64,000 nucleotides of DNA. It comes from Mnemiopsis leidyi (lineage: Eukaryota). The stretch's first letter is position 1, and each line of letters starts with the position of its first letter. The position numbers and the translations under genes were made by a program. The stretch covers positions 9,850,715 to 9,914,714 of the forward strand of contig CM108483.1 in NCBI GenBank assembly GCA_048537945.1, written 5' to 3'. Below the pieces are notes generated by a model that had not been told where the DNA came from, made no database searches, and was given only the letters and a program-made list of their open reading frames with translations. This document shows, one piece after another, positions 1-64,000 of this stretch.

Positions 1-71
1 CCGTTTATCCATGGAATGATATAAAGTAAGTAAATGTATAAATGATATAGTAAGTTAACTTAACTACCTCA

Positions 72-197
72 GGTACAACCTGGACCCGTCAGAAACAGTT
101 AATGATGACGAGGTGTGGAGTGCATTAGAGCGGGTCAACATGAAACAGCCCATTAAGGACATGGACAAAGGCCTGGAAACCTTGATTGAGGGAGCAG
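72..197 (+). CDS. ABCC/MRP-family ABC transporter, NBD2 exon (…YNLDPSETVNDDEVWSALERVNMKQPIKDMDKGLETLIEGAG)
   Basis: Acceptor cctcag at 66-71 and donor gtattg at 198. The translation matches the MRP C-terminal nucleotide-binding domain upstream of the ABC signature. Confidence 0.75.
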
Positions 198-273
198 GTA
201 TTGTTCAGCTCATATCACATGCTTGCTTGATTCGCTGATCGTTGTCTGAAACTTTTTTCATTTCGTATTATGA

Positions 274-507
<234 letters not shown>

Positions 508-650
508 TAAATATTTCGATTAAATGTTTAAAGATTCTTGGTTGTAATTTTATACAGTTTGTTATTAATTACCCTAATTCCCGTGAGCTATAAGATACTG
601 TTATCTATAGTAATAACCCTGCACTCTGTTTAATGATGCTCTTTATGCAG

Positions 651-836
651 GTTTTGCGATCAGAGTTTGTTGGCCGGACAATGTTAGTTATCGCCCATCG
701 TATCAGTTCTATAGCAGATTCAGATCTAATTCTCGTAATGGACAAAGGGAAGGTAGCCGAGTTTGATTCTCCTTCCACCCTCTCAAAGGATCATAGCTCG
801 ATATTCAGCGGACTACTGACAAGCAACGTTTTGTAG
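651..836 (+). CDS. ABCC transporter terminal exon (H-loop …MLVIAHRISSIADSDLILVMDKGKVAEFDSP…; stop TAG 834-836)
   Basis: Acceptor tatgcag ending at 650. The ORF at 633..836 has an IAHR H-loop and an MRP-type C-terminus. Confidence 0.8.
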   Translation, partial: VLRSEFVGRTMLVIAHRISSIADSDLILVMDKGKVAEFDSPSTLSKDHSSIFSGLLTSNVL

Positions 837-1921
837 TAGAGTAGTCCCATATTTTATAGAATTAGTGTTATCAGACGATGTAACTCAGATAGTAGCTGCA
901 CATGTTCAACAATTTTTAACTAGTATTGTTTATAGCGTATATTTTATATTATTATAAAACATAGGTTCAGTTTAAAGCGACATGTTGCATGCCTTTTGGT
1001 TGTATTAAACATTTTCGTTGGGACATGTTCGTCTGACATATGTACATTGTTAGTTATTACCCGTGGCATATTACTATCAGTCGAAGTCAGACGACAACTG
1101 TGAAAACATTCACAGCCCCGTTTAATATCAAGCATTTATTTGTTTTGATGTTGTTGTTTAATGTATGAAATTGTGTAATTTGAAGGGTTTTTAGGATTAT
1201 TTTATGTTTTATTTGGAACAATTTGCTGCTAACTTTGGCTTCCCAGAGCAAATACTTACTAGCCTTAAAATTTTAATTCAGATTTCATTTACCTATTTAT
1301 CCTTAAGGTATGATGTCTGTACAGATTTGCTGCATTAGTCGTTCGCGTTGGAACGTGATAAGGCAGACTTAGATTGGTTTTTACAACTGAAATTAGATTT
1401 TACAATTTGTTTGTTGATTATCACGTAGATCAGATTTGATTTATTAATTTATGTTCGTTAAGTGTCATGACCACTAAATTTTAGTTTACTCAATCGTGTA
1501 AATGCTCTTTCATTTTTTAGCTACAGATGAGTGACAGCAGAAAAACTAGTGGATAAGTAGAAACTTTAAGATTTAAATAGTTTTCACAGATCCCAATCAA
1601 TCACGAGTGCGGTTTTGAACCTGAATACTTAAAAAAATAAGATCCAAAATAAATAGTCAAAACCAAATCATCAATGATATATTAAAGGAGAAGCAACCAA
1701 CAACTTTATAGCATCCGGAAAAGTAACTGAATCAAGGCCATAAAAGAGCTCATCTTGAAATTAATGCGGAGGAATTTCAAGGGTTATTAGCGGCTTCTGT
1801 AACTTCAAATCATTCCATCACAAATTGGTTAACGGCAAGAATCTACCCCGGGCTTTTCACTCCCAAGAGAAAATCACAAAATTTCGCTCTACAAAAGATC
1901 CCTAAGATAATCTAAAGTTCA

Positions 1922-2071
1922 TCACATGAAGTCGTCAAAGTCATCATAATCGTCGTAGTTACCTGCCATACTTTTGTACTCGTTCATCAAAAAGTCTGAA
2001 CGGGTGTCATTTTGTTTTTTCTGCACATTAAGGGACGATTTCTTTGAAGCTTGTTGAGCCTTCTTTTTCGC
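1922..2071 (-). CDS. EIF3J: eIF3j terminal exon (AKKKAQQASKKSSLNVQKKQNDTRSDFLMNEYKSMAGNYDDYDDFDDFM*)
   Basis: Acceptor ttttcag at 2072-2078 on the - strand. The acidic aromatic C-terminus DYDDFDDFM is typical of eIF3j. Confidence 0.75.
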   Translation of the reverse strand, partial: AKKKAQQASKKSSLNVQKKQNDTRSDFLMNEYKSMAGNYDDYDDFDDFM

Positions 2072-5000
2072 CTGAAAAGCATAATTGTAAAAATTCCTCA
2101 AAATGCAGTTCATGTCTATCCTCACTGGAATTGTCTTAAACAAGGAAAGCTTCATGTTAAGCAATGAAAGGCAAAACCTCTTAAAGAATGAGATGGCATT
2201 TAAATTTTCAGTTTCATGAACGTAAACGTATTAATAATTCGACTTACCTCTTTTTCCTGCCGCGATTTTTCATGCGTAAGATTCATAAGTGGATTTGAAA
2301 CCTTTTTAATTTCGTCACTGTTCACTGAAACGAAATTTGTATTGGATCTAAGTTCAACTAAAGTCTTGATAGAAAGGTTAAATTCGAGCAACTCTTTAAC
2401 TGCAAGTGCCTGCTGAAATTTGTATAAGGTCGAATGAGTAATGACCATGAAATGCCTGCAAGCTCTAGATTGCTAGATACCTTAGAAGACATATTTAAAA
2501 CGCTCGAAATGCGACGGTTTTTCAAAGAATTCGCCATATTTCGGACGACCAAAATTTCGGTTGTTAGAGTAAAATCCGTCGAATTATTTTTGACATGTTT
2601 GTATTAGCTGTGACTTCTTTAATTCATCATCTCCTCGATAAGTTATTGATATGAATCTGCCATAATTTTGCCCGATCATTTTTTCCGGTCGTCGGAGTTT
2701 GGTTCGATGTAGCACGGCCGCTCAGCATGGCATGTGACCGGCCAATGTAACCGAGTACGCGCGCGCGGGAAATGACGCGCAAACCAAATGTCGACAGTAG
2801 TAAAAAAATACTTCCATTTTGACGAATTTGCTAGTAATAACGAGGCCCATTTCTGTTGAGCAACAGTCCTACGTCATACGATATAAATTCCATGACAGTG
2901 AAACTTCAGTCTAACACCTTCAGGAGCTAAAATCCTTCAAAAACTAACCGCGAAAAGATCGACATGATAAAGCAATCACATTCTTACTCACTTTCCGAAC
3001 ACAGCTCCGGAATTAAATCTCTGATGAAGCTGGTATAACCCTCGTCAGTCTGTGAAACAGAGGCTAGTCAAACGACGGAAACAGCAGAAGTCAATTTGAA
3101 AGACAAATGAATCAGCAACTTTACACAGAAATCGGTAGGAAACATGAAAAGTTCAATACCTGATAATTCTTTAACTTCTTGATAATTCTTCTGGAAAGTT
3201 CTGCGAAGTCTTCAGGGTCAACTGGAACATATGTGTCAATTGAATCAGGATTGTTAAGGGACAGAACTGCGGTTGAGGTGACTAAGGACGCTACTTTGCT
3301 TTCGCCCGGTCGATCGTCCTCAAATCCAAACAAATCGTTCGCTGCCGCTTCTGAAGCCCTCAGTTGAGCTCTGAAATACAGTGTTTGTCTTATGAATAAG
3401 GAAATCGTGGGCGGGAAAGACGAAAGTGTGTAATATGAAAGGTCTTTCGGTAAAAGGGTGTGTGGCCTTAATGACATATAACGTGACAGTGTTTGCAAGA
3501 TCTAACCGCTTCATTCATTGTTAACTTTCGTTACCTTAATTGTCGGTTTTACTGTTGAGATGCAGCTTGATTGGTTATAATACGATCTATCACGTGTTAC
3601 ATTAAGTGCAAAGGCGGTGCAATTTAGAATAAGACGTGCTATTACGTAAACGAAAGAACGAGAAAGCTATAGAATAAGTCTACAGTCATAAATCATAGCT
3701 TACAATTATTCTATAATGATGAAACGAAATATGGAGATTTTCAGAAATCCCCGAAGTTCTTACCACGAATTAAATTGTTGCATTTTCACCCTAAATTATT
3801 TCAGACAAATCAAAAGTAGTCTTAACAAAATTTAGCAAATCATAAAAAATTAAACTAATTAAAACATTCTCTTCATTATCTTCATTCTCTTCATTATCAT
3901 CGTCTTCATCGTCGTTTAAAACTACCTTTGCATAATGCATTTCATCGTCGATATTTTGGTAAATGTAAAATTGTAGGTTTCTGAGATAATCTTTGATCAG
4001 ACACACTTTTTTGACGTGAACAACCAGTAAATTCTACTCATTTATCATTCCGAAAAACTTTTTATACACCTTTCTTGTCTAACAGACCATTAAAAACAAC
4101 TTATCTGATAATTCACCTCAATTTAACCGTATTTTAGGCCAATTAAAAAGTTATTTGTGTAATTTTGATGTGGCGGCTGAAGTGGTACGGAAATATGAGA
4201 TTTTTTTTCCAAAACTCCCCGAATTTGGTTCCATGAATTGGTAGGTATGTTATTTTCTAGTGAGTTTAACAGGCGAGTCAGCCTCTCAAAATTAATATCG
4301 GGCAGTACTGAGTACTTGGAAAACTAAAATCGGTATCTTAAAATCAGAAACTTCATTTCGTTACCTCTCCTGCTCTTCTTTAGATAAAGGTTTGGCGTTC
4401 ATTAACGCTTGAATTTGTTCCTGTTTCGCCTTTTCAGCAGCTCTTTTAGCTAACTTCTCCTCTCGTTCCTTCCTCTCTGTAAAATAAGTTATGTGTTAAC
4501 TTTACCCTTGAGACAAACTGTGCCAACGAGTTCTGAACAATCCGCATCAAGTTGGTGTTTGAAATGTGTCGAGAAATAACCGTGTAGATCTAAATTTGTT
4601 GCAATTTGTGGCCCTGATGTAGATATAGTGCTAATGCTGTATTGGCCAGACCCGATGCGATGTTCTTGGCCGTTGGGGGTACTATTCTAGGTGGCCTAGT
4701 ACGTCCGCCCATGTACCCTCGCTCCGGTTCAAAAAGGGTGCCCAGTGGTCACTTTTTTGCGTGATTAAAATGCCTGTAAAATATCAATTCCAGCGATTCG
4801 GATGTGTAACGTTAGGTTCAGTGCCTTACTGTCTAACAACTATGTCAGCTCAATAACAACTATGTATGACCCGATGTGTAGTGTGAGTAGCTTACGTTGC
4901 ATTCTCCCGTTTATCTAGTGTTAAGTTAAGCAGTGCACCCTGCACCTACACTTAAGCTATAACCAAGTGTATATACAGTGCGAGTACACGATGAGATCAA

Positions 5001-5807
5001 CTGAAGTGGAAATTGACAAACATATCGATGTTAATCTGCTTTATGTCAGTCTAACGATATCAAACAGGAGGAGCCTGTTAAACCTACTTCGTTCTTCCTC
5101 TGCTTCTTTTTCCCGCTTTCTCTTCTCTTCTTCTTCCTCTTCGTCCAAAACATCTTCCCAGTTATCCTGAAGGTATTACAATTACTACCTCGTTAGTGTT
5201 TAACACTTTCCGATCATGTATCGAACCTGGAACAAGAATTGAGACTGCTTGAATATGTCAGCAGTCAGTGCTATTCCAGCAGCAATTTAACTTTATAATA
5301 AAATAAGGTGGAAGTTGCTTAGCATACACGATAATAGCTATAGCGGCGTATCGTTACTGTGTACAAGCCAATGCACTCACATACTGGATCGTTTATACAT
5401 GATAACTTTGATAAAGGAGCACACGCACATGTACGCACACACAAACACACGTTATGTCCACATGGCAGAGAGCTAGCGAATTCATTTTCCAACCACCCCC
5501 TTTATCGTGAAGAGAAAATCATACTACAATGCTTGGTTGACAAGAGACCGCTGCTCAATCGAACTGCGGGAAAAATAACCTACCATTACGTCATCGTCTT
5601 CTTCTTCAAAGTCGTTGACATTCACAAAGTTACCCCTGAAGTCGTCGTCGTCTGCAAAGAGATCTATTTGAAATAGCCAAAAACCCGCGGTTTTCACATC
5701 ACGTAATTTAAAGTTTCTCTCAGCTTACATTTTAAACAGAAAGCTCAATAGTAATTAAGGACCAATAAAACTGGCAAAGGAGATGACTTACCGAAAGCAG
5801 ATGTCAT
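1922..5807 (-). CDS. EIF3J: Eukaryotic translation initiation factor 3 subunit J (eIF3j) gene span. Proposed CDS exons: 5792-5807, 5585-5672, ~5087-5166, 4365-4476, 3167-3370, 2256-2412, 1922-2071.
   Basis: The N-terminus is acidic with Trp residues (DLFADDDDF…DNWEDVLDEEEEEEKRKREKEAEEER). The middle (AQLRASEAAANDLFGFEDD…DPEDFAELSRRIIKKLKNYQ) is similar to human eIF3j (LTPEEQLADKLRLKK…DDFTEFGKLLKDKITQYEK). The C-terminus (…AKKKAQQASKK…MAGNYDDYDDFDDFM*) matches the eIF3j end (…DGGYVQDYEDFM). Splice junctions are phase-consistent: MTSAF-G|gtaagt, then atag|AT giving GAT. Confidence 0.7.
2256..2412 (-). CDS. EIF3J: eIF3j exon (QALAVKELLEFNLSIKTLVELRSNTNFVSVNSDEIKKVSNPLMNLTHEKSRQEKE)
   Basis: Acceptor caaatttcag and donor gag|gtaagt. 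Confidence 0.65.
2690..2800. promoter_or_regulatory. Short CpG-rich block (gcgcgcgcgggaaatgacgcgc, ggccaatg CCAAT box) lying inside the eIF3j gene
   Basis: Local CpG density in otherwise AT-rich DNA, plus CCAAT and CGCGCG motifs. It could be an internal or bidirectional promoter or an enhancer. Confidence 0.25.
3167..3370 (-). CDS. EIF3J: eIF3j exon (AQLRASEAAANDLFGFEDDRPGESKVASLVTSTAVLSLNNPDSIDTYVPVDPEDFAELSRRIIKKLKNYQ)
   Basis: Acceptor tatttcag and donor cag|gtattg. This is the region conserved with human eIF3j. Confidence 0.7.
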
Positions 5808-6124
5808 GATGATACAGCCTTGACCTGCTGTCCTAGAGTGATAAAATTTATCTTATCTTTTAAATGCATAATCCCGTTGTTTAAGTGTTTTAAAGTAAGG
5901 CAAAGTGTTTTGAGTTATTAAAAAAGCAAATTTTCTGTTCGTTAAAAAATCAAATTTTCTGTGGTCAAATTGCGAGATCCGAGAGTGTCAAATATAGGTC
6001 CTTATTATATAATTGATAAAATTGGAAAATAATTGAGTAATGTGTCATAACAAATTTCAAATATAATTCAACTATCCTTTCAATTATAAATAAAATTATA
6101 TCATTTACAATAGTTAAAAAGCTG

Positions 6125-6465
6125 GTACAGTCATCCCCCGATTTACCGGGCTTTTTGGGGGAAAGCAAAAATGCACGGTAAATCAGGGGACCGGGTAAAT
6201 TGGGGGAGTGCCATTTAGGGCCCGAAATCGGGTCTAAATTGTCTCTAAAGTCTATATACCGTCTTATGTGTCTATGTACCGTCTTTTTGTCATTGGAACA
6301 ATGTTAAATAAGTAAAAAGTGTTAGTCCGACTGTATTACATAGTTTTGACAACAAAATTTACCAGTTGCCTTGGAAATAAAATAAATTTCGGGGGAAAGG
6401 AATGAGACCCGGTAAATAGGGGGACACGGTAAATCGGGGCCCGGTAAATCGGGGGATGACTGTAA
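6125..6465. mobile_element. MITE-like element (~340 bp) with ~24-bp terminal inverted repeats (cagtcatcccccgatttaccgggc … gcccggtaaatcgggggatgactg) and internal ccggtaaat repeats
   Basis: A perfect inverted repeat sits at 6127-6150 and 6440-6462. There is no coding capacity. Confidence 0.6.
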
Positions 6466-6673
6466 TACATTATAACTTAAAGCAAACTTCAAACATAGTA
6501 AATCTGCATTCTAGCTTTCGATGCAAAGATGACAACATTTAACAAAGAGGGAAATGGGAGATCGACAAAATAAGACGATGAAGTGCATTTGATCTGTCAG
6601 GAAATTATTATTGAAGAAATACCCAACAAATATTAAGAGTAAGAACATGTTGTACGAAAATGGTGTAGATTGT

Positions 6674-7528
6674 TCACTTCTCCACTTTCTTAAAAAATGA
6701 AGACATCGACTTCATGCCTTTTGTGTTAACACTGGCCAACTGCTTTTGTCCTTTAGTAAGTTTTTGGGCCTTCTCCTTCCCTTTTGGCATCGAACTTTTG
6801 GCAGGTTTACAAGCATCTTGATCCACCCTATGATTTAGTTTAGGTTTCTTGGCAGGCTTTTCTTCATCACAGTCTACACTAAGCTTAACTCCCAGTTTTT
6901 CCTGTAAATCCACTGATAAAGAACGACTGATGTAGTCTGAAACAATTCCACAAGCATATTTTTTGTATTCTTTATCAGATAACGTAGAATTGAATCCTGG
7001 TGATACACCACATTTTTTCATAGCTGCAGCCACTTTATCTACTTTTTCAGATAACCAATTCAAAGTTTTTTCTTTGTTAAATTTTATAATTTTATCGAGC
7101 GAAGGTTTCACATTTGCCACACATGAAAGGTCTGATTCAGACAAAAGATCTTCCAAAATTATAACTGATGGATATTTTTCATCTACAAGAATTTGAGCTA
7201 AAGGCGAATATCTGTCTACATTTCTAAGGAGATAAGGAATTATCATGAAGATAGGGTCTAAAGGAGTGCCAACTTTGAGTTGAGTATCTCCAAGAACATT
7301 GTCATCAACAAACCATGAAATATACTTTTCTTTAACAGATAACAGTTCAAATAACGATTTAGTTTCAGTGCTGAAATAAGCAATGCATGTTTGGTTTTCT
7401 TTTGGGTGCATCAACTTAAGAATTTGTCCTTCTGATTTGGAACACTCATCTGGAAAGATGCAAACTGCACTATTAGACTCAAATGCTGTTCCCATTCTCC
7501 AATCCTGAAAATATAATAACATTTGCAT
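6674..7528 (-). CDS. RNASEH2B: Ribonuclease H2 subunit B, apparently a single coding exon (an ATG at 7495 is also possible after the acceptor ttttcag)
   Basis: The 284-aa ORF aligns along its length with human RNASEH2B: [10 protein letters not shown] vs [24 protein letters not shown] vs [33 protein letters not shown] vs [33 protein letters not shown] vs YIRYAHGLISDYI, and GMKSMSSFF vs GMKSIDTFF. Confidence 0.85.
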   Translation of the reverse strand: [284 protein letters not shown]

Positions 7529-8989
7529 AAAATCACGTTGAATTCACTGTCACACAGCACATTTGGCACCAGAATTTATTTTTTACACTAACAGCAATAC
7601 TTTCAATTGCGTGTCAAGTTATAGGGGAGTTGATTTCACTTGTAAGAACTTCACTGTAATAAGCTCATACAAGGGAAATGAGAAAAAAAGGTAATTGATC
7701 CAATGAGCGGTTCCGAAAGTTTATACCCAAACGGAGATATTAATTTTTGTAAGACCACAAAAGTCAAGTTAAGAGTCTGCTGATTAAAGATTAATAGTCC
7801 TTCTTGTGGCTCTGCAGTACTACAATCCTGTAAAACTTATAGTATTGGGTAGAATCTATCTTATCAAATATTGATAGCATGTGCAAGTGGGCAAGTTTAA
7901 AGATCTGCCAAAATAGTCATTTAATTCAGTCGGTTTTGAAATACCAATAATTGTGAACAACGTAGGACGTTTGAATCGGATCGATTGCCCCCGGCATTTA
8001 AAAAGTGTCTAAATAGCGCAATGGGTCCTTGGGCGCACAATAGGTACTGTAAAACATCCTATGTTGTTCACAGTACGACAATTGACGACGGGCAGAGACA
8101 AATATAAACGAAATGATTTCATTAATATTGTACTGTCAACGTAATGTAAAAGTTGCCCTTAAGATTGGACTGCACAGAACCCCTTAGCTTTCATTCCTTG
8201 TACAGCAAGGATTTCCACTAAGTTTGCCAGGCTAGTACAGAAATACTTAATTTACTATGCATCATCTTATCACATTTCCTTGTATTTCAAATTTTATGAC
8301 ACAGTACTCTTCAATCGATAGTCAGAATACAATTAGATAGCAGCACGACGGATATGAATTTGACTTATGAGCTTCAACAAGAGAAGAGTCTTACACAGCC
8401 AACAAAAGGGATGAAATAGTAAAACTTCAGCATAAGCATCCATGCCAGAACATCTTTCAACATACCCAAACTAACTATGAGGTAAGTTGCCACTTCACTA
8501 GCGCGATATACCAACTTTGGAAAGATATTAAGGATCTAGCGCTCTATTTTATCAACGTTATTTCATTCCCTAAATCGTAGCGCGCGCTTTCGAATATCAT
8601 ATAGCATAACCAGTTGCTTACGCCGCGTGCGTCGGCTACTACAAAAGGGCTCTGGTTAGAGCAACATGTAGTAATAATTTAATTTTGTCTGGCCTGTTGC
8701 TAACTCCGACAACATGGCATTTGTAAAAGTACAAAATATACGCGCCACAATGCAACTTGTTGACAAAATTACATCCATCTGCCATGATGCCATTTTAACG
8801 AAACATTCAGTGCACAGTTTTGAGTTGCAAGGGTCTAAATTTAATATCATAGAGGGTCGGACGAAGTCAGACAACAGCTGCGACAAACAACTTGTAGGTT
8901 GATAACCTATGACCTACTGTCGCGGCCATCACGCGCTGTCACGCATTTCTAAACGCGCATCGCCCGTTGACAAACAACTTGACGAGATT

Positions 8990-9065
8990 ATATCCGTCTA
9001 ACGTTCTAACGAAACGATCTCGTTCAGCTTTAGCTTTAGCTTTAGCTGCTTTAGCTTCAGCTTTA
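8990..9065. repeat. (AGCTTT)n-like hexanucleotide microsatellite
   Basis: agctttagctttagctttagctgctttagcttcagctttagctg. Confidence 0.8.
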
Positions 9066-9195
9066 GCTGCGTGAGTCGGGTATCACCGCGACAACAAACA
9101 ACTTAATGCAAATGATTTCAAATTCGTGTACGCATATGCATATATGGTATTTAATCTTTTGTCGAGGTGATACCCGACTCATGCAGCTAAAGCTG
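9060..9195. repeat. Inverted repeat (cgtgagtcgggtatcaccgcgac … gtcgaggtgatacccgactcatgcag) forming a ~130-bp hairpin, followed by direct repeats of ttgccttgcgttgcggc…caggtcaggcaacgtctgacaa at 9200-9275 and 9420-9462
   Basis: Seen directly in the sequence. The gttgcggcccatt core recurs at 51770-51795, so this is a dispersed repeat family. Confidence 0.55.
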
Positions 9196-10363
9196 AACTT
9201 GCCTTGCGTTGCGGCCCATTTTCAATTTTCGCGGCAGCAGGTCAGGCAACGTCTGACAAAGCTGAACGTTTCGTTTAAAACGCGAACGGATACAGGATAT
9301 AATCTCGTCAATTCATCTTCAATCTAGATCTTATCTAAAATTTTGATTCTTGATTTCAATGAAATTTTTTATGCCATGCCTAATGCCATAAGCCAAGTTA
9401 AGTGCCAATTGCATAATTTTTTGCCTTGCGTTGCGGCAACAGGTCAGGCAACGTCTGACAAGTAAATCGCATACGTGATATGAGTCGCGATATGCGACAG
9501 CTATTGTGTGTGCGCGCGCATTTATTATCACGATTGCCCAGTCTTCAGTTCGTCCCTCCGCAAGACAATTTGGCTTAAGACCGCGAGGGGCTCCTTCGGT
9601 AGGGCACAGAAACCAATTAATGCCTCTAGTCAAGTTTCTGATCCTGAAGTGAATTTGTCCCCAATCCTGTTCCTGCTCAACTGTGATGTTTTTCACTTGT
9701 TGCAACCGCTTCATTCGTCATTTCTTATTTTTTCCAGTATCTCCAAATCCACGCGTTTAATGTCCATATAACCTCCTTAGTTCTTACCTAGTTACTAGTA
9801 CTCTTAAATGGAAAGAGTAACTACTGACTACTAGAACTAGTTCAATTAAAATCAATTGATCAATTGTAATCTTACTCTGCAGTTTCTTATTACTTTTAAT
9901 TAGTTCGCAGTTTACACTGATTATCTTGGTAAGAACCATTTTACTTTGCTATGTCGCGTTGAAAGGGGACAAACTTTACATCATGATTTTGTTTTGTATC
10001 AATTTTAAGTTACTGGTGACCCCTTTCCATGTGCTTTTCAGCCTTTAGTTTGATGGAATTCAACTTTCAATCGTATAGTATAATTCTACCATAGTAATCA
10101 TAGCACATGCTCAGTCCGTTCATAACTACTATCTTTTTCAATTTTATTTCATGAGGCATTTCACATCGTTTTCACAGTTATATAAGTATTTTCTCTTCTG
10201 ACTTTATATTTTGATTATCATATCATGCATTGTAGTGTAAAATTTGAAATCGGCTCATGTATCATTTTATAGACTTCGACCTGATAAAAATACACACTTT
10301 AAGTTTGGTATCAAAAACACTCTCAGACACGTAATTAAATTATTTCTTGACCGCAGCTACGAA

Positions 10364-10639
10364 TATGTTTTCGATGCCATACGGCAGTACGAGTCAACCA
10401 GGTGACATGTTTAGCGACCAGTCCGCTCTTCAAGAACTGCTTAACTTTCAGAAATCTCTCGACCGATCTAACTTTGATTTGCCCGACCTGCGAAAACTCA
10501 GTTTGAGCGAACCAAACGGTTCCGTTGATGGATTCTCTGGTTTCATGCAGGATGCAGCCAAGTCTAGCAGAGACACGGAGTCAATTCAAGTTCGTGTTCC
10601 CACATCCGAGCATGTCGCCGAGATCGTCGGGAAACAAGG
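10364..10639 (+). CDS. MEX3: MEX3-like KH-domain RNA-binding protein, exon 1 (MFSMPYGSTSQ…IQVRVPTSEHVAEIVGKQ-G)
   Basis: The ORF at 10347..10646 has donor caag|gtacat. VPTSEHVAEIVGKQGCKIK matches MEX3 KH1 (VPSSEHVAEIVGRQGCKIK). Confidence 0.8.
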
Positions 10640-10888
10640 TACATAAATTGTAATTTGTAAATTGTAAAGTGAATTAATGCATCCAGGTACAGGTCTGTTA
10701 GGTGCTTTAAGTGTTGCCTTAAAATCAAGTTTCATTCAATGCTTTATTTAGAACTTATGTTTGTGCTTCGCAAATTTAGCATAATGTAATTTTCGCAACT
10801 TGTTTAGTATATCGTAAACGGTTTAGCTAGTCAATTTTTACAGAAAAACCATAGTTATTCTCTTGTAAAAACAGTTTCGAATTTTCAG

Positions 10889-10970
10889 GATGCAAGATTA
10901 AATCGCTGAGATACTCAACCAAGACGTACATTCAAACCCCTGCTAGAGATCAAGAACCTGGTAAGTCTCA
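10889..10970 (+). CDS. MEX3: MEX3-like exon 2 (…CKIKSLRYSTKTYIQTPARDQEP-)
   Basis: Acceptor ttttcag and donor ctg|gtaagt. The phase-1 junctions join as …GKQG/CKIK… and …EPV/FTISG…. Confidence 0.75.
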
Positions 10971-11155
10971 ATCTTTTATAAGAATCTCATTAAATCTAGC
11001 AATCTTATCATGTGATAGCTTTCTGGTGTAGCTTGTGTTGATGCCATTTTTATCGTGTTTTAGGTCTTTATTTTCAGTGCAAGCGAAAACCTACAAATAT
11101 CAGACTTCTCCATTGTTTCAACCTTACCGTGTAATTGAATCAATATTTTTTTCAG

Positions 11156-11937
11156 TATTCACCATTTCTGGGTACCCCGAAGACGTCGAACGAGCAAAGA
11201 GAAGAATTGAGGAAGCCGCCGAGCATTTCACCAAGATTCGCCAGGGCCGAGAAAACAACAGTCCCATTACCCCGCAACTCGGACCGAATGCTGTTGTTCG
11301 GCATGTGAGGGTCCCTCTAAAGTACGTCGGCCTCGTTGTCGGACCTAAAGGGCACAACATAAAACGGATTCAAAGCGAAACAGACACGTACATCATGACT
11401 CCTGCTCGTGATAAGGAACCCATCTTTGAGATCCGAGGAGCCCCTGAAAAAGTTGCCGAAGCTGAGAATAAGCTGCAGATTTACATCGCCATGCGAACCG
11501 GAGGAATGTTCGACGATTCGGACCACTTGATCGATGTCGACCTGAAGAAGCCGATGATGCCACCTAAAGCTTTGGACACGTTTGCTTCCATGCAGTCATC
11601 TTTTGGAAGTAGCAAAACCTGGGGAAAGCCTGAGCCCAGTCTCTACAACAATTTCGGAAATTATAACGCTTCTCCGGAGCCTGCTACTCAGCATACCTCC
11701 TGCTTGTTTGACCCGTCAAGAATAGACTTGGATAGCGGATACAGCTCCCCAAACTTTGATAACAGGAAAGATATCCAAGCTTTGAAGATGTTCATCGATA
11801 CAATTCAGCAGTCGATGAATATACAAAACAACAACCTCAACCAACACGGATCGAACTTCCAATCTACTGCAGCTCCCAATCAGCAGCAGCAGGGACAATA
11901 CTTCCCCAACAGATGGTCCCATTCTGGAGTCTTTTAA
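11156..11937 (+). CDS. MEX3: MEX3-like exon 3: end of KH1 (GYPEDVERAKRRIEEAAEHF), KH2 (VRVPLKYVGLVVGPKGHNIKRIQSETDTYIMTPARDKEPIFEIRGAPEKVAEAENKLQIYIAMRTG) and a Q/N-rich tail; stop at 11935-11937
   Basis: The ORF at 11035..11937 has acceptor ttttttcag ending at 11155. It is strongly similar to the human MEX3B KH2 domain. No C-terminal RING finger is encoded before the stop. Confidence 0.85.
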
Positions 11938-14609
11938 ACTCACTCGAAGTTACACGACATTTTTACACAGTTTGTACATCTTAGCCGCGTGACCGGACCG
12001 AACTTTTAGTCTAATTTTCCCGAATTGATTGCCTTCATAATTTAGATTAAGAGTCCCGGTCCTTTAAGTGCTCGAACGACAATCTGTGACTAGTTTACAG
12101 GGAAATTCTTCCAAATGGAACTGTGGAATTTCATCACGTTATGGATACCTGAATTGAAGATTTATTTTTCTACCATACTTTATTGTTGGTGAACTATTTG
12201 ATATTTGAGTTCGGGGTTTTGTGGGGATAGACACTGTCGCTGGCTTCTATTAACTTTCTATTCTCATGATTCGGGACTGTCAAAATGATTTTGTTCGTTT
12301 AAAGCTAGTCGAGCATTTCTGGCGACGGCCGTTTATTCTCTACAATTGCATTTATAAATACTTGAATAGTTTGAGAATGTTTATACTTGATCATTTGATA
12401 CCTTAACCTTGATAATGATCTTGGTTTGTATCTTTCTAGTGTCCGAAATTATTGGGACGATCATTTATATGAAGATTAAGCAATTTGATTTAATTTGATT
12501 ATATATCATATATCGTAGCATATTAAGTGTAAATCTTTAAATCGCAGTTAATTTGCCAGGCAGATATATTTGCTTACCATCATAGTAATATATTAAAAAT
12601 TTTTCTAAGCTAGACACTGTGCCAACTTTAATTGCCCCCTGTATATCATGAGTTCAAAAATTCGGAATAGTACTATATTTCGTTATAGTTTTACCAAATT
12701 ATGTGTAGCATTAAAATTTATGTCAGGGTTTATTTTTTGTATTTTCAGAGTAAGATTTCTTTAATTAAAATTTATACAAATTTATATAATTATACATCAC
12801 TATTATATAACTAAGTGTTAATACCTGCTAATATATCGGATTAGGAAGGATGTAAATTAATTTGTGTAGCGTTTTTGATCGATACTAAGAAATTTTGATC
12901 TAGATTTTTTCTCAAATACTCTATATTGAGAGCGAACATGATTTAATCGCAATATCTCTACGAATATTTTTGTGATGTCTGATTTAATGCTTTAAACATT
13001 AATGAAATTAGAAACAATAGCGACATATTTTGCACATAAGAAGTCTTTGTATACAGGAAAATGAGACTTGGATGGCTGTGAGTGTGACAATCTGTTGGTT
13101 GTGATTTTTGACTTTGTACATTTAAGCCTCACCATGCAAAATAGTCCATCAGTATTTTGCAAGCATTTGCTTACATGTCTCAAGATAGCAAACACTAGCG
13201 TTATATCTTTGGGAGTACTTGCCTGCAGCTGCCCTGGTCTTGCAGAAAAATGAATTTTCTCAGATCTGTCCGACGGTTTTAAAAAATGTGCCGTATAATT
13301 TAGATAAATGCCGGCTACGCTCTGGACTTATCGTTTAGCCCTAGTATCTCCGATTTTACGAGTTTGTGAGACATTTCTGAGACATGATATTTTGAGCAAA
13401 ACAACGTCAAAATTTCTCTACGCTGCAGCCATACCAGGTCCATTTGTGCTTAATCAATTTTCCTAAGCGAACGGCAAATACAGATTTAGATTATTATGTT
13501 GGGGATTGAGGAAAGTAAATCTAACATTTTCTTTCAAAAATGCAATCCTGAGTGATTGCTCAGTGCACTTGTGATAGTCAAGTCCTCTTTCCTTAGTACC
13601 ATTTTGTAATTGTGAATCAAAACTATTGATGAAACAAAAGAGAGGGTCACATGAAAGACATTATATGGATATAAATCATGTATACTATTGCTTTTTCTTA
13701 TCTCATAGTTAAAGTATTATCTAATATAAAGACACTTCTATAAGACTTTCCTAGAAGTGAATGTTATCCTAGAAAGTACGCAGCAGTATGAAATATTTGT
13801 GAATGGCTTCCATCTTCACTGTTCGTATATTTGTAAAGTTTTCGATATTAATTGCCTTACACTACTTTATTTCATACTTATAATATTTACATATATTAAC
13901 GTTGTTTAGTACTCCAATGAAATGGCGAAATTGCATTTTTAATCTTTTAAGCCGCGTTTTGTTTTGAGCTTTTAGTTTTATGAAAATTGAAAGATCACAT
14001 TGTTACGTGCAAGATCTTTTCTATCCGGATTTTGGAGAAATTGGGACGATGCTTTGAAAACACAAGCAGCTCGTAGTAATAGTATGATTATTTTATTTGT
14101 TGACTATGACAATTATTTGACGCACTGCATTGATTCCGATTGTGATGGTGATAATTCTTGTTTTGTCTTTGTTTATAAATTACACTTACGTTTTTCCATC
14201 ATACTAATCCCTGTCTAATTTCTTCAAAATTGCAACAGTAGAATAATGCATGATTTGCCGGCTGTTTATGAGCACTATTGGTCTTCAATTCTAATCGGTA
14301 GTTTGGTATTGTTTAGGACTGGGTCAGCGTGAATGTTGCGGCACTGCCCTATGACTAGGATGTCATGGAGTTAAACCGGATGCAATTTCTTGGTTCGGTA
14401 AATCAAAAATCAAACTAAGCAGTAAAAGTTGAGACATGGTTCGGGAAATCGGAGAGCAAACAAGAATTCTGTTGTTCTATCGTAGAAATTCAGCCTATTT
14501 ATGTATTTTCAGCCCTCCATATTTTCAGTAATCTTGGGGGTTGAGCACATACTTATCCTGTAGGTCCTTAAAAAATCTTTCTGATTTCGAGAACACAACC
14601 TGGATAATT

Positions 14610-14845
14610 ATTTGGGGAAGGGGGTGGTAATGCACTGACCATGACACCCTGGAATTTGCCCTATGGTGAACTGTCAAAAAATTTGACAATGGCTACTAAG
14701 TACTGACACTCCGGAATTTTCCACATACTCACGGTCAAAATAGACCATATTTATTTGAACTTTTGCCCATGGTCCTAAATTTCTGGCCATATCATCAGGG
14801 AGTAGGCCAGATTGTCAAAAATCTAGACCATCTTACCCCTCCCCC
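14610..14845. mobile_element. MITE-like element with G/C-rich terminal inverted repeats (ggggaagggggtggtaatg … cttacccctccccc)
   Basis: Inverted termini at 14611-14629 and 14830-14845. The interior is non-coding. Confidence 0.45.
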
Positions 14846-15019
14846 TAATTAGCAAGCTGTGAATGACAAGAACTCCCACATTTTCTCATGCTCTCTTTCT
14901 CGCTCTCAGAGAAAATATAGCAGCTCACTCACACCGGTAAGGAAAGGCACTCTAGGGCCTGGTTTAGACCCTGTACATACACAAAGTTTTATAACTTTTT
15001 AGAAAGAACAGGAAATTTG

Positions 15020-16450
15020 AGCTCCGTGGTTCAGGCTGGGCGGTTAAAGGGCGCTGGGTAGCTCGAGGACCCACGTGACTGAGGCTGGGCGTGGTGATTG
15101 GCTGAGCTACAAGCACACACTGTACTCGAACTACTCACTTCCTCCCCCTCAGCCAGCATTAAATCTAGACAGTAATGGGTCTGTCCACACAGCCGGCAGT
15201 CTGCCAATCCGCGGCCCCACATTGCCCCCATGACACGACACGTGACTCCCTTCGTACAATATAATTATAATTACAATATATACCAGGGGCAGTCCCCGTG
15301 ATCCCTCTTAATTGGGTGTACTGGTCCTGGCTGGAACAGGATGCAGGTGTATCGGCCAAGTTAACCCCCGTCTCTCACCTCCATGGTAGCCGCCTCCTCC
15401 TTCAGGATTCCTGATCGCGCCCGGACATGCCCCGGCTATTTATAGATTTCTTGTCGGGGATTGGAACACAACACAACACTCGAATTGGTGTGTAAAAACG
15501 GTTAGATGTGTATTTGAATGATAGGCTTTATTCTGATCTCCCTGTGCGATCTTATGTAGAAAAATACGATAAGATAATTTTTCGGGAACTTACTCAATAT
15601 TCACTGCCTTGTCGGGACTAAATTCTTAAATTTGCTGATAGTTCGGCATTTTGAGAATAACTCATCAATTTGCGTTGTTATAACTGGCAACTTGGCACTC
15701 GAATAGAGGTTGATTAGTGTGGGGTGGTTGATCGCCAGCAATGGCTGAAAAATGTTTCACTGCCCCGGGGACATTTCAGTGGAGTTTCATCCGGAGTTTA
15801 TCATTAGCTCTGCAAATCGATAGGTATTTAATTGAAATTACAAACGGTGGTCTGCAGAATGGCAGTGTAACAGAGATCATGATTAAATTTAATCGCCTTG
15901 AAAAGTAATGAAACGTCCCCCACTGGTGGACCGGTGAGAGTGCCTGACAAAAAATGGAATTGCACTTGCAGTATTCACGATGTTGGCAATCAGGGGCGGT
16001 TTGTTTTTGAACCAACAAACCATCCTATTAACCCAGCGATCCCTCATGGTGTCGTGATACCCAACCTTCTAATCACTAACACATGCTCTCCCTGCCAGAT
16101 TAACTCTGTATTTTCCGGTCCCGAGAAACGTGTACAGTCTAGAACGCTTGACTCGCAGTCTAGAGAAACCACATTGTCCCAAATTTATGTCAGTGTGCAC
16201 ATACGACGTGTGTGTACGGGATTACACTCGGTTTAGTTGGAAGTGCTAGCCCCCCTTAGGGTGTAACATTGCCTCCTACCATACCCTGTCTTTACTTTTC
16301 TTCCTTGTCCCCGCTACTCACCCTCCCAATACACCCGGGTACCCTCATCACACGACCCCCTGCACGTGACCCAGATCATCGGGTCACGTGATCACGCGCC
16401 AGGTGTCACGTGATTGGTTCGGGCCAATGGGAACGCGGGATTTTACCCTA
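15020..16450. promoter_or_regulatory. GC-richer island lacking long ORFs, with multiple CACGTG E-boxes and CCAAT boxes (e.g. gggtcacgtgatcacgcgccaggtgtcacgtgattggttcgggccaatggg at 16376-16432)
   Basis: The base composition shifts away from the flanking AT-rich DNA. Palindromic tcacgtga motifs and ggccaatgg are present. This is candidate promoter or enhancer DNA, or a degraded transposable element. Confidence 0.3.
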
Positions 16451-17879
16451 GTCGCTGCCCGACACGTACCTTGTGTATCGGTACGTTGAGTAGGATACCA
16501 CCAGACAAGAATGTCCTTCCCTCTTCATCGGCTTGAGATCATGTTACCTTGCTAGAGAAAAGTCAGAATATTTTCTCATCTCCCTGGTGACATACCACTT
16601 CGCTGGAACCTACAACACGTGGAACAGCCATCGTTATATCACAAAATTCTTGGATTAGGTACTATTTTTTGTATCATGGTGCCTACTCAATAGCCGGTTA
16701 TTAATTTGGAGGTACGTCACATGAGTCTTAGGAAAGAAGTCAGAAGAAATTTTGGGCCTTCCAGCTCTTTATTGCCATCAAAGATCTGTATGTTCAGTAA
16801 AAATAGTTGCACCTTTTTAAATTCTTTATAAATTGGTACGACAATTATAAATCAAAATCCTGCAAATGAACACGCTCAACAAAAGAATTCTCCTTACTCA
16901 GGGCTAGTTCTCTTGATGATCTCAAGGCGCCCCAACCATTCTTTCCCAGGGTGTGCAATACCAAAAATAAAAAGTTATCGCTTCTATAGATTGGGTCTTC
17001 GTCAAAGACTCCAAATTTGCTCCATTGGATAAGTGGTAGGTGAAGAGTTAGTCCCCAACTGACGAAATACACAACATTAAAACACTGTAGTATACAGCTT
17101 CTATCCTGCTGTTGGTGAAATAATGAACAACTTCATCCTTTCACTTCTCCCTAGGCCTTGCTGAAGCGGGACTTCTTGGAAGACCTCGAAAAACGATCAG
17201 AAGAATGTCCGATTCCAATGCCCAAAAATGGTTGACAACCATGGCAACAACTCCGGAAAAAGGAAACTCGGAGTTGTTGTAACTAAATAGATACCACCCT
17301 AGTCCCTAGATAGAGGTTGGAAAGAGTTGTGGAATTGTACTGTTAGGAGAATTATGTCGCTCACCACTTACGACACATCATCTGGGGCCCTTCCTTCTCT
17401 CTTTCGAGTATTTGATGGTTCATGTAAGCTTGATTGTAGCCAGTAAAAATTATGGCCGAATCATCTGGCCACCTTTGGGACTTGGGAGGATTCTACAGGA
17501 AGAAACTGAGGATACCCAACTTCTCTACCTCGAAAGTAGCTGTTCCGGGAGCTACTGAAAATGAGGGTATATTTAGTTCTGCAGCTCGTTCCCCGTATAG
17601 CCATAGGCTCCAAATAAACAACCGCTTTCTGCCTCAACATCCCCCTCCTAGAATTCTCTGACATTACCAATCTCTCTTCCTCGCTAAACCCCTGACCTCT
17701 GTTTTTAGGAGTGATCTGTAGGTATCTTGACGTCTCGCTCAGGTGTGGCGTGAGACGTCAGGGCAAGATGGCTACTATCAAGGAGAATGCGGTATAGCTG
17801 CATTTTGTGGGTTAGAGTATCATTAAAACTTTCAAAACAAACTTTATGGGATTTTTTTGTCGGTGGGCAGATGAGCAGT

Positions 17880-17990
17880 GGCGGTTTGTAGTTGTTATTG
17901 GCGTGGCAATAGTTATCGGCTTAGTAGTAGTCATCGGCGTTAAAGTAGTAGTTATTGGCGTTATTTTAGTAGTAGTTCATGGCGATTGTT
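17880..17990. repeat. 12-bp-unit minisatellite (gtagtCatcggcgt-like), creating the spurious VVVIG-repeat ORF
   Basis: ggcgtggcaatagttatcggcttagtagtagtcatcggcgttaaagtagtagttattggcg…. Confidence 0.7.
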
Positions 17991-20900
17991 TTTACATATC
18001 CCAACATGTACTAATATTAGAACTTCAGGTTGAAGGAAATTGGCAGATTTTAAAATTGTTTCACGCTGGGTATATAAGAATATTTGTGGCCATCAACAAT
18101 GTATTTGAATAATGATGCTGTGTAAATTGGGCGGGTTATCCTTATCGTTATGAAGGGACACAATGTATGCGGTGTTGCCCTGTAACTGTGTTTTAGTTGG
18201 CTTCCACTTATCTCCTCCAGCGGTGGCGGCTCCCCGGTTCTGTCCTGTCAATGCCCAGCCTAGGGGAAACCCCTTCACACCATTGCACAGGCAAGATGTC
18301 AATGGTTACAAGAGGACACCATGGTTTCTATTTCACTTCCATTAACAGGCCAATTACTGGGTTTTACCTGTGCAGTGCATCAGCGTAATTTGATTAGATT
18401 AAATAACTTGACACGTTACACGGCCAAGTAATGAAGAGCTGTAGATCAGCGAATGTGAAGTTGTGATCGTGGAGCTTCAGACCTGTGATAAGGGGTATTG
18501 ATAGTGATGCTGCATCTCTTGCCAACATCCGGTACACTATAGCACATCGCCCCAGCGAGCAGCACTGGCGACCAGTCACAATTACATGCATGCTGGACAT
18601 GCATTATCTTGATATTTTGATTAGAATTTCAGTCGGCATGCACCCCCAAAACTTGCACGGTACAATTAGAATGTGAAATCTAGTCAGCTATTCCATGAAC
18701 TATATTACAGCCTACTGACCCGGTACATACAGAATGTACATCTCCGGCTTACTTTATAGCCCCCCTCAATAATCTCAAGATTCGTCTAGAATAGAGTGTG
18801 AAGGAGGAAGTGTGTCAGCCAGCTTGCACGTGCAGTCAGTATAACAAACATGTGATAATGGACAATTATCTAGGTGCACATCGCTTGTTATATATGTGTA
18901 GAGTCCCATCTACTCTCCTTAGTTCCTTGTCGCTTAATGCGGTGTTCTTGGCTTCGACCCAAAATGTGTACCTGTGTAACACCTGTAAATGCGGATTGAA
19001 ATTAGGGGGACTTAGACGGGTAGTCGAATTTTGATGGGATGAGTGGCGTTTATTCAGCGGTAAGTCATGTTTCCCTGGAGACTTCTTTGCTCTCAATGTA
19101 CATGTTAAGGGCAACTGGCAGGTCAATTGATTCTCAATTTTGAGATGAATTGCGGGTAGTGCAGGAACAAAAACGTTTGCGGTTTGTCGCTGCGTTGATT
19201 GTCAAGAAACCCGGAAATCTTCTTAATGTCATAGTTACCCGCCGATACTGACAGCTGACCACATAGTAACAACTGATTACTGAGCTTTTTAGAGAATAGT
19301 ATTGAAGAAAGTTTTAAATTAGTAAGCAATCATATCCAGTTGTTCATATACTTCGATCATTGTTTAGTCAGGGGGATCTAGAACCGTTCAATTCTTCTTG
19401 GAACTTGGAAGAGCCTCATAAAACTCCCTCTTGCTTACTAAACAATGGACTAGTGAGCGCGCGCGGTATAATTTTGAGAAGTGAAACTTAAGTTTTTTAA
19501 CGACTACCGTGACAGAAAGAAGCCGCGCACATGGCGCGCGCAGCAGATTCAACACGTGGTGCCGGGTACGATACTAAAAAGGTGTAGCACCAACAACATC
19601 GGATACCACCGAAAAACTTAGATGGCAGATTTATCTGTTTTGATCTTCTTAAAGTAGGGCACAAATAAGACGCTTCCCTGAAGAGCAACTGCAAATATCT
19701 GTCAACCATTCAGCATGATCAATGGTACCAATCATTAATAAATATTGAGCTACTAAAGATGAGGGTACTAACTACTGCAAAAGCCTCACCCCTGCTTAAA
19801 AACATTATATTATATGATTCTTATCTTTACAAATCACCATAAAATTCATCTCTTAACATAAAAACTGAACCTTTTACCTTATCATATGCGCATGTCCATG
19901 ACACAACTTTAATTTTTCAGACAATTTTTCAATTTTAACGAATCTGAGGGTAAAAGAAAATTTTCACAGAAACATTTTTTCGCACACGAAAAATTGTCGA
20001 ATCAACGATAGTCATTGAGTAAAGCCCGATTTTGATCGAGATAGCAACTCAGACTTTCCATTTCGATGTACCAATTTCGTTCATGAAATCATTTATCAAA
20101 AGCGGAGAGTGAGATTTAGCAGAAATCTTAACAACTGCCTATCCAGAAGGAAAATTTATTGTTTCATGGTCATGCACAATGTATAATACAAGGTAAAAAC
20201 CTTATATAAAATTCATGCCTGAGGGCTAAACAAATAAAATCTATATCTGAGCAGCTTAACATGATGTAAATCGTTCTGAAATAATATATAAATATCTAAA
20301 CACTAGAATAAAGAAAGTCATCCAAAAGATTCTAATAATCATATACATAGTCTTATCCAAAGTTCTACAAAAATAACTCAACACAATGGACAGTTCGAAA
20401 TTAAAAAATGAAATTTTTACATAATTAGAAAAAAAATGTATGAAAAATACGTATGTTTTTCATTTAAACAAAGAAAAGAAATTGCTAAAAAATGGGTCAT
20501 ACAAAAACGAAAACCCATTGGTTATACGAAAAAACCTAAAATAAAACCTAAAAAATTCGATCAAACTTAAAGTTCAGCTGCAAACACACTAGCTGCATTA
20601 ATGTGCAGGTGGCGGTGCCAGCAACTTAGAATGTCATACATGCGGTTAACCGTTAACATTTCCAGTCAGCCATCTATTTTGATGTCCAAATACCAGTAGG
20701 CAATACTGTTCTAAAATTTTTTCGTAAGTTTTTATAATGTATGCTAGTTTTACAACATGTTCCTCAAGTCCAAGCCACCAGTCTAGCACACCTGGATGTT
20801 TAGCTGGCTGGACTTTTTATTGACAAATCTTTGTCGAGCATCCTCTTTCCTGCATACTGAAATATTTGATAAAGTTAAAGAATCCTTATTGATTTGATGA

Positions 20901-21298
20901 GTGGGAATGACTCATAATTACAATTATAATGAAAATTACCCTTGCAATGACTGTCCTAAAATTAAACAAGATGATAGTGTTTTTGAGAAGCTTTAATTAA
21001 AGCAGAAATAGCTTACCAAAATACTGCATTCTTGCTCCGGATCAAAACCGACAGACGCTATCTCAAAAAAGGTTTTCTCGTCGTATTGTAATTCCTGAAT
21101 GTTGTGATTTATCTTAGTACGAGAAAATAATGTATAATAAACATCGTTACGTATAAACATCAATATTTATCAGGTGCGAGATCACCTTGTTTCACATTTT
21201 TAAATTTCAATGATAAACATTATAGCCATTAAAGCTTGAACCCTTTTTTTCAATTAATAACTAGGGAAATATTGGCATCAGAGGATCTACAGCTTACC

Positions 21299-21495
21299 TT
21301 GATAGCTATGTAAGAAAGGAGAGAGAAAAAAGAGGACCAATCCCAAGCAACAGTTAGGAAACGAGGTAGGTCGACAAATTTTTTACAGAATATATTGTAA
21401 TACATAAGCGATATCTGAAAATAAAGGTGTGTAACTGGGGGACTAGTTTGATCGGCTATCAGAAACTTCAAAGATTTTATAAGAGTCAACTTCAA
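21299..21495 (-). CDS. Small conserved hydrophobic exon (…FCKKFVDLPRFLTVAWDWSSFFSLLSYIAIK|gtaagc), paralog of 39950-40085
   Basis: It is conserved at the protein level with the copy-B exon (…FCEKFVNLPRTLAVSWDWTSFFSLLIYIAIR|gtgagt). Both are followed by canonical donors. Confidence 0.5.
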
Positions 21496-21567
21496 GTTCT
21501 ACTGGCAAAATCCAAACTAAAATTTGACTGAACCTTTAATTTCAAATGTAATTTAATACTTGCCACT

Positions 21568-22296
21568 AACTATTTTTTCGGTAGAGAATCCAACTCGACA
21601 GGTACTATCGTCCAAGTCTCTCAAGAACCACCGTTTCTCTACCCCATCTTCATCGGTAACGCTTACAATCTTATTAAAAAGTCTCGCCTCTTTATTCCTT
21701 TCATCCACCTTAAGACACATGCCAGCCCGACAAAGCCTCAGAACACAACATACAAATTTGACGTAACTAAGGACCTCGTCAGAAACGAGATTCCCCAGAC
21801 TGTTGAGCCCGTTTTTGAGGAGACTTTCTGATGCGACCTTGTAAATCAGATCTCCTTCCAAAATATAGTCAGTTAGAAGCTGGATTTCGGGTCTACTGAT
21901 GACTTTGATTATGCTTTGATTCCAGATTTTTGCAGGTTCATCGGCATCCTCAATTATCGACATTTCATTATGCAGGATTTTCAGAATCTTCGAGCATCCA
22001 AAGAATACTTTTCTCCGTATTTCTTGCGACATTGATATATCATGTTTTTCTGTAAACTTTGTCAATATCTCGCTGAAAGCATCGTACTTCAAAGACGCAA
22101 GCATGTTGCTAAACCAAGGCGATTTACTATTTGTTTCAAGCCAAGAATTCATCACTTCTCTCTCTAAATGTCTCTTTTCTCTTTCTGGCTCAGAGATACA
22201 TGTTAAAGGTACAGGGCCTGCTAATTCTTGATCACTCATGCCGGAAGATTCAGACTCTGATTGGTGGATATTGCTGGATTCCCTTTCAGCACTTCG
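21568..22296 (-). CDS. Exon encoding the conserved C-terminal domain (…WFSNMLASLKYDAFSEILTKF…ILEGDLIYKVASESLLKNGLNSLGNLVSDEVLSYVKFVCCVLR…RVGFSTEKI|gttagt), paralog of the copy-B exon 40201-41298
   Basis: The ORF at 21553..22239 extends upstream in-frame to acceptor aatttacag near 22297. About 60% identity to the 40156..41304 ORF over ~150 aa. The donor position is conserved (TIDM|gtgagt in copy B). Confidence 0.6.
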
Positions 22297-22403
22297 CTCT
22301 GTAAATTTGTCGTTTGATCAATAAATTTATAACAACACTGAGATTTTTCATCGACTATGACAATACGAATTCTGATATATATATAGACATTTAGAAATGA
22401 ATG

Positions 22404-22628
22404 CTATAAGTAGCTTGTATTAATCCCACCGTTCGTCTCCGCAGATTTTCTCTGTGATTCAATAGTTTGGGTGAATCTGTCAATAGCCACCAGGATTTCA
22501 TCGATACACAGCTCAATTCCGATAAGTAATTCCTGGTCGCTTGTATAGTTCATAATACAGTCTATAGAACTCTCTACAATATAGGCTACTTCCTGTAATA
22601 TGACCCTCATCATCATGTTAGAAATCAA
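22404..22628 (-). CDS. Probable upstream exon of the same gene (…RVILQEVAYIVESSIDCIMNYTSDQELLIGIELCIDEILVAIDRFTQTIESQRKSAETNG)
   Basis: An ORF with a possible acceptor and donor. No homolog is recognised. Confidence 0.35.
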   Translation of the reverse strand: MISNMMMRVILQEVAYIVESSIDCIMNYTSDQELLIGIELCIDEILVAIDRFTQTIESQRKSAETNGGINTSYL

Positions 22629-23217
22629 TAAATTAGATTTTTACAGATATGAGATTTCGAGTAGTGAGATATGAAAGGACCTAGTAATGACCAGACCTGA
22701 TTTGTACCGAATCAGAATATTAGTCGCCTTAAGAAGTTGGGCTGGTAAGGATACAGTTTTTTAATTTAAATGCAATAGTTTTAATACATGCTGCACTTGC
22801 TAAAACCAGTCGCAACAGAGGCTACAGATCCGCAAGGGATTGAGTCCTGGCGTCTAAAAAATAACATCTAAGACACATCGACAGATTGCACATATAGTTG
22901 TACTTGTAGTTTTATTTATAGTAGTAAATTCCAATTCTAATAGTCAGGTTTACCTGAGAGAGGTTCAATAGGAACAGTCTGCTCTGACTCACGTCAGGGT
23001 TTAGCGATCTTGTAGAAATACACAATTGTGAAGATCGGCGAGCGATATCTTTACTTATATTTATTACCTGCAAAAGAAGAACATAAAAATGTTTTATTTC
23101 AATGTTGATTGTTCCATAAGCATAACTTTATGAGCGAATATTAGAAATAATTGAAATAGTATCGCACATTTTAGGTCAATGTTTCGGAGAATCAAGTTTA
23201 AATAGTTTTATTCTTAC

Positions 23218-23586
23218 TCAATGTAACATCACCTCTTGCTGAGCCTCAGAATCCAAACAGTTTATCGCCACTATCTTGTATTTGTTTTTTATTAGGTTTT
23301 CAATAGCCTTCGCTATATCATTGCAAGTCTCAAGGGCCCCCTGATTTGGTTCTTCCCCATCTTTAAATTCAAGTTGACCCAAACATACCAAGATCTCTTT
23401 ACGAGATGATACCAAATTGTTGACAGCAACACTGTGTTCCGCGGGGATTTCATGCCGATTTTTAGCAATTCTCAAATGACACACAGCATCTACACCTAAA
23501 TTGCTAGCTGCTGTAACCAATTTAGGCTTCTCAGGATCACTAAGGTGCGCGATTATTGTTCTGAGATTTTTCAGTGCTTCCGTCAT
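23218..23586 (-). CDS. Probable upstream exon (MTEALKNLRTIIAHLSDPEKPKLVTAASNLGVDAVCHLRIAKNRHEIPAEHSVAVNNLVSSRKEILVCLGQLEFKDGEEPNQGALETCNDIAKAIENLIKNKYKIVAINCLDSEAQQE|gtgatg), helical-bundle-like
   Basis: A 122-aa ORF with donor gag|gtgatg. No confident homology. Confidence 0.35.
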   Translation of the reverse strand: MTEALKNLRTIIAHLSDPEKPKLVTAASNLGVDAVCHLRIAKNRHEIPAEHSVAVNNLVSSRKEILVCLGQLEFKDGEEPNQGALETCNDIAKAIENLIKNKYKIVAINCLDSEAQQEVMLH

Positions 23587-23907
23587 ATTATTCGTTAGTT
23601 CCTTTACCTCCTCTCCTGAAACAAGAAATGTCGTGTCACTACTAGATAATTAATTTCCACATTTTTCCCTTAGCTACCTTAAAAGGTGCTAAATAGCGAA
23701 AAGTGAAATCCGATTTCAAAATTATTTGTATACATTCATTCTATATAATAATGTATAATGATGTATATAATATAATGTACTAACTTAACGCAGTGTTGTT
23801 GACCTCTCCTCGTGCGAGAGGTGCGTTAAAGAAGATGCCACAAGACGCGACCACAGCAGCCTCTAAATTGAGAAAAAGGTTCTCCTTGCAGCCACCAAAA
23901 ACATCCT

Positions 23908-26003
23908 CATTAGGTAGGTTCATAATGACAAAATATGCCGAAATAATTACAGTACAAAGCTAATCTGTTGCTCCCTAGGCCCAATAACCACAAAAAAAAA
24001 TTTTAGGCCCCAACTCCAACGGGAAACACCTTCACCGGCCACGCCCATTTTTTGGCATCAATTTTAACAGGTAAAAATCACTAAATCTGTGTTTTGGACA
24101 TGAAGGAGTTGATTTGAGGCTCTGGAAGTGCCATACTCAAATATAAACGGTAGGAAAAGGTTAACTTTAGTCAAACTCCCAAGTCTCTAGGATGTTGGGA
24201 AATTCGGGAAACGGGAACGCGGGGCGCGGCGACGCCCCGCGCAGCTTGCGCCTCACCTGAAGGTCCTAGAGTGATGAGACTTTCACTAAAATTAACCTTT
24301 TTCTACCATTTATATTCAAGTATGACACTTTCAAGTACCTCAGTTCACTCTTTCCTATCCAAAATGGCAATTTTACGAATTTTATGTGTTATTGTTTGAG
24401 ACATTGTACGCAAATTTGCTGTTATAAAATAGATAGTATATCATACAAAATTTACACTCATTAACTCTCATAAAAATCTAATAAAACTGTTTTAAATCCT
24501 TCTTGGTCTTGTTCCCGTACTTCCTCTGATGAGCTTCCACCACTTGTATGAGTTCTTGGAAGCTATCCTCATCCCTTGTGATCTTTGTGTTTAACCGGGT
24601 CACAAGTCCCAAAGCCCGCTCACAGGAATCGTTGATGGGAGAGAGGTTCTTCAGTGCTGTACCCAACGTCACATACTCGGGTTGCTCGTTCCAGTCAGGC
24701 TTGGAGAGGAAGTCAAGGGGGGTCTTCAGTAAGTCGAAGAGAAGAGTGGAACGTTCTCCGACAAAATCAACCAGCTCTGATTTCTGGCTGATGGAAGGTA
24801 GGGTAGGCTTCCTGATCTCGACCCATCCTGAGCTTAGTTGAGCAATCCTCTGGGCTATTAGAGTCCGGGTCTGCAGGGAGAGCTGGTCATCGAATAGCAC
24901 AAGGGGAATGAGGTCCTCAGTTAGGTACCAGGTGTGACGAAGAAGAGAGTTGATGAAGGAGAGGAGATCTTCTTTTTCTCTCTGATAGGAAGGAGGAATG
25001 ACAGGGAAGATGAAGGAATCCAGATCCAGGGAATCCCATGAGGTCTTTAGGACTTTAAAGAGTGTGACCTCGGGTGACTTGGTTTCACCGAACAGTTCTG
25101 TGAATGCTGCTCCGACCACGAGTTCGGAAATCAGAGCTGGTTGATTTTGTCGGAGAACGTTCCACTCTCCTCTTCGACTTACTGAAGACCCCCCTTGACT
25201 TCCTCTCCAAGCCTGACTGGAACGAGCAACCCGAGTATGTGACGTTGGGTACAGCACTGAAGAACCTCTCTCCCATCAACGATTCCTGTGAGCAGGCTTT
25301 GGGACTTGTGACCCGGTTAAACACAAAGATCACAAGGGATGAGGATAGCTTCCAAGAACTCATACAAGTGGTGGAAGCTCATCAGAGGAAGTACGGGAAC
25401 AAGACCAAGAAGGATTTAAAACAGTTTTATTAGATTTTTATGAGAGTTAATGAGTGTAAATTTTGTATGATATACTATCTATTTTATAACAGCAAATTTG
25501 CGTACAATGTCTCAAACAATAACACATAAAATTCGTATAATTGCCATTTTGGATAGGAAAGAGTGAACTGAGGTACTTGAAAGTGTCATACTTGAATATA
25601 AATGGTAGAAAAAGGTTAATTTTAGTGAAAGTCTCATCACTCTAGGACCTTCAGGTGAGGTGCAAGCTGCGCGGGGCGTCGCCGCGCCCCGCGTTCCCGT
25701 TTCCCGAATTTCCCAACATCCTAGAGACTTGGGAGTTTGACTAAAGTTAACCTTTTCCTACCGTTTATATTTGAGTATGGCACTTCCAGAGCCTCAAATC
25801 AACTCCTTCATGTCCAAAACACAGATTTAGTGATTTTTACCTGTTAAAATTGATGCCAAAAAATGGGCGTGGCCGGTGAAGGTGTTTCCCGTTGGAGTTG
25901 GGGCCTAAAATTTTTTTTGGTGGTTATTGGGCCTAGGGAGCAACAGATTAGCTTTGTACTGTAATTATTTCGGCATATTTTGTCATTATGAACCTACCTA
26001 ATC
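23908..26003. mobile_element. Large near-perfect palindrome: ~870-bp inverted arms (23908-~24780 and ~25130-26003) around a ~350-bp unique spacer. Possibly a long-TIR or foldback DNA transposon, or an inverted duplication.
   Basis: The sequence at 23925-24530 is the exact reverse complement of 25380-25990. The duplicated ORFs at 24548..24841 (+) and 25085..25363 (-) are identical for 76 aa. The arm tips are attaggtaggttcat. The flanks are …catcctc|arm and arm|cctcatc, a possible CCTC target-site duplication. Confidence 0.75.
24478..25130 (-). pseudogene. Transposase-derived coding fragment with a hAT-like C-terminal dimerisation domain (…DFLSKPDWNEQPEYVTLGTALKNLSPINDSCERALGLVTRLNTKITRDEDSFQELIQVVEAHQRKYGNKTKKDLKQFY*). 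A partial mirror copy lies on + at 25135-25433.
   Basis: The ORF at 24478..25257 spans the spacer and arm 1. The motif pattern (D/W…P.L..lA..L, S.ER.lg.v…R..L) resembles a hAT dimerisation domain. The first ~42 aa of that ORF lie antisense in arm 2 and are not coding. Confidence 0.4.
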
Positions 26004-26868
26004 CTCATCAATACAAACCGGCAGATCTTCAATCGGACGGGTCAAAGCGTTTATAGAGTCGTAGATCTTGTCAATACTACTTTGGATTATCACATCAATC
26101 ACATCCTTATCAAGGTCAGAAGAAAACTGTTGTCCCATGCGGGCTGATTGAGCTATGTGGATACCACCGCACTGGATCAAGTGCTCCGGAGGATCAGGAC
26201 ACACAGAGATAACTTCTGGGCGCAGTATTCCAGTCATAGCTGTGTTGTCTTTAACCTCCCCGCCTCCTCCGACGTCTGGTGAAATTGACGTTCGCCTACA
26301 TGAAACTGGTGGTAGTGCATTACGTTCAAGTTCAACAGTCGAATGTTCATATGGTAGTGAACACCTGAGTAGTTGTGTTGGTGAAGCTGACTGTGACACG
26401 GAGAAACCTGAACAGGGCGGACTTGCTGACGGGTAAATTGTAGACATTGCTGGACTTGATGATGATGAAGGTGGTGACATTGCCATGTCTGGACTTGAAA
26501 GAGACAAAGCCGGTGAGCCCAGACGACAATCATAAGCTATGGGAGGAGCTGCACACAGCTGCATCTTAATCCCTAGGTCTTTTCCCGTAAATTGTCTCGG
26601 CGTGACTGATTTGGAGGCTAAATGCGACGAGTTAGATTTGAATGAATCCGAGCTGGTCACAGTGCTGATAAAAGAGATAGTTCCAGCTGGCCCAGAATTA
26701 TGTCCGACTAACTGCGATGAAATGTCAACTTTTGATGATTCGTCTATAAACGGGTCATCTAGTTCTGAAGCCATGCCCATTCTGTGTAATGCGGCATCCC
26801 CAGCGTAAGCATCTTTGCTGCCCATTCCTAAAATAACCGGAGCTTCTGTCGATTTTGAAACCACTGAC
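25998..26868 (-). CDS. PARP4-like copy A: C-terminal exon with actin-like segment 2 (…VSKSTEAPVILGMGSKDAYAGDAALHRMGMASELDDPF…) and a Ser/Pro-rich tail. It ends at an in-frame TAG (25998-26000) that overlaps a possible donor ag|gtaggt.
   Basis: The ORF at 25998..26864 has acceptor tcctttcag. Its phase-2 junction with the previous exon (AVIR|S) is conserved with copy B (AVFR|S). Confidence 0.6.
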
Positions 26869-27048
26869 CTGAAAGGAGTTTATATATTCATAAGTTCAAA
26901 TCAATGGAAAAATGTGCATCGAAGAAAAATGATGTTTCATTGGCGAAAGGCCTATTTGGTTGTTTTTTTCAGAGCTTTGAACATCAGTTTACGCTGAGCA
27001 CAGATTTTGAATTAATTGTACATTGCTACTAGCGTTATATGAACAAAC

Positions 27049-27263
27049 CTAATAACTGCTCGTGGAGCGTCATCTCCCACAAAACCTCCCTTTATTATGT
27101 ACGATCCTAGATCTACAACCAGAGTAGAGGTGTCATCATCTTCTTCCTCAGATGAGGAGTCTGCTCTAGATTCATCACTATCAGAGGATTCAGAAACCGT
27201 AAGATCAGCAAATGTTTCCTCTGAGTTTCCCGGGGGATGAACATGCCTTTTCGTTTCTATCGC
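27049..27263 (-). CDS. PARP4-like copy A: acidic Ser/Asp/Glu stretch plus the actin N-terminal motif (…[46 protein letters not shown])
   Basis: Acceptor cacag|GCG and donor ag|gtttgt. [23 protein letters not shown] is similar to actin [24 protein letters not shown]. Confidence 0.7.
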
Positions 27264-27376
27264 CTGTGAAGTATTCACTACTTTAAAATGCACAGCTGAT
27301 AAAAATCAACGAAGAAAACCACCAACATACTGTTTAATCAGATTTGAAGAAGCCAGTAAAATTCTAAAACCTTAAC

Positions 27377-27580
27377 ATGAAGTTTCGGAACATCCGTGTA
27401 TGCGACATAAGGAAGACTATCTTCCTGCATCTCAGACAAGAGAGTCTCAATATCAACTGTTTTTTGGATAATCTCGTCTTTCTCTCGTTCTTCAACAGCA
27501 ACAAAGCTGGTAAAGGGAGATATCACTGAGTGTTCCAGGGACAACGATATAATTTCCTCTTTTCTCTTTCTCTGCTGACT
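27377..27580 (-). CDS. PARP4-like copy A exon (SQQRKRKEEIISLSLEHSVISPFTSFVAVEEREKDEIIQKTVDIETLLSEMQEDSLPYVAYTDVPKLH)
   Basis: Acceptor tttttcag and donor cat|gttaag. The paralog is the 44202..44474 ORF. Confidence 0.7.
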
Positions 27581-27711
27581 CTGAAAAAAGTGCTTTTATA
27601 AAATCTTAAAATTTGATTTCGACATGGAGTCAATACACAGCCTTGTGCTCTTACATCAGCGTAAAATAAATAATACGGGATGGAAATTGTGCCGGGAACT
27701 AAAAATTATAC

Positions 27712-27797
27712 CTCGTGTAGCCTTTGATCTTCACTCATTACCCCACTCACATAGTCTTCTATCATAGCTCTAGCAGTGAGCTTGTGTATCACACTTC
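27712..27797 (-). CDS. PARP4-like copy A exon (G-SVIHKLTARAMIEDYVSGVMSEDQRLHE)
   Basis: Acceptor ttttggcag and donor gag|gtataa. Confidence 0.55.
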
Positions 27798-27896
27798 CTG
27801 CCAAAAACCTTCATGTTAATGAACAATTTCATTGTTGAATACCCCTAATTACTTTAGTAAGTGGTTAAAAGGGCTGGAGTATAAAAAACTACCTAC

Positions 27897-27986
27897 CTTG
27901 CTTAACGTTGAGTTCCTCAACACTGACTAGAGTATCCAAGAACTGATCCCCGAGATGAGCTAAAAGGGATGCAGATCTGCAGTGTG
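27897..27986 (-). CDS. PARP4-like copy A exon (IVYGYVPHCRSASLLAHLGDQFLDTLVSVEELNVKQ-)
   Basis: Acceptor gctcag and donor g|gtaggt. The paralog lies inside the 44796..45023 ORF. Confidence 0.6.
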
Positions 27987-28163
27987 GAACATACCCGTAT
28001 ACTATCTGAGCATCAAGTTTGTGAGGTGTTTTGAGTTTCTCAAGTCTGATTTTACTATCTGAAAATCAAGTCACAGATAGTAAAATCAGACTCAGAACAC
28101 CTTATAAATGTACTTAATGCCCAGTTGTAACTAAGAAATTGACAGTAGTAAAAAAAATTAAAC

Positions 28164-28398
28164 CTGTCGATGTTTGTTGAAGAGGGAGGATATTATGAGA
28201 GGGGCTTGATTAACTCTGTCACCGCTGTTGTACATGTTCCATTTTAACTGTACTTCATCTAAAGCAGGCTCCTGACATTTGTCATACAGTTCATCGACCT
28301 TGTTCATCCATTTACCCTTTTCTTTGGGATTGAGAAAGAAGAAGGAACCACTTCCTTGTTTTGCTAACGATTGTAGATAATGCTTGTTTCCATCTTCT
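28164..28398 (-). CDS. PARP4-like copy A exon after the vWA domain (R-EDGNKHYLQSLAKQGSGSFFFLNPKEKGKWMNKVDELYDKCQEPALDEVQLKWNMYNSGDRVNQAPLIISSLFNKHRQ)
   Basis: The ORF at 28158..28460 has acceptor ttgcag|A and donor cag|gtttaa. It is 90% identical to copy B (44978..45325). Confidence 0.7.
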
Positions 28399-28521
28399 CT
28401 GCAATTATAAGTAGTTGGAAAAATGTGCTCTTGGGAAAAGAAAAGATTGTTTGAAAACAATTTTTCAGATGAGAGTAAATGAAATAATAATAAGATAAAA
28501 TAAAAATAATACTAAAATCAA

Positions 28522-28716
28522 CCTGGACAAAACTGAGAATATTCGGATATGAGAAGGAAGAAGTGTAGCTAGATTTAGTGACAGATCGGGTTGAGTTACC
28601 ACTCCGTCACTAACAAAAACCAAATTTACTATGTCCTGACTATCTTTGTAGAGCAAATATTCGTGGTATACTGAACTCCACAGCTCAGCGCAATATTCTT
28701 TCGGTTTCAGGATGTA
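28522..28716 (-). CDS. PARP4-like copy A: vWA domain C-terminal exon (YILKPKEYCAELWSSVYHEYLLYKDSQDIVNLVFVSDGVVTQPDLSLNLATLLPSHIRIFSVLS-)
   Basis: The ORF at 28465..28656 contains VFVSDGVVTQPD, the vWA xxTDG-like strand. Acceptor tcggtag and donor ccag|gttgat. Confidence 0.7.
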
Positions 28717-28871
28717 CTACCGAGAAAATTTTATCATAAATCGTCGACAAGAATTATCCAATTTCACGATTTGAAGAGAATACCGCAGGAATATAACTAG
28801 AGACACGGTTTTGATGGCCCAATTTACAAATTGATTCCACCGCGAAGCCTTAATTTCTATCAACAACAAAC

Positions 28872-29026
28872 CTTCAAAAAGTAAACAGCAAGGTCTTTGT
28901 TGGTTTTGTTTCCGACAAAATAATCAGAAAAACATTCGGTTCCATGTCCAACACCGACACTCGAAATATTGAAGAGACAGTTGATTGGTAATTGTTCTAT
29001 CAACAGCATCGCTTGTTGAACAGTAT
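28872..29026 (-). CDS. PARP4-like copy A: vWA domain middle exon (D-TVQQAMLLIEQLPINCLFNISSVGVGHGTECFSDYFVGNKTNKDLAVYFLK)
   Basis: Acceptor aacag|AT and donor aag|gtttgt. It is in phase with the exon ending at 33307, and NISSVG is typical of a vWA beta-strand. Confidence 0.6.
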
Positions 29027-29048
29027 CTGGACGTATAAGTTATAATTT

Positions 29049-29510
29049 TCCAAAAACCAATAAATTGGTTGCTCCCTTTGACCGGGGAGAGTCTCTTGGC
29101 TATTCCCTATTAGAATAAAGTGATATTCCGATTAAGCCCGGGGTAGCAATTAACGTTAACTCCGTCAATTTTCTCTCGGTCGCTTGCTTTTGAATTTTTA
29201 TGGCTACGCGTTGGTAGATTTTTTACCTCACCACTTTGCACTCTTTAATGTTTAATTTTAAAAGTATTTCTATCTTACAAATCTTCATCTGTCATCTACA
29301 ACTTCATCTAAAACTACAACTTACGAGCAAAGCCCGCTTAAATAATACTGGTAAATTTTTAAAAACTCAAAAGCAAGCGACCGAGAGAAAATTGACGGAG
29401 TTAACGTTAATTGCTACCCCGGGCTTAATCGGAATATCACTTTATTCTAATAGGGAATAGCCAAGAGACTCTCCCCGGTCAAAGGGAGCAACCAATTTAT
29501 TGGTTTTTGG
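29049..29510. mobile_element. Foldback or MITE-like element: ~150-bp perfect inverted arms (29049-29200 and 29360-29510) around an ~160-bp loop
   Basis: caaaaaccaataaattggttgctccctttgaccggggagagtctcttggc… is the reverse complement of …gccaagagactctccccggtcaaagggagcaaccaatttattggtttttgg. Confidence 0.8.
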
Positions 29511-30396
29511 AAAATTATATCATTCTTTTTTAGCGCAATCGGGAATATAGTTCAATAGATTGATCAACTTACGACAGTCATAAGACAAATTAAGAGATTT
29601 TGGCTTTTGAAACTATCAGCATCGAGATCACCGTGAAATTCTGTACTAAAATGATGGTCCACTTTTCCTTTTAGCTCAAAGTTGAAAATTCTCATTTTTG
29701 GGCAATTAAGGCCTATTAGGGCCAACTAAGGGGTGTTCTAACAGTTTTCGCACTTTAAAACTATCACCATCGGAATCGCCGTAAAATTTTGCACAAGAAT
29801 GATGGTCTAACTTTTTTTCTAGCCCAAAGTAAAAATTTCGTCTTTTTAAAATGTACTAACTTTAGGACGTCATAAATATATGATAACGTCATAAGACAAA
29901 GTTTTTACCCCACTTAAGTCAATTACTAGTTAACTGCCTTTAAAATCCGGGTTAATTCGTTGTTTTATCGTAAAAAATGTAGAAGTGACAACGATTTGAA
30001 AATGGAAAAATATCAAAAACGACGCAAAAATCCGTCTTTTTGGGAGGTGTCCATTTCATGACGTCATAAAATTATCAAAACAACACTTGAGAAAAATTTT
30101 ACGCCGCGTAATTTGTTAACTAGTATACTGAGTTCAAAATGTGCTGTGTTTCGTTGCTCTATCTTTTAAATTGTTGTCGGAAAATTAATTTGAAAATGGA
30201 AAATCAACGCCAAAATCAAAAAAATTACCAACTTAGGACAGTCATAAGACGATTTTAAAGGGCTAAATCAAAAATCGGGCTTCGCTAGTGCACAATTTAA
30301 TCGATTATCTTCAAAACGCCGTGCTTTTCAAGTCTCTATCTTTTTCATTGCGATCAGAAACTGACCCCCCGTTTTCCCGCCCCAAGCGTCTATCCC

Positions 30397-30427
<31 letters not shown>

Positions 30428-30430
<3 letters not shown>

Positions 30431-31110
30431 TGACCAAAACCCAAAACTTGGGTGTATGTGACCGCTTTTTAAAGACCCTCGATTAAATCGCTATCAAAAG
30501 TATCGCAGCTTAATAAACAACGTTATCTAAATGCGTTAAAAAGGTGTGATATCGAAAGTTCTGACCGCTATTTCTTAACTCGAAAACGGTCGCTTGCTTT
30601 GGCCGTCACGCCATTTGTCAGTTGTCAGGCTCATCAAATTGTTCGACAAAATTTTCAGCTCAAAGAAAGATTGTTAACGCTTTGTACTGAAGTTCGAATA
30701 TTCAGCATGAGGCAGTTATGAACTTGAAGTTGTTCTCTGAGCACTAAAGTGAAGCTAAAATTACAGGTCAACTTGCGGTAGGTCAATATGGACTGCCTAC
30801 AATTATTGAACTTCGGCATTTAACAGTTTAACTTAGATATAAGCAGTATTCCAATAGATTTGAAAGAAATACTCTTTAAAAATGGGAAGGTTTTCATAAT
30901 TTGATGAGCCTGACAACTGACATTAATGGCGTGACGGCCAAAGCAAGCGACCGTTTTCGAGTTAAGAAATAGCGGTCAGAACTTTCGATATCACACCTTT
31001 TTAACGCATTTAGATAACGTTGTTTATTAAGCTGCGATACTTTTGATAGCGATTTAATCGAGGGTCTTTAAAAAGCGGTCACATACACCCAAGTTTTGGG
31101 TTTTGGTCAA
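30428..31110. mobile_element. Second foldback element: ~220-bp inverted arms (30428-30650 and 30890-31110), preceded by an (AT)n tract
   Basis: aaattgaccaaaacccaaaacttgggtgtatgtgaccgc… is the reverse complement of …gcggtcacatacacccaagttttgggttttggtcaattt. Confidence 0.8.
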
Positions 31111-31299
31111 TTTATATCACATCTTTTGGTTTAAGAATGGCCGCTATACGTGCAATAACTGATAGAAGCCTGGTTTAGAACTTTGGATTTGGTGGGATGA
31201 TTGAAGCTGATGTGAAAAGGCATTAAGACAAAGCGATTATCTTTCGACCCATTGCCTTAGAGTTAGTTTAAAATGCATCCTTTAACCTGCTAGGAAGGA

Positions 31300-32260
31300 A
31301 CTTTTAAAAAGTCGATTTTCTCAATTATTAAATATTGCAAAATTTTCAAAATTCACAAACTTTTTCTTCTAATGATGACGTCATAGGGGCGTGGCCTTTT
31401 AATATTTTGAAATGAAACCTAGCCTAAAGCACGCCCCAAACAATTATCTTTTAGACCCTAGGTCGTTTTAAGCTCAATTATGTATCGTTCTTTCGTTATA
31501 AGTTGCACAAAATTGCAGACATTTCACGTGATTTTTAGTTAAAAACGTTTATCTTCATCCGCAATTATCTCGATAATGAAACAAGATAATCGACTTTTGG
31601 AAGACAGCATTCGACAGTAGAAACGATTATCTTTCGTTATCATGGTCTTCGTTTTCACTCAATCTGCATCTTAAAACAATAAAATGAACTTTGAAAAATT
31701 TGGTTTTTGAATTTTCGATAATGAAATTTTTCTAAAAATGATGACGTCATAGGGGTGTTGCCTTTTAACATTTTGAAATGAGACCGAGCCTAAAGCACGC
31801 CCCAAACGATTATCTTTTAGACCCTAGGTCGTTTTAAGCTCAATTATGTATGGTTCTTTCGTTATAAGTTGCACAAAATTGCAGACATTTCACGTGATTT
31901 TTAGTAAAAAACGCTTATCTTCATCCGCGATTATCTCGATAATGGAACAAGATAATCGACTTTTGGACGGCAGCATCTGAAAGTAGAAACGATTATCTTT
32001 CCGCATTACGATCTTCGATTTTTGCTCAGATTGCATCTTAAACCAATAAAATTAATTCTAAAAAATTTGGTTTTTGAATATTCGATGATGAAATTTTTCT
32101 AGAAATGATGACGTCATAAGGGCGTAGCCTTTCAATATTTTGAAACGAGACCTAGCCTAAAGTACGCCCCAAACGATTATCTTTAAGACCCTAGGTCGTT
32201 TTAAACCCAACTATGTATGGTTCTCTCGTTATAAGTTGCACAAAATGGCAGAGTTTGGCG
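31300..32260. repeat. Tandem satellite: ~410-bp unit x ~2.3, each unit carrying a tgatgacgtcata (CRE-like TGACGTCA) palindrome. Related gacgtcataa motifs occur at 29860-30075.
   Basis: Units start near 31325, 31735 and 32100 (…aatgatgacgtcataggggcgtggccttttaatattttgaaatga…cctaaagcacgccccaaac…). Confidence 0.8.
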
Positions 32261-32487
32261 TCTATACCCCTATATATATATATATATATACATACATATA
32301 TCACACGACAATTTGTTTGAAAATGGGGGTTCCAGAAACCCCCCTTCCCGATACCTGTTGACCTTCAAATTTTTTTTGCCATTGGTTTGGACAACTTCTA
32401 GTAGATTTGTAAAGTTTCAAGTTTCAATCTCTATTTTAACATAGTTTTCAAGACACCTGAACATGGCCATTTTTGCCAAATCGTACT

Positions 32488-32709
32488 AATTTTGTATAAC
32501 AGCGCTGGCAAGTTTTTGAACAAAACTTCGATTACTTCTATGTTACATGTTACCACTAACGGAGGCGTTTGGCCTCGGACCGCTGCCTTCGGCAGCGGCC
32601 CTCGGCCAGTTTGAGGGTAGGCTAACAGCCTCAGGCCGCTGCCTTCGGCAGCGGCCTTCGGCCGGTTTGGTGGAAGAAGAAGAAAAAACCGGTCGCGCTT
32701 GCCAGCGCT

Positions 32710-32712
<3 letters not shown>
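32488..32712. mobile_element. MITE-like element with TIRs (taacagcgctggcaagtttttgaac … ccggtcgcgcttgccagcgctgtga) and internal GC palindromes (gccgctgccttcggcagcggcc x2). A second copy lies at 32960-33190.
   Basis: The inverted agcgctggcaag / cttgccagcgct termini are present in both copies. Confidence 0.55.

Positions 32713-32780
<68 letters not shown>
32712..32780. repeat. (TA)n microsatellite (~34 units). Other (TA)n or (AT)n tracts lie at 30400-30428 and 32268-32300.
   Basis: atatatat… seen directly. Confidence 0.95.
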
Positions 32781-32781
<1 letters not shown>

Positions 32782-33306
32782 TCAGACGAAAATTACTGAA
32801 AAAATGCATTTTTTAAGGCGTTACTGCAGACGCACCTTAAGAGATAGAGACTTGAAATTTTCAGGATCACCTAGATACATACTCAAGACAAAAACTGCAA
32901 ATTTTCAAGCTTCTAAGTAATCGGGAAAGTGGTTTTCTGGATAGCCGAGTTTTGAGTTTTACGTAATCGTGTATAATAGCGCTGGCAAGTTTTTCAACTT
33001 TCGTTGAAAACTTTTTCCGAGAGGGGCGCTTGTTTGGCCGAGTCGTCGGGGGCCTTCGGCCCCCTCCTCCGGTAACGGGCCTGCGTCGGGGCCTTCGGCC
33101 CCTCCTTGGCCTAGGCAAAGGGGGCTTTGTTGGGCCCTGGCAAGTGCGGCGGAAGTTTTTTTCCCCGGTCGCGCTTGCCAGCGCTATAATTGACAAAATC
33201 GCATAGTCATATTCTCAAGACATACTTTCCATGCTCTTCTTTTCCAATTTGACGCAACTTGACATCAAGATTTACAAATAGTGGGATGATATAATTTGGA
33301 GCGTAC

Positions 33307-33544
33307 CTTTCCACTTAGACTCCATAGTCTTAGAACAGTCAACAAGAATCTTAACTCTGTTTATGTTTCCAACGGAGTTAACAGAAATGTCAGGATAAAA
33401 AGTAAGCATGGCAGCCTCCGTTTTTCCGCTCTTTTCTACCCACATTCTAGGTCGATTAACCTCGGACACAGAAATTCGAAGCTCAAAGTCCTGGTGGGGC
33501 TCCAAGACTCCTTCCCATTTGACCATAGCCAACGTGTCTGTCAT
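33307..33544 (-). CDS. PARP4-like copy A: end of the VIT domain and start of the vWA domain with a MIDAS-like motif (…RPRMWVEKSGKTEAAMLTFYPD…NRVKILVDCSKTMESKWK-G)
   Basis: The ORF at 33272..33544 has acceptor ttatttcag|ATG and donor aag|gtacgc. KILVDCSKT fits the vWA DxSxS/T consensus. Confidence 0.75.
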
Positions 33545-33678
33545 CTGAAATAATATTGCATGTTTGAAACAGGCGATTTATTTTGTACCTTAGTCCATAC
33601 TTTTCAACACACAAGTTAGCCCAAGTGCGAATACGAAATTGGCAATCAGAATAGGAGATCTAAGAATTCGATAATAGT

Positions 33679-33857
33679 ATCTATCACCTTGACGTTGAGA
33701 GAGTGTGTGTAGGAGAAGATGTTGAGGATTTTGAAAGGCATGGTTATGTTAGCTGAGATGTTGACCACTGTCCCAGATGACGTCACTAAATCAGTCTCGG
33801 TTGTCAGTTGTGTCATTTTATCTACTCCGGTACTGTTGCTGCTAAGCAAACTTGGAA
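33679..33857 (-). CDS. PARP4-like copy A: VIT domain exon (…PSLLSSNSTGVDKMTQLTTETDLVTSSGTVVNISANITMPFKILNIFSYTHSLNVK)
   Basis: The ORF at 33646..33849 has acceptor ttgttcag and donor aag|gtgata. Confidence 0.65.
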
Positions 33858-33990
33858 CTGAACAAAAGAAAAATCATCCAAACAAATCAGATCATATCAG
33901 CTAAATTTTGATTTAGAAATTAAATGATCTTTTTTATGGCAAATACTTTTAGAAGATTCCAAACCAGTAAGAAATCAAGATCAAACATAC

Positions 33991-34102
33991 CAGTAAACAG
34001 AATGTCGTTGTCTTGAACAGTGAGTTCGGTGACGTATATTATCTTGATATGAACAATGACGTTTCCAGCAGGAATATTTCCAAGAGATAAGGAGAACAGA
34101 TC
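33991..34102 (-). CDS. PARP4-like copy A: VIT exon (DLFSLSLGNIPAGNVIVHIKIIYVTELTVQDNDILFT-)
   Basis: Acceptor caatag and donor ctg|gtatgt. Confidence 0.6.
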
Positions 34103-34256
34103 CTATTGAAAAAATTACCTCAAAAAGACGATATTGCACAAATAGTATAAAATCAAACGACTAATCAAATATTGGAGCTTAAAGGAATTTCAGCCAACAC
34201 TAGATTAATGTAACAAGTCAACTAATTTTAATGAAAAAAAAATTCTCTAGTGTTAC

Positions 34257-34390
34257 CGGTTCTTCCTGCTCCATCAGATATGCCCCATGACCGGCCGCCA
34301 CTGCTTGTCTGTACTCTCTTCTTGCTTCTTCTTTCTTCTTCAGCTGTCCCACGATGTGTTTATCTCCAATGTAGGCTTCAAATCCGCTCA
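34257..34390 (-). CDS. PARP4-like copy A: VIT exon (V-SGFEAYIGDKHIVGQLKKKEEARREYRQAVAAGHGAYLMEQEEP)
   Basis: The ORF at 34218..34439 has donor ccg|gtaaca. KKEEARREYRQAVAAGHGAYL resembles the ITIH/VIT consensus (KEKEKAQKQYEKAVSQGKTAGL). Confidence 0.7.
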
Positions 34391-34511
34391 CTAGATGGTG
34401 TACACGCCATTTGCGAGGAAGAAAGAAAAAAATGTGCAATGAAATTGAATTTTTTGGTTCTAAATGGACGGATTGTCAAAAATTTAAACAACTATTGTAA
34501 CTAGTAACTAC

Positions 34512-34600
34512 CTGCACATCCATCACTCAAGGGAAAAACGAACTTTGCCTCCCGTTCTACATTGCAGTCACTGTGATACGAGTGAAGAACAATAACCTGG
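34512..34600 (-). CDS. PARP4-like copy A: start of the VIT domain (GQVIVLHSYHSDCNVEREAKFVFPLSDGCA-)
   Basis: Acceptor tttcag and donor cag|gtag. Confidence 0.55.
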
Positions 34601-34849
34601 CCTGAAAATTTCAAAAATTGTAGTTTGGTGGTTTTATTTTTTAACGGGAGCCACTTCCCGGCCAGCTACCTGCTACATTTGAGGAGGAAAAGTGATTACA
34701 TACTTATAATACATATCCAATCATCACTAATTCCCCGAACTACAAACTAGAAAATTTTAAAAAGCATCGCCCATCAACTTGACAGCATCAATTCTTTTGT
34801 TAAACTGGTGGCCCGATGAAAATTCCTCACATTCCTACTTAGTACTTAC

Positions 34850-35016
34850 CGACCATATCAGTGATGTTGGCGACTACATTGACCGTAGAGAGAGGAACTG
34901 GACTACCCTGAACTACAAGACCGATATCTACAGATTTGACGACAGTTCCATCCAGTATGTCATCAATGTCTAGAGCAGCAATTTCCTTGTTTTCACCATC
35001 GTCAAATTCCTTCTCC
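34850..35016 (-). CDS. PARP4-like copy A: linker exon (EKEFDDGENKEIAALDIDDILDGTVVKSVDIGLVVQGSPVPLSTVNVVANITDMV-)
   Basis: Acceptor gaattcag and donor g|gtaagt. Confidence 0.55.
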
Positions 35017-35160
35017 TGAATTCGATTTAGATTTGAGGCGTATGAAATACGTGCTTATCTTTATAAATGCGATGTGACATGGTGTCATTGAGAATATGGA
35101 TTGTGGGTGCATGTCTTCAACAAACAAAGAAAGGATCAATAACTCTTGAATCAGTTTCTA

Positions 35161-35348
35161 CCTTTTCGTTAGAATAAGATGTTTCAACAGGGGGGTATAA
35201 AAAGTTGGGATCAGGTATCACTCCAAACTCTATCAGTCCGATAATTTTGATACGATTCGTGTCGAAGATGCAGAATTCTCGGAAGTCAAAACACGACAAA
35301 TCATCTTCAGAACGAGTTGTTGAAACCACGGAATCATACCTGTAGAGA
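35161..35348 (-). CDS. PARP4: PARP4-like copy A: PARP catalytic domain C-terminal exon with the catalytic Glu (G-YDSVVSTTRSEDDLSCFDFREFCIFDTNRIKIIGLIEFGVIPDPNFLYPPVETSYSNEK)
   Basis: The ORF at 35117..35329. APPTGYDSV…DD…FDFREFCIF…IKIIGLIEF is similar to human PARP4 APPGYDSVHGV…DFEDDEFVVYKTNQVKMKYIIKF. Confidence 0.8.
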
Positions 35349-35446
35349 AATTGGGAAATTTAGAATTATAAAATGTGGAAGTAGCGCAGCAAAGAACTCT
35401 GTAGGGCTTTCAAAGATTATCAAAACTCTTTTCTAATGTAACCTAC

Positions 35447-35579
35447 CCAGTAGGAGGAGCAGATATACCCTGAAGTTCCTTGGAAGTAGCGTACTGGTTT
35501 CCTGCAACTACTTCACAGACTACTAGGAACATAGTCCCTCTGGGGGAAGTTTCACTGGGGTGCAAGTATCTGATACTGT
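35447..35579 (-). CDS. PARP4: PARP4-like copy A: PARP catalytic exon (-DSIRYLHPSETSPRGTMFLVVCEVVAGNQYATSKELQGISAPPTG-)
   Basis: Acceptor ttttcag and donor gg|gtaggt. Similar to PARP4 YSHPGETDGTRLLLICDVALGKC. Confidence 0.75.
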
Positions 35580-35706
35580 CCCTGAAAATACTCAAGGTAT
35601 GATACGCTGTTAAGTTTTTACAAGCACGTGGGTAATAAGAGCTTTCTGCCTAGAATAAAGCAAGTTTCATTCGATAAGAAGCACTAACAAAGCATTTTAG
35701 ACTTAC

Positions 35707-35783
35707 ATTGGATTTTCTGAGAAGTAGATTCCTCGACCCAGACGACCATGATCACGTCTTATGATACCAAGTTCATTTTCAAC
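35707..35783 (-). CDS. PARP4: PARP4-like copy A: PARP catalytic exon with the Tyr motif (VENELGIIRRDHGRLGRGIYFSENPM)
   Basis: Acceptor tttttttag and donor aat|gtaagt. GRGIYFSE resembles PARP GSGIYFSD. Confidence 0.75.
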
Positions 35784-35890
35784 CTAAAAAAATGATTGGG
35801 AATGTCAAAATAAATTCGCCATAAAAACAGACCTCGTGAATTCATCAAGCATGCCAAAATCAAATCTCGCAAAGTCTGTAAACAACCTAC

Positions 35891-36053
35891 CTGCCAGGGT
35901 AAAACAAGACCCCGAGACAAAACACCCCACATATTGGAAGTGGCAGTGGCATGATAGAGAACTTTTTTAGGAGCAGAGGGGTACCGGACTTGCTGCATCA
36001 CGGAAGAGGGGTGTTCCAAAGAGTAGTACATGGTCGGATAACCGCTGTCTTCT
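35891..36053 (-). CDS. PARP4: PARP4-like copy A: PARP catalytic exon with the His motif (…EDSGYPTMYYSLEHPSSVMQQVRYPSAPKKVLYHATATSNMWGVLSRGLVLPWQ)
   Basis: The ORF at 35759..36085 has acceptor atttacag and donor cag|gtaggt. VLYHATATSNMWGVLSRGL resembles LLHGSPVQNIVGILCRGL. Confidence 0.75.
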
Positions 36054-36189
36054 CTGTAAATGTTGATAAATTCAAGAACTGGCAATTTCAGATTGTGAAA
36101 TAATTGTTATCTCACGACTCACGTAGATCAGATTTAAATGAAATGCTGTTGTTATTAATAGTTAATTGAAAACCTTTATGTGACTAGAC

Positions 36190-36378
36190 TTACTCAATGA
36201 TTTTTATAGCTGACTGAACTTCTTTTCTTGAAATTGGCGCCAGACTAATTTTACAACCCAATGCACGATAAATATCCTCAGCTGTCGATATTCCTAGATA
36301 TTTTATCATTTTCATGATATGAAGGATAGCGATAAAGAATGCAACAATGCCCGCAGGACTAAAGGATACCAATTCCAT
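36190..36378 (-). CDS. PARP4-like copy A: PARP regulatory or catalytic N-terminal exon (approximate)
   Basis: The ORF at 36190..36378 is conserved in copy B. Exact splice sites were not resolved. Confidence 0.45.
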   Translation of the reverse strand: MELVSFSPAGIVAFFIAILHIMKMIKYLGISTAEDIYRALGCKISLAPISRKEVQSAIKIIE

Positions 36379-36475
36379 ACAAACTCAAATAGCAAAAAGA
36401 CAGTTAAGCTAACTGAATAGTTCATTGTTGTGAAAGTAACCTTGAGAATAGTTCATTGTTGTGAAAGTAACCTTG

Positions 36476-37066
36476 AGATAGAGGAATACGGTCCTTCAGG
36501 ATCCTGATTCTGTCCAAAAGTACCACCAATCCAGATTGTTTGGCAAAACTCTCCATTTTAGTTACTCCAGCTGAACTCAACTCCTTAGTCAATGCAGCAA
36601 ACAACTCAATCCTATCAGATGAGTTTTTTACCGTTGCGTCCAATAAATCCAACGCGATACTTTCTATCCTCACGGCCTTTGGTAGGGTTATTTCACCGTC
36701 ACCAAGCTCATCTAAAGCATCTTCCGCGGAATCCCAGAGAAATTTAACCAATGATAACACTCTCATTTTATGCGGAAAAATATCCAACTCAAGATCAACT
36801 TTCTCTTTCTTAAAAGGTTTCTTATCTCCCCATGTCTCATTGAGAACATGCTGTTCTTTGTAAGATCTTTTCGAGACAGCTGAGTAAACAAAGATAGCCT
36901 CAGTTCGATCTGTCAGGTCCCAAACTTTGCACTCCAACTTAGAACCACGCTTAACGACTCGATACTTTGCTGGGGGTTTAAACCAGAGTTCGGTTTTGTT
37001 GACATAGCAGAACTTCAACTTGACCATTTCTTTGTGGTCCAGCGTGGAGACAAGATACTTCGTGAC
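36476..37066 (-). CDS. PARP4-like copy A: large exon covering the region between BRCT and the catalytic domain (…VTKYLVSTLDHKEMVKLKFCYVNKTELWFKPPAKYRVVKRGSKLECKVWDL…ITLPKAVRIESIALDLLDATVKNSSDRIELFAALTKEL…DRIPLSQ-)
   Basis: The ORF at 36422..37027 has acceptor aatttcag near 37067 and donor caag|gttact. It is 95% identical to copy B (50553..51134). Confidence 0.65.
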
Positions 37067-37339
37067 TGAAATTTATAAACAGTAAGACATAATATAATGT
37101 GAATAATGGGAATTGTATTTTATTTTATGATATTGAGGTCTCCTTAGGTAGTACCTCTGCTGTACACTATCTCGTCACAAATTTTCAAACTTGACTCTGT
37201 AAGAATCTTGAAATTCTACTCGCACAGTATAGTACTTGTGTTAACAATATTGAAAATTACAATAATTAAATAACAAAATCAAAATGTTTCAACAGAAAGA
37301 ACATATTTTTTACACATTTTGGACAAAATATTATTACCA

Positions 37340-37468
37340 GATAATAATAGTTCTTTCTTTCGCTCCTTATCAAGAAATAACGGCTCATTTTCCGCACCTA
37401 AATCTAGCTGAAATTTTCCCGAATCTGTTTTCTCTTGAGCACTGAACTCCTCATATTGCTCGTAACTC
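37340..37468 (-). CDS. PARP4-like copy A exon (SYEQYEEFSAQEKTDSGKFQLDLGAENEP…), approximate
   Basis: Conserved with copy B at 52505-52600. The acceptor is cag|AGTTACGAGC. Confidence 0.45.
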
Positions 37469-37611
37469 TAACAGAAGCAAAGAAAATTTTAGTCGACCTA
37501 CAAGTAATAAACTTGTGTATTTTTAGGTCTTAACCATTCCACCATAGAACTGGCCGAAATGAGAACTAAAAAATGTCGTTGAAATCACTTAATTTAACCT
37601 GTTTTATTCCT

Positions 37612-37735
37612 AAAGCAGTAGACTCGTCTATGTAACGTTCTGACACAACTGGAATACCAAGCTTCTTGCATGTTTCACCCCTGGAGCTTTCTTTAAATCT
37701 TAACACGTTCGAACTTAAAACACAGCCCACCTGGG
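37612..37735 (-). CDS. PARP4-like copy A: second half of the BRCT domain (…VLSSNVLKFKESSRGETCKKLGIPVVSERYIDESTALGIKQ), approximate
   Basis: Paralog of the 52634..52846 ORF. It matches the BRCT C-terminal half. Confidence 0.55.
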
Positions 37736-37874
37736 AGTTAACTATTTCAGCAGAGTCGGGAATTTATCCAATTTACAATTCTGTATCAGCTGTGTATATG
37801 TGATCCTAATTTAAAGAGATTTGTTTGCTAACTCTTACAAACCCTGCAAATATTTTTGTTGATTCAAACAAACC

Positions 37875-38005
37875 TTTTTGTTAAGACTAAATGATACTTG
37901 TCCTCCCCCATCAACTACTGCATTTTTTATCCGGGTTTTTGTCTTAAAATTGTAGCTGGTACCATCGATAAAGATGACATCCCCTTGGAACAGGTTTTCC
38001 TTCAT
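37875..38005 (-). CDS. PARP4: PARP4-like copy A: first coding exon, BRCT N-terminal half (MKENLFQGDVIFIDGTSYNFKTKTRIKNAVVDGGGQVSFSLNKK)
   Basis: ATG at 38003-38005 (- strand) and donor aag|gtttgt. KNAVVDGGGQVSFSLNKK resembles PARP4 IKENGGKFSFSLNPQ. Confidence 0.65.
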
Positions 38006-39694
38006 TCTTTATCTTACAACCATTATTTTCCCCATTAACCTGTGTTATGTACGTGGAAATCCGAACAATAAATTGTGTCTTTAACATTGAATAATAATAA
38101 TAAAGTCGACCGAATGAGATTGCTCAAATATTTGTATTTTAAGACTCTTTGCAGTTGAAATTTTTCAGAGAAAGCTCGACACGAATTGTCAAACATTGAA
38201 TAAAACTGAGGTTTGAAATCAAAAATTGGTAATATAGAGTGGTAATTTAACCACGATTACATTTACAATGAAAAACTGACGTAAACATGAAGAAAGAGAT
38301 AGAGATCCACTGACTCTGAGGATTCCATCTATAGGTGAAAAGTAAATCTTAACTAACAAAATAACAAACTTGATTCTTGATAACGACAAAGATTGGATCA
38401 CTATGACTGCGCTGACATAAAAACTTAAAATTGCAAAATTTCTATATTTTTAATTTATTAGAATTTAAGAACAACTTGTTTGGTCAGGTAAAGCTTAAAT
38501 TGACATTCAAGATTGCACCAATGACCAAAAACAGGTTAATTTGTAAGATAAGGACTAAAGTAGGATGGCTTGTTACATGTTAATGTAATCTAACTCATAC
38601 TTGATATCTAATTTTATTTGTATGGCCTGAACTCATTCTCGTTGATTTCTTTTTCAGGTTATAATTGTCGTCTATAATCATAAAAAAGATCTGAAATTTG
38701 TAACAGACGTCATTCGACATAAAACGTGACAGTTTGCAAAAAACGTAACAGGTTGCATAAAACGGTTGAATCCATCTAACATTGAGTAAAAAGCCGTAAA
38801 AACTATAAGATCATAGAAAAGTCGCAAAATTTACCGATCCAATATCAAGTAATCTTTCTGTAAATTATAAAGAAAAGCATCTGTGAAAAAAATTTACATA
38901 CATCATACTATACTATACAAAATTTCAGTTGAACCAAAAACTGAACAAACTACACACAACCAACTTAATTCAATTTTCACATATAAACAACTTTTCTCTC
39001 AACCATAAGACATAAATACAAAACATTTATCAAATAATCACATACATAAAAAGATTACCACAGTCTACGCACTAGCTGCAAGGACAAGCAGATTGCGGCG
39101 CATGTGGTGGTTATGGAATAACATAAAATGTAAAAAAAAGGTGAAAAATAGATAGATTGATTTCTCAAGTCAAAAAGAAAGAAATTTAAGAGAAAAAAAG
39201 AAAGAAATTTAAGAGTATTCAGAAAATGCCTCCAAATTGCTTTTTTGAACTATAATGATAAATGATTTTATGTTTTAAAAGAAAGTTTCATCTCTAAAAT
39301 TTAACAAACAATCATCATGATCGATTGACAATGTGCAATCTTCGGTAACAATCATGTTAAAAGATATTAAACCGGATAAATGATTACAGTTACTTCTGTC
39401 TGCGATTATTGTACCACATCTAAAGCAGAATGTTACAATCAGTCGCTTCAAATTCTTTTACGATTGGAAATAGAACAGCGCTGAAATCCAAACAGCAGAC
39501 TTTTTTTCTTTCTTGCTTCTTCTATGAATTGCTTTCCTTTATTCTGAAAAAAAATTGATACGGGTGATAAAAATAGAGGCCATCCTAAAGGTTAAAGTAC
39601 TCTCAATTTTCATACGACATACCCGATAAGTTAATTCCCACAGTTGCAGCAGTACATAAAATGAATGAAGAGTTCAACTAACAATACTCACAGT

Positions 39695-39785
39695 TATGTT
39701 GTACGGACTATCACTGCTGAATATCGAATACGCTGCTTCAAATAAATCTTTTGTTAGTGTCACATCTTTTTCTTGCTGATCCTGA
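39695..39785 (-). CDS. Candidate downstream exon of copy B (DQQEKDVTLTKDLFEAAYSIFSSDSPYNIT|gtgagt)
   Basis: Acceptor cag and donor gtgagt with an open frame. No homology. Confidence 0.3.
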
Positions 39786-39949
39786 GTTCAAAATGAATCA
39801 GCAAAGCATAGTCAAGAAATGATTATTTATTCCCCAATGATTTGAAACTCGATGATTTCATTAGGTCAAAATGTGCTCCAGGATTTTTGATATTCAAAAA
39901 GCAATTTCAACGAAATACACTCGATAAGTTTTGGCATAAAAACTCACTC

Positions 39950-40085
39950 TAATAGCGATGTAAATAAGTAGAGAGAAAAAGGATGTCCAATCCCAAGAAA
40001 CGGCTAGGGTGCGAGGTAGGTTAACAAATTTCTCACAGAAGATAATGTAGTACAATCCCTGTAGCTGAAGGTGGTTCTCATTCAA
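39950..40085 (-). CDS. PARP4-like copy B: small hydrophobic exon (…LYYIIFCEKFVNLPRTLAVSWDWTSFFSLLIYIAIR|gtgagt)
   Basis: Paralog of 21299-21495. It is followed by a canonical donor. Confidence 0.5.
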
Positions 40086-40200
40086 TATGGTAAAAACGAT
40101 ATGTATACTATTATGAGTAATGAGAAGTGAAATGGATTTGGCTTATTCAGTAGACTTACTTTAAGTAATTTCGAGAACTTTTAAGTTGAATTTGACTCAC

Positions 40201-41298
40201 CATGTCAATCGTTTCGTACCGATGACGAATGTAATCATTACTGAAGTCGTCGTAAACGAAATCCGGCCATATCCAGTCGGTTGCAACATCACTCACAATT
40301 TGCGTTAACTGCCTTTCATCATCATCTTCATGAGAGGCGGCAACGGCACATCTTAGAACACAACAGATAACTTTTACGTAACTAAGAAACTCGCCAGAAA
40401 CGAGGTTCCCCAAACTATTGAGTCCATTTTTGAGGAGACTTTCTGATGCAATCTTGTAAATCAGATCTCCTTCCAAAATATCGTCAGTCAGAAGCTGGAC
40501 ATCGGGTCTACTGATGACTTCAAGGATGTTTTGTTTCCAAATTGTTGTTTTGTCTCCGCTGGAATTCAACTTCAATTCAACAGAAATTACTTCAAATATT
40601 TTTCTCACAGTTTGGTATATCTTGGTGCGTCTCTGTCTTGATATTGTCAACATTTTTCTATCTGAAAACTTCGACAGGATTTCGCAGAACGCATCGTACT
40701 TAATCGAGGCAAGCAGGTTGCTATACCACACGGACTCCCCCTCTGATCTTTCAGATAATTCAGTCAATTCTTTCACAAATTCTCTCTTCCTTCTATCCAC
40801 TTCAGTAAAGCCCCAGAACTCATCCTGGTCTTCCTCCTCTTTCATGGGGACCGGGAAAGATGACCGTGAAATGGGTACGTTCGATGATCGAAACCGTTCT
40901 GGACCGCTTGATGCGAACGTTGAGTAACCTACTGGCATTGACTTCTCACAAGATTGTTCCATAAGCATGTTTAGGTTTTCGGATCGATCTACCATCTTAT
41001 TTAAACTATCCTTGAATATAACTTCTTGATACTGCTTTAGTTCTTCGGCTAGTTGTAAAGTAGATCTGCTACCAAGACAGACATCCTCAATTGTTGGATC
41101 GTATTCATTTTTAGAACGAGATGAGAATTCCACGAATTCATCAATAGTAGGATGTAGATCAAGAGAGCTGGCTTGGTCATACATGACAGCATCCAAAGAG
41201 TCAGCATCTAAGTCTAGACAATCTTGAAAATTTTCTCCAGAATCATGATATGCCATTTTAACTAAAGATCCCTCGTCGACAACATCTTCAATATCCAC
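40201..41298 (-). CDS. PARP4-like copy B: large C-terminal exon (VDIEDVVDEGSLVKMAYHDSGENF…WYSNLLASIKYDAFCEILSKF…ILEGDLIYKIASESLLKNGLNSLGNLVSGEFLSYVKVICCVLR…RHRYETIDM|gtgagt)
   Basis: The ORF at 40156..41304 has acceptor ttgcag|GTGGAT and donor atg|gtgagt. It contains the domain shared with 21568-22296. Confidence 0.65.
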
Positions 41299-41397
41299 CT
41301 GCAACCAGAGGACAGATTTTAAACAAAAATTACTGTAGATAAGTCAAATAATTTTATAAAATGATAGACCATTTTTATTGTTTGACATACAACTTAC

Positions 41398-41604
41398 CTC
41401 AACTCCTTCAAGAGATGTTTCGATCTCGGTCCCACTACAAGAAGAACTATCCCATTTGTCCGAACTGGAGGATTCAGATTTAGAAGCGACATTAGATCTT
41501 CTCATCATCATAGATCTGACAGGCATAGATCTTAATTCCGGTTCAGGTTTTGACATTTTGTATCTTATTAAAGATTCTTCCTCTACTACATCTTCAATAT
41601 TCAC
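41398..41604 (-). CDS. PARP4-like copy B: repeated-module exon ([69 protein letters not shown])
   Basis: Acceptor tcgcag and donor gag|gtaagt. The same module recurs at the 3' end of the previous exon (…[50 protein letters not shown]|gtgagt). Confidence 0.65.
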
Positions 41605-42234
41605 CTGCGACAAGAAGATAGAAGTTTAACTTTTGATTATGGCGAACAATTTAAATTATATACCTCAGCTTACTACTTAAGGGACGAATGTCAAAAGTTT
41701 TCCTGTTTTTATCACATCGAGTTTGTTTTTCGGGGTCGTTCACATATGACGTCAGCAAATTTTCGGTAATCTTTACCCCCCCCTCCCCCTCCGTCATCAT
41801 TCATCATCATGACAAAAACCCTCCTTAATGTCAGAGGTAAATTACCAAAATGACATCATCACAGTCAGAACCCCTCCCCCTACGTCATCTCAAAAAACTT
41901 GATTTTTGATCTTTTAATTTGCAGTCATTTTTGAATTTTTTCATACTTTGTCAGTGAAAACACAGTATTTCACCAGATTTCTGAATCAGAATTTTTACTT
42001 GAAAATTTTCCTTCTGATTTTGTAAAATTCTGATAAAAATTTTCAGAAGAAATAAAAAATTTTCAAAAAAAGTCCTATAATCCTGAAATTTTTTGATAAC
42101 ATCATCATTTGGAAACCCCCCTCCCCCCTAGGTGATGACGTCATATCTGAACGACCCCTCATCACATCGAGTCACACAAGTCGTTTATTCCTATTCAATT
42201 TGACACTAAAGACCACGATTTTTATTGTTTGACC

Positions 42235-43726
42235 TACTACTCACCTCATCGTCTCTTATTGATGCTCCCATCTCAGTGCCACTACAAGAAGAGCTATCCC
42301 ATTTGTCCGAACTGTAGGATTCAGATTTAGAAGCGATATGAGATCTTCTCATCATCCTAGATCGTAATTCCGGTTCAGGTTTTGAAATTTTGTAGCTACC
42401 TCCGATAGACGGTCGAAGAGCGTCCTCTCCACTGATACGTTCGATACTACGACAAATAGCGGTCAATTTTTCCTCTTCATCATGTCTTGGAGGTGCCGAT
42501 TTTACGAAATAATTGTTTCTAGATGAATTCATTTTTATTTCTTCAAGTCGTAACTGTGGTGCTGCACTGAAATGACCTCCAGTGTGGGATGGAAGTGGTG
42601 GAGGCATCGGGGCTGCAGCAAATTGACCCCCATAGTGGGTATGAGGTGTTGGTCCTGCGCTGGGAGGTGGTGGCGGTGCTGCTCCAAATGAAAGTTCTGC
42701 TGGGTTAGATGAGGGCGGAGGACAACTGAATGAAGCTTTGGTCTTCGCAAGAGGTCCTGCTGATTTATATAACATCATGCTTGAGGCTGGAGAGTCAGGT
42801 TGAGAAGAGTACGTCGACAAAACCCTCTTCTTTATAAAGCCACCCGGTGCTGCACTGCCTACACGCTGAGGTGCTGCACTAGGTGCACGTGGAGGTGCTG
42901 CACCAGGTGCACGCGAAGGTGCTGCACCAGGTGCACGTGGAGGTGCTGCACCAGGTGCACGCGGAGGTGCTGCACCAGGTGCACGCGGAGGTGCTGCACC
43001 AGGTGCACGTGGAGGTGCTGCACCAGGTGCACGTGGAGGTGCTGCACCAGGTGCACGTGGAGGTGCTGCACCAGGTGCACGTGGAGGTGCTGCACCAGGT
43101 GCACGTGGAGGTGCTGCACCAGGTGCACGTGGAGGTGCTGCACCAGGTGCACGTGGAGGTGCTGCACCTGGCGGAGGCGGGGGTGCTGCACCTAGTGACG
43201 GCGGGGGTGCTGTCTTATACACGGGTGTTTGTTGAACATTGGTGTTAGTTGTAGTGACTCTGTCAGTAATTGTTCGCCGAGCCATCGATTTGCCAGCTCT
43301 TTTAGAAGGAGCAAGAGGATTGGTGAGAGTTAAAATCCCTCTTTTGGCTAGCGCCTCATCTCCAATATAAGCGTCTTTCTGGCCCATCCCAACCATAACT
43401 CCTTGATGCCTAGGTCTCCCTATAAGAGGTTGGAATAAAGCCGAAGGAGCATCTTCTCCTGCGAATCCAGCTTTGACCATGTAGCTACCCATGTCAAGAA
43501 CCAAAGGTGTACCCAACGACATAGCCTCTTCCTCTTCTTCTAATTCAGAAGAAGAGTCGTCACTCATTAGAGCAGAAACATCAACTTGGGAAGTTTCCTC
43601 AGCAAATGGGCTTTCCAGTTTTCCCAGTACAGCTATTTTACTTACAACCTCGTCTCCAACGTAAGAATCCCTGATAGACATGCCGACCATGACAGATGTT
43701 TCTGAATGTTCAGCAACCAACGACCT
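42235..43726 (-). CDS. PARP4-like copy B: ~497-aa exon. It carries actin-like repeat 1 (second half: [40 protein letters not shown]) and actin-like repeat 2 ([66 protein letters not shown]). These are followed by a 15x GAAPPRAP polyproline array, a Pro-rich region and the KPEPELRS…[12 protein letters not shown] module.
   Basis: The ORF at 42206..43720 has acceptor ttgcag|G (phase 1, completing the AGG Arg from the upstream AG) and donor gag|gtgagt. The actin similarity covers ACTB residues ~8-75 including the D-loop [12 protein letters not shown]. Confidence 0.8.
42850..43200. repeat. 24-bp coding minisatellite (gtgctgcaccaggtgcacgtggag x ~14-15) encoding (GAAPPRAP)n on the - strand
   Basis: A near-perfect tandem array with a few C/G variants that switch Trp and Arg in the spurious + frame. 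The ORFs at 42800..43195 (+) and 42859..43191 (-) are repeat-frame artefacts. Confidence 0.9.
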
Positions 43727-43932
43727 GCAACAATATCCTGTGTCTTTATTTCATTTAAATAAGTTGGTTTCATTACAATATATAAGTAATTAAAAGGTTT
43801 TACTAAAGATTGGACTAGTACTCTTCAAACAAACTGTCTAGAAATTACGTAAACAACAAAATAAAATATGAAAGATACTTAAAATTAAAAATTGGTGCCT
43901 ATCCAATCCAATCAAAGCACTCTTCATCTTAC

Positions 43933-44150
43933 CTGAACACAGCTCGTGGAGCGTCATCTCCCGCAAAACCTCCTTTTATTTTATAAGATCCTAGATCTAC
44001 AACCAGAGTAGAGTCGTCATCATCTTCCTCCTCAGATGAGGAGTCTGCTGTAGATTCATCAGAATCAGAGGATTCAGACACCATAAGATCAGCAGATGTT
44101 TCCTCTAAAAGGACAACACCAGTAACATGTTCAGGATTCTTTTCTTTTGC
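43933..44150 (-). CDS. PARP4-like copy B: acidic stretch plus actin-like repeat 1, first half (AKEKNPEHVTGVVLLEETSADLMVSESSDSDESTADSSSEEEDDDDSTLVVDLGSYKIKGGFAGDDAPRAVF-R)
   Basis: The ORF at 43929..44183 has acceptor cacag|GCA and donor ag|gtaag. It is phase-matched to both neighbouring exons. Confidence 0.75.
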
Positions 44151-44262
44151 CTGTGATGCGAGATAGTAAGTGTATAGTGTCAAGACATGTCAGTTTACAG
44201 TTTATACGATTGTAGAAATAGACCTGTGATTTGACTTTTCAGACTTTTCTCTCCCAGTTACC

Positions 44263-44466
44263 TGAAGTTTCGGAACATCCGTGTAAGCGACATAGGGAAG
44301 ACTATCTTCCCGCATCTCAGACAAGAGAGTATCAACATCTACTGTTTTTTGGACAATCTCATCTTTTTCTCGCTCTTCAACAGCAACAAAGCTGGTAAAG
44401 GGAGATATCACTGAGTGTTCCAGGGACAACGATACAATTTCCTCTTTTCTCTTTCTCTGCTGACTC
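44263..44466 (-). CDS. PARP4-like copy B exon (SQQRKRKEEIVSLSLEHSVISPFTSFVAVEEREKDEIVQKTVDVDTLLSEMREDSLPYVAYTDVPKLQ)
   Basis: The ORF at 44202..44474 has acceptor tgtttcag and donor cag|gtaact. Confidence 0.7.
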
Positions 44467-44799
44467 TGAAACATATTCGTATTTATTATCCTAGTTATCT
44501 TAAAGTTTCTTATCCAAGTTATCTTAAAGTTTCTTATCCGTCTTAAAATACAATACTACATGATTTTAAAATGTGTCTGTCATAACCTAATTTAAGTTAT
44601 TTAGGTACGATATATACCTCGTGAAGCCTTTGATCTTCACCCATTACCCCATTCACATAGTCTTCTATCATAGCTCTAGCAGTGAGCTTGTGTATCACAC
44701 TTCCTGCCAAAAAACCTTCATGTTAATGAACAATTTCATTGTTGAATAACCCTAATTACTTAAGTAAGTGGTTAAAAGGGCTAGAGTATAAAAAACTAC

Positions 44800-44940
44800 C
44801 TACCTTGCTTGACGTTGAGTTCCTCAACACTGACTAGAGTATCCAAGAACTGATCCCCGAGATGAGCTAAAAGGGATGCAGATCTGCAGTGTGGAACGTA
44901 TCCGTATACTATCTGAAAATGAAATGTTTTTGAAGGAAGT
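44800..44940 (-). CDS. PARP4-like copy B exon (…IVYGYVPHCRSASLLAHLGDQFLDTLVSVEELNVKQ), approximate
   Basis: The ORF at 44796..45023. Paralog of 27897-27986. Confidence 0.5.
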
Positions 44941-45016
44941 ACAGACTTGAAGAAATCAGAACACCTTATAAATGTTCTTATTGCCAAATGGTAACAAATA
45001 AATTGACAGTAGTAGT

Positions 45017-45255
45017 AAAACATCTAACCTGCCGATGTTTGTTGAAGAGGGAGGATATCATGAGAGGGGCTTGATTAACACTGTCACCGCTGTTGTACAT
45101 GTTCCATTTTAACTGTACTTCATCCAAAGCAGGCTCCTGACATTTGTCATACAGTTCATCGACCTTGTTCATCCATTTACCCTTTTCTTTGGGATTGAGG
45201 AAGTAGAAGGAACCACTTCCTTGTTTTGCTAACGATTGTAGATAATGCTTGTTTC
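45017..45255 (-). CDS. PARP4-like copy B exon (…EDGNKHYLQSLAKQGSGSFYFLNPKEKGKWMNKVDELYDKCQEPALDEVQLKWNMYNSGDSVNQAPLMISSLFNKHRQ), approximate
   Basis: The ORF at 44978..45325. Paralog of 28164-28398. Confidence 0.6.
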
Positions 45256-45474
45256 CATCCTCTCTGCAATCAAAAATGATAATAATGTAAATAGAGATGT
45301 AATTTAGCATCGCGATTAAGCACAACTGATGAAGGAAAAAAACATAAGGAAAAAAACGGTCAGAAGTTGTTGGAAAATATGTTCTCGGAAAAGAAAATAT
45401 TATTTAAAAACAATTTTTCAGATGACAGTAAATGAAATAATAATAAAATAAAATAAAAATAATACTAAAATCAA

Positions 45475-45670
45475 CCTGGACAAAACTGAGAATATCCGGA
45501 TGTGAGAAGGAAGAAGTGTAGCTAGATTTAGTGACATATCGGGTTGAGTTACCACTCCGTCACTTACAAGAACCAAGTTTACTATGTCCTGACTATCTTT
45601 GTAGAGCAAATATTCGTGGTAAACTGAACTCCACAGCTCAGCGCAATATTCCCGGGGTCTTAGGATGTGC
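45475..45670 (-). CDS. PARP4-like copy B: vWA C-terminal exon (…LLYKDSQDIVNLVLVSDGVVTQPDMSLNLATLLPSHIRIFSVLS), approximate
   Basis: The ORF at 45418..45609. Paralog of 28522-28716. Confidence 0.6.
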
Positions 45671-45814
45671 TATCGAGAAAACTTTATTATAAATCGTCGA
45701 CAAGATTTATCCAAATTTGCGATGTAAAGAGAATACTGCAGGAATATAACTAGAGACACGGTTTTGATGGCCTTTTAGTTTGATGGCCTCATTTTCTATA
45801 AAAAACAACAAACC

Positions 45815-45970
45815 TTCAAAAAGTAAACGGCAAGGTCTTTGTTGGTTTTGTTTCCGACCAAATAATCAGGAAAACATTCGGTTCCATGACCGACACCGAC
45901 ACTCGAAATATTGAAGAGACAGTTGATTGGTAATCGTTCTATCAACAGCATCGCTTGCTGAACAGTTTCT
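45815..45970 (-). CDS. PARP4-like copy B: vWA middle exon, approximate
   Basis: Nucleotide-level paralogy to 28872-29026. In copy B the upstream intron is only ~100 bp, against ~4.3 kb in copy A. Confidence 0.5.
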
Positions 45971-46088
45971 GAACGTATAAGTTAGTGGTGAAATGACATA
46001 GTCATATTCTCTTTTCCAATTTAACGCAAACTTGACATCAATATTAACAAATGTCGAATGAAGGGATATTTAGATTTGAAGCGTACCT

Positions 46089-46323
46089 TTCCACTTCGTC
46101 TCCATAGACTTAGAACAGTCAACAAGAATCTTGACTCTGTTTATGTTGCCAACAGAGTTAACAGAAATGTCAGGATAAAAAGTAAGCATGGCTGCCTCCG
46201 TTTTCCCGCTCTTTTCTACCCACATTCTAGGTCGATTAACCTCGGACACAGAAATTCGAAGCTCGAAGTCCTGGTGGGGCTGCAAGACTCCTTTCCATTT
46301 GATCATAGCCAACGTGTCTGTCA
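46089..46323 (-). CDS. PARP4-like copy B: VIT end and vWA start (MTDTLAMIKWKGVLQPHQDFELRISVSEVNRPRMWVEKSGKTEAAMLTFYPDISVNSVGNINRVKILVDCSKSMETKWK-G)
   Basis: The ORF at 46070..46324. Paralog of 33307-33544. Confidence 0.7.
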
Positions 46324-46458
46324 TCTGAAATAATATTGCACGTTTGAAGCAGGCTATTTATTTTGAACCTTAGTCCGTACTTTTTACACAGAAATCAGCC
46401 CAAATTGCGAATAAGATATCGGCAATCAGAATAGGAGAACTAAGAATTTGAAAATAGT

Positions 46459-46637
46459 ATCTATCACCTTGACGTTGAGAGAGTGTGTGTAGGAGAAGAT
46501 GTTGAGTATTTTGAAAGGCATGGTTATGTTAGCTGAGATGTTGAACACTGTCTCGGATGACGTCACTAAATCAGTCTCGGTTGTCAGTTGTGTCATTTTA
46601 TCAACTCCGGTACTGTTGCTGCTCAGCAAACTTGGAA
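46459..46637 (-). CDS. PARP4-like copy B: VIT exon, approximate
   Basis: The ORF at 46426..46653. Paralog of 33679-33857. Confidence 0.6.
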
Positions 46638-46994
46638 CTGAACAGAAGAACAATTAACCAAACAAATCTAAATTTTGATTTAGAAACTAAATGATCTTTT
46701 TTATGGCAAATACTTTTAGAAGATTCCAAACCAGTAAAAAATCAAGATCAAACATACCAGTAAACAGAATGTCGTTGTCTTGAACAGTGAGTTCGGTGAC
46801 GTATATTATCTTGATATGAACAATGACGTCCCCAGCAGGAATATTTCCAAGAGATAAGGAGAACAGATCCTATGTAAAAAGGTTACCTCAAAACAGACGT
46901 TATTTATGGATAGGGAAACGGCAAAGAAATATGAATCGAAGTATTGTACCAAATGAAACGCTCATGTTTCAGTGACTATTTGTAAGCTTTCGAA

Positions 46995-47895
46995 CATACA
47001 CTGTGTTCATGGTCACACTGAAAATATAATTATGTCTATCACAATAAGTAGCACACTATAAAAGTCTAAACTGCACACAAAAATGTTACGATTCAATTCA
47101 ATTATCAACACACTGCAACACAATAATCACTCGGTACTAACGACGATCAATGTAAATACACTATATAAAACTTTACTAAAGTACAATAAGCTGGCCATGT
47201 ACAATTCCAGGTCAAAACTCGTTCAGAGATAAGATCTGTAATTGCCCATAATCAGTAAAGATAACACGCCCTATTAAAGAAATATTACATAATATTAAGA
47301 GGAATAGACCATTCTTGCGTATTAAGACTCTGCTTTTCAAATTTAAGGTAAATACTCTCCATGTATTTTATGGGTCAAACGGTCATCTTCATCCTTCTTC
47401 AGCTAAAAGCGCCCTGCTCAGGCATATGGACACTAATCCCTTGTGTGAGTTTGATTTTGACACGATTAAAATTTTGGATAAGTGTGAGCAAGACCTTAAG
47501 CTTAGATACATGGAGAGTATTTACCTTAAATTTGAAAAGCAGAGTCTTAATACGCAAGAATGGTCTATTCCTCTTAATATTATGTAATATTTCTTTAATA
47601 GGGCGTGTTATCTTTACTGATTATGGGCAATTACAGATCTTATCTCTGAACGAGTTTTGACCTGGAATTGTACATGGCCAGCTTATTGTACTTTAGTAAA
47701 GTTTTATATAGTGTATTTACATTGATCGTCGTTAGTACCGAGTGATTATTGTGTTGCAGTGTGTTGATAATTGAATTGAATCGTAACATTTTTGTGTGCA
47801 GTTTAGACTTTTATAGTGTGCTACTTATTGTGATAGACATAATTATATTTTCAGTGTGACCATGAACACAGTGTATGTTCGAAAGCTTACAAATA
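46995..47895. mobile_element. Near-perfect ~900-bp foldback (palindromic) element: ~370-bp inverted arms (46995-47370 and 47520-47895) around a ~150-bp centre. It is inserted in a copy-B intron and absent from the orthologous copy-A intron.
   Basis: gtgttcatggtcacactgaaaatataattatgtctatcac… is the reverse complement of …gtgatagacataattatattttcagtgtgaccatgaacac. The flanking exon sequences (VIT) align between the paralogs without it. Confidence 0.85.
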
Positions 47896-48044
47896 GTCAC
47901 TGAAACATGAGACGTTATTTAATAGATAGAATAAAATCAAACGATTAATCAAATATTGGGGCTTAAAGGAATTTCAGCTAAAACTTGTAGATTAATGTAA
48001 CAAGTCAACAAATTCAAATGAAAAAAAATTGTCTAGTGTTACCG

Positions 48045-48177
48045 GTTCTTCCTGCTCCATCAGATATGCTCCATGACCGGCCGCCACTGCTTGTCTGTAC
48101 TCTCTTCTTGCTTCTTCTTTCTTCTTCAGCTGTCCCACGATGTGTTTATCTCCGATGTAGGCTTCAAATCCGCTCAC
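48045..48177 (-). CDS. PARP4-like copy B: VIT exon (SGFEAYIGDKHIVGQLKKKEEARREYRQAVAAGHGAYLMEQEEP), approximate
   Basis: The ORF at 47992..48177. Paralog of 34257-34390. Confidence 0.65.
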
Positions 48178-48494
48178 TGATTAATGACGTTTTCCGTACA
48201 CGCCATTTCCCAGGAAGAAATGATAAGACAATAAAAAATATGGAAATAAATTGAATTGTTTGGTTCTAAATGGACGAATTGAAAAACATTTATATAGCTA
48301 ACTTAACTAGTAACTACCTGCGCATCCCTCACTCAAGGGGAAGACGAACTTTGCCTCCCGTTCTTCATCGCAGTAACTGTGATACGACTGAAGAACAATA
48401 ACCTGACCTAAAAATTGTGAAATTTGTAGTTTGTTGGTTTTTACTGTTTCCGGGAGCCACTCCCCAGCCAGCTACCTGTTACATTAGAGGAGGA

Positions 48495-48830
48495 AAAGTG
48501 TTAATAGGGGGTCCAGAGCAAGCAAACGCTAAGGGCTTGGGTAGCTTAGTGATTATAGCAACAGTCTGGATAACTGGAGATCTCGGGGGTTAAATTCCCG
48601 CTCCAGTCCCCTCGCCTTATTTTCCAACCGGGCTTCTGATTGATGCACATGCCAGATCCTGTTGCTTGCTCACAACCCCCAATTAAGATTATAAAATACA
48701 CCCCGGTAGCAAGTTGGCAATGCTGTACCTTGAACAACCAACAGTGTGTAAAAACATTCAGTTCTTGCTTCCAACAACATTTTCTCATTTACATAGGAGA
48801 AAAAATTCCCCCGAACTACAAACCAGAAGA
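48495..48830. mobile_element. tRNA-derived SINE insertion in a copy-B intron (head gggcttgggtagcttagtgattatagcaacagtctggataactggagatctcgggggttaaattcccgctccagtcccc, with box A-like TAGCTTAGTG and box B-like GGTTAAATTCC)
   Basis: About 330 bp are present in copy B between conserved flanks (…gaggaggaaaagtg | … | cccgaactacaaac…) and absent from copy A at 34690-34745. Confidence 0.65.
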
Positions 48831-48919
48831 TTTTAACGAGCATAGACAGGACATAACTTAGAAATTTCGCAAAGCTGCTAGCCTGATGAAAATTCCTCAC
48901 ATACTCCTAGAACTTACCG

Positions 48920-49085
48920 ACCATATCAGTGATGTTAGCGACTACATTGACCGTAGAAAGAGGAACTGGACTACCCTGAACTACAAGACCGATATCTACA
49001 GATTTGACGACAGTTCCATCCAGTATGTCATCAATGTCTAGAGCAGCAATTTCTTGGTTTTCACCATCGTCAAATTCTTCCTCCT
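48920..49085 (-). CDS. PARP4-like copy B: linker exon, approximate (paralog of 34850-35016)
   Basis: High nucleotide identity to copy A. Confidence 0.5.
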
Positions 49086-49228
49086 GAATTCGATTTAGAT
49101 TTGAGGCATATGAAATACGTGCTTATCTTTATAAATGCGATGTGACATGGTGTCATTGAGAATATGCATTGTGGGTGCATGTCTTCAACAAACAAAGAAA
49201 GGATCAATAACTTTTGAATCAGTTTCTA

Positions 49229-49416
49229 CCTTTTCGTTAGAATAAGATGTTTCAACAGGGGGAAATAAAAAGTTGGGATCAGGTATTACTCCAAACTCGA
49301 TCAGTCCGATAATTTTGATACGATTCGTGTCGAAGATGCAGAATTCTCGGAAGTCAAAACTCGACAAATCATCTTCAGAACGAGTTGTTGAAACCACGGA
49401 ATCATACCTGTAGAGA
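49229..49416 (-). CDS. PARP4: PARP4-like copy B: PARP catalytic C-terminal exon (…YDSVVSTTRSEDDLSSFDFREFCIFDTNRIKIIGLIEFGVIPDPNFLFPPVETSYSNEK), approximate
   Basis: The ORF at 49185..49397. Confidence 0.7.
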
Positions 49417-49957
49417 AATTGGGAAATTTAAAAATATAAAATGTGGAAGTAGCGCAGCAAAGAACTCTGTAGGGCTTTCAAAGATTATCAAAACTCTTTT
49501 CCAATGTAACTTACCCAGTAGGAGGAGCAGATATACCCTGAAGTTCCTTGGAAGTAGCGTACTGGTTTCCTGCAACTACTTCACAGACTACTAGGAACAT
49601 AGTCCCTCTGGGGGAAGTTTCACTGGGGTGCAAGTATCTGATACTGTCCCTGAAAATACTCAAGGTATGATACGCTGTTAAGTTCATTCAAGCACATGTG
49701 TAATAACAGCTTTCAGTCTTGAATATAGCAAGTTTCCTTTGACAAGAAGCACTGACAAAGCATTTTAGACTCACATTGGATTTTCTGAAAAGTAGATTCC
49801 TCGACCCAGACGACCATGATCACGTCTTATGATACCAAGTTCATTTTCAATCTAAAAATTGATTAGGAATGTCAAAATAAATTCGCCATAAAAACAGACC
49901 TCATGAATTCCTCAAGCATGCCAAAACCAAATCTCGCAAAGTCTGTTAACAGCCTAC

Positions 49958-50120
49958 CTGCCAGGGTAAAACAAGACCCCGAGACAAGACACCCCACATA
50001 TTGGAAGTGGCAGTGGCATGATAGAGAACTTTTTTAGGAGCAGAGGGGTACCGGACTTGCTGCATCACGGAAGAGGGGTGTTGCAAAGAGTAGTACATGG
50101 TCGGATAACCGCTGTCATCT
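49958..50120 (-). CDS. PARP4: PARP4-like copy B: PARP catalytic exon with the His motif (…VLYHATATSNMWGVLSRGLVLPWQ), approximate
   Basis: The ORF at 49946..50149 has donor cag|gtaggc. Confidence 0.7.
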
Positions 50121-50204
50121 CTGTAAATGTTGGTTTCGATAACTGGCAATTTCGGATTGCGAAATAATTGTTATCTCACGTAGATCAAACTTAAATGAAC
50201 TGCT

Positions 50205-50290
50205 GTTGTTATTAATGATTGTTATTAATAATTGTTATTAATTGTTATTAATTGTTATTAATTGTTATTAATAATTGTTAATAGTTAATT
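50205..50290. repeat. AT-rich minisatellite (taattgttat-like 10-11-bp unit x ~8) in a copy-B intron
   Basis: attgttattaataattgttattaattgttattaattgttattaattgttattaataattg. Confidence 0.8.
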
Positions 50291-50606
50291 GAAAACCTTT
50301 ATGTGACTAGACTTACTCAATGATTTTTATAGCTGACTGAAATTCTTTTCTTGTAATTGGCGCCAGAGTAATTTTACAACCCAATGCACGATAAATATCC
50401 TCAGTTGTCGATATACCTAGATATTAAACTAATAATATGGGGAATAGCAATACAGAATGAAAAATATGCCCGCAGGACTGAAGCAGAACCAATAATTCGG
50501 TAGTACCATACGTACTCAAATAGCGAAAAGACAGCAAAGCTGACTGAATTGTTCATTGTTTAAAATAATGATAGTTACCTTGCGATAGAGGAATACGGTC
50601 CTTCAG

Positions 50607-51173
50607 GATCCTGATCCTGTCTAAAAGTACCACCAATCCAGATTGTTTGGCAAAACTCTCCATTTTAGTAACTCCAGCTGAACTCAACTCCTTAGTCAAT
50701 GCAGCAAACAACTCAAACCTATCAGTTGAGTTTTTTACCGTTGCGTCCATCAAATCCAACGCGATACTTTCTATCCTCACGGCCTTTGGTAGGGTTATTT
50801 CACCGTCACCAAGCTCATCTAAAGCATCTTCCGCCGAATCCCAGAGAAATTTAACCAATGATAACACTCTCATTTTATGCGGAAAAATATCCAACTCAAG
50901 ATCAACTTTCTCTTTCTTAAAAGGTTTCTTATCTCCCCATGTCTCATTGAGAGCATGCTGTTCTTTGTAAGATCTTTTTGAGACAGCTGAGTAAACAAAG
51001 ATAGCCTCAGTTCGATCTGTCAGGTCCCAAACTTTGCACTCCAACTTAGAACCACGCTTAACGACTCGATACTTTGCTGGGGGTTTAAACCAGAGTTCGG
51101 TTTTGTTGACATAGCAGAACTTCAACTTGACCATTTCTTTGTGGTCCAGTGTGGAGACAGGATACTTCGTGAC
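50607..51173 (-). CDS. PARP4-like copy B: large exon between the BRCT and catalytic domains, approximate
   Basis: The ORF at 50553..51134 is 95% identical to copy A (36422..37027). Confidence 0.6.
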
Positions 51174-52504
51174 TGAAATTTATAAAATCAAGCCATCACA
51201 ATCGGTATCGCAAAGGGACCCAGGGGGTTGTGAGAATCACGTCTTAAAAGATCCTATTTTCGCGTAATTTAGGATTCATTGTGAACTTTTTTTTAGGAGT
51301 TTTTCTGTAGTCCTATTATAACAAGAATTGCGCTGCTTAGTTAGGTGTCAGGCGGACGCTTGATTTCCATCTCTCTAACTCTAAGGAGCTACTTTCATGG
51401 CATCTACCCTCACATAGAAGCAATTGAGCAGCAAATACTGTAAATGAAATTTTAGTTACAAAGACTGCTTGAAGGAATTATACAGCCGCTAACACAGCGC
51501 TGGCAAGCGCAATCGTCTTTATTTTCTCTTCCTCGAATTGGCCGAAAGCCGCTGCCTTTTTAACCATAACATTTGCGACTAGAAAATGAGCGAGACCCGT
51601 ATTTTTGATTCATCTTCTTCGGTCCATTAAAGCGGTTCATTCTTTTAATATCACTCATTTTCGTCGTGAAATTAACAAAACTCAAAAGACGGTCAGGTGA
51701 CACCCAAGTTTTAAGTTTTGGTACATTATACTACAATAAAAACATTGAAAACTGGAAGTGGAACAATTTAGCCTCACGTTGCGGCCCATTCTCACAATTT
51801 GATTTAGCTTCTGTGATGATACCGAATGTAGATATACACTGCATATTGGTTAAGAAACATTAAATCGGCCTTGAAGTTTTAGCAATAAAAAACAGACTTA
51901 AAACTCAGCTTGCGCTGATACCCGACTCTCTTGCCGCACAACATTTCGTCAACTTGAAAGATTAACTAAATTGATACACAATGCAGGTGCAGCCGAGCGA
52001 GATTATCTAACATTTGCATCCATTGTACGATTCATGCAGTCAGATGCAATAGCTGATTAAATTGCGATGTGTTTATTGCGATGTTTTTAAAAAGTCGTTC
52101 TTTTGCCCATTGCCGCAACGTGAATTTACCGGTCTATCACAAATAAGGAAGGAAAAAATGTTCATAATAAGCTACTGGACCATAGCAGTGCTTCAACTAT
52201 AAACCAGAGATAATTCAGATAAGAATTGAATATAATATTGACTAAGGAATTCGGTGTAATACCCAGATAGTGATACGTACGCCGCGTATGCAACGCCGAA
52301 ATGGTAACGGTAGCGCACGCAATGTGTTAAATTGGTTTGACAGCGGACACCGCCATGGATATAAAACGGCACCCTACCCCCCTTTCACGACCACCACTTT
52401 AAACCATCTATTTTACTTTTTTGCCCTCGGCAAAATGTATTAGAGATGGAAAAAATCAAAATGTTTACCAGACGAGAGAATTTCCTGTTTCCGCTCCCTG
52501 CTTA

Positions 52505-52600
52505 GAATTGACGGCTCATTTTCCGCACCTAGATTTAGCTGGAATTTTCCCGAATCTGTTTTCTCTTGAGCACTGAACTCCGCATAGTGCTCGTAACTCT
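52505..52600 (-). CDS. PARP4-like copy B exon (SYEHYAEFSAQEKTDSGKFQLNLGAENEPS…), approximate
   Basis: Acceptor cag|AGTTACGAGC. Paralog of 37340-37468. Confidence 0.45.
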
Positions 52601-52739
52601 AACAGAAAAAAGAAAACTCCAGTCAAGCTTGGATTATGATTTTAGGTATTTATACACCCTGACAATAAATTGGGGGAAATCTAAATTTTGTTTAAAAAAT
52701 TTCACCAAAATTACCTGTTTTATTCCTAATGCAGTTGAC

Positions 52740-52865
52740 TCGTCTATGTAACGTTCTGACACAACTGGAATACCAAGCTTCTTGCATGTTTCACCCCTAG
52801 AGCTTTCTTTGAACTTTAGCACGTTCGAACTCAAAACACAGCTCACCTTTAAGTGAGCAGTTTTA
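52740..52865 (-). CDS. PARP4-like copy B: BRCT second half, approximate
   Basis: The ORF at 52634..52846 (…VLSSNVLKFKESSRGETCKKLGIPVVSERYIDESTALGIKQ). Confidence 0.55.
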
Positions 52866-52978
52866 TTAGCGTCGGGAATTCCATTTAGCTATCTACTTTT
52901 TAAATGCAAAAATATAATCGCAATTTTGCAAATGCTTTTCTTCTGTAAGGTTACAAAAAATTTGTGATTAAAACAAAC

Positions 52979-53110
52979 CTTTTTGTTAAGACTAAATGAC
53001 ACTTGTCCTCCCCCATCAACTACTGCATTTTTTATCCGGGTTTTTGTCTTGAAATTGTAGCTGGTACCATCGATAAAGATGACATCGCCACGGAACAAGA
53101 ATTCGCTCAT
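52979..53110 (-). CDS. PARP4: PARP4-like copy B: first coding exon, BRCT N-terminal half (MSEFLFRGDVIFIDGTSYNFKTKTRIKNAVVDGGGQVSFSLNKK)
   Basis: The ORF at 52889..53110 has its ATG at 53108-53110 on the - strand and donor aag|gtttgt at 52973-52978. Confidence 0.7.
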
Positions 53111-53127
53111 TATCTTATGTAACCTTC

Positions 53128-53142
53128 ATGCTATAAATAGTA
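53128..53142 (-). promoter_or_regulatory. TATA box (ctatttatagc on the - strand) ~30 bp upstream of the copy-B start codon
   Basis: The - strand reads …cactactatttatagcatgaaggttacataagataATGagc. Confidence 0.4.
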
Positions 53143-53629
53143 GTGAAATTAGATCGTCGCGTTTGTTTTAATATTTAGCATTATGGTAATATGGATAATT
53201 TCAGTTGGATCGCAAGCTTATCCACTATTTGCAGATAATTTGACTAGCAAAGTTCCGATTTAACCCCTAATTTCACCTTCAAATATAAGATTCAATGATA
53301 AGAAAACCTTTATACGACAAACGATAATATTTAATGTAAAGAGGTGAATATAATCAGTTGATATAAATTAAAGGATAAGCACAACAAACGCAACTCAGCG
53401 ATAAATCCTCCTCAGTTAACTCTTCTCAAACAAATATACTCCACTGATAAACAGGTTATCGTTAACTGTTTTTGTTTTCTTCGCCACAAGTCATCTCAAA
53501 ACCAGAAGGAAAATCACATCAAGACACGAAAACAAAAATGGAGAAAATAAGATCAAGCCAGCTTGTCGCATTCTCATTTGCTTCGTTTTTTTTCAAGTTT
53601 CGGTTGATTTTTCAGCCGCCTGACTCTGT

Positions 53630-55490
53630 AGCTTTCCCATGATATCGTAGTTTGGTAACATGACTCTTGTAAAGTCTGGATGAAGACATGGAACAGGTAG
53701 CTTAACCAATCCCTGAAAACGTGATAATTACATTTCTAGAACTGATGTTTGATTTACGAAGAGATAACTTGACTGTGAAAGAAGAAAGCTGCAAAAATAG
53801 TATGAAGTAGGTACCAAAGGGTAAGTTTTAAGTACGCGTTTCATTCTTGTCTTCCCATCCTTTGGCTTCGTTTCTTCCCAAAACTCATGAGCTATATCGT
53901 CATCATCGTCTCTACTCAATGAGCTGAATGTTTGTTGATTATTTCCGCTGATTAAACTATATACTTGTAAGTAACTATTTAACTACACTATATGTTTTCT
54001 TTACAACTCAATAAATCTACTTCAGCTTGCTACGCTGTAACATCCAGTTCACATCTGATCTACATTTATGTTAAAATAAGCTTGCGTGCATGATGCTTCA
54101 TTTCTGTGTTAATCAGCAAAATATTTTTCGCGCGCGACGTAAAAATTACCAAAAAGTTAATTCAGGACAGCTGGAACACACGTTCGCTTAGAAATTCCAA
54201 ATGATTGCTGGTATTTAAGTTTTAACTAACCTTCTACGTTCCCTCACTACAACCAAACTGTTGGAGGTCTGCTCTGATTTATTTGGGGAGGTGGAAGAAC
54301 CCCGGATGTAGTTGGATGTTTTCTTGTAGATGTTACTGGCGGAGTTACCCATACATAACCTGCGGTTATAATCTGGCTTTCGTTTGAAACGATGATAAAA
54401 TGAAGCATTGATTTGATGGACAATCTTGACAGTGACTGAGTGTAGATAAAATTGTGGATTTAGCAGTTAGCGTTTTATTGTAGACAAAAAGCGTGAAAAG
54501 AGTTAACTTACCTTATAGCATAAAACAAGAATACGACTATCCAAAAAGAGTAGAACCAAAGTTTTGAGGGTCTCCTATACCAAGGATCTGTAAGCGTTGG
54601 ACAGGTACTGGGCTTGGTGATGGAGTCGTAGAATGAAGGTGGGACGCACTGTGGTAACTGATCAACCATACATTAACTGTTAAGAAATGAGGTTATCGCT
54701 TTCACGGTATAATTGAAGCTTTCTAGTCTACATCATACCAACCTCGCAAACGCAAAAGGCAATGCATCTAATCGTAGTGAAGTGGGTTTTTTGTTACCTT
54801 TAGAATCAGTAAATTAGAGCTCCCTTAGCAATAAAAGTAAGAGGACTCGACTCCACATAAATAGCAATAATAATTCTATAATTTTTTACACAACAACACC
54901 TAATGATTCTTCAATAAATACAATGGAGGAAGACCAGAGGTAAACGTGTACGAAACCCCCTATAATCAACAAACTCAGGATCATGTAGTCTATAATAAAT
55001 TATTCACGATCTGGAAGATCTAGTGCTATACATATCATCATGTTCCCTGTCGCCCATTCCCAGATTTTCTTCAATGATCGGCACATCCTTGGGCACTGGC
55101 AGTTTCTCCAAGGGTATGACTGTGTTTAACGAGTCTTCAACTTCTTCCTTGGTTGGCTCTTCAACAGCTGAATTTGATCCTTCAGAGTCCTGATTCTCAG
55201 ATATCAATTGCTCATCTTGAAGTATTTCAGCTGATTCTGGCACTATCTGACTTGCATCTTGAGTTATTTCAGCTGATTCTTGCACTATCTGACTCGCAAG
55301 ATCTTGTATTGCCTCTGTATCGTTGGAGGAAGAAACATCGGACGAATCGTCTATAAGAACAGCTTCTTGGATGATTTTGATAGTATCGGTTTCAACTTTG
55401 ACAGCTTCCTCAGGTGATTTATCGGGAAATTGTGCCTTAACTTTCTGGTATATAAATGAGGAGCCAACTTGAGCTTGGTGGAACACAAAA
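53630..55490 (-). CDS. Unidentified multi-exon gene (approximate span): TM-helix exon at ~54520-54650 (…LPQCVPPSFYDSITKPSTCPTLTDPWYRRPSKLWFYSFWIVVFLFYAIR|gtaag), acidic internally repeated exon 55004-55486, small exon 53819-53919
   Basis: ORFs at 55004..55486 (repeat ASQIVQESAEITQD / ASQIVPESAEILQD) and 53728..53919 with donors. No homolog is recognised. Confidence 0.3.
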
Positions 55491-55714
55491 CTGCAACCTG
55501 AGACAAAACACCGTGAAAATTTGCTGAACCTAAGGAATAGAAAATGTGCTTATCATCAAATACCTATCATCAATAAAGAGCGGTATTCATTAGGTAATTT
55601 ATTTATCATCATATTTGATGGCTCTTAGTCCTTAAATGCCACCCCGGTTAGGGCAACAATGATCGATTAACCAATCAAACAAAATCGATCTCTGATTCAT
55701 ATGGATGGCAGAAA

Positions 55715-55805
55715 GGAGAGTAGAACGGATAGTGGAGAGGGTAAAGTAGAAAATGGAAAGTGGCGAGTGGGGAATGGAGAGTGGAGAAAGGAAAGTGTAT
55801 AGAGC
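55715..55805. repeat. GA-rich minisatellite (ggagagtRgaRa-like ~12-bp units)
   Basis: ggagagtagaacggatagtggagagggtaaagtagaaaatggaaagtggcgagtggggaatggagagtggagaaaggaaagtg. Confidence 0.6.
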
Positions 55806-55859
55806 TATATAGAAGAAAGTGGAGTCTAGCTAGGATCCCTTCATAGTGGTTAAATTCTT

Positions 55860-57345
55860 GATGAAGAGTTATCCCGTATGCATGCTTAACTTCTTGACAA
55901 TGGCACTTGGCTGCGGCTTTGTCAACAAGTGCTAGGCAAGAAGGCGGGCCGCAGCACTCTTGTTGAAGACATTTTGGGGACCTCACCACCTTGGTCCCGG
56001 GAAGCATTTCTTGGATCTAATGTGAATATCAACGATGGTAACTAGGATTCAAAGTCTGTCCTGTTCTGTTGTCAAAGATTTAATAGTGGTCCAGAGAAAC
56101 GATTCATAAAGGAAATGAAAAAATAAGAGAAAGATGAAGCAAAGGAATTTAGAGAGGAGAGTGCAGAGCCAGTTAAGCAGGTAAGAGGAATATAGGAGGA
56201 TATAGAAGACGTGAAAGAGTGATGATATTTTTCAAAAGTATTTGAAGACTATTCTAAGAGATCAAATTTTGACCACCATAGATTAATATGCGGCTGTAGG
56301 CCGGAGGTTCCGGCTAGTGAATGAAATTTAACAATACCGTCAACAGTAGCTTTTCCAGCTGTGGCCACCAACGGTAGAGTAGTGGTAAGGGTCTTGGACG
56401 TGACTTTGTAAGTTTGTTTAGGGTAGCATGCTGTGTTGCCGCCCACAAAACCCATTATGGGATAGAAGATCCTGGAAATGGCAATTTTAGCAGATAAACT
56501 AATCATGATTATCACACAATTGTCATTAATCATTTCGTACAAAACTAAGTGTTCAGTCCAATGAATCAACGGTTGCAATCACAAATTCTCCCGACTTTAA
56601 AATTAGAACAAACCTCTTGAAACCGCCAGACTTTCGGCCCTGTAATACCCCAGAGAAGGTACACAAACTGATAACAGATACTCTCTTGACCGTATCATAG
56701 GTGATCGGGACGAATCTCGTTACCGGTTTTATTGTAGATAGAACCTGCAAGTATGCAAGATGGTGAAAGTCTGAGTGTCACATTTAGGTACTTGCTCTGT
56801 AAATTACTAATTACTATTAGCTGTAACCATAGGGTGAATCATGATCAATCGTACGGCATAATGTGAATATTGAATACAATTTTATTGCTTCTCTGATGGA
56901 CATTTTGTCCAATGTCGAATGTGCAGTAAAAAACACATAAATTTTAAACCTTTTGTTCGGCATGAAAACATATTTCTTTCTTGTCATCTACTTCATTTTC
57001 AATAATATTTCTGTATTCTGTAAACTTCCTCCTGAAGATAGATATTACATAAGAAAGAGTGCGAGTGATTAGTACTTACCCATAGCTATAAAAAGGTCTA
57101 TCAAGAAACACAATTCTTGAAAAAATCCGTGAACCTATTTAAACAAGTAAAAGTGTTTATCTATATTGACTGTGTCTGACTTATCATTTGTTATCGTTCA
57201 TTCTCCATCACAGTGTCACATGTGGTAAAACCTAAAACACCAAAAATCGCATTCCCTATGAAGTGATTAAGAACCTGATAAGTCCAGGTGACTTGGCTGG
57301 AGTATTTTGCTTTGCTGCAGAAGGTGGATCGTAGATGTCTAGTTC
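55860..57345 (-). CDS. Unidentified small multi-exon gene (approximate): exons near 57268-57345 (MSELDIYDPPSAAKQNTPAKSPGLIR), 56610-56750, 56300-56470 and 55860-56007
   Basis: ORFs at 57256..57438, 56553..56750 (donor aag|gtttgt), 56249..56578 and 55675..56007, all on the - strand with plausible splice sites. No homology is recognised. Confidence 0.25.
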
Positions 57346-57967
57346 ACTCATACTTTCTGTTTTAATTCCTTCAGCACATACAAGCTGCAAACGGTGCGAA
57401 AGTGTTTCAGAAACAATGGATACTTTTCTAGTAAGCAATTTGATGGATATTGAGAACTATATAGGGCAAAGAATTAAAGAATTTTAAATTTTACATGAGG
57501 GATTAAAAGGAAATTTGCCGTGGAAAATTTAATTTCAATTATTAATATTCCGAGATTTGGCAGCTGAAGTAATGACACACATAAATATATTTATAAAACA
57601 ATAATTAAACAGAAATCGATTAGCTTTAAAACCATTTACAATAAACATTAAAAAAAATGATATAACTTTTTCACACAAATTAAATCAATAACTACAGTTA
57701 ATAAGAAGGCTGTATTTGATACTGTTCTTTAGAAAATTGTTAGTACCTTTCGAATCACTATGCAATTGCAACTTAATATGCATTTAATTCATATATGCAG
57801 CAAAGGAACATTGTAATTTTACTGTAGATTTGATATCAACAACTTATATGACACATAATGGCCATAGTGCAGAATACCATTAAAGCAACAGATGTTCGAA
57901 TTCAAAATCAAGATATCTAAGATAGCATTTGTTGCAATAAGCCAAGTCACCAATAAAGTTGTCAAAA

Positions 57968-60900
57968 TCATATGTCTTCTGCGAATGGGTTGTAATCATC
58001 TGCAAATGGGTTAGTGTCCTCCTCATCAAAAGGATTAGGAGCAGGAGAGGGGCTATCTTCAATAAAGGGATTATTGCTTTCTTCTGCAAAAGGATTTATC
58101 TCTTCCTCAGCAAATGGGTTGTTAATCTGTTTGCCATGATCTGACATTTTTGTATTGCGATTATTACCAGGACTTCTTTGAGTACTTCTAGAGGTAGGTT
58201 TAGGAGAGTGGCGACTTGGAGATCTAGATATTGACTGTGCAGGGGATTTTTGAGGTAACTGTGAGTTTTGGAAAGACCTGGTTGAGGCAGTATATACTCC
58301 ATTCTCTGGGCTTCTGAAGTTATCCTCGATTTTTGTTCCTTGTGAAGATGACATCCCAGAACTGGAAGGAATCTTTGAAGTTGACATAAAAGATTCCATG
58401 TCAAGATCAATGTCCTTGTAATAATCTCTGAAATCAGCAGCTAAATCAACATCATAATCGTCATCATTAGAGGCATTACTTTGCTCTTCATCATCGCAAA
58501 GTTCATGTATAAGAGCCATCCTATCTTCACCATTCAATGTCTTTCTCAACTCATTAAAGTTTGCTCTCCATGATTCAAAATGAGTTTGATGGTATGGAAC
58601 ATCAATAGAGATAACACGGCTTAGTATTTTTTGAGTTTTCTTTTTCATAGTTTGATCAGACTCACATAGAACACAATATTTCTGTCTCATGTGTTCGACA
58701 CAATCTGTGTGGGACAGATGAGCACAGTGGAAGATGAAAAAGGTAGTGTCTATTGGAGTGATGTACTGACAGCAAACCACACATATGTTCTTATGAATAT
58801 CAATTCCCCTGACATAATCCACCCTATCCCTCCTCAATGCACTAAAAATGTCATGCTGAACAATTTTCTTGGTACTCTCTAGAAGGACATCTTCATACAT
58901 CAAGGTGTCCAGCATGTTACCAACAACTTTCTTGATGTCTCCATACGTTTTAAATGACTTATTGGATGAGCTTTTAATGAGCTTGTCGAGTACTTTTGAG
59001 GAAGAAACAAATCCAAGCATGTTGTCAATCAATGTTTCCTGCAAGGAGATGCAATCAGTTGCTTCTCCAAGTCCAAGCAATAAATCAATCAGAGAAAACC
59101 AGTAGGATTCTTTGTCATTTTGAGAAAGTTGATCAGAGTTTCTTTGACAGAAATTGATGATTTTTATGAGAGTTTCCTCTACAAAAATAAGTTGCTTGTC
59201 CCGTATGGTGTCCCTGAGTACATCATAATACAATTTGAATGCATCCTCGAGATCACCTCTTGTTTCATAAAGGTATGCTGCAGCATCTTTCAGATTTGCT
59301 ATCAAGCACAATTCCAAAATGGCCTCAATTTTGTAACCAGTTGCAACTTTAAGGTAAGGACACACAAATTCAGGGTTATAGCGTGACATAAGCTTGATAT
59401 AGATGTGATGGATTTCAACATTGTTTATATCAGGATCTTCAGTACCTTTACTGATGTCAAAAACACATTGCAGCAGGGAGTACAGAGTTCTGGGCTGATC
59501 ATCCAACATATAAACAATCTTTTCTATGTCCTCACTGAAGGCCTTCAAGATCAATGTTGCAGTGTCTTCATTATTAATTGCTATTAATTTCCCAATGTTT
59601 TGAACACAAGTCTCCCTTATTTTTGTCTTGACCTCTTCAGAATATGGACCATCCATAATATGATAGATATAAGAAAACACTTTATCAATTCTGCTTGTAT
59701 CAGACCAGTAACAGAAAAGAACTTTGTCATACTCTTTTCTTTTCTCGTATATGATCTCACAAACTTGATAAAATTCTGCTGATTCAGATAATGCTAGCAG
59801 TCTATCTTCATTAAACTCAGTGATTCCAATAGTGAGAACTAATTCTAACAGAGCTTGTTCCCTTTCCTCGTGACCAGTGACATCATTTGTTGCCAGACAA
59901 TCTAAGGCTTGATCCAGATACTTTTTGTCCAGATAGAATGAGTTGACTACCTTTTGACGAGCTAAGAACGTGAAAAGATGTCCAATCTGCAAAGGTGTAT
60001 AATCCTGTCCCTCTTCAATCATCACATGTAGGAGAATATCAATTACGATTTGGTGAATTGGTAGGCACATAGGATGACCGAAAGTGACACTCATCACATT
60101 GAGGAATTCTCTTGTGTCGAGCTTTAGCATCAATTTAACATATGGGTAATCTGGTTCTTGGTACAGGAGATTTTCAGTTTCACTGTGTTTACAAAACACA
60201 TTGTTAAAAACAAGATTTTGAATTCTTACAGTCTCATCAGCATCAATGATTCCCATTGTGTCCGGAATATTACCAATTAGACAGTCACTGATGTACATAA
60301 GGATAACATAGCCTACTTGCTTATGTGATTTGTCCCCTTCAATCAGTTGAGCATGTAGTATATCCAGCAGATTTGTGAGAGGTGTGGAATAGTCCATAAG
60401 ACAAGCATTATAAATAAAAAGTATAGCTTCATACATATCATACTCTTTGCACAAAATCAAAGTATTGTGGATATCAAGGTTTCTTGGGTCCAGATGCAAT
60501 ATGCACTTCTCAAAACTCTGAAGCTTGCCATTTTCTTTAAAGTATTCCAGAAGGTCCTTCATAAGAATTGGATTCAGGGAGCTGATTTTATGATTGAAAA
60601 CGAATGGTTCTAATGTTTCGTAGAACACTCTTTGAATAGCACCAATTTTTGATAGCCTTGTATAAATTTCATCATAAACAAGGTTTGTATTTTTTGTGAC
60701 TATGCTTGCATTTATGCATGTTTTCAAGGCTACCCCTAGCCTAGTAAGATCTTGCTGAGTTTCATCGATATATAGAGAGAAGATGTCAACAATAAGCTCC
60801 ATACAAACATTTTGAACTCTGTCCATATCCCGAAACACCAATGAGGAGACACCTTTTCCCTTGCCCAAGTAAAATGACAAAGTGAGTTCTAGCGCATCAG

Positions 60901-62359
60901 CAAAATGCATGTCATTCTTGAGGTCGACTATTCTCTGACGCCAAGGATTAGATGCTATTTTCATGACATCCTTGCTGCCCAAGAACCATGTACCACCTGG
61001 GTATGAACAAACCGAATTATAGCATGCATATTGAGAGGCAGCAAACATCGCTTTGCTGACATTACCACCAGTCCCCAATGATCGGTAGAAGGCAGTGTTG
61101 TAGCAGAGCCCTATGTCTGAAACATTTGCCACAGTTTGCAGACGTGATAATGTGTGAGCATCTATCAAATGTACTTTCTCAGAAGAATCCAACACAGCAA
61201 TTGTATTGGTATTGAACCAGAATATTGATATAAGTTGAAATTCCAAGCTGCAAGATTTGAGTTTCCTTAAAAATACTTGATCTCTGTTGTTGATATTAAG
61301 ACTGTACATGACAAATCTTTTGCTTCGACCAATGACAAGTTTAGGTCTGGCACAGTCAACTTCATGATAGTACCAATTTATAACAGGGAGAGTTGTTGTG
61401 TCGCCCCATAGGCGCACACTGTACTTGATGTTAGGGTATGGCTTTAGTGAAATAAGCATTACTTGCTTGAAGGTACACAAGCCAACAATACAGTAGGGAT
61501 AAAGTGGGTGATTTTTGGCTACCTTTAGTCTTTGAATGTCTAAAACTTCTCCATGGGATCCAGAAAAAAGACATGTGCTTTCAGAACCTCGGATGGATAA
61601 AGTTTTGGTAAGTCTCACATCAAAGACAGATCCCTGAGATACCATATAAAGCAAGTGGGAACGATCAATGACAACAACTTTGATAACGGTGCTATCTGTG
61701 ACTTTTACTTCTATTTTCTGAAGATGAGAATTGTTCTTCAAATTCCAGACATGTATGAAACCAGTAGCATGAGAGGCAGCAAGGATCCCATCTTCTATGT
61801 CAAGTGATGTAACAGCACCAGAATCATAAACTTTATTGTTTGTTATTTCTCCATTAACTTCACCATCAATTGTCATGGATGAAACTTTGCCTGATCTAAA
61901 TCCAATACATATCAATCGGTTTTTAATGGTGATGGAAGTTGCCTTATCGTCTCTATTACATAATCCACCAAGGAGAGACAGTCCAGTACATTTGACAACT
62001 TCACCATACAGCTTCTTTTTGGTTTTAATCTCATTCGGGATTGTTGCACCTTTCCCAAACGATGAAAATGAACTGCTTGATATGACTGACATAAGATCAT
62101 CTTCAGCAAGAAGTACATTGTCAATATCCTCCCTTAAATCACTGTCAAGTAATGTTATAGGATCATCTTGAGACAATATTTCTTCAAGAGAAGGTAAAAC
62201 TGCAATTTCAGGGATATCAAAATCCTCAAGACCAGAGTTTAGGGATTCTGTATCATGTTCCTCAACAATCTTTTTCAATTGCTGGTTAATCAATTCAGTT
62301 GCTTTGTCTTCAGTATCACGCAACTTGATATCATCCATGACATACCTGAATAATATCAC
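57968..62359 (-). CDS. VPS8: VPS8 (vacuolar protein sorting 8; CORVET subunit), a single uninterrupted ~1450-aa ORF. The start is more likely MDDIKLRD at 62330. It has N-terminal WD40-like, central helical and C-terminal RING-H2 (CVVCCQYI…FHCAHLSHTDCV…CVLC) regions, then six NPF motifs at the C-terminus.
   Basis: The ORF at 57968..62359. The domain order and the RING-H2 spacing match VPS8. The C-terminal tail is NPFAEEEINPFAEESNNPFIEDSPSPAPNPFDEEDTNPFADDYNPFAEDI*. Confidence 0.85.
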   Translation of the reverse strand: MILFRYVMDDIKLRDTEDKATELINQQLKKIVEEHDTESLNSGLEDFDIPEIAVLPSLEEILSQDDPITLLDSDLREDIDNVLLAEDDLMSVISSSSFSSFGKGATIPNEIKTKKKLYGEVVKCTGLSLLGGLCNRDDKATSITIKNRLICIGFRSGKVSSMTIDGEVNGEITNNKVYDSGAVTSLDIEDGILAASHATGFIHVWNLKNNSHLQKIEVKVTDSTVIKVVVIDRSHLLYMVSQGSVFDVRLTKTLSIRGSESTCLFSGSHGEVLDIQRLKVAKNHPLYPYCIVGLCTFKQVMLISLKPYPNIKYSVRLWGDTTTLPVINWYYHEVDCARPKLVIGRSKRFVMYSLNINNRDQVFLRKLKSCSLEFQLISIFWFNTNTIAVLDSSEKVHLIDAHTLSRLQTVANVSDIGLCYNTAFYRSLGTGGNVSKAMFAASQYACYNSVCSYPGGTWFLGSKDVMKIASNPWRQRIVDLKNDMHFADALELTLSFYLGKGKGVSSLVFRDMDRVQNVCMELIVDIFSLYIDETQQDLTRLGVALKTCINASIVTKNTNLVYDEIYTRLSKIGAIQRVFYETLEPFVFNHKISSLNPILMKDLLEYFKENGKLQSFEKCILHLDPRNLDIHNTLILCKEYDMYEAILFIYNACLMDYSTPLTNLLDILHAQLIEGDKSHKQVGYVILMYISDCLIGNIPDTMGIIDADETVRIQNLVFNNVFCKHSETENLLYQEPDYPYVKLMLKLDTREFLNVMSVTFGHPMCLPIHQIVIDILLHVMIEEGQDYTPLQIGHLFTFLARQKVVNSFYLDKKYLDQALDCLATNDVTGHEEREQALLELVLTIGITEFNEDRLLALSESAEFYQVCEIIYEKRKEYDKVLFCYWSDTSRIDKVFSYIYHIMDGPYSEEVKTKIRETCVQNIGKLIAINNEDTATLILKAFSEDIEKIVYMLDDQPRTLYSLLQCVFDISKGTEDPDINNVEIHHIYIKLMSRYNPEFVCPYLKVATGYKIEAILELCLIANLKDAAAYLYETRGDLEDAFKLYYDVLRDTIRDKQLIFVEETLIKIINFCQRNSDQLSQNDKESYWFSLIDLLLGLGEATDCISLQETLIDNMLGFVSSSKVLDKLIKSSSNKSFKTYGDIKKVVGNMLDTLMYEDVLLESTKKIVQHDIFSALRRDRVDYVRGIDIHKNICVVCCQYITPIDTTFFIFHCAHLSHTDCVEHMRQKYCVLCESDQTMKKKTQKILSRVISIDVPYHQTHFESWRANFNELRKTLNGEDRMALIHELCDDEEQSNASNDDDYDVDLAADFRDYYKDIDLDMESFMSTSKIPSSSGMSSSQGTKIEDNFRSPENGVYTASTRSFQNSQLPQKSPAQSISRSPSRHSPKPTSRSTQRSPGNNRNTKMSDHGKQINNPFAEEEINPFAEESNNPFIEDSPSPAPNPFDEEDTNPFADDYNPFAEDI

Positions 62360-62610
62360 ATGTTTACTAATGAAGTTGAGGCCTAGACTAGCAAGCCCAG
62401 TGGCATAAATTTTAAAATTGGCTAGGAATGCGAATTCACGGGCTCATTTTGGCTTTTTTGCTAATTCCACTCTCGTTCACGTGGCCTATTTCATAACAGT
62501 ACCAATTAAGATGGCCTAGTAGCGGTATGAGCAAGCATAATCAAGTAACAGGAAAAACAGCAATAGTTAGACTGTGGAAGTAATGTCATCAAAAAAGCTA
62601 TTGGAAATAA

Positions 62611-62686
62611 TGCCCCGACCGGGCATCGAACTCGGGCCTCCTCACGCTAGAGCCGGCACCTTAACCACTCGGCCACCGCGTCATGT
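62611..62686 (-). ncRNA. tRNA-like sequence (5' half tRNA-Ser-like GACGCGGTGGCCGAGTGGTTAAGG; T-loop GAGTTCGATGCCCGG). Probably a tRNA pseudogene or SINE head.
   Basis: Box A and box B-like motifs are present. The acceptor stem cannot be paired (5' GACGCGG vs 3' TCGGGGC), so no canonical cloverleaf forms. Confidence 0.3.
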
Positions 62687-62739
62687 TCTTAAAAGTAATC
62701 ATTAGAGTCTTATACGCATAGCTACTGTAATTCAAGCCA

Positions 62740-62845
62740 TGCGCCGCGCTTCCCAGAAAAAGCCCTGGAAGCGCATTCCCAGATCTAGCCATGGTCGTGG
62801 CTAGAACGAGGGATATATGGCTAGAACTGGGAAGCGCGGCTCAAC
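62740..62845. repeat. Inverted repeat gcgccgcgcttcccag … ctgggaagcgcggctc flanking ~70 bp with internal tggctagaac direct repeats
   Basis: Seen directly in the sequence. A small hairpin element next to the tRNA-like sequence. Confidence 0.45.
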
Positions 62846-63404
62846 TTAAAAAGCACACAACTTTTCCAAATCAGCATTTAAGGAACGTTTTAGAATGACG
62901 GACACAGTCAAGCTAGATATTGTGCTTTCTCCAAAATCCTGCCAATTGTTTACTTTTTGGCTTTTTATCTCACACTTTTAGCTAGGAATCAGATTCCCAG
63001 ATTCCCTATTTTTTGCCACTAGGCTAGCAAGCTATAACAACAATCAAGCCTAGCTCTAGGGAATAGAAAGTAAGTTATAACATCATGACCAGAACTTTAA
63101 GAATTTAAGAATGCCATTCCTAGTCAAAGTTTAAGTACTTCCAGTACTTTAAGTAGCCAGTAAAAATTTATTCAGTCACCACAGTACATGTCGTGTTAAA
63201 TCTCTATTGATCTCAACATAGTTACTTCGGGCTACTCTTTTACTCTAAGGATCAAGCATTAACTCATATTCCTGACTATTCCTTCACCCTTCCTGATGCA
63301 CGGCTTATATTCCTAGAGATTCTTAATTTTTTGTAATGGACTACTCCAACGACTAGCCAATAGTAACATGCATTGATAAAAGATGCAATAACATTTGAGT
63401 CACC

Positions 63405-63480
63405 CATCTCGTGGCATAGGGGTAGATTTCCAAAGGGATTGTAACACACCTGGTTCGAACCCCTACCCAGTCACTTTTTT
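63405..63480 (+). ncRNA. Pol III tRNA-type element: box A-like TGGCATAGGGG (63412-63422), box B GGTTCGAACCC (63451-63461), terminator TTTTTT (63475-63480). A tRNA pseudogene or SINE head.
   Basis: The box A to box B spacing (~30 nt) and the T6 terminator fit a type-2 Pol III unit. The acceptor stem pairs only 6 of 7 (GGGGTAG vs CTACCCA) and the T-stem cannot be folded. Confidence 0.35.
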
Positions 63481-64000
63481 GTTAATGTGTTCATGTTAGA
63501 CAAGATCAAAATTTAAAGCTGTACAAAAAGCAAGTAGCCATTTTGAACTAAAAACAAAAGTTCTGCTGAACTTCAGCCAACTACCCCAGATTCTGAGCAA
63601 ATCCGCCTGGTTAGTCAAACAACTGTCTGTCATGAATGACTGCTGGACATTTTTTTTCCAAATATTCTGTCCGCCTTAAACTCTTTCACCAAAAATCTTC
63701 ATGCGCATTCCTTGACTGGGATCTCATTCCCAGTGAACTTTTTGTTTCATTATATGTCACTTTTTAAAAAAGCCATATTAGTCCAGAAAGATTTATGGCG
63801 TTAATTGAAGTTTGCCAAAGGCGTGAGTCAAAGGAATTACTAAGCTATCTTTCTATATCTAATTAAAAAGCTTTCTCTCTAAAAGATCATCTAGATGCAA
63901 GTTGGACTTGGGAAATTTTGTTTCGGTTCAAGATGCTTCTGACTGTATTATCACTATCAATTTCTGGCAAACAATGGTACCTACAATAACTACAGCTTTT

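Follow-up and report, generated by a model that had tools for sequence, protein, structure and literature searches.

A long-TIR transposon in a coding exon of a PARP4-like gene of Mnemiopsis leidyi and the probable extent of that gene

Introduction

The 64,000-nucleotide stretch of Mnemiopsis leidyi DNA analysed here (the window; positions 9,850,715 to 9,914,714 of contig CM108483.1, assembly GCA_048537945.1) carries two copies of a vault-PARP-like (PARP4-like) gene, and one of them, copy A on the minus strand, seems to end at a TAG codon next to a 2.1 kb palindrome, beyond which lie exons resembling the 3' end of copy B. The question raised by this locus is whether copy A is one gene or two, and what the palindrome has done to its reading frame. 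A first-pass annotation had considered that insertion of the palindrome split copy A into two genes, that the TAG is bypassed by splicing, or that the palindrome sits in an intron. Judged from the sequence, copy A is probably one gene rather than two, and its ancestral coding sequence would extend past the TAG and the 2.1 kb element to about 20993.

Gene structure of copy A

The coding sequence of copy A originally ran about 5 kb further than the TAG, to a terminal exon at 21112-20993, so that the continuation proposed earlier is borne out for gene structure and reaches even beyond 21299. The order begins with a PARP4-like part (a weak BRCT match, a putative PARP catalytic domain, VIT and a weak vWA match), followed by one exon with an actin fragment and a large one rich in Ser and Pro, then by three talin-rod-like exons, a helical domain shared with copy B, a small hydrophobic exon and the terminal exon. 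The exons from the actin fragment onwards are:

27049-27224, minus strand: actin exon (...STLVVDLGSYIIKGGFVGDDAPRAVI); donor AG|GTTTGT after 27049, phase 2; only the 3' limit mapped
26001-26868, minus strand: large exon, part 5' of the transposon (SVVSKSTEAP...PVCIDED); acceptor cag|G at 26868
23785-23902, minus strand: large exon, part 3' of the transposon (VFGGCKENLFLNLEAAVVASCGIFFNAPLARGEVNNTAL); donor A|GTTAGT, phase 1, conserved
23233-23615, minus strand: talin-rod-like exon, first part (EEVKELTNNMTEALKNL...SEAQQE); both splice sites kept in three assemblies
22954-23067, minus strand: talin-rod-like exon, middle part (VINISKDIARRSSQLCISTRSL...LSQ)
22430-22592, minus strand: talin-rod-like exon, last part (EVAYIVESSIDC...SAETN); donor phase 1
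21571-22298, minus strand: shared-domain exon (core WFSNMLASLKYDAF...ILEGDLIYKVASESLLKNGLNSLG...CCVLRL); splice sites kept in three assemblies
21298-21414, minus strand: 39-codon small hydrophobic exon (ISLMYYNIFCKKFVDLPRFLTVAWDWSSFFSLLSYIAIK; ISLMYYNIFCKKF...IAIK)
20993-21112, minus strand: terminal exon (INHNIQELQYDEKTFFEIASVGFDPEQECSILVSYFCFN, then TAA); TAA at 20995-20993

All eight splice-site pairs are co-positioned in three assemblies (that of the window and the related assemblies L003 and L004), and the one exception in sequence is an L004 donor with GC in place of GT; this is the actin-exon donor, which is kept in position in L003 and reads AG|GCGAGT in L004. The actin exon, which is paralogous to copy B 44105-43932, matches positions 2-31 of the Pfam Actin profile (E 4e-06), and the 5' part of the large exon carries on the actin-like motif (VILGMGSKDAYAGD). 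At the other end, L003 and L004 both keep the terminal exon, with VSY codons that differ synonymously, and a stop codon follows CSIL after 8-13 codons in the window, L003 and L004; no match to a copy B counterpart of this exon was found. With these limits the 3' end of copy A falls at 20993, and the open reading frames in 23615-20993 are exons of the PARP4-like gene, not separate genes.

The talin-rod-like region becomes clear once the exons are joined, with Pfam PF21896 Talin_IBS2B scoring 33.8 bits (cut-off 27) over profile positions 4-116 of 118, versus 14.3 bits on a single copy A ORF. The joined exons also match talin-1 (PDB 1sj8, E 2.8e-06) over about 220 residues, in an alignment that crosses three junctions and starts in the tail of the large exon 3' of the insertion. 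Copy A thus resembles talin rod bundles in both comparisons, and it differs from talin in that a single bundle-sized segment stands by itself within a PARP4-like protein, with neither a FERM head nor an I/LWEQ domain above threshold.

Over the long term, dN/dS is 0.17-0.47 for every part of copy A 3' of the insertion and 0.28 for the shared-domain exon. In a comparison of this domain exon with L002, a contig 97.6% identical, dN/dS is about 1, with 4 synonymous and 15 non-synonymous changes that fall on both lineages (small counts, binomial p ~0.02). This near-neutral pattern hints that constraint on the copy A tail may have been relaxed independently of the transposon insertion.

Nature of the 2.1 kb palindrome: a DNA transposon

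The palindrome (23909-26002) consists of two 876-nt arms, 99.4% complementary to each other, on either side of a 342-nt loop, and it corresponds to a bounded element flanked by a duplicated target site:

23911-26000, no strand assigned: 2090-bp DNA transposon with long TIRs; arms at 23911-24784 and 25127-26000 around a loop at 24785-25126
26001-26008, minus strand: target-site duplication, upstream copy ATGAGGAT, which fits nTnnnnAn
23903-23910, minus strand: target-site duplication, downstream copy ATGAGGAT

Its ends read TAGGTAGGTTCA.../...TGAACCTACCTA, that is TAGGTAGG.../...CCTACCTA, and these termini do not occur elsewhere within the window. The arms differ at five positions, the loop is non-palindromic, and the duplication is a perfect 8-bp direct repeat, expected by chance at about 1.5e-5. 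In another assembly (L006), a copy of the family has TAGGGTGGTTCA termini and TIRs of 484 nt and is flanked by a perfect 8-bp duplication of its own, CTGTATAG, and relatives of the element's ORF at 97-100% identity lie on three Mnemiopsis leidyi contigs, which makes this a multi-copy family. Together these observations document a long-TIR DNA transposon family that has been recently active in a ctenophore and is able to knock out coding exons.

The footprint of the element is hAT-like. Both duplications, ATGAGGAT in the window and CTGTATAG in L006, fit nTnnnnAn, the Ac-group target pattern reportedly described by Arensburger et al. in 2011, and the termini start with TAGG, as does the 3' end of Ac. 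A target-site duplication of 8 bp is a hallmark of hAT elements (PMC3942097). However, the TIRs of 876 nt (window) and 484 nt (L006) contrast with the 10-25 bp of hAT elements, so that of the YARNG-type terminus (TAGGT in the window, TAGGG in L006) and the TIR length only the terminal motif fits. Neither a hAT transposase nor its C-terminal dimerisation domain was detected in the element ORF and 26 relatives (no significant Pfam family), a PDB profile search with the ORF family likewise returned no transposase, and no autonomous copy was found. Membership of hAT is therefore not established, given TIRs of 484-876 nt and the lack of a detected hAT transposase or dimerisation domain. In their very long inverted arms, which form a near palindrome capable of a hairpin, the elements resemble long-TIR or fold-back elements such as Drosophila FB and Galileo of the P superfamily. 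FB duplications are 9 bp and those of Galileo 7 bp, and the termini of both are different.

Insertion site and consequences for the reading frame

The transposon sits within a coding exon of copy A, not in an intron. In L003 and L004 the site is empty, and single ORFs (7992-8561 and 7531-8754, respectively) run unbroken across the insertion point and align with 23785-23902; placement of the palindrome in an intron is thereby contradicted and was rejected. Read on the minus strand, the element opens with TAG (26000-25998), which is in frame, and with the transposon in place the copy A frame ends at ...PVCIDED. When the element and one duplicate are removed in silico the exon is restored, giving nine exons with eight GT..AG junctions and no internal stop. 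The excised frame runs for 918 codons and closes at the TAA of 20995-20993 (an earlier assembly, with a slightly earlier start, gave 921 aa to 21017), and the same exons thread into frames of 960 aa in L004 and 970 aa in L003.

In the sequenced haplotype, the 2090-bp element went into the large exon immediately 5' of the talin-like region, duplicating ATGAGGAT, and its terminal TAG, being in frame, ends the reading frame after ...PVCIDED. The product of this allele would be either a truncated protein that lacks the talin-like and shared domains or an mRNA with a premature stop, which would be degraded. The exons 3' of the element have stayed intact, presumably because it inserted recently compared with the divergence of the related assemblies. 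Although the event itself is of an ordinary kind, it offers a clean before-and-after comparison of a long-TIR insertion in a ctenophore coding exon, and the gene that was hit is unusually built.

Alternative explanations

Among the explanations offered earlier, a split of copy A by the insertion came closest, since the 8-bp duplication lies in a coding exon and the terminal TAG acts as the stop that divides the frame; the second gene near 23600 that was to follow from it is unsupported. Such a scheme, in which a truncated PARP4-like gene and a new gene carrying the talin-like bundle, shared domain and tail are both expressed, the latter from about 23600 or driven by the element, we consider improbable. 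An in-frame ATG does occur at 23586, the spliced frame is open from there to 20993, and transposon ends can carry outward promoters, which could serve here. Against this, the ATG is not conserved, being Ile in L004, and because the acceptor 29 nt 5' of it and the residues EEVKELTNN are kept in all three assemblies, 23615-23233 is read as an internal exon, upstream of which the talin match has already begun. It is very improbable, in turn, that the palindrome arose in assembly, for example from a long-read fold-back chimera, and that the real exon is unbroken. Near-perfect palindromes are a known class of artefact, but a fold-back chimera would invert flanking gene sequence and would not insert a member of a repeat family. 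The defined termini with a perfect 8-bp duplication, the 342-nt non-palindromic loop, the five arm mismatches, and the L006 copy, which shares the termini and the long TIRs and has a duplication of its own, all speak against it.

An unlikely alternative is that splicing takes the transposon out of the pre-mRNA like a newly gained intron, leaving copy A nearly full-length, minus 5-12 residues at the insertion. The 876-nt arms would pair and draw cryptic splice sites together. A candidate in-frame donor, CCG|GTTTGT at 26019/26018, lies upstream of the TAG, and its GTTTGT is the hexamer of copy A's own actin-exon donor; candidate in-frame acceptors are GAG|G at 23906/23905, with loss of VCIDE, and AAG|G at 23885/23884, with loss of VCIDEDVFGGCK. 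The intact downstream exons would also fit, although a recent insertion alone already predicts them. The best donor at the junction, TAG|GTAGGT, which had been proposed as a bypass of the stop, fails because the in-frame TAG lies upstream of it, on the exon side, and is retained in the mRNA. The nearest acceptor has a disfavoured G at -3, and the near-neutral pattern relative to L002 speaks against strong present constraint. Wessler and colleagues reportedly found that some maize Ds/dSpm insertions in exons are spliced out of pre-mRNA. The present case is similar in that a DNA transposon in a coding exon has a donor-like sequence at one end and possible acceptors at the other; it differs in that the best terminal donor keeps the element's stop, and the splice sites here are candidates read from the sequence.

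Copy B and the shared helical domain

Copy B appears to be the intact carrier of the shared domain in the window, holding it in frame. Its 3' exons are:

42245-43722, minus strand: large exon (...GASIRDDE); donor GAG|GTGAGT, phase 0; 5' limit approximate
41398-41604, minus strand: extra in-frame exon (VNIEDVVEEE...LEGVE), which arose by internal duplication
40201-41298, minus strand: shared-domain exon (VDIEDVV...HRYETIDM)
39948-40064, minus strand: small hydrophobic exon (LQGLYYIIFCEKF...IAIR), skipped by gene model P0073

The junctions, every one of them in phase 0, match those of P0073, a public UniParc model that is shown here to be a B-to-A chimera. The large exon contains degenerate and intact actin N-terminal fragments (Pfam Actin, E 7e-12) and an APPRAPGA repeat, and the extra exon 41398-41604 is absent from L005. 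In a more distant relative, a 745-aa ORF (P0066) unites an actin fragment, Pro-rich repeats and the shared domain.

By tblastx and blastn, A 21697-22194 corresponds to B 40312-40806 and A 21292-21423 to B 39942-40073, and exact exon limits were set from splice sites conserved in three assemblies. The domain exon given in the first-pass annotation as 22296-21568 is real, with limits 2-3 nt off, and that of copy B (41298-40201) was exact. The identity of about 60% claimed for the pair holds in the core, WFSNML...CCVLRL (about 128 aa; 75/127 identical, 59%), and falls to 45% over the whole local alignment (92 of 205 columns), a score reached by none of 300 shuffles; the first ~160 aa of the copy B exon have no counterpart in the copy A exon. 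The conservation of the donors was confirmed, with AAA ATA|GTTAGT in A and GAC ATG|GTGAGT in B both phase 0 at aligned positions. The small exon is conserved as proposed (26/39 identical between 21414-21298 and 40064-39948), with 39 codons, not 31, and its best 19-residue hydropathy, 1.23 in A and 1.51 in B, is below the usual transmembrane cut-off of 1.6.

The shared domain is predicted with moderate confidence to be all-helical, and no Pfam, PDB-sequence or fold relative was found. Only five clusters among 1.84 billion representatives contain it, which marks it as an orphan, lineage-restricted domain. The earlier idea of a novel helical interaction module holds for the predicted helicity and the lack of relatives, and an interaction function would go beyond both.

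Comparison with vertebrate PARP4

Human PARP4 includes VWA, VIT, BRCT and MINT domains, of which the last is the all-helical C-terminal domain for MVP interaction, at residues 1562-1724 (PMC12280208). Like vertebrate PARP4 (vault PARP), copy B has a weak BRCT match, a putative PARP catalytic domain, VIT and a weak vWA match, mirrored in copy A, and both ctenophore copies have a predicted all-helical C-terminal domain. VIT lies above cut-off in both (E 1.1e-15 in B, 3.3e-13 in A), VWA_3 after it is weak (E 3e-04, 21.3 bits vs a cut-off of 27), and BRCT_2 matched weakly in one ORF fragment (E 0.048). The putative PARP catalytic domain reaches E 6.5e-06 and 26.2 bits, just under the cut-off of 26.7, in roughly joined copy B exons, and P0073 matches over a partial domain (E 0.0032). 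Unlike the vertebrate protein, the ctenophore copies carry actin N-terminal fragments and Pro-rich repeats past the vWA, and copy A a talin-rod-like bundle, all outside the published domain set (PMC12280208), while their helical domain has no sequence or fold match in the PDB, not even to human PARP4, and a C-terminal MINT domain was not found. The Actin matches cover only positions 2-65 of 410 in the profile, and are thus fragments rather than actins, whose complete fold has about 375 residues and an ATPase core.

This unusual build, with its actin fragments, talin-rod-like bundle and lineage-restricted helical end, suggests a cytoskeletal and not purely vault-linked role. A bolder scheme, which we regard as a long shot, is that the helical domain is a ctenophore-specific docking module replacing MINT, which would act with the talin-like bundle, the Pro-rich repeats and the fragments containing the actin D-loop to anchor a PARP4-like ADP-ribosyltransferase at the actin or adhesion cytoskeleton, instead of or besides vaults, with the copy A allele functional and its hairpin transposon spliced out as a new intron.

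Transposon insertion in the large exon of copy A

The PARP4-like genes form a tandem duplicate on the minus strand, which in a self-comparison of the window runs from ~38006 to ~21000 in copy A and from ~53111 to ~39950 in copy B. The upstream exons match a VIT domain (E 1e-15 in copy B, 3e-13 in copy A) and a PARP catalytic domain (E 6.5e-06), with weak vWA and BRCT matches, and PARP4-like is therefore a fair label for the pair. In copy A, the large exon contains a palindrome (23909-26002) with arms of 876 nt, 99.4% complementary, and a loop of 342 nt; the near-perfect palindrome and its TAG are as described in the first-pass annotation. The element proper, 26000-23911, has inverted termini and is bounded by a perfect 8-bp direct repeat, ATGAGGAT, its minus-strand junctions reading ...TTGATGAGGAT/TAGGTAGGTTCATAATG... 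and ...CATTATGAACCTACCTA/ATGAGGAT/GTTTTTGG..., and the in-frame TAG (26000-25998) consists of the element's first three bases.

It had been suggested that the palindrome sits in an intron, which is contradicted by the two copy-A orthologous loci L003 and L004. These loci, on contigs of the nine proteins that a homolog search with the shared C-terminal domain returned in all, have upstream ORFs of VIT and actin-like type and are collinear downstream, and in each the insertion point is crossed uninterrupted by a single ORF (7992-8561 in L003; 7531-8754, 407 aa, in L004). When the element and one duplicate are removed from the window sequence, ...PVCIDED/VFGGCKENLFLNLEAAVVASCGIFFNAPLARGEVNNTAL is restored and aligns to these ORFs. 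The empty-site junction did not occur in the JGI metagenome contigs scanned for exact matches, and exact look-ups of the junction ORF (25998-26864) and of two NCBI Mnemiopsis proteins returned no record.

A second copy of this transposon family, found in a different assembly (L006), has terminal inverted repeats of 484 nt and the termini TAGGGTGGTTCA, and is itself flanked by a perfect 8-bp duplication, CTGTATAG. A fold-back assembly artefact was rejected as the source of the palindrome because of the target site duplication, the non-palindromic loop, the five arm mismatches and this family membership. The target pattern of the Ac group, nTnnnnAn, fits both duplications, in the window and in L006. 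An 8-bp target duplication is a hallmark of hAT transposons (PMC3942097), which the element resembles in this respect and from which it differs in its very long repeats. No transposase domain was found in the element's ORF family by Pfam or by PDB sequence and profile searches, and given also the long, atypical repeats the element is therefore called hAT-like by its footprint only.

The element bears an open frame of 265 codons (24481-25275), whose relatives fall into 55 clusters with the consensus ...RHTWYLTEELIPL...NLSPLNDSCERALG...QELIQVVEAH... and are found in Mnemiopsis leidyi and on other contigs. Among them are matches at 97-100% identity to Mnemiopsis leidyi proteins encoded on three different large contigs, which places the window in M. 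leidyi or a very close relative. Pfam gave zero matches for the ORF and 26 relatives, and in the PDB neither sequence nor profile searches rose above chance level (COQ9, E 0.12; Sonic hedgehog, E 0.64); by these searches, the ORF represents an uncharacterised transposon-borne protein family.

Exon chain and fate of the interrupted allele

Downstream of the insertion, the 3' half of copy A can be followed through the pieces below.

Exons of the 3' half of copy A
27224-27049 (5' limit provisional), minus strand: actin-fragment exon
26868-26001, minus strand: large exon, upstream of the element
23902-23785, minus strand: large exon, downstream of the element
23615-23233, minus strand: talin-like exon 1
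23067-22954, minus strand: talin-like exon 2
22592-22430, minus strand: talin-like exon 3
22298-21571, minus strand: shared-domain exon, from conserved splice sites
21414-21298, minus strand: small hydrophobic exon, 39 codons
21112-20993, minus strand: terminal exon, including the TAA at 20995-20993

The window, L003 and L004 share all acceptor and donor positions. A single L004 donor is GC and not GT; this is apparently the donor after the actin-fragment exon (AG/GCGAGT, 7370/7371), which is GT in the window and L003. When joined, the nine pieces form a single frame without an internal stop, of 921 aa to 21017 in a first assembly and, from a slightly later start, of 918 codons to the TAA. In L004 and L003 these exons can likewise be joined into open frames, of 960 and 970 aa respectively, and all three frames end shortly after ...CSILVSY. 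Because the joined exons stay open through the TAA, the gene runs ~300 nt past the lower coordinate previously assigned to it, and its 3' boundary is corrected to the TAA at 20995-20993.

The ORF 23218-23586 alone matches Talin_IBS2B at 14 bits only, while the spliced exons match nearly the whole profile at 33.8 bits (E 3.6e-08; cut-off 27). A match to talin-1 (PDB 1sj8; E 2.8e-06) starts in the tail of the large exon after the insertion and continues unbroken across three exon junctions; the domain content thus lends the exon chain independent support. The spliced copy-A-specific exons (23902-23785 and 23615-22430) are thus predicted to form a talin-rod-like helical bundle; the talin-like exons have no counterpart in copy B or in its ortholog L005.

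As a statement about gene structure, the earlier proposal that copy A continues beyond the TAG and palindrome is correct, the break being a transposon insertion in an exon. A separate gene starting near 23600 is not supported: L004 has Ile in place of the ATG at 23586, and the preceding acceptor and residues are conserved. Nor would the donor TAG/GTAGGT bypass the stop, as its exon side includes the TAG. With the element retained, the frame stops after ...PVCIDED, and the interrupted allele would yield either a protein without the talin-like bundle and shared domain or an mRNA that carries a premature stop. In-frame splicing out of the element is conceivable as a hypothetical alternative: joining the upstream in-frame donor CCG/GTTTGT (exon end 26019) to the acceptor at 23906/23905 would cost 5 residues, and to that at 23885/23884, 12 residues.

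The shared C-terminal domain

By tblastx, A 21697-22194 matches B 40312-40806, and A 21292-21423 matches B 39942-40073, with exon limits in both copies set from conserved splice sites.

Corresponding exons of copy B
41298-40201, minus strand: shared-domain exon, from conserved splice sites
40064-39948, minus strand: small hydrophobic exon, 39 codons, as in copy A

The domain is 59% identical (75/127) between A and B in its core and 45% across 205 aligned columns, and the small exon is identical at 26/39 positions; the alignment score was unmatched in 300/300 shuffles. The paralogy of both exons proposed in the first-pass annotation is thus confirmed, and the domain-exon donors it quoted are correct, both being phase 0. 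A transmembrane role for the small exon was set aside as unproven, the best 19-residue hydropathy being 1.23 in A and 1.51 in B, with an Asp mid-segment.

From an alignment of 10 sequences, AlphaFold2 predicts a domain of eleven helices (mean pLDDT 67, pTM 0.60). Pfam and PDB sequence searches gave zero matches, and only five clusters among 1.84 billion representative proteins were found with a profile; by these searches, the domain is a lineage-restricted orphan. The human PARP4 C-terminal end is an all-helical, MVP-binding MINT domain (PMC12280208). Because the shared domain is like MINT in position and helical content (PMC12280208), equivalence was considered, but no sequence or fold search backed the analogy.

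Selection and the structure of copy B

Long-term dN/dS is 0.17-0.47 in every part downstream of the element, not above the upstream part, and 0.28 in the copy-A domain exon. Against the 97.6%-identical contig L002 (Logan ERR13395280), the same exon shows 4 synonymous and 15 non-synonymous changes (dN/dS ~1; binomial p ~0.02, on small counts), with changes in both lineages and equal divergence in exon and intron (2.6% and 2.5%); constraint on it may have been relaxed recently. The corresponding copy-B comparison gives 4 synonymous and 6 non-synonymous changes, and the domain core has no non-synonymous change.

Copy B junctions (...GASIRDDE/GTGAGT, 41604-41398, VDIEDVV...ETIDM/GTGAGT) are all phase 0 and agree with P0073 (UPI0004EA5606), a 1520-aa model already in UniParc. 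This model begins within B, leaves out the small exon, takes in an exon at 39781-39692 and continues into copy A 5' exons (37467-35709); it is a B-to-A read-through chimera. In the window comparison, copy B is without A's terminal exon. Its extra in-frame exon, 41604-41398, comes from an internal duplication (41344-41630 vs 42215-42397), of which L005 has a single copy. A 24-nt tandem repeat in copy B (42846-43212) encodes ~11 units of APPRAPGA; the smaller number in P0073 points to variation in copy number or to a collapsed repeat in the older assembly.

Gene architecture

The insertion of a transposon into a coding exon is an ordinary kind of event; more unusual are the gene architecture and the orphan end domain. 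A single 745-aa ORF of a more distant relative, P0066, combines the shared domain with Pro-rich repeats and an actin fragment, and thus the actin-fragment region and shared domain belong to one protein. The PARP4-like proteins contain pieces of the actin N-terminus that fall within Pfam Actin positions 2-65 and take in the D-loop stretch, a feature shared by P0066.

Actin fragments
27194-27049 and 26868-26770, minus strand: copy A, one fragment, intron-split
44081-43932 and 43564-43331, minus strand: copy B, two copies

The copy-A intron 29042-33238 is ~4.2 kb long, its copy-B equivalent a few tens of bases. Within the copy-A intron lie a 220-nt inverted-repeat pair (30423-30640 / 30898-31117; 99%) adjoining a (TA)n tract, a tandem duplication (31358-32252) and, at ~32700, a TA-type dinucleotide microsatellite (IYIY... 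in the ORF list); these repeats are probably further mobile-element insertions.

What the first reader, a model, noticed from the sequence alone, without database searches (positions are those of the whole stretch)
23908..26003. A 2.1 kb palindrome with a hAT-like transposase fragment, placed exactly at the stop codon and donor site of the copy-A tail exon
The two arms of ~870 bp are essentially identical reverse complements, including a duplicated 3' coding piece (KSELVDFVGERSTLLFDLLKTPLDFLSKPDWNEQPEYVTLGTALKNLSPINDSCERALGLVTRLNTKITRDEDSFQELIQVVEAHQRKYGNKTKKDLKQFY*).
The unique ~350-bp spacer continues that ORF upstream.
The fragment has the motif pattern of a hAT-family dimerisation domain.
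The arm terminus (attaggtaggttcat) abuts …IDED-TAG of exon 25998-26868.
The flanks show a possible 4-bp TSD (CCTC).
The structure could be a long-TIR DNA transposon or foldback carrying a captured or decayed transposase. It could be a recent inverted duplication that truncated copy A. It could also be an assembly artefact. Perfect palindromes of this size are hotspots for rearrangement.
Basis: partly seen in the sequence, partly recalled or inferred. Interest (0 to 1): 0.65.

Follow-up and report, generated by a model that had tools for sequence, protein, structure and literature searches.

The report
Fold-back hAT-like transposon inside an exon
The 2.1 kb palindrome is a real, recently mobile but defective "cut-and-paste" transposon of a Hermes/hAT-like family that jumped into a protein-coding exon of a comb jelly (Mnemiopsis) gene and cut the reading frame short. 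It is an ordinary kind of event with a few unusual structural details.

Summary
Arms 23909-24784 and 25127-26002 are 876 nt long and 99.4% complementary, with a 342-nt spacer.

The true element is 23911-26000 (TAGGTAGG…CCTACCTA). It is flanked by a perfect 8-bp target-site duplication, ATCCTCAT, not the 4-bp CCTC. A 94%-identical contig (L006) holds the empty site with a single ATGAGGAT and an uninterrupted ORF. This proves insertion into a conserved coding exon. The TAG "stop" and the "donor" GTAGGT are the transposon tip itself.

Full-length relatives natively carry 600-800-bp TIRs. The window copy is a non-autonomous derivative. It lacks both catalytic Asp residues and the CxxH motif, has a 399-bp internal deletion, and carries about 306 bp of 3' coding sequence copied in inverted orientation next to the other TIR.

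The same fold-back junction appears in gene models at another Mnemiopsis leidyi locus, so the palindromic form itself transposed. Assembly artefact and local inverted duplication are rejected.

Interest is low to moderate.

The parts
23903..23910 (.). Left copy of the 8-bp target-site duplication, ATCCTCAT
   Evidence: Identical to 26001-26008. The empty-site contig L006 has one copy: the two flank alignments overlap by exactly 8 nt, L006 1112-1119.
23911..26000 (-). The whole non-autonomous fold-back transposon (2090 bp). Tips are TAGGTAGGTTCAT… / …ATGAACCTACCTA. The transposase remnant reads on the minus strand.
   Evidence: It is 99.5-99.7% identical to the parent-type copy L005.
23911..24477 (-). 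3' non-coding end, equal to the native long TIR (about 567 bp, from tip to stop codon). It carries blocks conserved across the family: tip TAGGnnGGTTCA, GGCCACGCCCA, ACAGGTAAAA, AAGGAG, TATAAA.
   Evidence: Alignment of 10 termini from 6 elements. Relatives have 600-800-bp TIRs that fill the whole non-coding ends.
24123..24333 (.). Internal 70-nt hairpin inside the TIR (24123-24192 / 24264-24333, GC-rich centre). It is mirrored at 25578-25788 in the other arm.
   Evidence: The same sub-hairpin is present in the TIRs of L002 and L008.
24478..25125 (-). Transposase remnant ORF (215 codons plus stop). It corresponds to residues 239-299 and 438-592 of full-length relative P0103. It retains the catalytic-Glu motif NDSCERA but lacks D1, D2 and CxxH.
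24939..24941 (-). Junction of a 399-bp internal deletion (L005 330-728 missing, with a 1-nt filler T at 24940)
   Evidence: BLAST against L005 and direct reading of the sequence.
24785..25126 (-). Unique 342-nt spacer (coding, ELVVGAAF…PSISQ). Position 25126 is a 1-nt filler at the fold-back junction.
   Evidence: Parent reads …CACATCCTT|GAACTCGTGG. Window reads …CTCTGATTTC-C-GAACTCGTGG.
25127..26000 (+). Second arm: the other TIR (25434-26000) plus an inverted extra copy of the last 306 bp of coding sequence (25128-25433, KSELVDF…KQFY*). GenBank annotates this as hypothetical protein G016426.
   Evidence: P0204 (KAL5250684.1) is identical to ORF 25104-25433.
26001..26008 (.). Right copy of the 8-bp TSD, ATCCTCAT
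26001..26864 (-). Upstream part of the interrupted host exon (…RPIEDLPVCIDED). The in-frame TAG that follows (25998-26000) is the transposon tip.
23783..23910 (-). Downstream part of the interrupted host exon (VFGGCKENLFLNLEAAVVASCGIFFNAPLARGEVNNTALS)
   Evidence: The exon is contiguous in P0205/L006, and the peptide is conserved in distant orthologs P0206-P0208.

Best explanation
Window 23911-26000 is a non-autonomous, internally deleted 'fold-back' derivative of a long-TIR, Hermes/hAT-like cut-and-paste DNA transposon of the ctenophore Mnemiopsis leidyi.

What is shown:
1. It inserted by transposition into a conserved coding exon of copy A of a tandemly duplicated VIT-domain gene. The insertion duplicated the 8-bp target ATCCTCAT, and the element's first three bases (TAG) now terminate the host ORF.
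2. Full-length relatives encode a transposase of about 600-750 aa with a DDE RNase-H fold, a CxxH motif and a large alpha-helical insertion domain. Its closest solved structure is Hermes.
3. These relatives natively carry 600-800-bp near-identical TIRs and 8-bp TSDs that fit nTnnnnAn.
4. The window copy keeps only the C-terminal third of the ORF, so it cannot move by itself.
5. The same fold-back junction occurs at a second locus.

What is inferred:
1. The element was mobilised in trans by a family transposase acting on its two identical ends.
2. The extra 306 bp of inverted coding sequence arose during double-strand-gap repair after an excision. A nascent strand that had copied one TIR re-annealed to the identical opposite TIR and continued inward from the wrong end. 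The two non-complementary nascent ends were then joined by end joining, leaving a 1-nt filler and no microhomology.
3. The insertion inactivates or truncates copy A, while copy B remains.
For: Structure and insertion:
- The IR has 876-nt arms at 99.4%.
- Empty site: L006 aligns to window 27120→26001 and 23910→22500. The two alignments overlap by 8 nt (ATGAGGAT), and the ORF is continuous.
- The peptide downstream of the insertion site is conserved in orthologs at 39-48% identity.

Family:
- 86 homologs of the fragment were found, including Mnemiopsis leidyi proteins on contigs of 14.6, 14.9, 15.6, 15.9, 20.9 and 21.5 Mb.
- P0002 and P0200 read through the identical fold-back junction (…AWRGSQGGSSVSRREEWNVLRQNQPALISELVVGAAF…) at another locus. 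P0200 comes from an older, independent gene set.
- The parent-type copy L005 is 99.5-99.7% identical and lacks both rearrangements.
- Full-length relatives L001, L008 and L009 have TIRs of about 790, 650 and 603 bp. Their TSDs are CTATACAA, TTACTCAT and GTGTATAT.
- All 4 TSDs and 2 half-sites have T at position 2 and A at position 7. The chance probability is about 8e-7. This is the Hermes target preference (PMC10368747).

Fold and motifs:
- The AF2 model of P0103 has pLDDT 85 and pTM 0.81.
- The Foldseek top 10 hits are all Hermes, E 2e-7 to 1e-4.
- D139, D204, C233xxH236 and E546 fall on the expected secondary-structure elements.

Age of the arms:
- Each arm carries its own derived substitutions relative to L005: 2 on the left arm and 3 on the right.
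Against: - No Pfam hAT model (PF05699, BED and others) matches the fragment or 13 relatives, even at E<=1-10. No PDB sequence hit was found. The hAT assignment therefore rests on fold, TSD and target pattern, not on sequence-family membership.
- Long, fully symmetric ends are atypical for hAT. In Hermes, symmetric RE/RE donors are inactive (PMC10368747).
- The tip TAGGT deviates at position 5 from the YARNG hAT tip consensus (the consensus is from memory).
- I could not obtain DNA of the other M. leidyi copies. Multi-locus presence of the fold-back junction therefore rests on annotated protein models.
- The origin mechanism (template switch plus end joining) is inferred from one junction only.
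- L006 is only 94% identical, so it may be an ortholog in a sister lineage rather than an allele.
Confidence: 0.88

Rival explanations
1. Assembly artefact: a chimeric fold-back long read or a mis-join created a palindrome that does not exist in the genome.
For: The window holds three other perfect or near-perfect palindromes (46961-47911, 30423-31117, 29041-29519). This could hint at a systematic artefact. No reads were available to check.
Against: - The palindrome is bounded exactly by transposon tips and a perfect 8-bp TSD, with a matching empty site.
- The arms differ at 5 positions, with derived states on both arms.
- The same junction peptide occurs in gene models at another locus and in an older independent protein set, P0002 and P0200.
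- Long TIRs are native to the family in an unrelated assembly.
Confidence: 0.02
2. A local inverted duplication (a non-transposon rearrangement) of host DNA that truncated copy A.
For: Inverted duplications with short unique spacers are typical products of fold-back repair. The internal junction has no microhomology and a 1-nt filler.
Against: - All 2090 bp are foreign to the host gene and absent from L006.
- The sequence belongs to a multi-copy transposase family.
- The outer boundaries are TIR tips plus a TSD.
Confidence: 0.02
3. The element belongs to another C/DxxH superfamily with long TIRs rather than to hAT. Candidates are a Foldback/Galileo-type P-superfamily element or a MULE.
For: - Long (0.6-0.8 kb) TIRs and palindromic derivatives are hallmarks of Galileo and of many MULEs (PMC4168063, PMC3310237).
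- No hAT Pfam domain and no BED finger were detected.
- P elements also make 8-bp TSDs.
Against: - No THAP, Tnp_P_element or MULE Pfam hits were found.
- Galileo makes 7-bp GTANTAC TSDs. MuDR typically makes 9-11-bp TSDs (from memory).
- Here four of four TSDs are 8 bp and fit the hAT pattern nTnnnnAn.
Confidence: 0.06
4. Alternative origin of the palindrome, with the same identity of the element. A break inside a full-length copy became hairpin-capped, or sister chromatids fused. Replication then produced a perfect palindrome, and a later asymmetric centre deletion left the 342-nt spacer.
For: - P0203 (a third locus) joins antisense-arm sequence (…SDFWLME) and sense sequence starting further upstream (RTLIAQ…PSISQKSELV…) on one strand. 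This implies a copy with longer arms or a different centre.
- Palindrome centres are known to be deletion-prone (general knowledge).
Against: - P0203 is a spliced gene model, so its structure is uncertain.
- In this family one arm's outer 567 bp is explained more simply as the native opposite TIR. Only 306 bp then needs to have been copied.
- L001 shows the mirror-image case, where the TIR extends into the 5' coding region. This fits recurrent TIR-guided template switching.
Confidence: 0.25

Closest known systems
hAT superfamily (Hermes, hobo, Ac, Tol2); closest solved structure Hermes transposase (PDB 8EDG, 4D1Q, 6DWZ, 2BW3)
   Same: - 8-bp TSD and target preference nTnnnnAn.
- Tips begin TAGG….
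- DDE RNase-H fold with a CxxH motif, a large all-alpha insertion domain and a C-terminal …S-x-E-R… helix that carries the catalytic Glu.
- Frequent internally deleted non-autonomous derivatives (Ds-like).
   Different: - No match to the Pfam hAT dimerisation, BED or other hAT models.
- The N-terminal region is helical, without an evident zinc finger.
- The TIRs are 600-800 bp and near-identical, instead of 10-25 bp tips with dissimilar subterminal ends. For Hermes, symmetric RE/RE donors are inactive (PMC10368747).
Galileo / Foldback-like elements (P superfamily, Drosophila)
   Same: - Very long TIRs and a palindromic overall architecture.
- Many defective copies, attributed to abortive gap repair and template switching.
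- Potential to promote rearrangements.
   Different: Galileo has a THAP-containing P-type transposase and 7-bp GTANTAC TSDs (PMC4168063). Here the fold is Hermes-like and the TSD is 8 bp nTnnnnAn.
Maize Ds / 'double Ds' and other rearranged Ac derivatives
   Same: - Non-autonomous hAT derivatives created by internal deletion and inverted re-joining of element parts, mobilised in trans.
- Insertions in exons whose termini carry splice-donor-like sequences (from memory).
   Different: - Double Ds is one Ds inserted into another. Here the inner junction is coding-to-coding, with a 1-nt filler, not a nested insertion.
- The two ends are identical.
MuDR/MULEs with long TIRs
   Same: Long TIRs of several hundred bp, possibly carrying regulatory sequence, and a CxxH motif.
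   Different: - TSD length (9-11 bp in MULEs, from memory).
- The Mutator-family structure ISCth4 is a clearly weaker match than Hermes.
- No MULE or SWIM Pfam hits.

Membership tests
hAT superfamily | 8-bp target-site duplication | tested here: met
   - Window: ATCCTCAT on both sides, single copy in the empty-site contig L006.
- Relatives: L001 CTATACAA, L008 TTACTCAT, L009 GTGTATAT.
hAT superfamily | Target preference 5'-nTnnnnAn-3' (Hermes; PMC10368747) | tested here: met
   Six of six sites (4 full TSDs plus the half-sites of L002 and L005) have T2 and A7. The chance probability is about 8e-7 at this base composition. The sample is small.
hAT superfamily | DDE RNase-H-fold transposase with a C(2)H motif and a large alpha-helical insertion domain; fold like Hermes | tested here: met
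   - Full-length relative P0103: AF2 pLDDT 85.
- D139, D204, C233xxH236 and E546 are present.
- The window copy itself retains only the segment after CxxH.
hAT superfamily | Pfam hAT C-terminal dimerisation domain (PF05699).
   hmmscan at E<=10 gave no hAT family for the 215-aa fragment, the 630-aa L001 composite, P0018, P0038 or 10 full-length representatives. A motif-level resemblance (S-C-E-R-A-L…) is visible by eye only.
hAT superfamily | N-terminal BED zinc finger | tested here: not met
   No zf-BED hit was found in 10 full-length (640-900 aa) representatives. The N-terminal sequences of P0095 and P0100 show no Cys/His cluster. The AF2 model covers only part of the N-terminus.
hAT superfamily | Short (about 10-25 bp) TIRs with tip consensus YARNG and dissimilar subterminal ends (from memory and PMC10368747) | tested here: not met
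   - The tips are TAGGG in L001, L002 and L008, which fits the consensus. They are TAGGT in the window and L009, where position 5 deviates.
- The TIRs are 600-800 bp at 96-99% identity, so the ends are symmetric.
Foldback/Galileo (P superfamily) | 7-bp TSD (GTANTAC) and a THAP-containing P-type transposase | tested here: not met
Kolobok | TTAA-specific 4-bp TSD (PMC9587614) | tested here: not met
   All the TSDs are 8 bp and none is TTAA.
MuDR/MULE | MULE transposase domain; 9-11-bp TSD (from memory) | tested here: not met
   No PF10551 or SWIM hit was found. The TSD is 8 bp. ISCth4 is a weaker structural match than Hermes.
Non-autonomous deletion derivative (Ds-like) | Intact ends but a transposase ORF lacking catalytic residues; a near-identical longer parent exists | tested here: met
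   - The window ORF aligns only to P0103 residues 239-299 and 438-592, so D1, D2 and CxxH are absent.
- L005 is 99.5-99.7% identical and retains the 399 bp and the upstream CRHHILELVV sequence.

The most novel reading that the evidence does not exclude
The family could be a deep, so far uncatalogued branch of Hermes-fold transposons. About 16,000 50%-identity clusters in public data match it, and none is recognised by Pfam. It has no BED finger and no recognisable hATC domain.

Unlike Hermes, it would work on fully symmetric 0.6-0.8-kb ends. A derivative carrying two identical ends, such as this one, could then still transpose.

Because this copy sits inside a transcribed exon, read-through RNA would fold into an 876-bp perfect hairpin. 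That hairpin could feed siRNA-based silencing of the family in an animal reported to lack canonical microRNA machinery.
Probability: 0.15. Interest if true: 0.6.

Novelty: new variant of a known kind. Interest (0 to 1): 0.3.

Why it matters
- For annotation: two 'hypothetical protein' genes (G016425 and G016426) and the apparent stop and splice donor of the neighbouring exon are all parts of one defective transposon. Copy A of the duplicated VIT-domain gene is interrupted, not naturally short. At least two other gene models (P0200, Roquin-like; P0053, GPCR-like) are chimeras with this repeat.
- For transposon biology: the locus shows, with an empty site, that a Hermes-fold family with very long symmetric TIRs has been active recently in a ctenophore. 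It also shows that a derivative carrying two identical ends moved. In Hermes itself, symmetric ends are inactive, so this is a testable contrast.
- For genome stability: 0.9-kb perfect inverted repeats are rearrangement-prone and are potential sources of double-stranded RNA.

Tried and rejected
1. Pfam on the fragment, on the composite full-length protein and on 12 relatives gave no hAT, P, MULE or any other transposase family.
2. Sequence and profile searches of the PDB gave only noise.
3. Look-ups of the DNA of the NCBI M. leidyi copies (P0001-P0003) and of the window's own 109-aa ORF found nothing on record. The other genomic copies could therefore not be inspected.
4. An exact scan of JGI metagenomes with the 19-nt tip gave one chance hit (L007) with no homology to the element.
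5. BLASTP of the peptide downstream of the insertion site against copy B showed no similarity. Conservation was shown through orthologs P0205-P0208 instead.
6. The first structure job failed and was repeated with a smaller alignment. The afdb50 fold library was unavailable.
7. A 6-bp TSD (TCCTCA, element TTAGG…CCTAA) was considered first. It was rejected because homologous tips in L001, L008 and L009 start at TAGG with unambiguous 8-bp TSDs, and L006 shows an 8-nt overlap.
8. Nested insertion ('double Ds'-like) was rejected as the origin of the palindrome, because the inner junction joins two internal coding positions, not a tip.
9. Fold-back priming on microhomology was considered. The junction shows no usable microhomology and has one extra nucleotide.
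10. Literature searches found no description of a long-TIR hAT family or of this element in Mnemiopsis.
Full report
**1. The observation**

The region holds one inverted repeat. The arms are 23909-24784 and 25127-26002, 876 nt each, with 5 mismatches (99.4%) and a 342-nt spacer. Nothing comparable arises by chance: the 19-nt tip occurs exactly twice in the window, against 0 expected.

A minus-strand ORF ends at 24478 and runs up through the spacer. Its last 101 codons (KSELVDF…KQFY*) recur on the plus strand at 25128-25433. The native frame stops at 25125 (ELVVGAAF…). The further 44 codons of the mechanical ORF are an out-of-frame reading of the other arm.

**2. Organism and annotation**

The plus-strand 109-aa ORF is identical to GenBank KAL5250684.1 (hypothetical protein G016426, Mnemiopsis leidyi). 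The neighbouring model G016425 is the minus-strand remnant. The window is therefore most likely a ctenophore chromosome, and the palindrome is currently annotated as two genes.

**3. True boundaries and proof of insertion**

Reading the flanks gives …aacATCCTCAT|TAGGTAGGTTCAT … ATGAACCTACCTA|ATCCTCATcaat. The repeat finder over-extends each arm by 2 nt, because the TSD begins and ends with the self-complementary AT.

Deleting 23911-26008 restores a minus-strand ORF: …PVCIDEDVFGGCKENLFLNLEAAVVASCGIFFNAPLARGEVNNTALS*.

A search with this reconstructed peptide found P0205, which is 94% identical over 100% of the query. Its contig L006 (Logan ERR13395280) aligns to window 27120→26001 and to 23910→22500. 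The two alignments overlap by exactly 8 nt on L006, at ATGAGGAT. This is an empty site with a single target copy.

More distant orthologs (39-48% identity) conserve the peptide downstream of the insertion point, as KEKLSLNLEACMVASCGIL…GEVDYYGLS. The element therefore sits inside a conserved coding exon.

The TAG after …IDED and the GTAGGT that looked like a splice donor are nucleotides 1-9 of the transposon. The exon is not a 'tail exon': further exons of copy A lie downstream (21.5-23.6 kb) and match copy B. The host gene carries a VIT domain and is tandemly duplicated.

**4. What the element is**

No Pfam family matches the fragment, a 630-aa composite from relative L001, or 12 other relatives. 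PDB sequence searches are also empty.

Homology searches nevertheless show a very large family:
- 86 relatives of the fragment;
- 121 relatives of an N-terminal half;
- about 16,000 50%-identity cluster representatives with a profile, 2,391 of them at E<=1e-30, with full length about 740-760 aa.

Full-length members show GQ(I/V)NFDG, GFDTTSSNTG, LACRHHIxEL and NDSxERA motifs.

An AlphaFold model of P0103 (592 aa, 33-sequence alignment) is confident, with pLDDT 85 and pTM 0.81. It places D139 on β1, D204 after β4, C233xxH236 after β5 and E546 on a C-terminal helix. An all-helical insertion lies between them.

Structure comparison points to Hermes:
- The Foldseek top ten PDB hits are all Hermes transposase (E 2e-7 to 1e-4, about 560 columns). 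The next best is ISCth4 at 2e-3.
- Retroviral integrase cores score about 11 (RNase-H core only), ISCth4 10.1, the P element 8.8 and RAG1 7.5.

**5. Family architecture from relatives**

Three near-full-length elements in an unrelated ENA assembly have the following features.

| Locus | Element coordinates | TIR length | TSD |
|---|---|---|---|
| L001 | 3452-7202 | about 790 bp | CTATACAA |
| L008 | 4212-7412 | about 650 bp | TTACTCAT |
| L009 | about 4107-7556 | 603 bp | GTGTATAT |

Their tips are TAGGGTGG, TAGGGCGG and TAGGTATG, and the TIRs are 96-99% identical. Half-sites add ATCCCTAT (L002) and ATATACAG (L005).

All six sites, including the window's ATCCTCAT, have T at position 2 and A at position 7. 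This is the Hermes preference nTnnnnAn (PMC10368747), with a chance probability of about 8e-7.

An alignment of ten termini shows conserved blocks: tip TAGGnnGGTTCA, GGCCACGCCCA, ACAGGTAAAA, AAGGAG and TATAAA. Each TIR also contains an internal 70-nt hairpin.

Long TIRs that fill the whole non-coding ends are therefore native to the family. In the window, about 567 bp of each arm (from tip to stop codon) is simply the TIR.

**6. How this copy differs from its parent**

L005, a 1974-nt metagenomic contig, is 99.5-99.7% identical to the window element. It retains two things the window copy lacks:
- 399 bp that are missing at window position 24940 (a 1-nt filler remains);
- the native sequence upstream of ELVV (…LACRHHILELVV…).

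In the window, that upstream part (5' UTR, N-terminal region, D1, D2, CxxH) is replaced. In its place lies an inverted copy of the last 306 bp of coding sequence, joined through a single extra C (25126) without microhomology.

The remnant aligns only to P0103 residues 239-299 and 438-592, so the copy is non-autonomous.

Relative to L005, the two arms carry 2 and 3 private substitutions respectively. They have diverged independently since the fold-back formed.

**7. Did the palindromic form itself move?**

P0002 (G003847, on a different 14.9-Mb contig) and P0200 (a 618-aa model from an older protein set, fused to a Roquin-like gene) read through the identical junction: …AWRGSQGGSSVSRREEWNVLRQNQPALISELVVGAAF…. 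They carry the ancestral state at one arm-specific site.

P0203 (G003216, a third contig) joins antisense-arm and sense sequences on one strand. This requires an inverted arrangement there too, possibly with longer arms.

I could not retrieve DNA for these loci. This step therefore rests on protein models.

**8. Mechanism**

Shown: insertion by a cut-and-paste enzyme that makes 8-bp staggered target cuts, and disruption of the host ORF by an in-frame TAG at the tip.

Inferred:
- The element was mobilised in trans by a family transposase acting on two identical ends.
- The origin was TIR-guided template switching during gap repair. A nascent strand that has copied one TIR can re-anneal to the identical opposite TIR and continue inward from the wrong end. 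The two nascent ends are then non-complementary and are sealed by end joining.

This fits the filler nucleotide, the absence of microhomology, and the mirror-image case in L001, where the TIR has been extended into the first ~50 codons. Abortive gap repair and template switching are the accepted source of defective copies in P and Galileo elements (PMC4168063).

A rival origin remains possible: a hairpin-capped break, then replication, then a centre deletion.

**9. Comparison with known systems**

The element works like a hAT element and its enzyme has the Hermes fold. It fails three sequence or architecture criteria of textbook hAT elements: Pfam hATC, the BED finger, and short asymmetric ends.

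For Hermes, symmetric RE/RE donors are inactive and end asymmetry is considered important (PMC10368747). Here symmetry is the rule.

The architecture resembles Galileo/Foldback and long-TIR MULEs. However, TSD length, target motif and fold argue against membership of those groups.

I found no paper describing this family or a long-TIR hAT lineage. I could not check Repbase.

**10. Verdict**

This is a real, precisely bounded, recently inserted defective transposon. The exon-boundary reading, the 4-bp TSD and the artefact and local-duplication alternatives are wrong.

As a biological object it is an ordinary transposable-element insertion. The unusual aspects are the Hermes-fold family that Pfam does not see, its symmetric long TIRs and the mobile fold-back derivative. 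These justify a modest score.

Noticed in passing
window 46961-47911; 30423-31117; 29041-29519: Three further near-perfect palindromes. Their arms are 406, 193 and 160 nt (99-100% complementary) and their spacers 139, 309 and 159 nt. They are unrelated in sequence to the hAT-like element. The first lies in copy B only and may have a 3-bp ACG duplication. They are probably other fold-back or MITE-type insertions. Four palindromes in 64 kb is striking.
   Followed up: partly
window ~21300-37764 (copy A) and ~39950-52880 (copy B): This is a tandem duplication of a large VIT-domain gene on the minus strand. The copies are 84-97% identical in many segments, but the exon hit by the transposon has diverged beyond nucleotide recognition. 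Exons of both copies contain actin-like N-terminal motifs (LVVDLGSY.IKGGF.GDDAPRAV).
   Followed up: partly
window 42774-43284: A 24-nt tandem repeat of 15 or more units lies inside the large copy-B exon. It encodes (GAAPPRAP)n and is absent from copy A.
   Followed up: no
window 31358-32388: Three tandem units of about 366 nt (91% and 63% identity to the reference unit), flanked by long (TA)n tracts at about 30400 and about 32720.
   Followed up: no
window 23911-24200 and 25711-26000; L001, L002, L008, L009 termini (alignment A3): The TIRs of all family members share blocks in a fixed order from the tip: GGCCACGCCCA (GC-box-like), ACAGGTAAAA, AAGGAG, then TATAAA about 230 nt in. These could be transposase-binding sites or inward-facing promoter elements present at both ends. 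If they are promoters, transcription would be convergent.
   Followed up: no
L001 3772-4235 vs 6594-7057: In this full-length relative the TIR extends into the first ~50 codons of the transposase ORF. The N-terminal peptide MLFQSK…RSSV is encoded at both ends. This is the mirror image of the window copy, where 3' coding sequence was added to the TIR.
   Followed up: partly
proteins P0200, P0053 (other loci, not in the window): Public gene models fuse fragments of this transposon to host genes: P0200 to a Roquin-like protein and P0053 to a 7TM receptor (PF00001). The repeat is contaminating protein sets.
   Followed up: no
window 25995-26000 (minus strand TAG|GTAGGT): On the host's coding strand the transposon tip reads AG|GTAGGT, a good splice-donor consensus. 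The far end reads …CCTACCTAATGAG|GAT, a possible acceptor. Splicing between them would still retain the in-frame TAG, so it would not rescue the ORF.
   Followed up: partly

Follow-up and report, generated by a model that had tools for sequence, protein, structure and literature searches.

The 64,000-nucleotide stretch of Mnemiopsis leidyi DNA analysed here (the window) carries, on the minus strand at 44012-43313, two in-frame segments homologous to actin residues ~6-72. Homology searches identify the host of these repeats as a complete PARP4 (vault PARP)-like gene, which stands in tandem with a paralogue (Table 1). The locus is a further example of an architecture that is already present in the literature and in database annotation; the actin fragment in PARP4 is conserved but functionally unexplained, and the mechanism that we propose for it below is one that we infer from sequence.

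Host gene and architecture of the actin segments

Residues 4-2253 of the Bolinopsis protein P0121 match the exons of copy B in collinear order by tblastn. Pfam searches place a VIT domain and a weak PARP match directly on exons of the window, and BRCT, PARP, VIT and VWA_3 domains together with two Actin stretches on the orthologue P0121; copy B has the PARP4 domain order BRCT-PARP-VIT-vWA by virtue of its collinearity with this protein. The nearest named relative of the host is Bolinopsis microptera LOC134814927, with 68% protein identity, and among the best 150 representatives found with HMMER the named PARP4 proteins of Nematostella, Hydra, Sycon, Magallana, Mytilus and Branchiostoma match over ~790 residues with E-values of 1e-112 to 1e-135. 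The catalytic motifs LYHAT, GIYFSE and REFCIF, which by analogy with PARP1 and PARP4 we take to be the His-Tyr-Glu triad, are intact in both copies A and B.

The largest exon of copy B occupies the position of the hypervariable exon 30 of human PARP4. The C-terminal domain that follows it is conserved among ctenophores; jackhmmer found no link between this domain and the C-termini of other PARP4 proteins, and a Foldseek search of the PDB with its AlphaFold2 model, which is all-helical with a low pLDDT of 46.7, returned no match. Pfam gave no MVP-ID match for the ctenophore C-terminal domain, a result to be read with the fact that the same copy of Pfam gave none for PARP4 isoform X2 of Nematostella either.

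Table 1. Coordinates of the two PARP4-like copies and of their actin-derived and neighbouring elements in the window.
Feature	Position	Strand	Description	Basis
Copy B coding region	53110-39448	minus	start codon MSEFLFRGDVIFIDG... to last exon ...KKKSLLFGFQRCSISNRKRI and stop	tblastn with Bolinopsis P0121
Exon with first half of repeat 1	43933-44150	minus	acidic run and first half of repeat 1	translation, splice sites, actin alignment
Acidic run	44078-44013	minus	Ser/Asp/Glu-rich, directly before repeat 1	
Repeat 1, first half	44012-43933	minus	STLVVDLGSYKIKGGFAGDDAPRAVF(R); actin residues ~6-32; closes exon 44150-43933	
Intron in repeat 1	43932-43725	minus	phase 2, codon aligned with actin Pro32; donor AG/gtaaga, acceptor ttgcag/G	
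Largest exon	42245-43724	minus	1480 bp; variable tail, from VIT-vWA block to C-terminal domain	splice sites, phases, dN/dS profile
Repeat 1, second half	43723-43604	minus	actin residues ~33-72; D-loop diverged, Met44 and Met47 kept	
Acidic linker between repeats	43603-43511	minus	31 residues	
Repeat 2	43510-43313	minus	actin residues 6-71, ends ...ILTLTNPL; inside the 1480-bp exon, no intron	
Repeat 2, D-loop core	43423-43373	minus	17 residues	
Basic fast-evolving spacer	43312-43208	minus	dN/dS 0.7-1.4; 25% amino-acid identity to related genomes	
24-bp tandem array	43212-42862	minus	14.6 copies, (GAAPPRAP)n / GAAPPPPP	TRF, self-BLAST
Downstream exons of copy B	41604-39451	minus	41604-41398 (207 bp); 41298-40201 (C-terminal domain); 40064-39948; last exon ends 39451	
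Short exon of copy B	~39800-39700	minus	boundaries approximate	read by eye from sequence
Copy A	38005-21298	minus	second complete tandem PARP4-like gene; 21298 is the end of the homology match	tblastn
Actin unit of copy A	27128-27049 and 26867-26748	minus	single, repeat-1 type; matching phase-2 intron	

The initial annotation had described two tandem repeats of the actin N-terminus inside a non-actin gene. The similarity lies far beyond chance: the Pfam Actin family (PF00022) matches in two stretches at profile positions 6-65 of 410 with E=2.6e-23 and 82.7 bits (cut-off 27), and phmmer aligns the segments to residues 6-71 of solved actins with E~1e-26. Repeat 2, said to be nearly canonical with 45 of ~65 identical residues, is identical to metazoan actin at 49/65 positions across residues 8-72 (50/66 by tblastn). 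Repeat 1 is indeed divergent, at 36/65, and split by a phase-2 intron with canonical splice sites, which lies at the identical site in copy A and in related genomes. Within the window there are no actin-like segments beyond the repeats of copies A and B. The plus-strand open reading frames of the region were set aside as mere read-through of the 24-bp repeat.

Neither repeat was thought to continue into the nucleotide-binding core of actin. This holds for residues 73-375, of which nothing follows, as both fragments end at ~residue 72 and non-actin sequence continues in the same exon; it does not hold for the phosphate loop, as the DNGSG position is present in mutated form, as DMGSY in repeat 2 and DLGSY in repeat 1. 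The inclusion of this degenerate position indicates that the fragments begin at the N-terminus of actin, with an expanded acidic run, and the end of the acidic linker serves repeat 2 as the counterpart of actin's acidic N-terminus. It is well supported that each segment comprises the acidic N-terminus of actin, takes in the first beta-hairpin and the third strand from subdomain 1, and includes the whole of subdomain 2 with the DNase-I-binding loop (D-loop). Residues 1-32 of actin supply just three strands of a five-stranded sheet. The segments have the similarity of the actin family but neither its full four-subdomain fold (~375 residues) nor its D-N-G-S-G motif, and with residues 73-375 missing and the phosphate loop altered, no actin fold and no nucleotide binding are to be expected. 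AlphaFold2 predicted almost no secondary structure for repeat 1, the linker and repeat 2 together (mean pLDDT 34.9, pTM 0.15), which constitutes weak evidence of disorder because the underlying alignment of 14 rows was shallow.

Proline-rich sequence extends beyond the 24-bp array to ~42560. It is conserved as a proline-rich array in the related loci L001 and L002 and in Bolinopsis, and a proline-rich array also follows the actin fragment in Nematostella and Mytilus. Most of the proline units in the window are PPRAP and not the long polyproline that typifies profilin ligands, an observation that speaks against the link to actin proposed below.

Selection and history of the repeats

Repeat 2 has a dN/dS ratio of 0.03-0.10 and repeat 1 one of 0.19-0.28, while the flanking basic spacer and proline array reach 0.6-1.4. 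A comparison of the copies by dN/dS, as the initial annotation had advised, gives 0.13-0.31 for the actin unit of copy A, which is therefore still constrained. This purifying selection, in exons with canonical splice sites, bears out the description of the repeats as truncated modules kept in frame, and indicates that they are functional parts of a non-actin protein and not actin pseudogenes. Ongoing gene conversion from actin is an unlikely cause of the similarity of repeat 2, since three ctenophore genomes, with dS values of up to 0.7-1.0, agree in the derived residues flanking its D-loop (Met12, Tyr15, Ser28, Gln32-Pro33 and Thr68-Asn69); a micro-conversion confined to ~50 nt is conceivable.

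Copies A and B share 77-93% nucleotide identity from exon 1 through the repeat-1 exon (self-BLAST). Copy A has, as had been noted, one more degenerate unit, which is of the repeat-1 type and identical to actin at 33/65 positions; it is without repeat 2 and without the GAAPPRAP array, and so are the A-type paralogues L003, L004 and L005. From the single unit of copy A the initial annotation had argued for expansion or selection in copy B, which is probably the wrong direction. Sequences of relatives closer than Bolinopsis were drawn from ENA samples ERZ25070731 and ERZ25071805 and from Logan run ERR13395280. Bolinopsis, which is more distant than two other related genomes, already has both repeats, and the A-type paralogues of those two genomes carry repeat 1 only; loss fits this distribution better, and the most likely history is that repeat 2 disappeared from copy A, not that copy B expanded. 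Derived residues are common to the two repeats, and therefore one arose from the other by internal duplication. That repeat 2 is the old element, and repeat 1 a ctenophore tandem duplicate predating the split between Bolinopsis and the window species, is well supported.

The fragment in PARP4 of other animals

PARP4 proteins of Nematostella, Hydra, Magallana, Mytilus and Macrostomum each contain a single actin fragment with the same start, approximately the same end and the same position in the protein. The embedded fragment follows the VIT-vWA block and precedes the C-terminal domain, has an acidic run in front of it, and starts at actin residue ~5-8 and ends at ~62-72. In an alignment of 14 fragments, from ctenophores and these five other taxa, a block of 16 residues in the D-loop is invariant in repeat 2 of each of the four ctenophore sequences and throughout the five other taxa; it is absent from repeat 1 and from the copy A unit. 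All PARP4-embedded fragments have lost Asn12 and Gly15 and have changed Ser33 and Gln59, and in ctenophores and cnidarians Lys68 and Tyr69 are both replaced by small polar residues. Judging from these comparisons, the fragment probably derives from one ancient capture from an actin gene. The local capture of an actin module put forward at first is contradicted by the fragment that occupies this very position in the PARP4 proteins of cnidarians, bivalves and a flatworm. The shared changes at positions 12, 15, 33 and 59 could also represent parallel relaxation after the loss of nucleotide binding, and not common descent.

Shared exon phases had been suggested as a mark of exon capture from actin. 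The picture is mixed. In Nematostella an intron interrupts the fragment precisely at the junction of codons 41 and 42, in phase 0, the classical actin intron position; the phase-2 intron of ctenophores at codon 32 is not known to be at a classical actin site, and repeat 2 and the Mytilus fragment are without introns. The candidate actin loci for a comparison with the species' own genes, P0079 (L007), P0024 (L008) and P0078 (L009, L010), proved to belong to unrelated samples and were set aside. The 41/42 intron was found in Nematostella only, and CAG/G is a proto-splice site.

Fragment carriers make up six of the 150 PARP4-like representatives (the best 150 relatives), and an HMM built from the fragments detected no degenerate actin remnant in the other 144. 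This patchy distribution suggests that the role of the element is dispensable or replaceable. The first homologue search was dominated by actins, and its top matches P0001 and P0004-P0007 proved to be wrongly modelled actins in which exons are duplicated; only P0002 and P0003 were of use.

"Actin" domains in PARP4-like proteins have been recorded before (Perina et al., 2014, DNA Repair 23:4; PMC4245714). The clade 5 "actin" proteins of that study belong to the same host family, have the order BRCT-PARP-VIT-vWA, and show their actin Pfam/SMART match C-terminal of VIT-vWA in a tail that is likewise variable and that in other species holds 14-3-3 or ubiquitin-related domains. The domain is merely listed there, for Salpingoeca, Capsaspora and Acanthamoeba, and its truncation to an N-terminal piece is unmentioned; the element described here, by contrast, consists of residues ~1-72 only, is tandem-duplicated, is under strong purifying selection, and is common to ctenophores, cnidarians, bivalves and a flatworm.

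Possible roles of the actin-derived tail

For decades vaults and PARP4 have lacked an agreed function, and the sole evolutionary clue to it so far has been an exon that in vertebrates is disordered and evolves fast. The exon equivalent to it in early-branching animals carries a 16-residue block identical to the D-loop of actin, very strongly constrained since before the divergence of ctenophores, cnidarians and bilaterians. This block provides a short-peptide handle for finding partners, and ties PARP4 to the actin cytoskeleton or to pathogens that target actin.

The explanation that we regard as best, and put forward tentatively from sequence, is that a PARP4 tail exon holding ancient pieces of actin would display an exposed mimic of the D-loop that recruits actin or actin-binding partners. 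The pieces would sit in a disordered PARP4 tail. Selection fixes the D-loop block, (V/I) + 16 residues + x-Y(V/I)G-x-EA, together with the preceding acidic run, and from this pattern of conservation we read the fragment as an exposed mimic of the D-loop/subdomain-2 face. It would then be a docking segment for whatever normally binds this face of actin, the simplest candidates being the barbed-face hydrophobic cleft of another actin or actin regulators that bind the D-loop; with the proline-rich array, it would couple the ADP-ribosyltransferase and the presumed vault particle to actin or to clients associated with it. Other PARP4-like proteins carry 14-3-3, calmodulin, ubiquitin or Hsp70 substrate-binding pieces at this point of the tail, and such a variety of hub-protein pieces at one site suggests that the tail is the partner-recruiting region of PARP4. 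The D-loop cannot be the whole story, as repeat 1 and copy A have lost its RPRHQG and are nevertheless constrained. Other PARP4-like proteins bear actin or actin-binding domains (Perina et al., 2014; PMC4245714).

In layout the host tail resembles the WH2 repeats of Spire, Cobl and VopL, the GAB-FAB of Ena/VASP and the FH1 of formins, where short unfolded tandem segments are likewise neighbours of a proline-rich array. It is the barbed-face cleft of actin that the D-loop and WH2 alike occupy. Pfam detected no WH2 motif in the host tail at E<=0.1, and, unlike the WH2-type binders, the segments in the window derive from actin itself, their host is an ADP-ribosyltransferase and not a nucleator, and their binding to actin is putative.

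The main rival, which we consider possible but doubtful, is that the segments are an integrated bait or decoy: the PARP4 tail would display pieces of conserved hub proteins (the actin D-loop, ubiquitin, 14-3-3, calmodulin, Hsp70) to which pathogen effectors bind, which they cleave, or on which they rely as cofactors. With similar doubt, an effector caught in this way might be ADP-ribosylated, be trapped at the vault, or cut the tail and free the enzyme, as in the decoys of plant NLRs and the NLRP1 tripwire. Bacterial toxins classically have actin, calmodulin, 14-3-3 and ubiquitin as their host cofactors or targets. Consistent with a bait, the flanks evolve fast (dN/dS 0.6-1.4) around a frozen, actin-identical core, the behaviour to be expected when an invariant target is mimicked; the distribution is patchy and differs by lineage, one site holding pieces of different hub proteins; the actin piece shows no fold of its own in the AlphaFold2 prediction, itself made from a shallow alignment; and the repeats lie in the largest exon, at the position of human exon 30, which is disordered and hypervariable. 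Exon 30 of human PARP4 is a hypervariable region among vertebrates, shows positive selection in primates and bats, and has been proposed to contact pathogen factors (Daugherty, 2014, PMC4038475; Suskiewicz, 2023, PMC10450202). It forms the linker from the ITIH-like region to the MVP-interacting domain (PMC4038475, PMC10450202), and shares with the exon in the window its relative position, its rank as largest exon, predicted disorder, and fast evolution of sequence and length outside short conserved islands; whereas vertebrate exon 30 is under positive selection, the ctenophore actin core is under extreme purifying selection. No remnant of actin is apparent in the vertebrate exon, as far as the HMM search of the 144 other representatives, which may or may not include vertebrates, can tell.

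Several points weigh against the bait. PARP4 is not known to act in immunity in any invertebrate. We know of no effector that recognises actin residues 1-72 alone. Since 14-3-3, ubiquitin and calmodulin lobes are binding modules themselves, a plain adaptor role explains them equally well, and the apparent enrichment of hub proteins is biased, as the comparison panel consisted of conserved proteins only. The ubiquitin domains of two examples (P0125 and P0126) end in RGG-Pro, a junction that is resistant to deubiquitinases; for the ubiquitin module at least, this counts against a cleavage tripwire. Plant NLR integrated decoys and the NLRP1/CARD8 tripwires may be likened to the present case by analogy only: a piece of a conserved target lies in the variable region of a suspected defence protein, with a lineage-dependent repertoire, in a different host protein family. 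It is rather unlikely that the PARP4 tail is a eukaryote-wide bait rack, in which the actin D-loop, ubiquitin, 14-3-3, calmodulin, the Hsp70 substrate-binding domain and possibly the histone H4 tail would lure effectors to a vault-housed ADP-ribosyltransferase. Were this so, PARP4 and vaults would be an ancient system for sensing or trapping effectors, with the ctenophore actin repeats among its oldest baits.

A role in cis appears improbable. The segments would here be a pseudosubstrate or internal acceptor, or an autoinhibitory or activating peptide for the catalytic or VIT-vWA domains of PARP4; neither copy has lost the His, Tyr or Glu motif, the tail as modelled may be flexible enough to reach the enzyme, and AlphaFold-based work has suggested inter-domain contacts within human PARP4 (Suskiewicz, 2023, PMC10450202). 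Such a role fails to explain why the D-loop has stayed identical to that of actin over hundreds of millions of years when PARP4 domains fall to 35% identity, and many PARP4 orthologues are without the element.

We give very little credence to the idea that actin exons were captured by an unrelated gene in this lineage alone and that the repeats were expanded or selected in copy B. The two units of copy B against one in copy A, and the derived residues common to both repeats, would agree with it, but the same element is found in PARP4 of cnidarians, bivalves and a flatworm, and both repeats are present in Bolinopsis; as A-type copies in two other genomes are also without repeat 2, the difference between A and B is old and better explained by loss in copy A.

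Although abundant transcripts such as that of actin often spawn retrocopies and disordered tails tolerate insertions, a functionless relic or an artefact of assembly or gene model (an intronic actin pseudogene fragment, a chimeric contig) is scarcely credible, given that repeat 2 sits well inside an open exon of 1480 bp whose splice sites are canonical and whose phases are correct, that independent assemblies (L001, L002 and Bolinopsis RefSeq) have the same arrangement, and that dN/dS falls to 0.03 at a dS of 0.7-1.0.

Primate POTE-actin fusions also place actin coding sequence in frame with an unrelated gene, in that case as a recent, full-length actin retrogene. The gene in the window differs in having the N-terminal fifth of actin only, ancient and internally embedded, and offers a clean case of a protein that re-uses a non-folding actin fragment as a functional element.

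Actin-derived repeats in tandem PARP4-like genes

The window is eukaryotic in character, with a G+C content of ~38% and spliced genes. Minus-strand translation of 42100-44700 reproduced exactly the peptides quoted in the initial annotation, which had described two tandem actin N-terminal repeats inside a non-actin gene. This description is borne out by the translation, by a Pfam Actin match on the encoded protein (E=2.6e-23, two stretches), and by a phmmer comparison with solved structures, in which repeat 2 aligned to actin residues 6-71 (E~1e-26). Over residues 8-72 of a metazoan actin, identity is 49/65 for repeat 2 and 36/65 for repeat 1. The intron reported to split repeat 1 was confirmed as a phase 2 intron within the codon aligned to actin Pro32, as was the presence of one unit in copy A, which is of the repeat-1 type. 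Each unit extends over actin residues ~1-72, with an expanded acidic N-terminal run. The claim that DNGSG is absent holds for the canonical motif; the position itself is present, mutated to DMGSY or DLGSY, and its inclusion rules out units that start after the phosphate loop. From the repeat-1 exon through the C-terminal exon, every splice site is canonical and keeps the phase; the actin pieces belong to the reading frame of a PARP4-like protein. The actin-derived element is real, functional and in frame.

Upstream open segments on the same strand resemble PARP catalytic, VIT and vWA sequences. A query with the exons minus the actin part returned one close relative, LOC134814927 isoform X2 of the ctenophore Bolinopsis microptera, an 'uncharacterized protein' of 2253 residues (68% identical) in which Pfam detects BRCT, PARP, VIT, VWA_3 and two Actin stretches; tblastn of this protein on the window delineated two complete collinear genes in tandem, copies A and B. 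When the PARP-VIT-vWA part was run by full HMMER against 1.84 billion cluster representatives, it matched named PARP4 proteins from Nematostella, Hydra, Sycon, bivalves, amphioxus and others; both copies retain intact His, Tyr and Glu motifs of the catalytic domain. On these sequence grounds, the relatives, domains, matches and motifs indicate that the host gene is an orthologue of PARP4 (vault PARP). The C-terminal domain is kept among ctenophores; no connection to the MVP-interacting domain of human PARP4 was found by jackhmmer, AlphaFold2, Foldseek against the PDB, or Pfam, so that vault association of ctenophore PARP4 is only assumed. Neighbouring genes are listed in the table; in related genomes, a UDP-glycosyltransferase comes after the A copy.

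Features of the window, related loci and PARP4 proteins of other phyla
Feature	Location	Strand	Remarks
Copy B	53110-39448	minus	tblastn of Bolinopsis protein
Copy A	~38005 to ~21298	minus	tblastn of Bolinopsis protein
Repeat 1, first half, STLVVDLGSYKIKGGFAGDDAPRAVF(R)	exon end at 43933	minus	donor AG/gtaaga
Repeat 1, second half, 40 residues	start of next exon, 43724	minus	acceptor ttgcag/G
Repeat 2	43510-43313	minus	same 1480-bp exon as repeat 1 second half, behind acidic linker
Copy A unit, repeat-1 type	27128-27049 + 26867-26748	minus	33/65 identical to actin
24-bp tandem array	42862-43212		14.6 copies, 93% matches; encodes GAAPPRAP units
207-bp exon	41604-41398		ends SLEGVE
Last ~60 big-exon codons	42397-42215		80% nucleotide identity to 207-bp exon
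876-bp inverted repeat	23909-24784 + 25127-26002		arms 99.4% identical
259-codon ORF	24478-25257		no Pfam match
Extra copy A intronic DNA	29042-33238		~4.2 kb
220-bp inverted repeat	30423-30640 / 30898-31117		in extra intronic DNA
Tandem duplication	31358-32252		in extra intronic DNA
Rfam tRNA match	48535-48609	plus	29.9 bits (threshold 29); in copy B intron, opposite strand
VPS8 homologue	57968-62359	minus	intronless, 1463 codons; Pfam Beta-prop_VPS8 E=1.5e-66
RNase H2 subunit B-like ORF	6674-7528	minus	
KH-domain protein exon	11035-11937	plus	
Nematostella vectensis fragment	XP_032219397.2, residues 1487-1555		L011 31452-31553 + 32335-32532
Hydra vulgaris fragment	XP_065649889.1, residues 1258-1323		
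Magallana gigas fragment	K1PUC2, residues 1259-1325		
Mytilus edulis fragment	CAG2205451.1, residues 1293-1355		
Mytilus locus fragment	L012 50233-50619		
Macrostomum lignano fragment	A0A1I8HY60, residues 948-1013		
Extended actin genes	L008 4001-5480; L009 4001-5428		ENA ERZ26167977

Conservation and divergence of the two copies

Two ENA assemblies of related genomes (L001 and L002) carry big-exon orthologues with both repeats and the proline-rich array, in the same B-then-A tandem order and with an identical repeat-1 intron site. Nei-Gojobori dN/dS among these and the window was 0.03-0.10 for repeat 2 (dS up to 1.0), 0.19-0.28 for repeat 1 and 0.16-0.35 for the acidic linker, with values of 0.7-1.4 for the basic spacer and 0.6-1.4 for the proline array. 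The A-type paralogues in related genomes (L003-L005) have just a repeat-1-type unit, interrupted at the same site, with dN/dS of 0.13-0.31. Copy A's single unit had been taken as a sign of expansion or selection in copy B; expansion is not upheld, since both repeats are already present in the Bolinopsis protein, and copy A most likely lost repeat 2.

Protein identity in the 5' two-thirds is 94-97% between A and B within a genome and 81-94%, varying by region, between orthologues, and in the tails A clusters with A and B with B across genomes. This pattern suggests that the enzymatic half has evolved in concert and that the tails diverged long ago; it looks like gene conversion confined to the enzymatic half.

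The 24-bp array consists of PPRAP or PPPPP units in different related genomes, which suggests repeat turnover. The 207-bp exon in copy B duplicates the last big-exon codons, and a VDIEDVVDE motif shared with it opens the exon that follows. L001 and L002 showed no equivalent of the 207-bp exon, which may be an additional or an alternative one. In the tail region of copy A, directly after the end of the big-exon open reading frame, lies the 876-bp inverted repeat, which encloses the 259-codon ORF and probably represents either a mobile element of the foldback type or an error of assembly. Intronic DNA is also longer in copy A than in copy B.

Actin fragments in PARP4 of other phyla

Repeat 1, repeat 2 and actin were used to scan the 150 best PARP4-like representatives, and actin N-terminal fragments were detected in five further species (table), C-terminal of VIT-vWA in every case. 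An acidic run precedes every aligned fragment; the fragments start at approximately actin residue 5-8 and end between 62 and 72. Asn12, Gly15, Ser33 and Gln59 are replaced in all of them, and ctenophores and cnidarians both have small polar residues in place of Lys68-Tyr69. A 16-residue D-loop block is unchanged in all other-phyla fragments and in ctenophore repeat 2. Both ctenophore repeats have Met/Leu at 12, Tyr at 15 and Ala at 72, lineage-specific states which argue that repeat 1 is an internal duplicate. The evolutionary reading of the initial annotation, of capture and copy B expansion, has to be revised: PARP4 has carried the element since ancient times, with a duplication in ctenophores and, most likely, a partial loss in copy A.

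Comparison with actin exon phases, proposed there as a check on exon capture, gave mixed answers. In Nematostella, the fragment is split exactly between codons 41 and 42, in phase 0, at the classical animal actin intron site, and this favours capture of genomic actin exons; a second intron lies in codon ~7 (phase 1). No intron interrupts the Mytilus fragment or ctenophore repeat 2. Parallel intron gain at 41/42 is possible because CAG/G is also a proto-splice site.

Some PARP4-like proteins have been recorded with an extra C-terminal domain, 'e.g. actin' (Perina et al., 2014, PMC4245714), and a literature search for PARP4 with an actin domain found no paper taking the fragment description further. 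The architecture is recorded but uncharacterised, and the locus is a further member with a tandem duplication, not a new kind of thing. Apparently new, in that no description was found, are the 1-72 truncation, the frozen D-loop, the tandem duplication and the ctenophore-cnidarian-mollusc-flatworm spread. A frozen D-loop in the PARP4 variable exon is a rare experimental handle on vault PARP function.

Possible roles of the actin-derived element

AlphaFold2 modelling of repeat 1, linker and repeat 2 gave a pLDDT of 34.9 with almost no secondary structure, consistent with the structure of actin, in which residues 1-32 form just part of the subdomain-1 sheet. The fragment cannot bind nucleotide, and autonomous folding is unlikely. 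Within actin filaments, the D-loop of one subunit reaches into the barbed-face cleft of the following subunit; it is also a binding site for several regulators. The D-loop block of the fragment is conserved to the same degree as in actin proper; most simply, the fragment would be an exposed mimic of the D-loop/subdomain-2 face, recognised by whatever normally recognises that face. In ctenophores, Nematostella and Mytilus, the fragment is followed by a proline-rich array, and actin-binding domains occur in other PARP4-like proteins (Perina et al., 2014, PMC4245714). These features favour, tentatively and at somewhat less than an even chance, a docking role that would couple PARP4 to actin or actin-associated clients.

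The main rival, rated as less likely, is that the element is a bait for pathogen effectors, as the fast-evolving flanks of the repeats and positive selection on the equivalent vertebrate exon would suggest. The window repeats lie in the largest exon, at a relative position equivalent to that of the largest vertebrate PARP4 exon (human exon 30), which is hypervariable and positively selected (Daugherty et al., 2014, PMC4038475), and disordered, between the ITIH-like block and the MVP-binding domain (Daugherty et al., 2014, PMC4038475; Suskiewicz, 2023, PMC10450202). Other modules at the same tail site also fit a bait. Across eukaryotes, PARP4-like tails C-terminal of VIT-vWA (P0125-P0274) contain parts of various other proteins that are themselves highly conserved: ubiquitin (15/150 representatives, including Euglena, Diplonema, the gastropods Biomphalaria and Plakobranchus, and Sinanodonta), 14-3-3 or pieces of it (13/150, including dictyostelids, the amphioxus Branchiostoma and Entosiphon), Hsp70 substrate-binding fragments (6/150, oysters and others), a calmodulin half (Bodo saltans and P0184) and, as a weak match, a possible histone H4 tail (P0168). 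The module panel consisted of conserved proteins only, so this pattern is just suggestive.

As a separate observation, the actin genes at two loci of an unrelated ENA sample (L008 and L009; a eukaryote) have a first exon with a ~100-residue N-terminal extension (MGIKLSKARVYATAV...) that precedes normal actin sequence.

Follow-up and report, generated by a model that had tools for sequence, protein, structure and literature searches.

The tandem repeat described here is a genuine in-frame 24-bp coding minisatellite, and it probably acts, as we would judge with moderate confidence, as a disordered, length-constrained spacer in the large tail exon of a PARP4-like gene. It lies in a 64,000-nucleotide stretch of the genome of Mnemiopsis leidyi (the window, to which all positions refer), and its coding strand is the minus strand, as it is for all the gene features located below. 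TRF places a 24-bp period at 42862-43212 (14.6 copies, 93% matches, no indels, score 546), in agreement with the preliminary description of a 24-bp tandem array at 42850-43200. Read on the minus strand, the coding unit is GGTGCAGCACCTCCACGTGCACCT; the plus-strand unit gtgctgcaccaggtgcacgtggag is its rotated reverse complement. The core of the minisatellite (42881-43168) consists of 12 units of 24 bp, encoding 11 copies of GAAPPRAP and one of GAAPSRAP. At the nucleotide level, nine of the 12 are identical to GGTGCAGCACCTCCACGTGCACCT, two differ by one synonymous A>G, and one combines a P>S change with the same A>G. In register and with its edge units, the whole array extends over 42857-43216. 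The three to four edge units are degenerate (KTAPPPSL and GAAPPPPP on the 5' side, SAAPQRVG on the 3' side), and the peptide as a whole reads 16 residues, (GAAPPRAP)10, and 30 residues. The array had been described beforehand as a near-perfect (GAAPPRAP)15, which is right for the 12 near-identical units but not for 15 perfect ones, and the C/G polymorphisms reported between units prove to be transitions (T/C and G/A on the plus strand). When the master unit was sought with up to three mismatches, 12 matches were found in the 64 kb, all contiguous and all at 42881-43168, where 100 shuffles gave an expectation of 0. The frame across the array is open for 504 codons and no unit shifts it, and an independent gene model, P0150, agrees on the frame. 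The units thus stand head to tail, with a period that is a multiple of three, in an open frame within an exon of a real gene, which is what defines a coding minisatellite.

The exon that carries the array is 1,480 nt long (42245-43724) and is bounded by an acceptor AG at 43726-43725 and a donor GTGAGT at 42244-42239. These splice sites are canonical, and the junctions are confirmed by P0150, an older gene model from the same species that is 100% identical to our spliced reading outside the array. Within the array, P0150 is without 82 residues (246 nt), the gap running from G/GTGCAG in the first unit to GGTGCAG/C in a later unit; this lends indirect support to the earlier suspicion that the array is prone to assembly collapse. 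The flanks of the array are under purifying selection. AlphaFold assigns the product of the tail exon a mean pLDDT of 40.7 and no secondary structure, which, from an alignment of three sequences, is weak evidence of disorder.

Judged by domain profiles, the host gene is PARP4-like (vault PARP), with the architecture BRCT-PARP-VIT-vWA. Pfam detects BRCT on two 5' exons (25.0 bits against a cut-off of 21.3) and the PARP catalytic domain (31.7 bits; cut-off 26.7), and the VIT and VWA_3 matches score 86.6 bits (cut-off 26.5) and 30.7 bits (cut-off 27). A scallop protein that bears the name PARP4-like aligns collinearly with the PARP exons (E = 9e-94), and the H-Y-E residues of the domain, seen by eye only, lie in LYHAT, GIYFS, and REFCIF. 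The closest named homologues are from a scallop (32% identity) and bdelloid rotifers (29-30%). Downstream of the tail exon, the next exon (41398-41604) is a diverged duplicate of the tail exon's 3' end (compare 42394-42245), and the last large exon (40159-41298) contains a NEYDPTIED motif (41109-41083), a VAMP-like helical stretch (41058-40942), and a conserved C-terminal domain that defines the family. That domain is predicted to be all-helical in a low-confidence model (pLDDT 41.8); the MINT (MVP-interaction) domain is likewise all-helical (PMC12280208). A profile search of PDB sequences with the C-terminal domain gave no match, the best Foldseek hit had E = 0.77, and an alignment of the last exon found no relatives among JGI metagenome contigs. 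Fragments of Ras switch I and of VAMP were considered in the window's own last exon, but phmmer against PDB returned nothing relevant and they are kept as a lead; EYDPTIED as a Ras-like motif is not significant, as it retrieved Rac1 switch I only at E ~0.8.

The first half of actin-like module 1 (STLVVDLGSYKIKGGFAGDDAPRAVF, 43935-44012) is at the end of the preceding exon, which ends at 43933 with a donor GTAAGA from 43932, and the second half (31 residues, 43604-43696) is at the start of the tail exon. Module 2 (PLVLDMGSY..., 43313-43507) matches positions 6-65 of the Pfam Actin profile with 45.1 bits (cut-off 27) and lies 32 codons upstream of the array; the array does come directly after the actin-mimic modules, as had been noted. 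The actin modules are under purifying selection (omega ~0.1, and ~0.10-0.13 for module 2). On the other side of the array is a second, non-repeated proline-rich stretch (...APMPPPLPS..., 42557-42700), the counterpart of the relatives' 45-bp repeat with a 15-residue unit, which is present in 1, 2.3, 2.6, or 5.6 copies depending on the locus.

The array gene is copy B, the upstream member of a tandem pair of PARP4-like genes; copy A occupies ~38.0-21.5 kb, also on the minus strand. Between the PARP exons and the first actin exon, both inclusive, the DNA of the two copies is 84-93% identical, introns included, and over the region of the BRCT exons 77% identical, but their tail exons have no DNA similarity. 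In copy A, the paralogous tail exon (25998-26864) encodes half of an actin-like module, after which it is Ser/Pro-rich and lacks a tandem array. Both earlier statements on this point, that the array is in copy B only and that the corresponding position in copy A has an unrelated Ser/Pro-rich tail, are borne out. A talin-like fragment in the copy A tail was dropped (14.3 bits against a cut-off of 27, no PDB match).

Arrays are found at the homologous position in four loci of related genomes (L001, L006, L002, and L004), aligned in register with that of the window and built on a common 24-nt master unit; over all five loci, the window included, they measure 13.6-15.1 units. The loci are collinear with the window at ~70-80% nucleotide identity through introns, and their flanks have diverged from it to a pS of 0.49-0.56 (dS about 0.8-1.0). 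By this comparison, the array is shown to have arisen before the species split from the sampled relatives. It is old, not young, because it is shared with those four loci at the same place and with the same master unit. The preliminary description had considered it young or else homogenised; of these, only the second stands, and the near-perfection of the array in this genome appears to reflect recent, lineage-specific homogenisation. The product of the window's exon was also looked up by exact match in public assemblies, with no record returned; one further locus, L003, spans the last exons only, and SRR16531664 is 99% identical to the window.

Unit variants have spread within lineages: RAA occupies seven units and AAVPPPPP three in L004, a 48-bp super-unit is present in L001 and L006, and PPRAS occurs three times in P0149 and once in P0001. 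In one sample of a sister species, two collinear contigs that are 96-97% identical carry 13 and 15 units, a difference of one 48-bp super-unit; changes in length are of whole super-units and in frame. This supports, indirectly, the earlier proposal that unit count is polymorphic, but across the five loci the count is far more stable than the proposal implied. In these respects the array resembles the zinc-finger array of PRDM9, where in-frame units, spreading variants, differences in unit number between haplotypes, and lineage-specific homogenisation are also seen (PMC3890296). A PRDM9 unit, however, folds as a domain, with positive selection on its contact residues, and unit number varies widely there (PMC3890296), whereas the units here are eight disordered residues and their number is nearly constant (13-15).

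In L005, a more distant relative, the corresponding gap is occupied by other sequence: an 18-bp minisatellite, (YAQAPV)x7.4, and a 53-residue proline-rich stretch, in total ~97 low-complexity residues. The proline-rich stretch is short and non-repeated and contains PPPPPRAP and PPPPGAAPP, and its single GAAPP is encoded by the same 15 nt. Descent of the master unit from this stretch is marginal, since the best 24-mer match (20/24) was reached in 12 of 300 codon shuffles.

The array is best read as a spacer. It encodes ~110-125 residues of Pro/Ala/Gly-rich, unstructured chain, prone to polyproline II, that would set the two actin-like modules apart from the remaining tail and the C-terminal helical domain. 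The array may have originated by amplification of a short proline-rich stretch like that of L005, and its repetitiveness may be maintained by replication slippage, unequal exchange, or conversion within the array, processes that would spread unit variants in each lineage and that in this genome would have brought one unit nearly to fixation. Selection would then act on composition and on total length, 13-15 units everywhere, and on no specific peptide motif. The length constraint is read from five loci representing perhaps three or four species, three of them closely related.

The proline-rich tracts of actin regulators (formin FH1, Ena/VASP, and the WASP family) engage profilin through stretches of some five prolines or longer, or work via defined SH3 or EVH1 motifs. 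Like them, the array iterates short proline-rich units with Gly/Ala spacers, is prone to polyproline II, and lies beside an actin-related element. Perhaps it is a multivalent ligand for proline-recognition domains (profilin, SH3, WW, and EVH1), recruiting actin-regulatory or signalling proteins beside the actin-like modules in the manner of FH1 or VASP, though we consider this unlikely. The 126 array residues contain 13 PxxP cores and 11 PPR motifs, several GAAPPPPP units with four to five consecutive prolines are kept in relatives, the array directly follows the actin-like modules, and mouse Parp4 and Mvp appear in the table of a pull-down with Ena/VASP bait, though not as known interactors (PMC9581539). 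However, neither class I (+xxPxxP) nor class II (PxxPx+) SH3 motifs occur in the arrays of the window and the four array-bearing relatives, and no EVH1 ([FWYL]PxphiP), PPxY, or PPLP motif was found in the window array (a single PPLP lies outside it in the exon). PPR belongs to the loosely defined group III of WW motifs, a resemblance too weak to count as a WW ligand. Nor does the array repeat the stretches of some five prolines or longer that would suit profilin: it has one run of at least five prolines (the whole exon has two), the core units, unlike the FH1, Ena/VASP, and WASP tracts, have PP only, and homogenisation in this genome replaced units of the PPPPP type with PPRAP. Finally, the PxxP core has been lost from seven L004 units (RAP>RAA), so that no candidate motif is conserved across lineages. 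The preliminary description of a PPII tract resembling ligands of profilin, SH3, and WW therefore holds for composition (36% Pro, 34% Ala, no predicted fold), but the canonical motifs are absent. As far as the aligned arrays indicate, composition and length are conserved and motifs are not. Arginine is kept in most units, and a pure spacer would not require it.

If motifs are not conserved, the array might be nothing but a neutral expansion that the disordered region tolerates, and shared ancestry and a low rate of slippage would alone account for its similar length in relatives. Omega in the array is near 1 (window vs relatives, 0.75-1.5; L002 vs L004, 2.7), as neutrality would have it, and low-complexity repeats do come and go in the tail, witness the variable copies of the 45-bp repeat and the YAQAPV array. 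Still, we give this explanation a rather low probability, somewhat below that of a binding tract. Unit number can shift fast, from 13 to 15 between contigs that are 96-97% identical, yet it remains 13-15 over a dS of ~0.9, and a similar length is filled by another repeat in L005. Synonymous sites are also unusually conserved: the master unit is unchanged between lineages at all eight of its synonymous sites, and comparable third positions are kept at 90-94% in the array vs 53-60% in the flanks (P ~0.01 if the array is taken as one unit). This last observation cuts both ways, since such conservation is not expected of a pure spacer evolving neutrally in concert either. Codon choice for the sake of nucleic-acid structure was considered as its cause and rejected. 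The array folds far better than shuffled sequences (z = -5.2 as RNA, -4.0 as DNA), but folding as good or better is reached by 36-62% of the synonymous recodings of (GAAPPRAP)12, so the self-complementarity is a by-product of Gly, Ala, and Pro codons.

Another role is conceivable: the array itself may be bait, a mimic of some host proline-rich region that forms part of a decoy or tripwire tail assembled from fragments of host proteins that pathogens target. The tails of paralogues and relatives contain fragments of ubiquitin (92-152 bits), Hsp70 (64 bits), and synaptobrevin (38.7 bits against a cut-off of 26.4) as well as actin, all above Pfam cut-offs; the synaptobrevin fragment matches the SNARE motif of VAMP2 with E = 2e-4, the VAMP match being significant only in the relative P0147. 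The actin modules are under purifying selection, and in several paralogues proline-rich stretches trail the modules. For the array, though, the idea is improbable. No host protein with a GAAPPRAP-like tract was identified, the unit sequence drifts between lineages (omega 0.75-1.5) while the actin modules do not (0.1), and in the more distant L005 a different repeat, YAQAPV, stands in the same place.

That the array is an assembly artefact, or a GT...AG 'exitron' removed from the mature mRNA, is very improbable: every unit does have GT and CAG and the gap in P0150 is bounded by GTGCAG sites, but as a splice donor GTGCAG matches the consensus poorly, and the 246 nt amount to 10.25 units, which a predicted intron or a short-read gap jump would explain better than would a real allele. 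Moreover, each of five independently assembled loci has a full array of 13-15 units in open frame, and the array (350 bp) is short relative to long reads.

Host-protein-like fragments embedded in a defence-associated protein are what a decoy tail would consist of, and the ubiquitin, Hsp70, and synaptobrevin fragments in the tails of the family hint at one. It is conceivable, though we put it well short of probable, that the array is the main spacer of a modular 'bait string', an integrated-decoy system built on an invertebrate-type vault PARP. The baits would be short copies of host proteins that pathogens target: the actin D-loop region (twice here), ubiquitin, a substrate-binding fragment of Hsp70, the SNARE motif of VAMP, and perhaps switch I of Ras. 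Fast-evolving low-complexity linkers would lie between them, in tandem paralogues with a homogenised enzymatic body and differing tails. An array of constrained length would hold the baits off the vWA body and the C-terminal anchoring domain, and a toxin or protease that modified or cut a bait would thereby be detected. Integrated decoys and tripwires are known in immune sensors, for example the integrated domains of plant NLRs, NLRP1, and CARD8 (PMC7857732, PMC10249858, PMC13037943). As in those systems, a disordered, fast-evolving stretch of a defence-associated protein copies host targets of pathogen enzymes, and tandem paralogues differ mainly in that stretch. Unlike NLR decoys, the present case has a PARP4-like backbone, the array is not a recognisable mimic, and a decoy system is proposed from sequence. 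Among the papers searched, none describes a PARP4-like protein into which pieces of actin, ubiquitin, or a SNARE have been built, and none reports a pathogen effector acting on such a bait.

In vertebrate PARP4, a rapidly evolving disordered region is encoded by the largest exon, exon 30 in human (Daugherty et al. 2014, PMC4038475). The array exon shares with it the host architecture BRCT-PARP-VIT-vWA and occupies the position of the large disordered exon between the vWA and vault-binding domains of mammalian PARP4 (PMC4038475). In both cases the tail is a single large exon, predicted to be disordered, variable in sequence and length, with islands of strict conservation. The likeness is one of architecture and position. 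The tail exon here differs from the account of the vertebrate exon in having actin fragments and a near-perfect 24-bp minisatellite; that account mentions neither tandem repeats nor host-protein fragments, and the terms proline, indel, and insertion are absent from it (PMC4038475).

By itself, the array is a coding minisatellite of textbook type within disordered protein, but it is older and more stable than its appearance would suggest. It also holds a lesson for annotation, as gene models and short-read assemblies mishandle it (one model skips 82 residues). Across lineages in which about half of the synonymous sites in the flanks were replaced, the array has stayed in place, has held to 13-15 units, and is unchanged even at the synonymous sites of its master unit. 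Unit variants still sweep within lineages, which makes it a tractable case for the study of constraint on a concertedly evolving repeat. Its wider interest comes from its place, which corresponds to that of the disordered exon under positive selection in mammalian PARP4. Here the tail exon is legible, with actin fragments under purifying selection, and with ubiquitin, Hsp70, and synaptobrevin fragments in relatives. If the pattern does represent decoy function, it would provide a concrete, testable hypothesis for the role of the PARP4 tail.

In the tail exon of copy B, Tandem Repeats Finder (TRF) reports one array, an indel-free run of 14.6 copies at 42862-43212 with a period of 24 and 93% matches. 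When up to 3 mismatches were allowed, the unit GGTGCAGCACCTCCACGTGCACCT was found 12 times in one unbroken block on the minus strand (42881-43168), and at the same stringency it was absent from the rest of the window (chance expectation 0). The array is coding on that strand, within an open frame of 504 codons (42206-43720). By TRF and by unit count, the preliminary description had the unit, its period, its position, and its near-perfection right. What it gave as (GAAPPRAP)15, however, is actually 12 core units with 3-4 degenerate units beside them at the edges, and the differences it described as C/G are transitions: nine of the 12 core units are identical by nucleotide, two carry a single synonymous A>G, and one combines a synonymous A>G with a C>T that replaces Pro with Ser.

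The window is eukaryotic DNA, with 31-46% G+C (2-kb windows) and GT-AG introns between open frames of exon size. The tail exon runs from 43724 to 42245 (minus strand; acceptor ...ttgttgcAG/G, donor GAG/GTGAGT). The preceding exon, which ends ...GCTGTGTTCAG/GTAAGA at 43933 (minus strand), joins it in frame, completing an actin-like module across the intron. Both splice junctions and the frame are confirmed, at the level of a gene model, by P0150 (UniParc UPI0004EA5606, an older model from a different assembly of this species), which was located via the cluster of the last exon and is 100% identical to the spliced reading over both exons, bar one gap. The gap removes 82 residues of the array (246 nt, or 10.25 units), from G/GTGCAG in the first unit to GGTGCAG/C in the tenth core unit. 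We infer that the gap is a predicted GT...AG intron, which probably served to span a repeat left unresolved, and not an allele; the loss of these residues lends indirect support to the earlier view that assembly of the array easily goes wrong. P0150 is also a chimera of the 3' half of copy B and 5' exons of copy A, mapping to 46324-39692 and 37072-35709.

Upstream exons match Pfam BRCT (25.0 bits, curated cut-off 21.3), PARP catalytic (31.7, cut-off 26.7), VIT (86.6, cut-off 26.5), and VWA_3 (30.7, cut-off 27), and a scallop protein named PARP4-like aligns collinearly with the exons, so copy B has the defining PARP4 architecture. Past vWA come, in order, two actin-like modules, the array, a second proline-rich stretch, Ser-rich segments, and a C-terminal domain predicted to be all-helical. 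The 3' end of the tail exon (42245-42394, minus strand) is duplicated as the next exon (41398-41604) with about 55% protein identity. The upstream neighbor, at 57971-62443 (minus strand), is Vps8, a single open frame of 1,491 codons with a beta-propeller (225 bits), TPR (144 bits), and a run of NPF motifs at its C-terminus.

An exact look-up found the tail-exon product on record nowhere else. A homology search with it returned two true relatives, P0001 and P0002, amid many actins, and a search with the last exon returned more. Their loci were taken from long-read assemblies in ENA and represent three samples: one gave L001 and L006, a second L002 and L004, and the last L005. The window is collinear with these loci; exons match at about 80% and introns at about 70-72% identity. 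At the same position, TRF finds a 24-bp array of 13.6 copies in each of L001, L002, and L004 and of 15.1 copies in L006. All four align in register with that of the window, and an identical 24-nt master unit is common to all five, while the flanks have diverged to a pS of 0.49-0.56 (dS about 0.8-1.0). Shared position, register, and master unit, taken with this synonymous divergence, place the array, on sequence comparison, before the split of the window's lineage from its relatives. Of the two alternatives offered earlier, that the array was young or homogenized, arrays in four loci at such flank divergence speak against the first; homogenization stands.

The distinctive feature of the window's genome is the homogeneity of its array. 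In L001 and L006, GAAPPPPP alternates with GAAPPRAP, so that 48 bp form a super-unit. Several units of L002 are variants, and the array there has lost 18 bp in frame at one point. Of the L004 units, seven are of the GAAPPRAA type (GAAPSRAA in one case) and three of the AAVPPPPP type. Multi-unit variants confined to one lineage bear the signature of concerted evolution, and the array belongs to the class of coding minisatellites that evolve in concert. L001 and L006 (62x and 48x coverage), from the same sample, match collinearly over about 10 kb with 96-97% identity, which makes them most likely either two haplotypes or duplicates of very recent origin. The two arrays, of 13 and 15 units, differ in frame by exactly 16 residues, one super-unit. 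The difference lends support, from a sister species, to the variable unit number that had been anticipated. From the window's own species, a contig from read set SRR16531664, 99.06% identical to the window, covers the last exons only.

The more distant L005 has both actin modules, but where the array would be it carries an independent, near-perfect minisatellite of a different kind, (YAQAPV)x7.4, with an 18-bp coding unit at 98% identity (L005 7837-7970, homologous in position to the array). Beside it lies a non-repeated proline-rich stretch of 53 residues containing PPPPPRAP and PPPPGAAPP. The content of L005 at this place suggests that the 24-bp array arose through amplification of a similar stretch, and that a low-complexity chain of about 100-125 residues is tolerated, or favored, at the position. 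A second coding repeat has a 45-bp unit that holds FSFG, as in FxFG nucleoporin repeats; it occurs at L001 10866-10981, L006 6917-7032, L002 10863-10966, and L004 9004-9255; there is one copy in the window (42557-42700) and 2.3, 2.6, or 5.6 copies in the relatives.

The array's synonymous sites were compared through the third bases of protein-conserved Gly, Ala, Pro, and Arg(CGN) codons, the window against L001, L002, and L004. These bases are identical in 53-60% of flank codons (39/74, 38/63, 42/70) and in 90-94% of array codons (42857-43216; 77/86, 85/90, 76/83), with 8 of 8 synonymous sites identical in the master unit. If the array is regarded as a single evolving unit, the probability is about 0.57^8, or 0.01. 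Neutral concerted evolution homogenizes within a genome without slowing divergence between species. A preference for A/T-ending codons explains part of the effect, and the remainder may be chance or an unknown constraint. As nucleic acid, the array folds much better than shuffled sequences; a codon choice special for RNA or DNA folding was rejected, since 36-62% of synonymous recodings fold at least as well.

The two actin-like modules lie on the minus strand at 43604-43696 + 43935-44012 (the first, split by the intron) and 43313-43507. What they copy is approximately actin residues 8-70, with the D-loop sequence among them; Pfam Actin scores 45.1 bits over profile positions 6-65 (cut-off 27). 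Between the window and the relatives' loci, omega is about 0.10-0.13 in the modules (dS about 0.8-1.0), both of which are under purifying selection, and 0.42-0.51 over the remainder of the tail. Neither is predicted to fold alone (pLDDT about 35 by AlphaFold2 with a shallow alignment). By the same means, the tail-exon product with its two relatives has a mean pLDDT of 40.7 and no secondary structure (50-61 over the array), which fits an intrinsically disordered tail.

Within such a tail, the array is best read as a spacer prone to polyproline II and constrained in length: what the arrays conserve is their length and their composition (34-43% Pro, 32-42% Ala), and standard ligand motifs are absent. 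One rival, kept beside it, is the reading proposed at the outset, a specific ligand for proline-recognition domains. The proline-rich composition agrees with it, and the window array has 13 bare PxxP, 11 PPR, and one run of at least five prolines, with no other tested motif recurring. However, standard definitions applied at all five loci found no class I or class II SH3, EVH1, PPxY, or PPLP motif in any array, and seven units of L004 have lost the PxxP core. The likeness to the proline-rich tracts of actin regulators is one of composition only. That the array is itself a bait is kept as a further rival to the spacer.

The tail exon is also where the paralogues differ. Copy A is a same-strand gene downstream of copy B, at about 38.0-21.5 kb, and from the PARP exons through the first actin exon the copies share 84-93% DNA identity, introns included (77% in the BRCT exon region). 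Similarity ends wholly at the tail exon and reappears only in patches within the last exon; of the tail-exon proteins, only the first 52 residues align, at 35% identity. The tail of copy A is Ser/Pro-rich and, by TRF, without a tandem array, so the attribution of the array to copy B only was correct. Over most of the span compared (53111-43931 against 38006-27047, minus strand) the paralogues stay at 84-93%, while either is about 70-80% identical to the relatives; yet the tail of copy B, unrelated to that of copy A, is orthologous to the relatives' tails. This pattern suggests gene conversion limited to the enzymatic 5' part. Other features of copy A include, in its tail region at 24478-25433, inverted duplicate open frames with nearly identical products (24548-24841, plus, and 25085-25363, minus; 24478-25257, minus, and 25104-25433, plus), which may be a transposon remnant. 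In its intronic region are a 366-bp tandem repeat (31371-32252, 2.4 copies, 90% matches) and the microsatellites (AT)33 and (TA)14 (32713-32779 and 30400-30427).

The closest known feature to the array-bearing tail is the disordered region of vertebrate PARP4, a stretch of more than 300 residues that separates vWA from the vault-binding domain and is encoded by the largest exon. It varies greatly in both sequence and length, is under positive selection, and has been proposed as a host-pathogen interface (PMC4038475). In human PARP4 the C-terminal MINT domain, which is helical, docks within the vault (PMC12280208). The helical domain of copy B, predicted at low confidence, is a possible MINT homologue; a profile search of PDB sequences and a Foldseek search returned no match for it.

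The tails of the nearest VIT-vWA relatives (P0121, P0122, P0123, P0137, and P0147, the last at L005 9995-11041) carry near-perfect ubiquitin modules ending in LRLRGG (92-152 bits), an Hsp70 substrate-binding fragment (64 bits), and, in one relative, a synaptobrevin SNARE motif (38.7 bits, matching VAMP2 at E = 2e-4), all above Pfam cut-offs. Followed or separated by Pro/Ser/acidic linkers and short proline-rich stretches, these modules make the tails look like a string of host-protein mimics. The family's last exon also has one or two copies of NEYDPTIED: one in the window (41083-41109, minus strand), two each in P0143, P0144, and P0145 (where one reads NEYDPAIED), and one in P0147. EYDPTIED is the Ras switch I sequence; the motif is too short for statistical support as such, its best PDB match being Rac1 switch I at E of about 0.8. 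Bacterial toxins or viral proteases classically target actin, ubiquitin, Hsp70, VAMP, and Ras. Fragments of such host proteins, actin modules kept under purifying selection, and paralogues whose differences are confined to their tails together raise the idea, doubtful as it is, that the tail of this PARP4-like family could be an integrated decoy, of a kind for which the literature searched offered no description. The array is itself a coding minisatellite, one whose interest is raised by its deep conservation and its unusual context.
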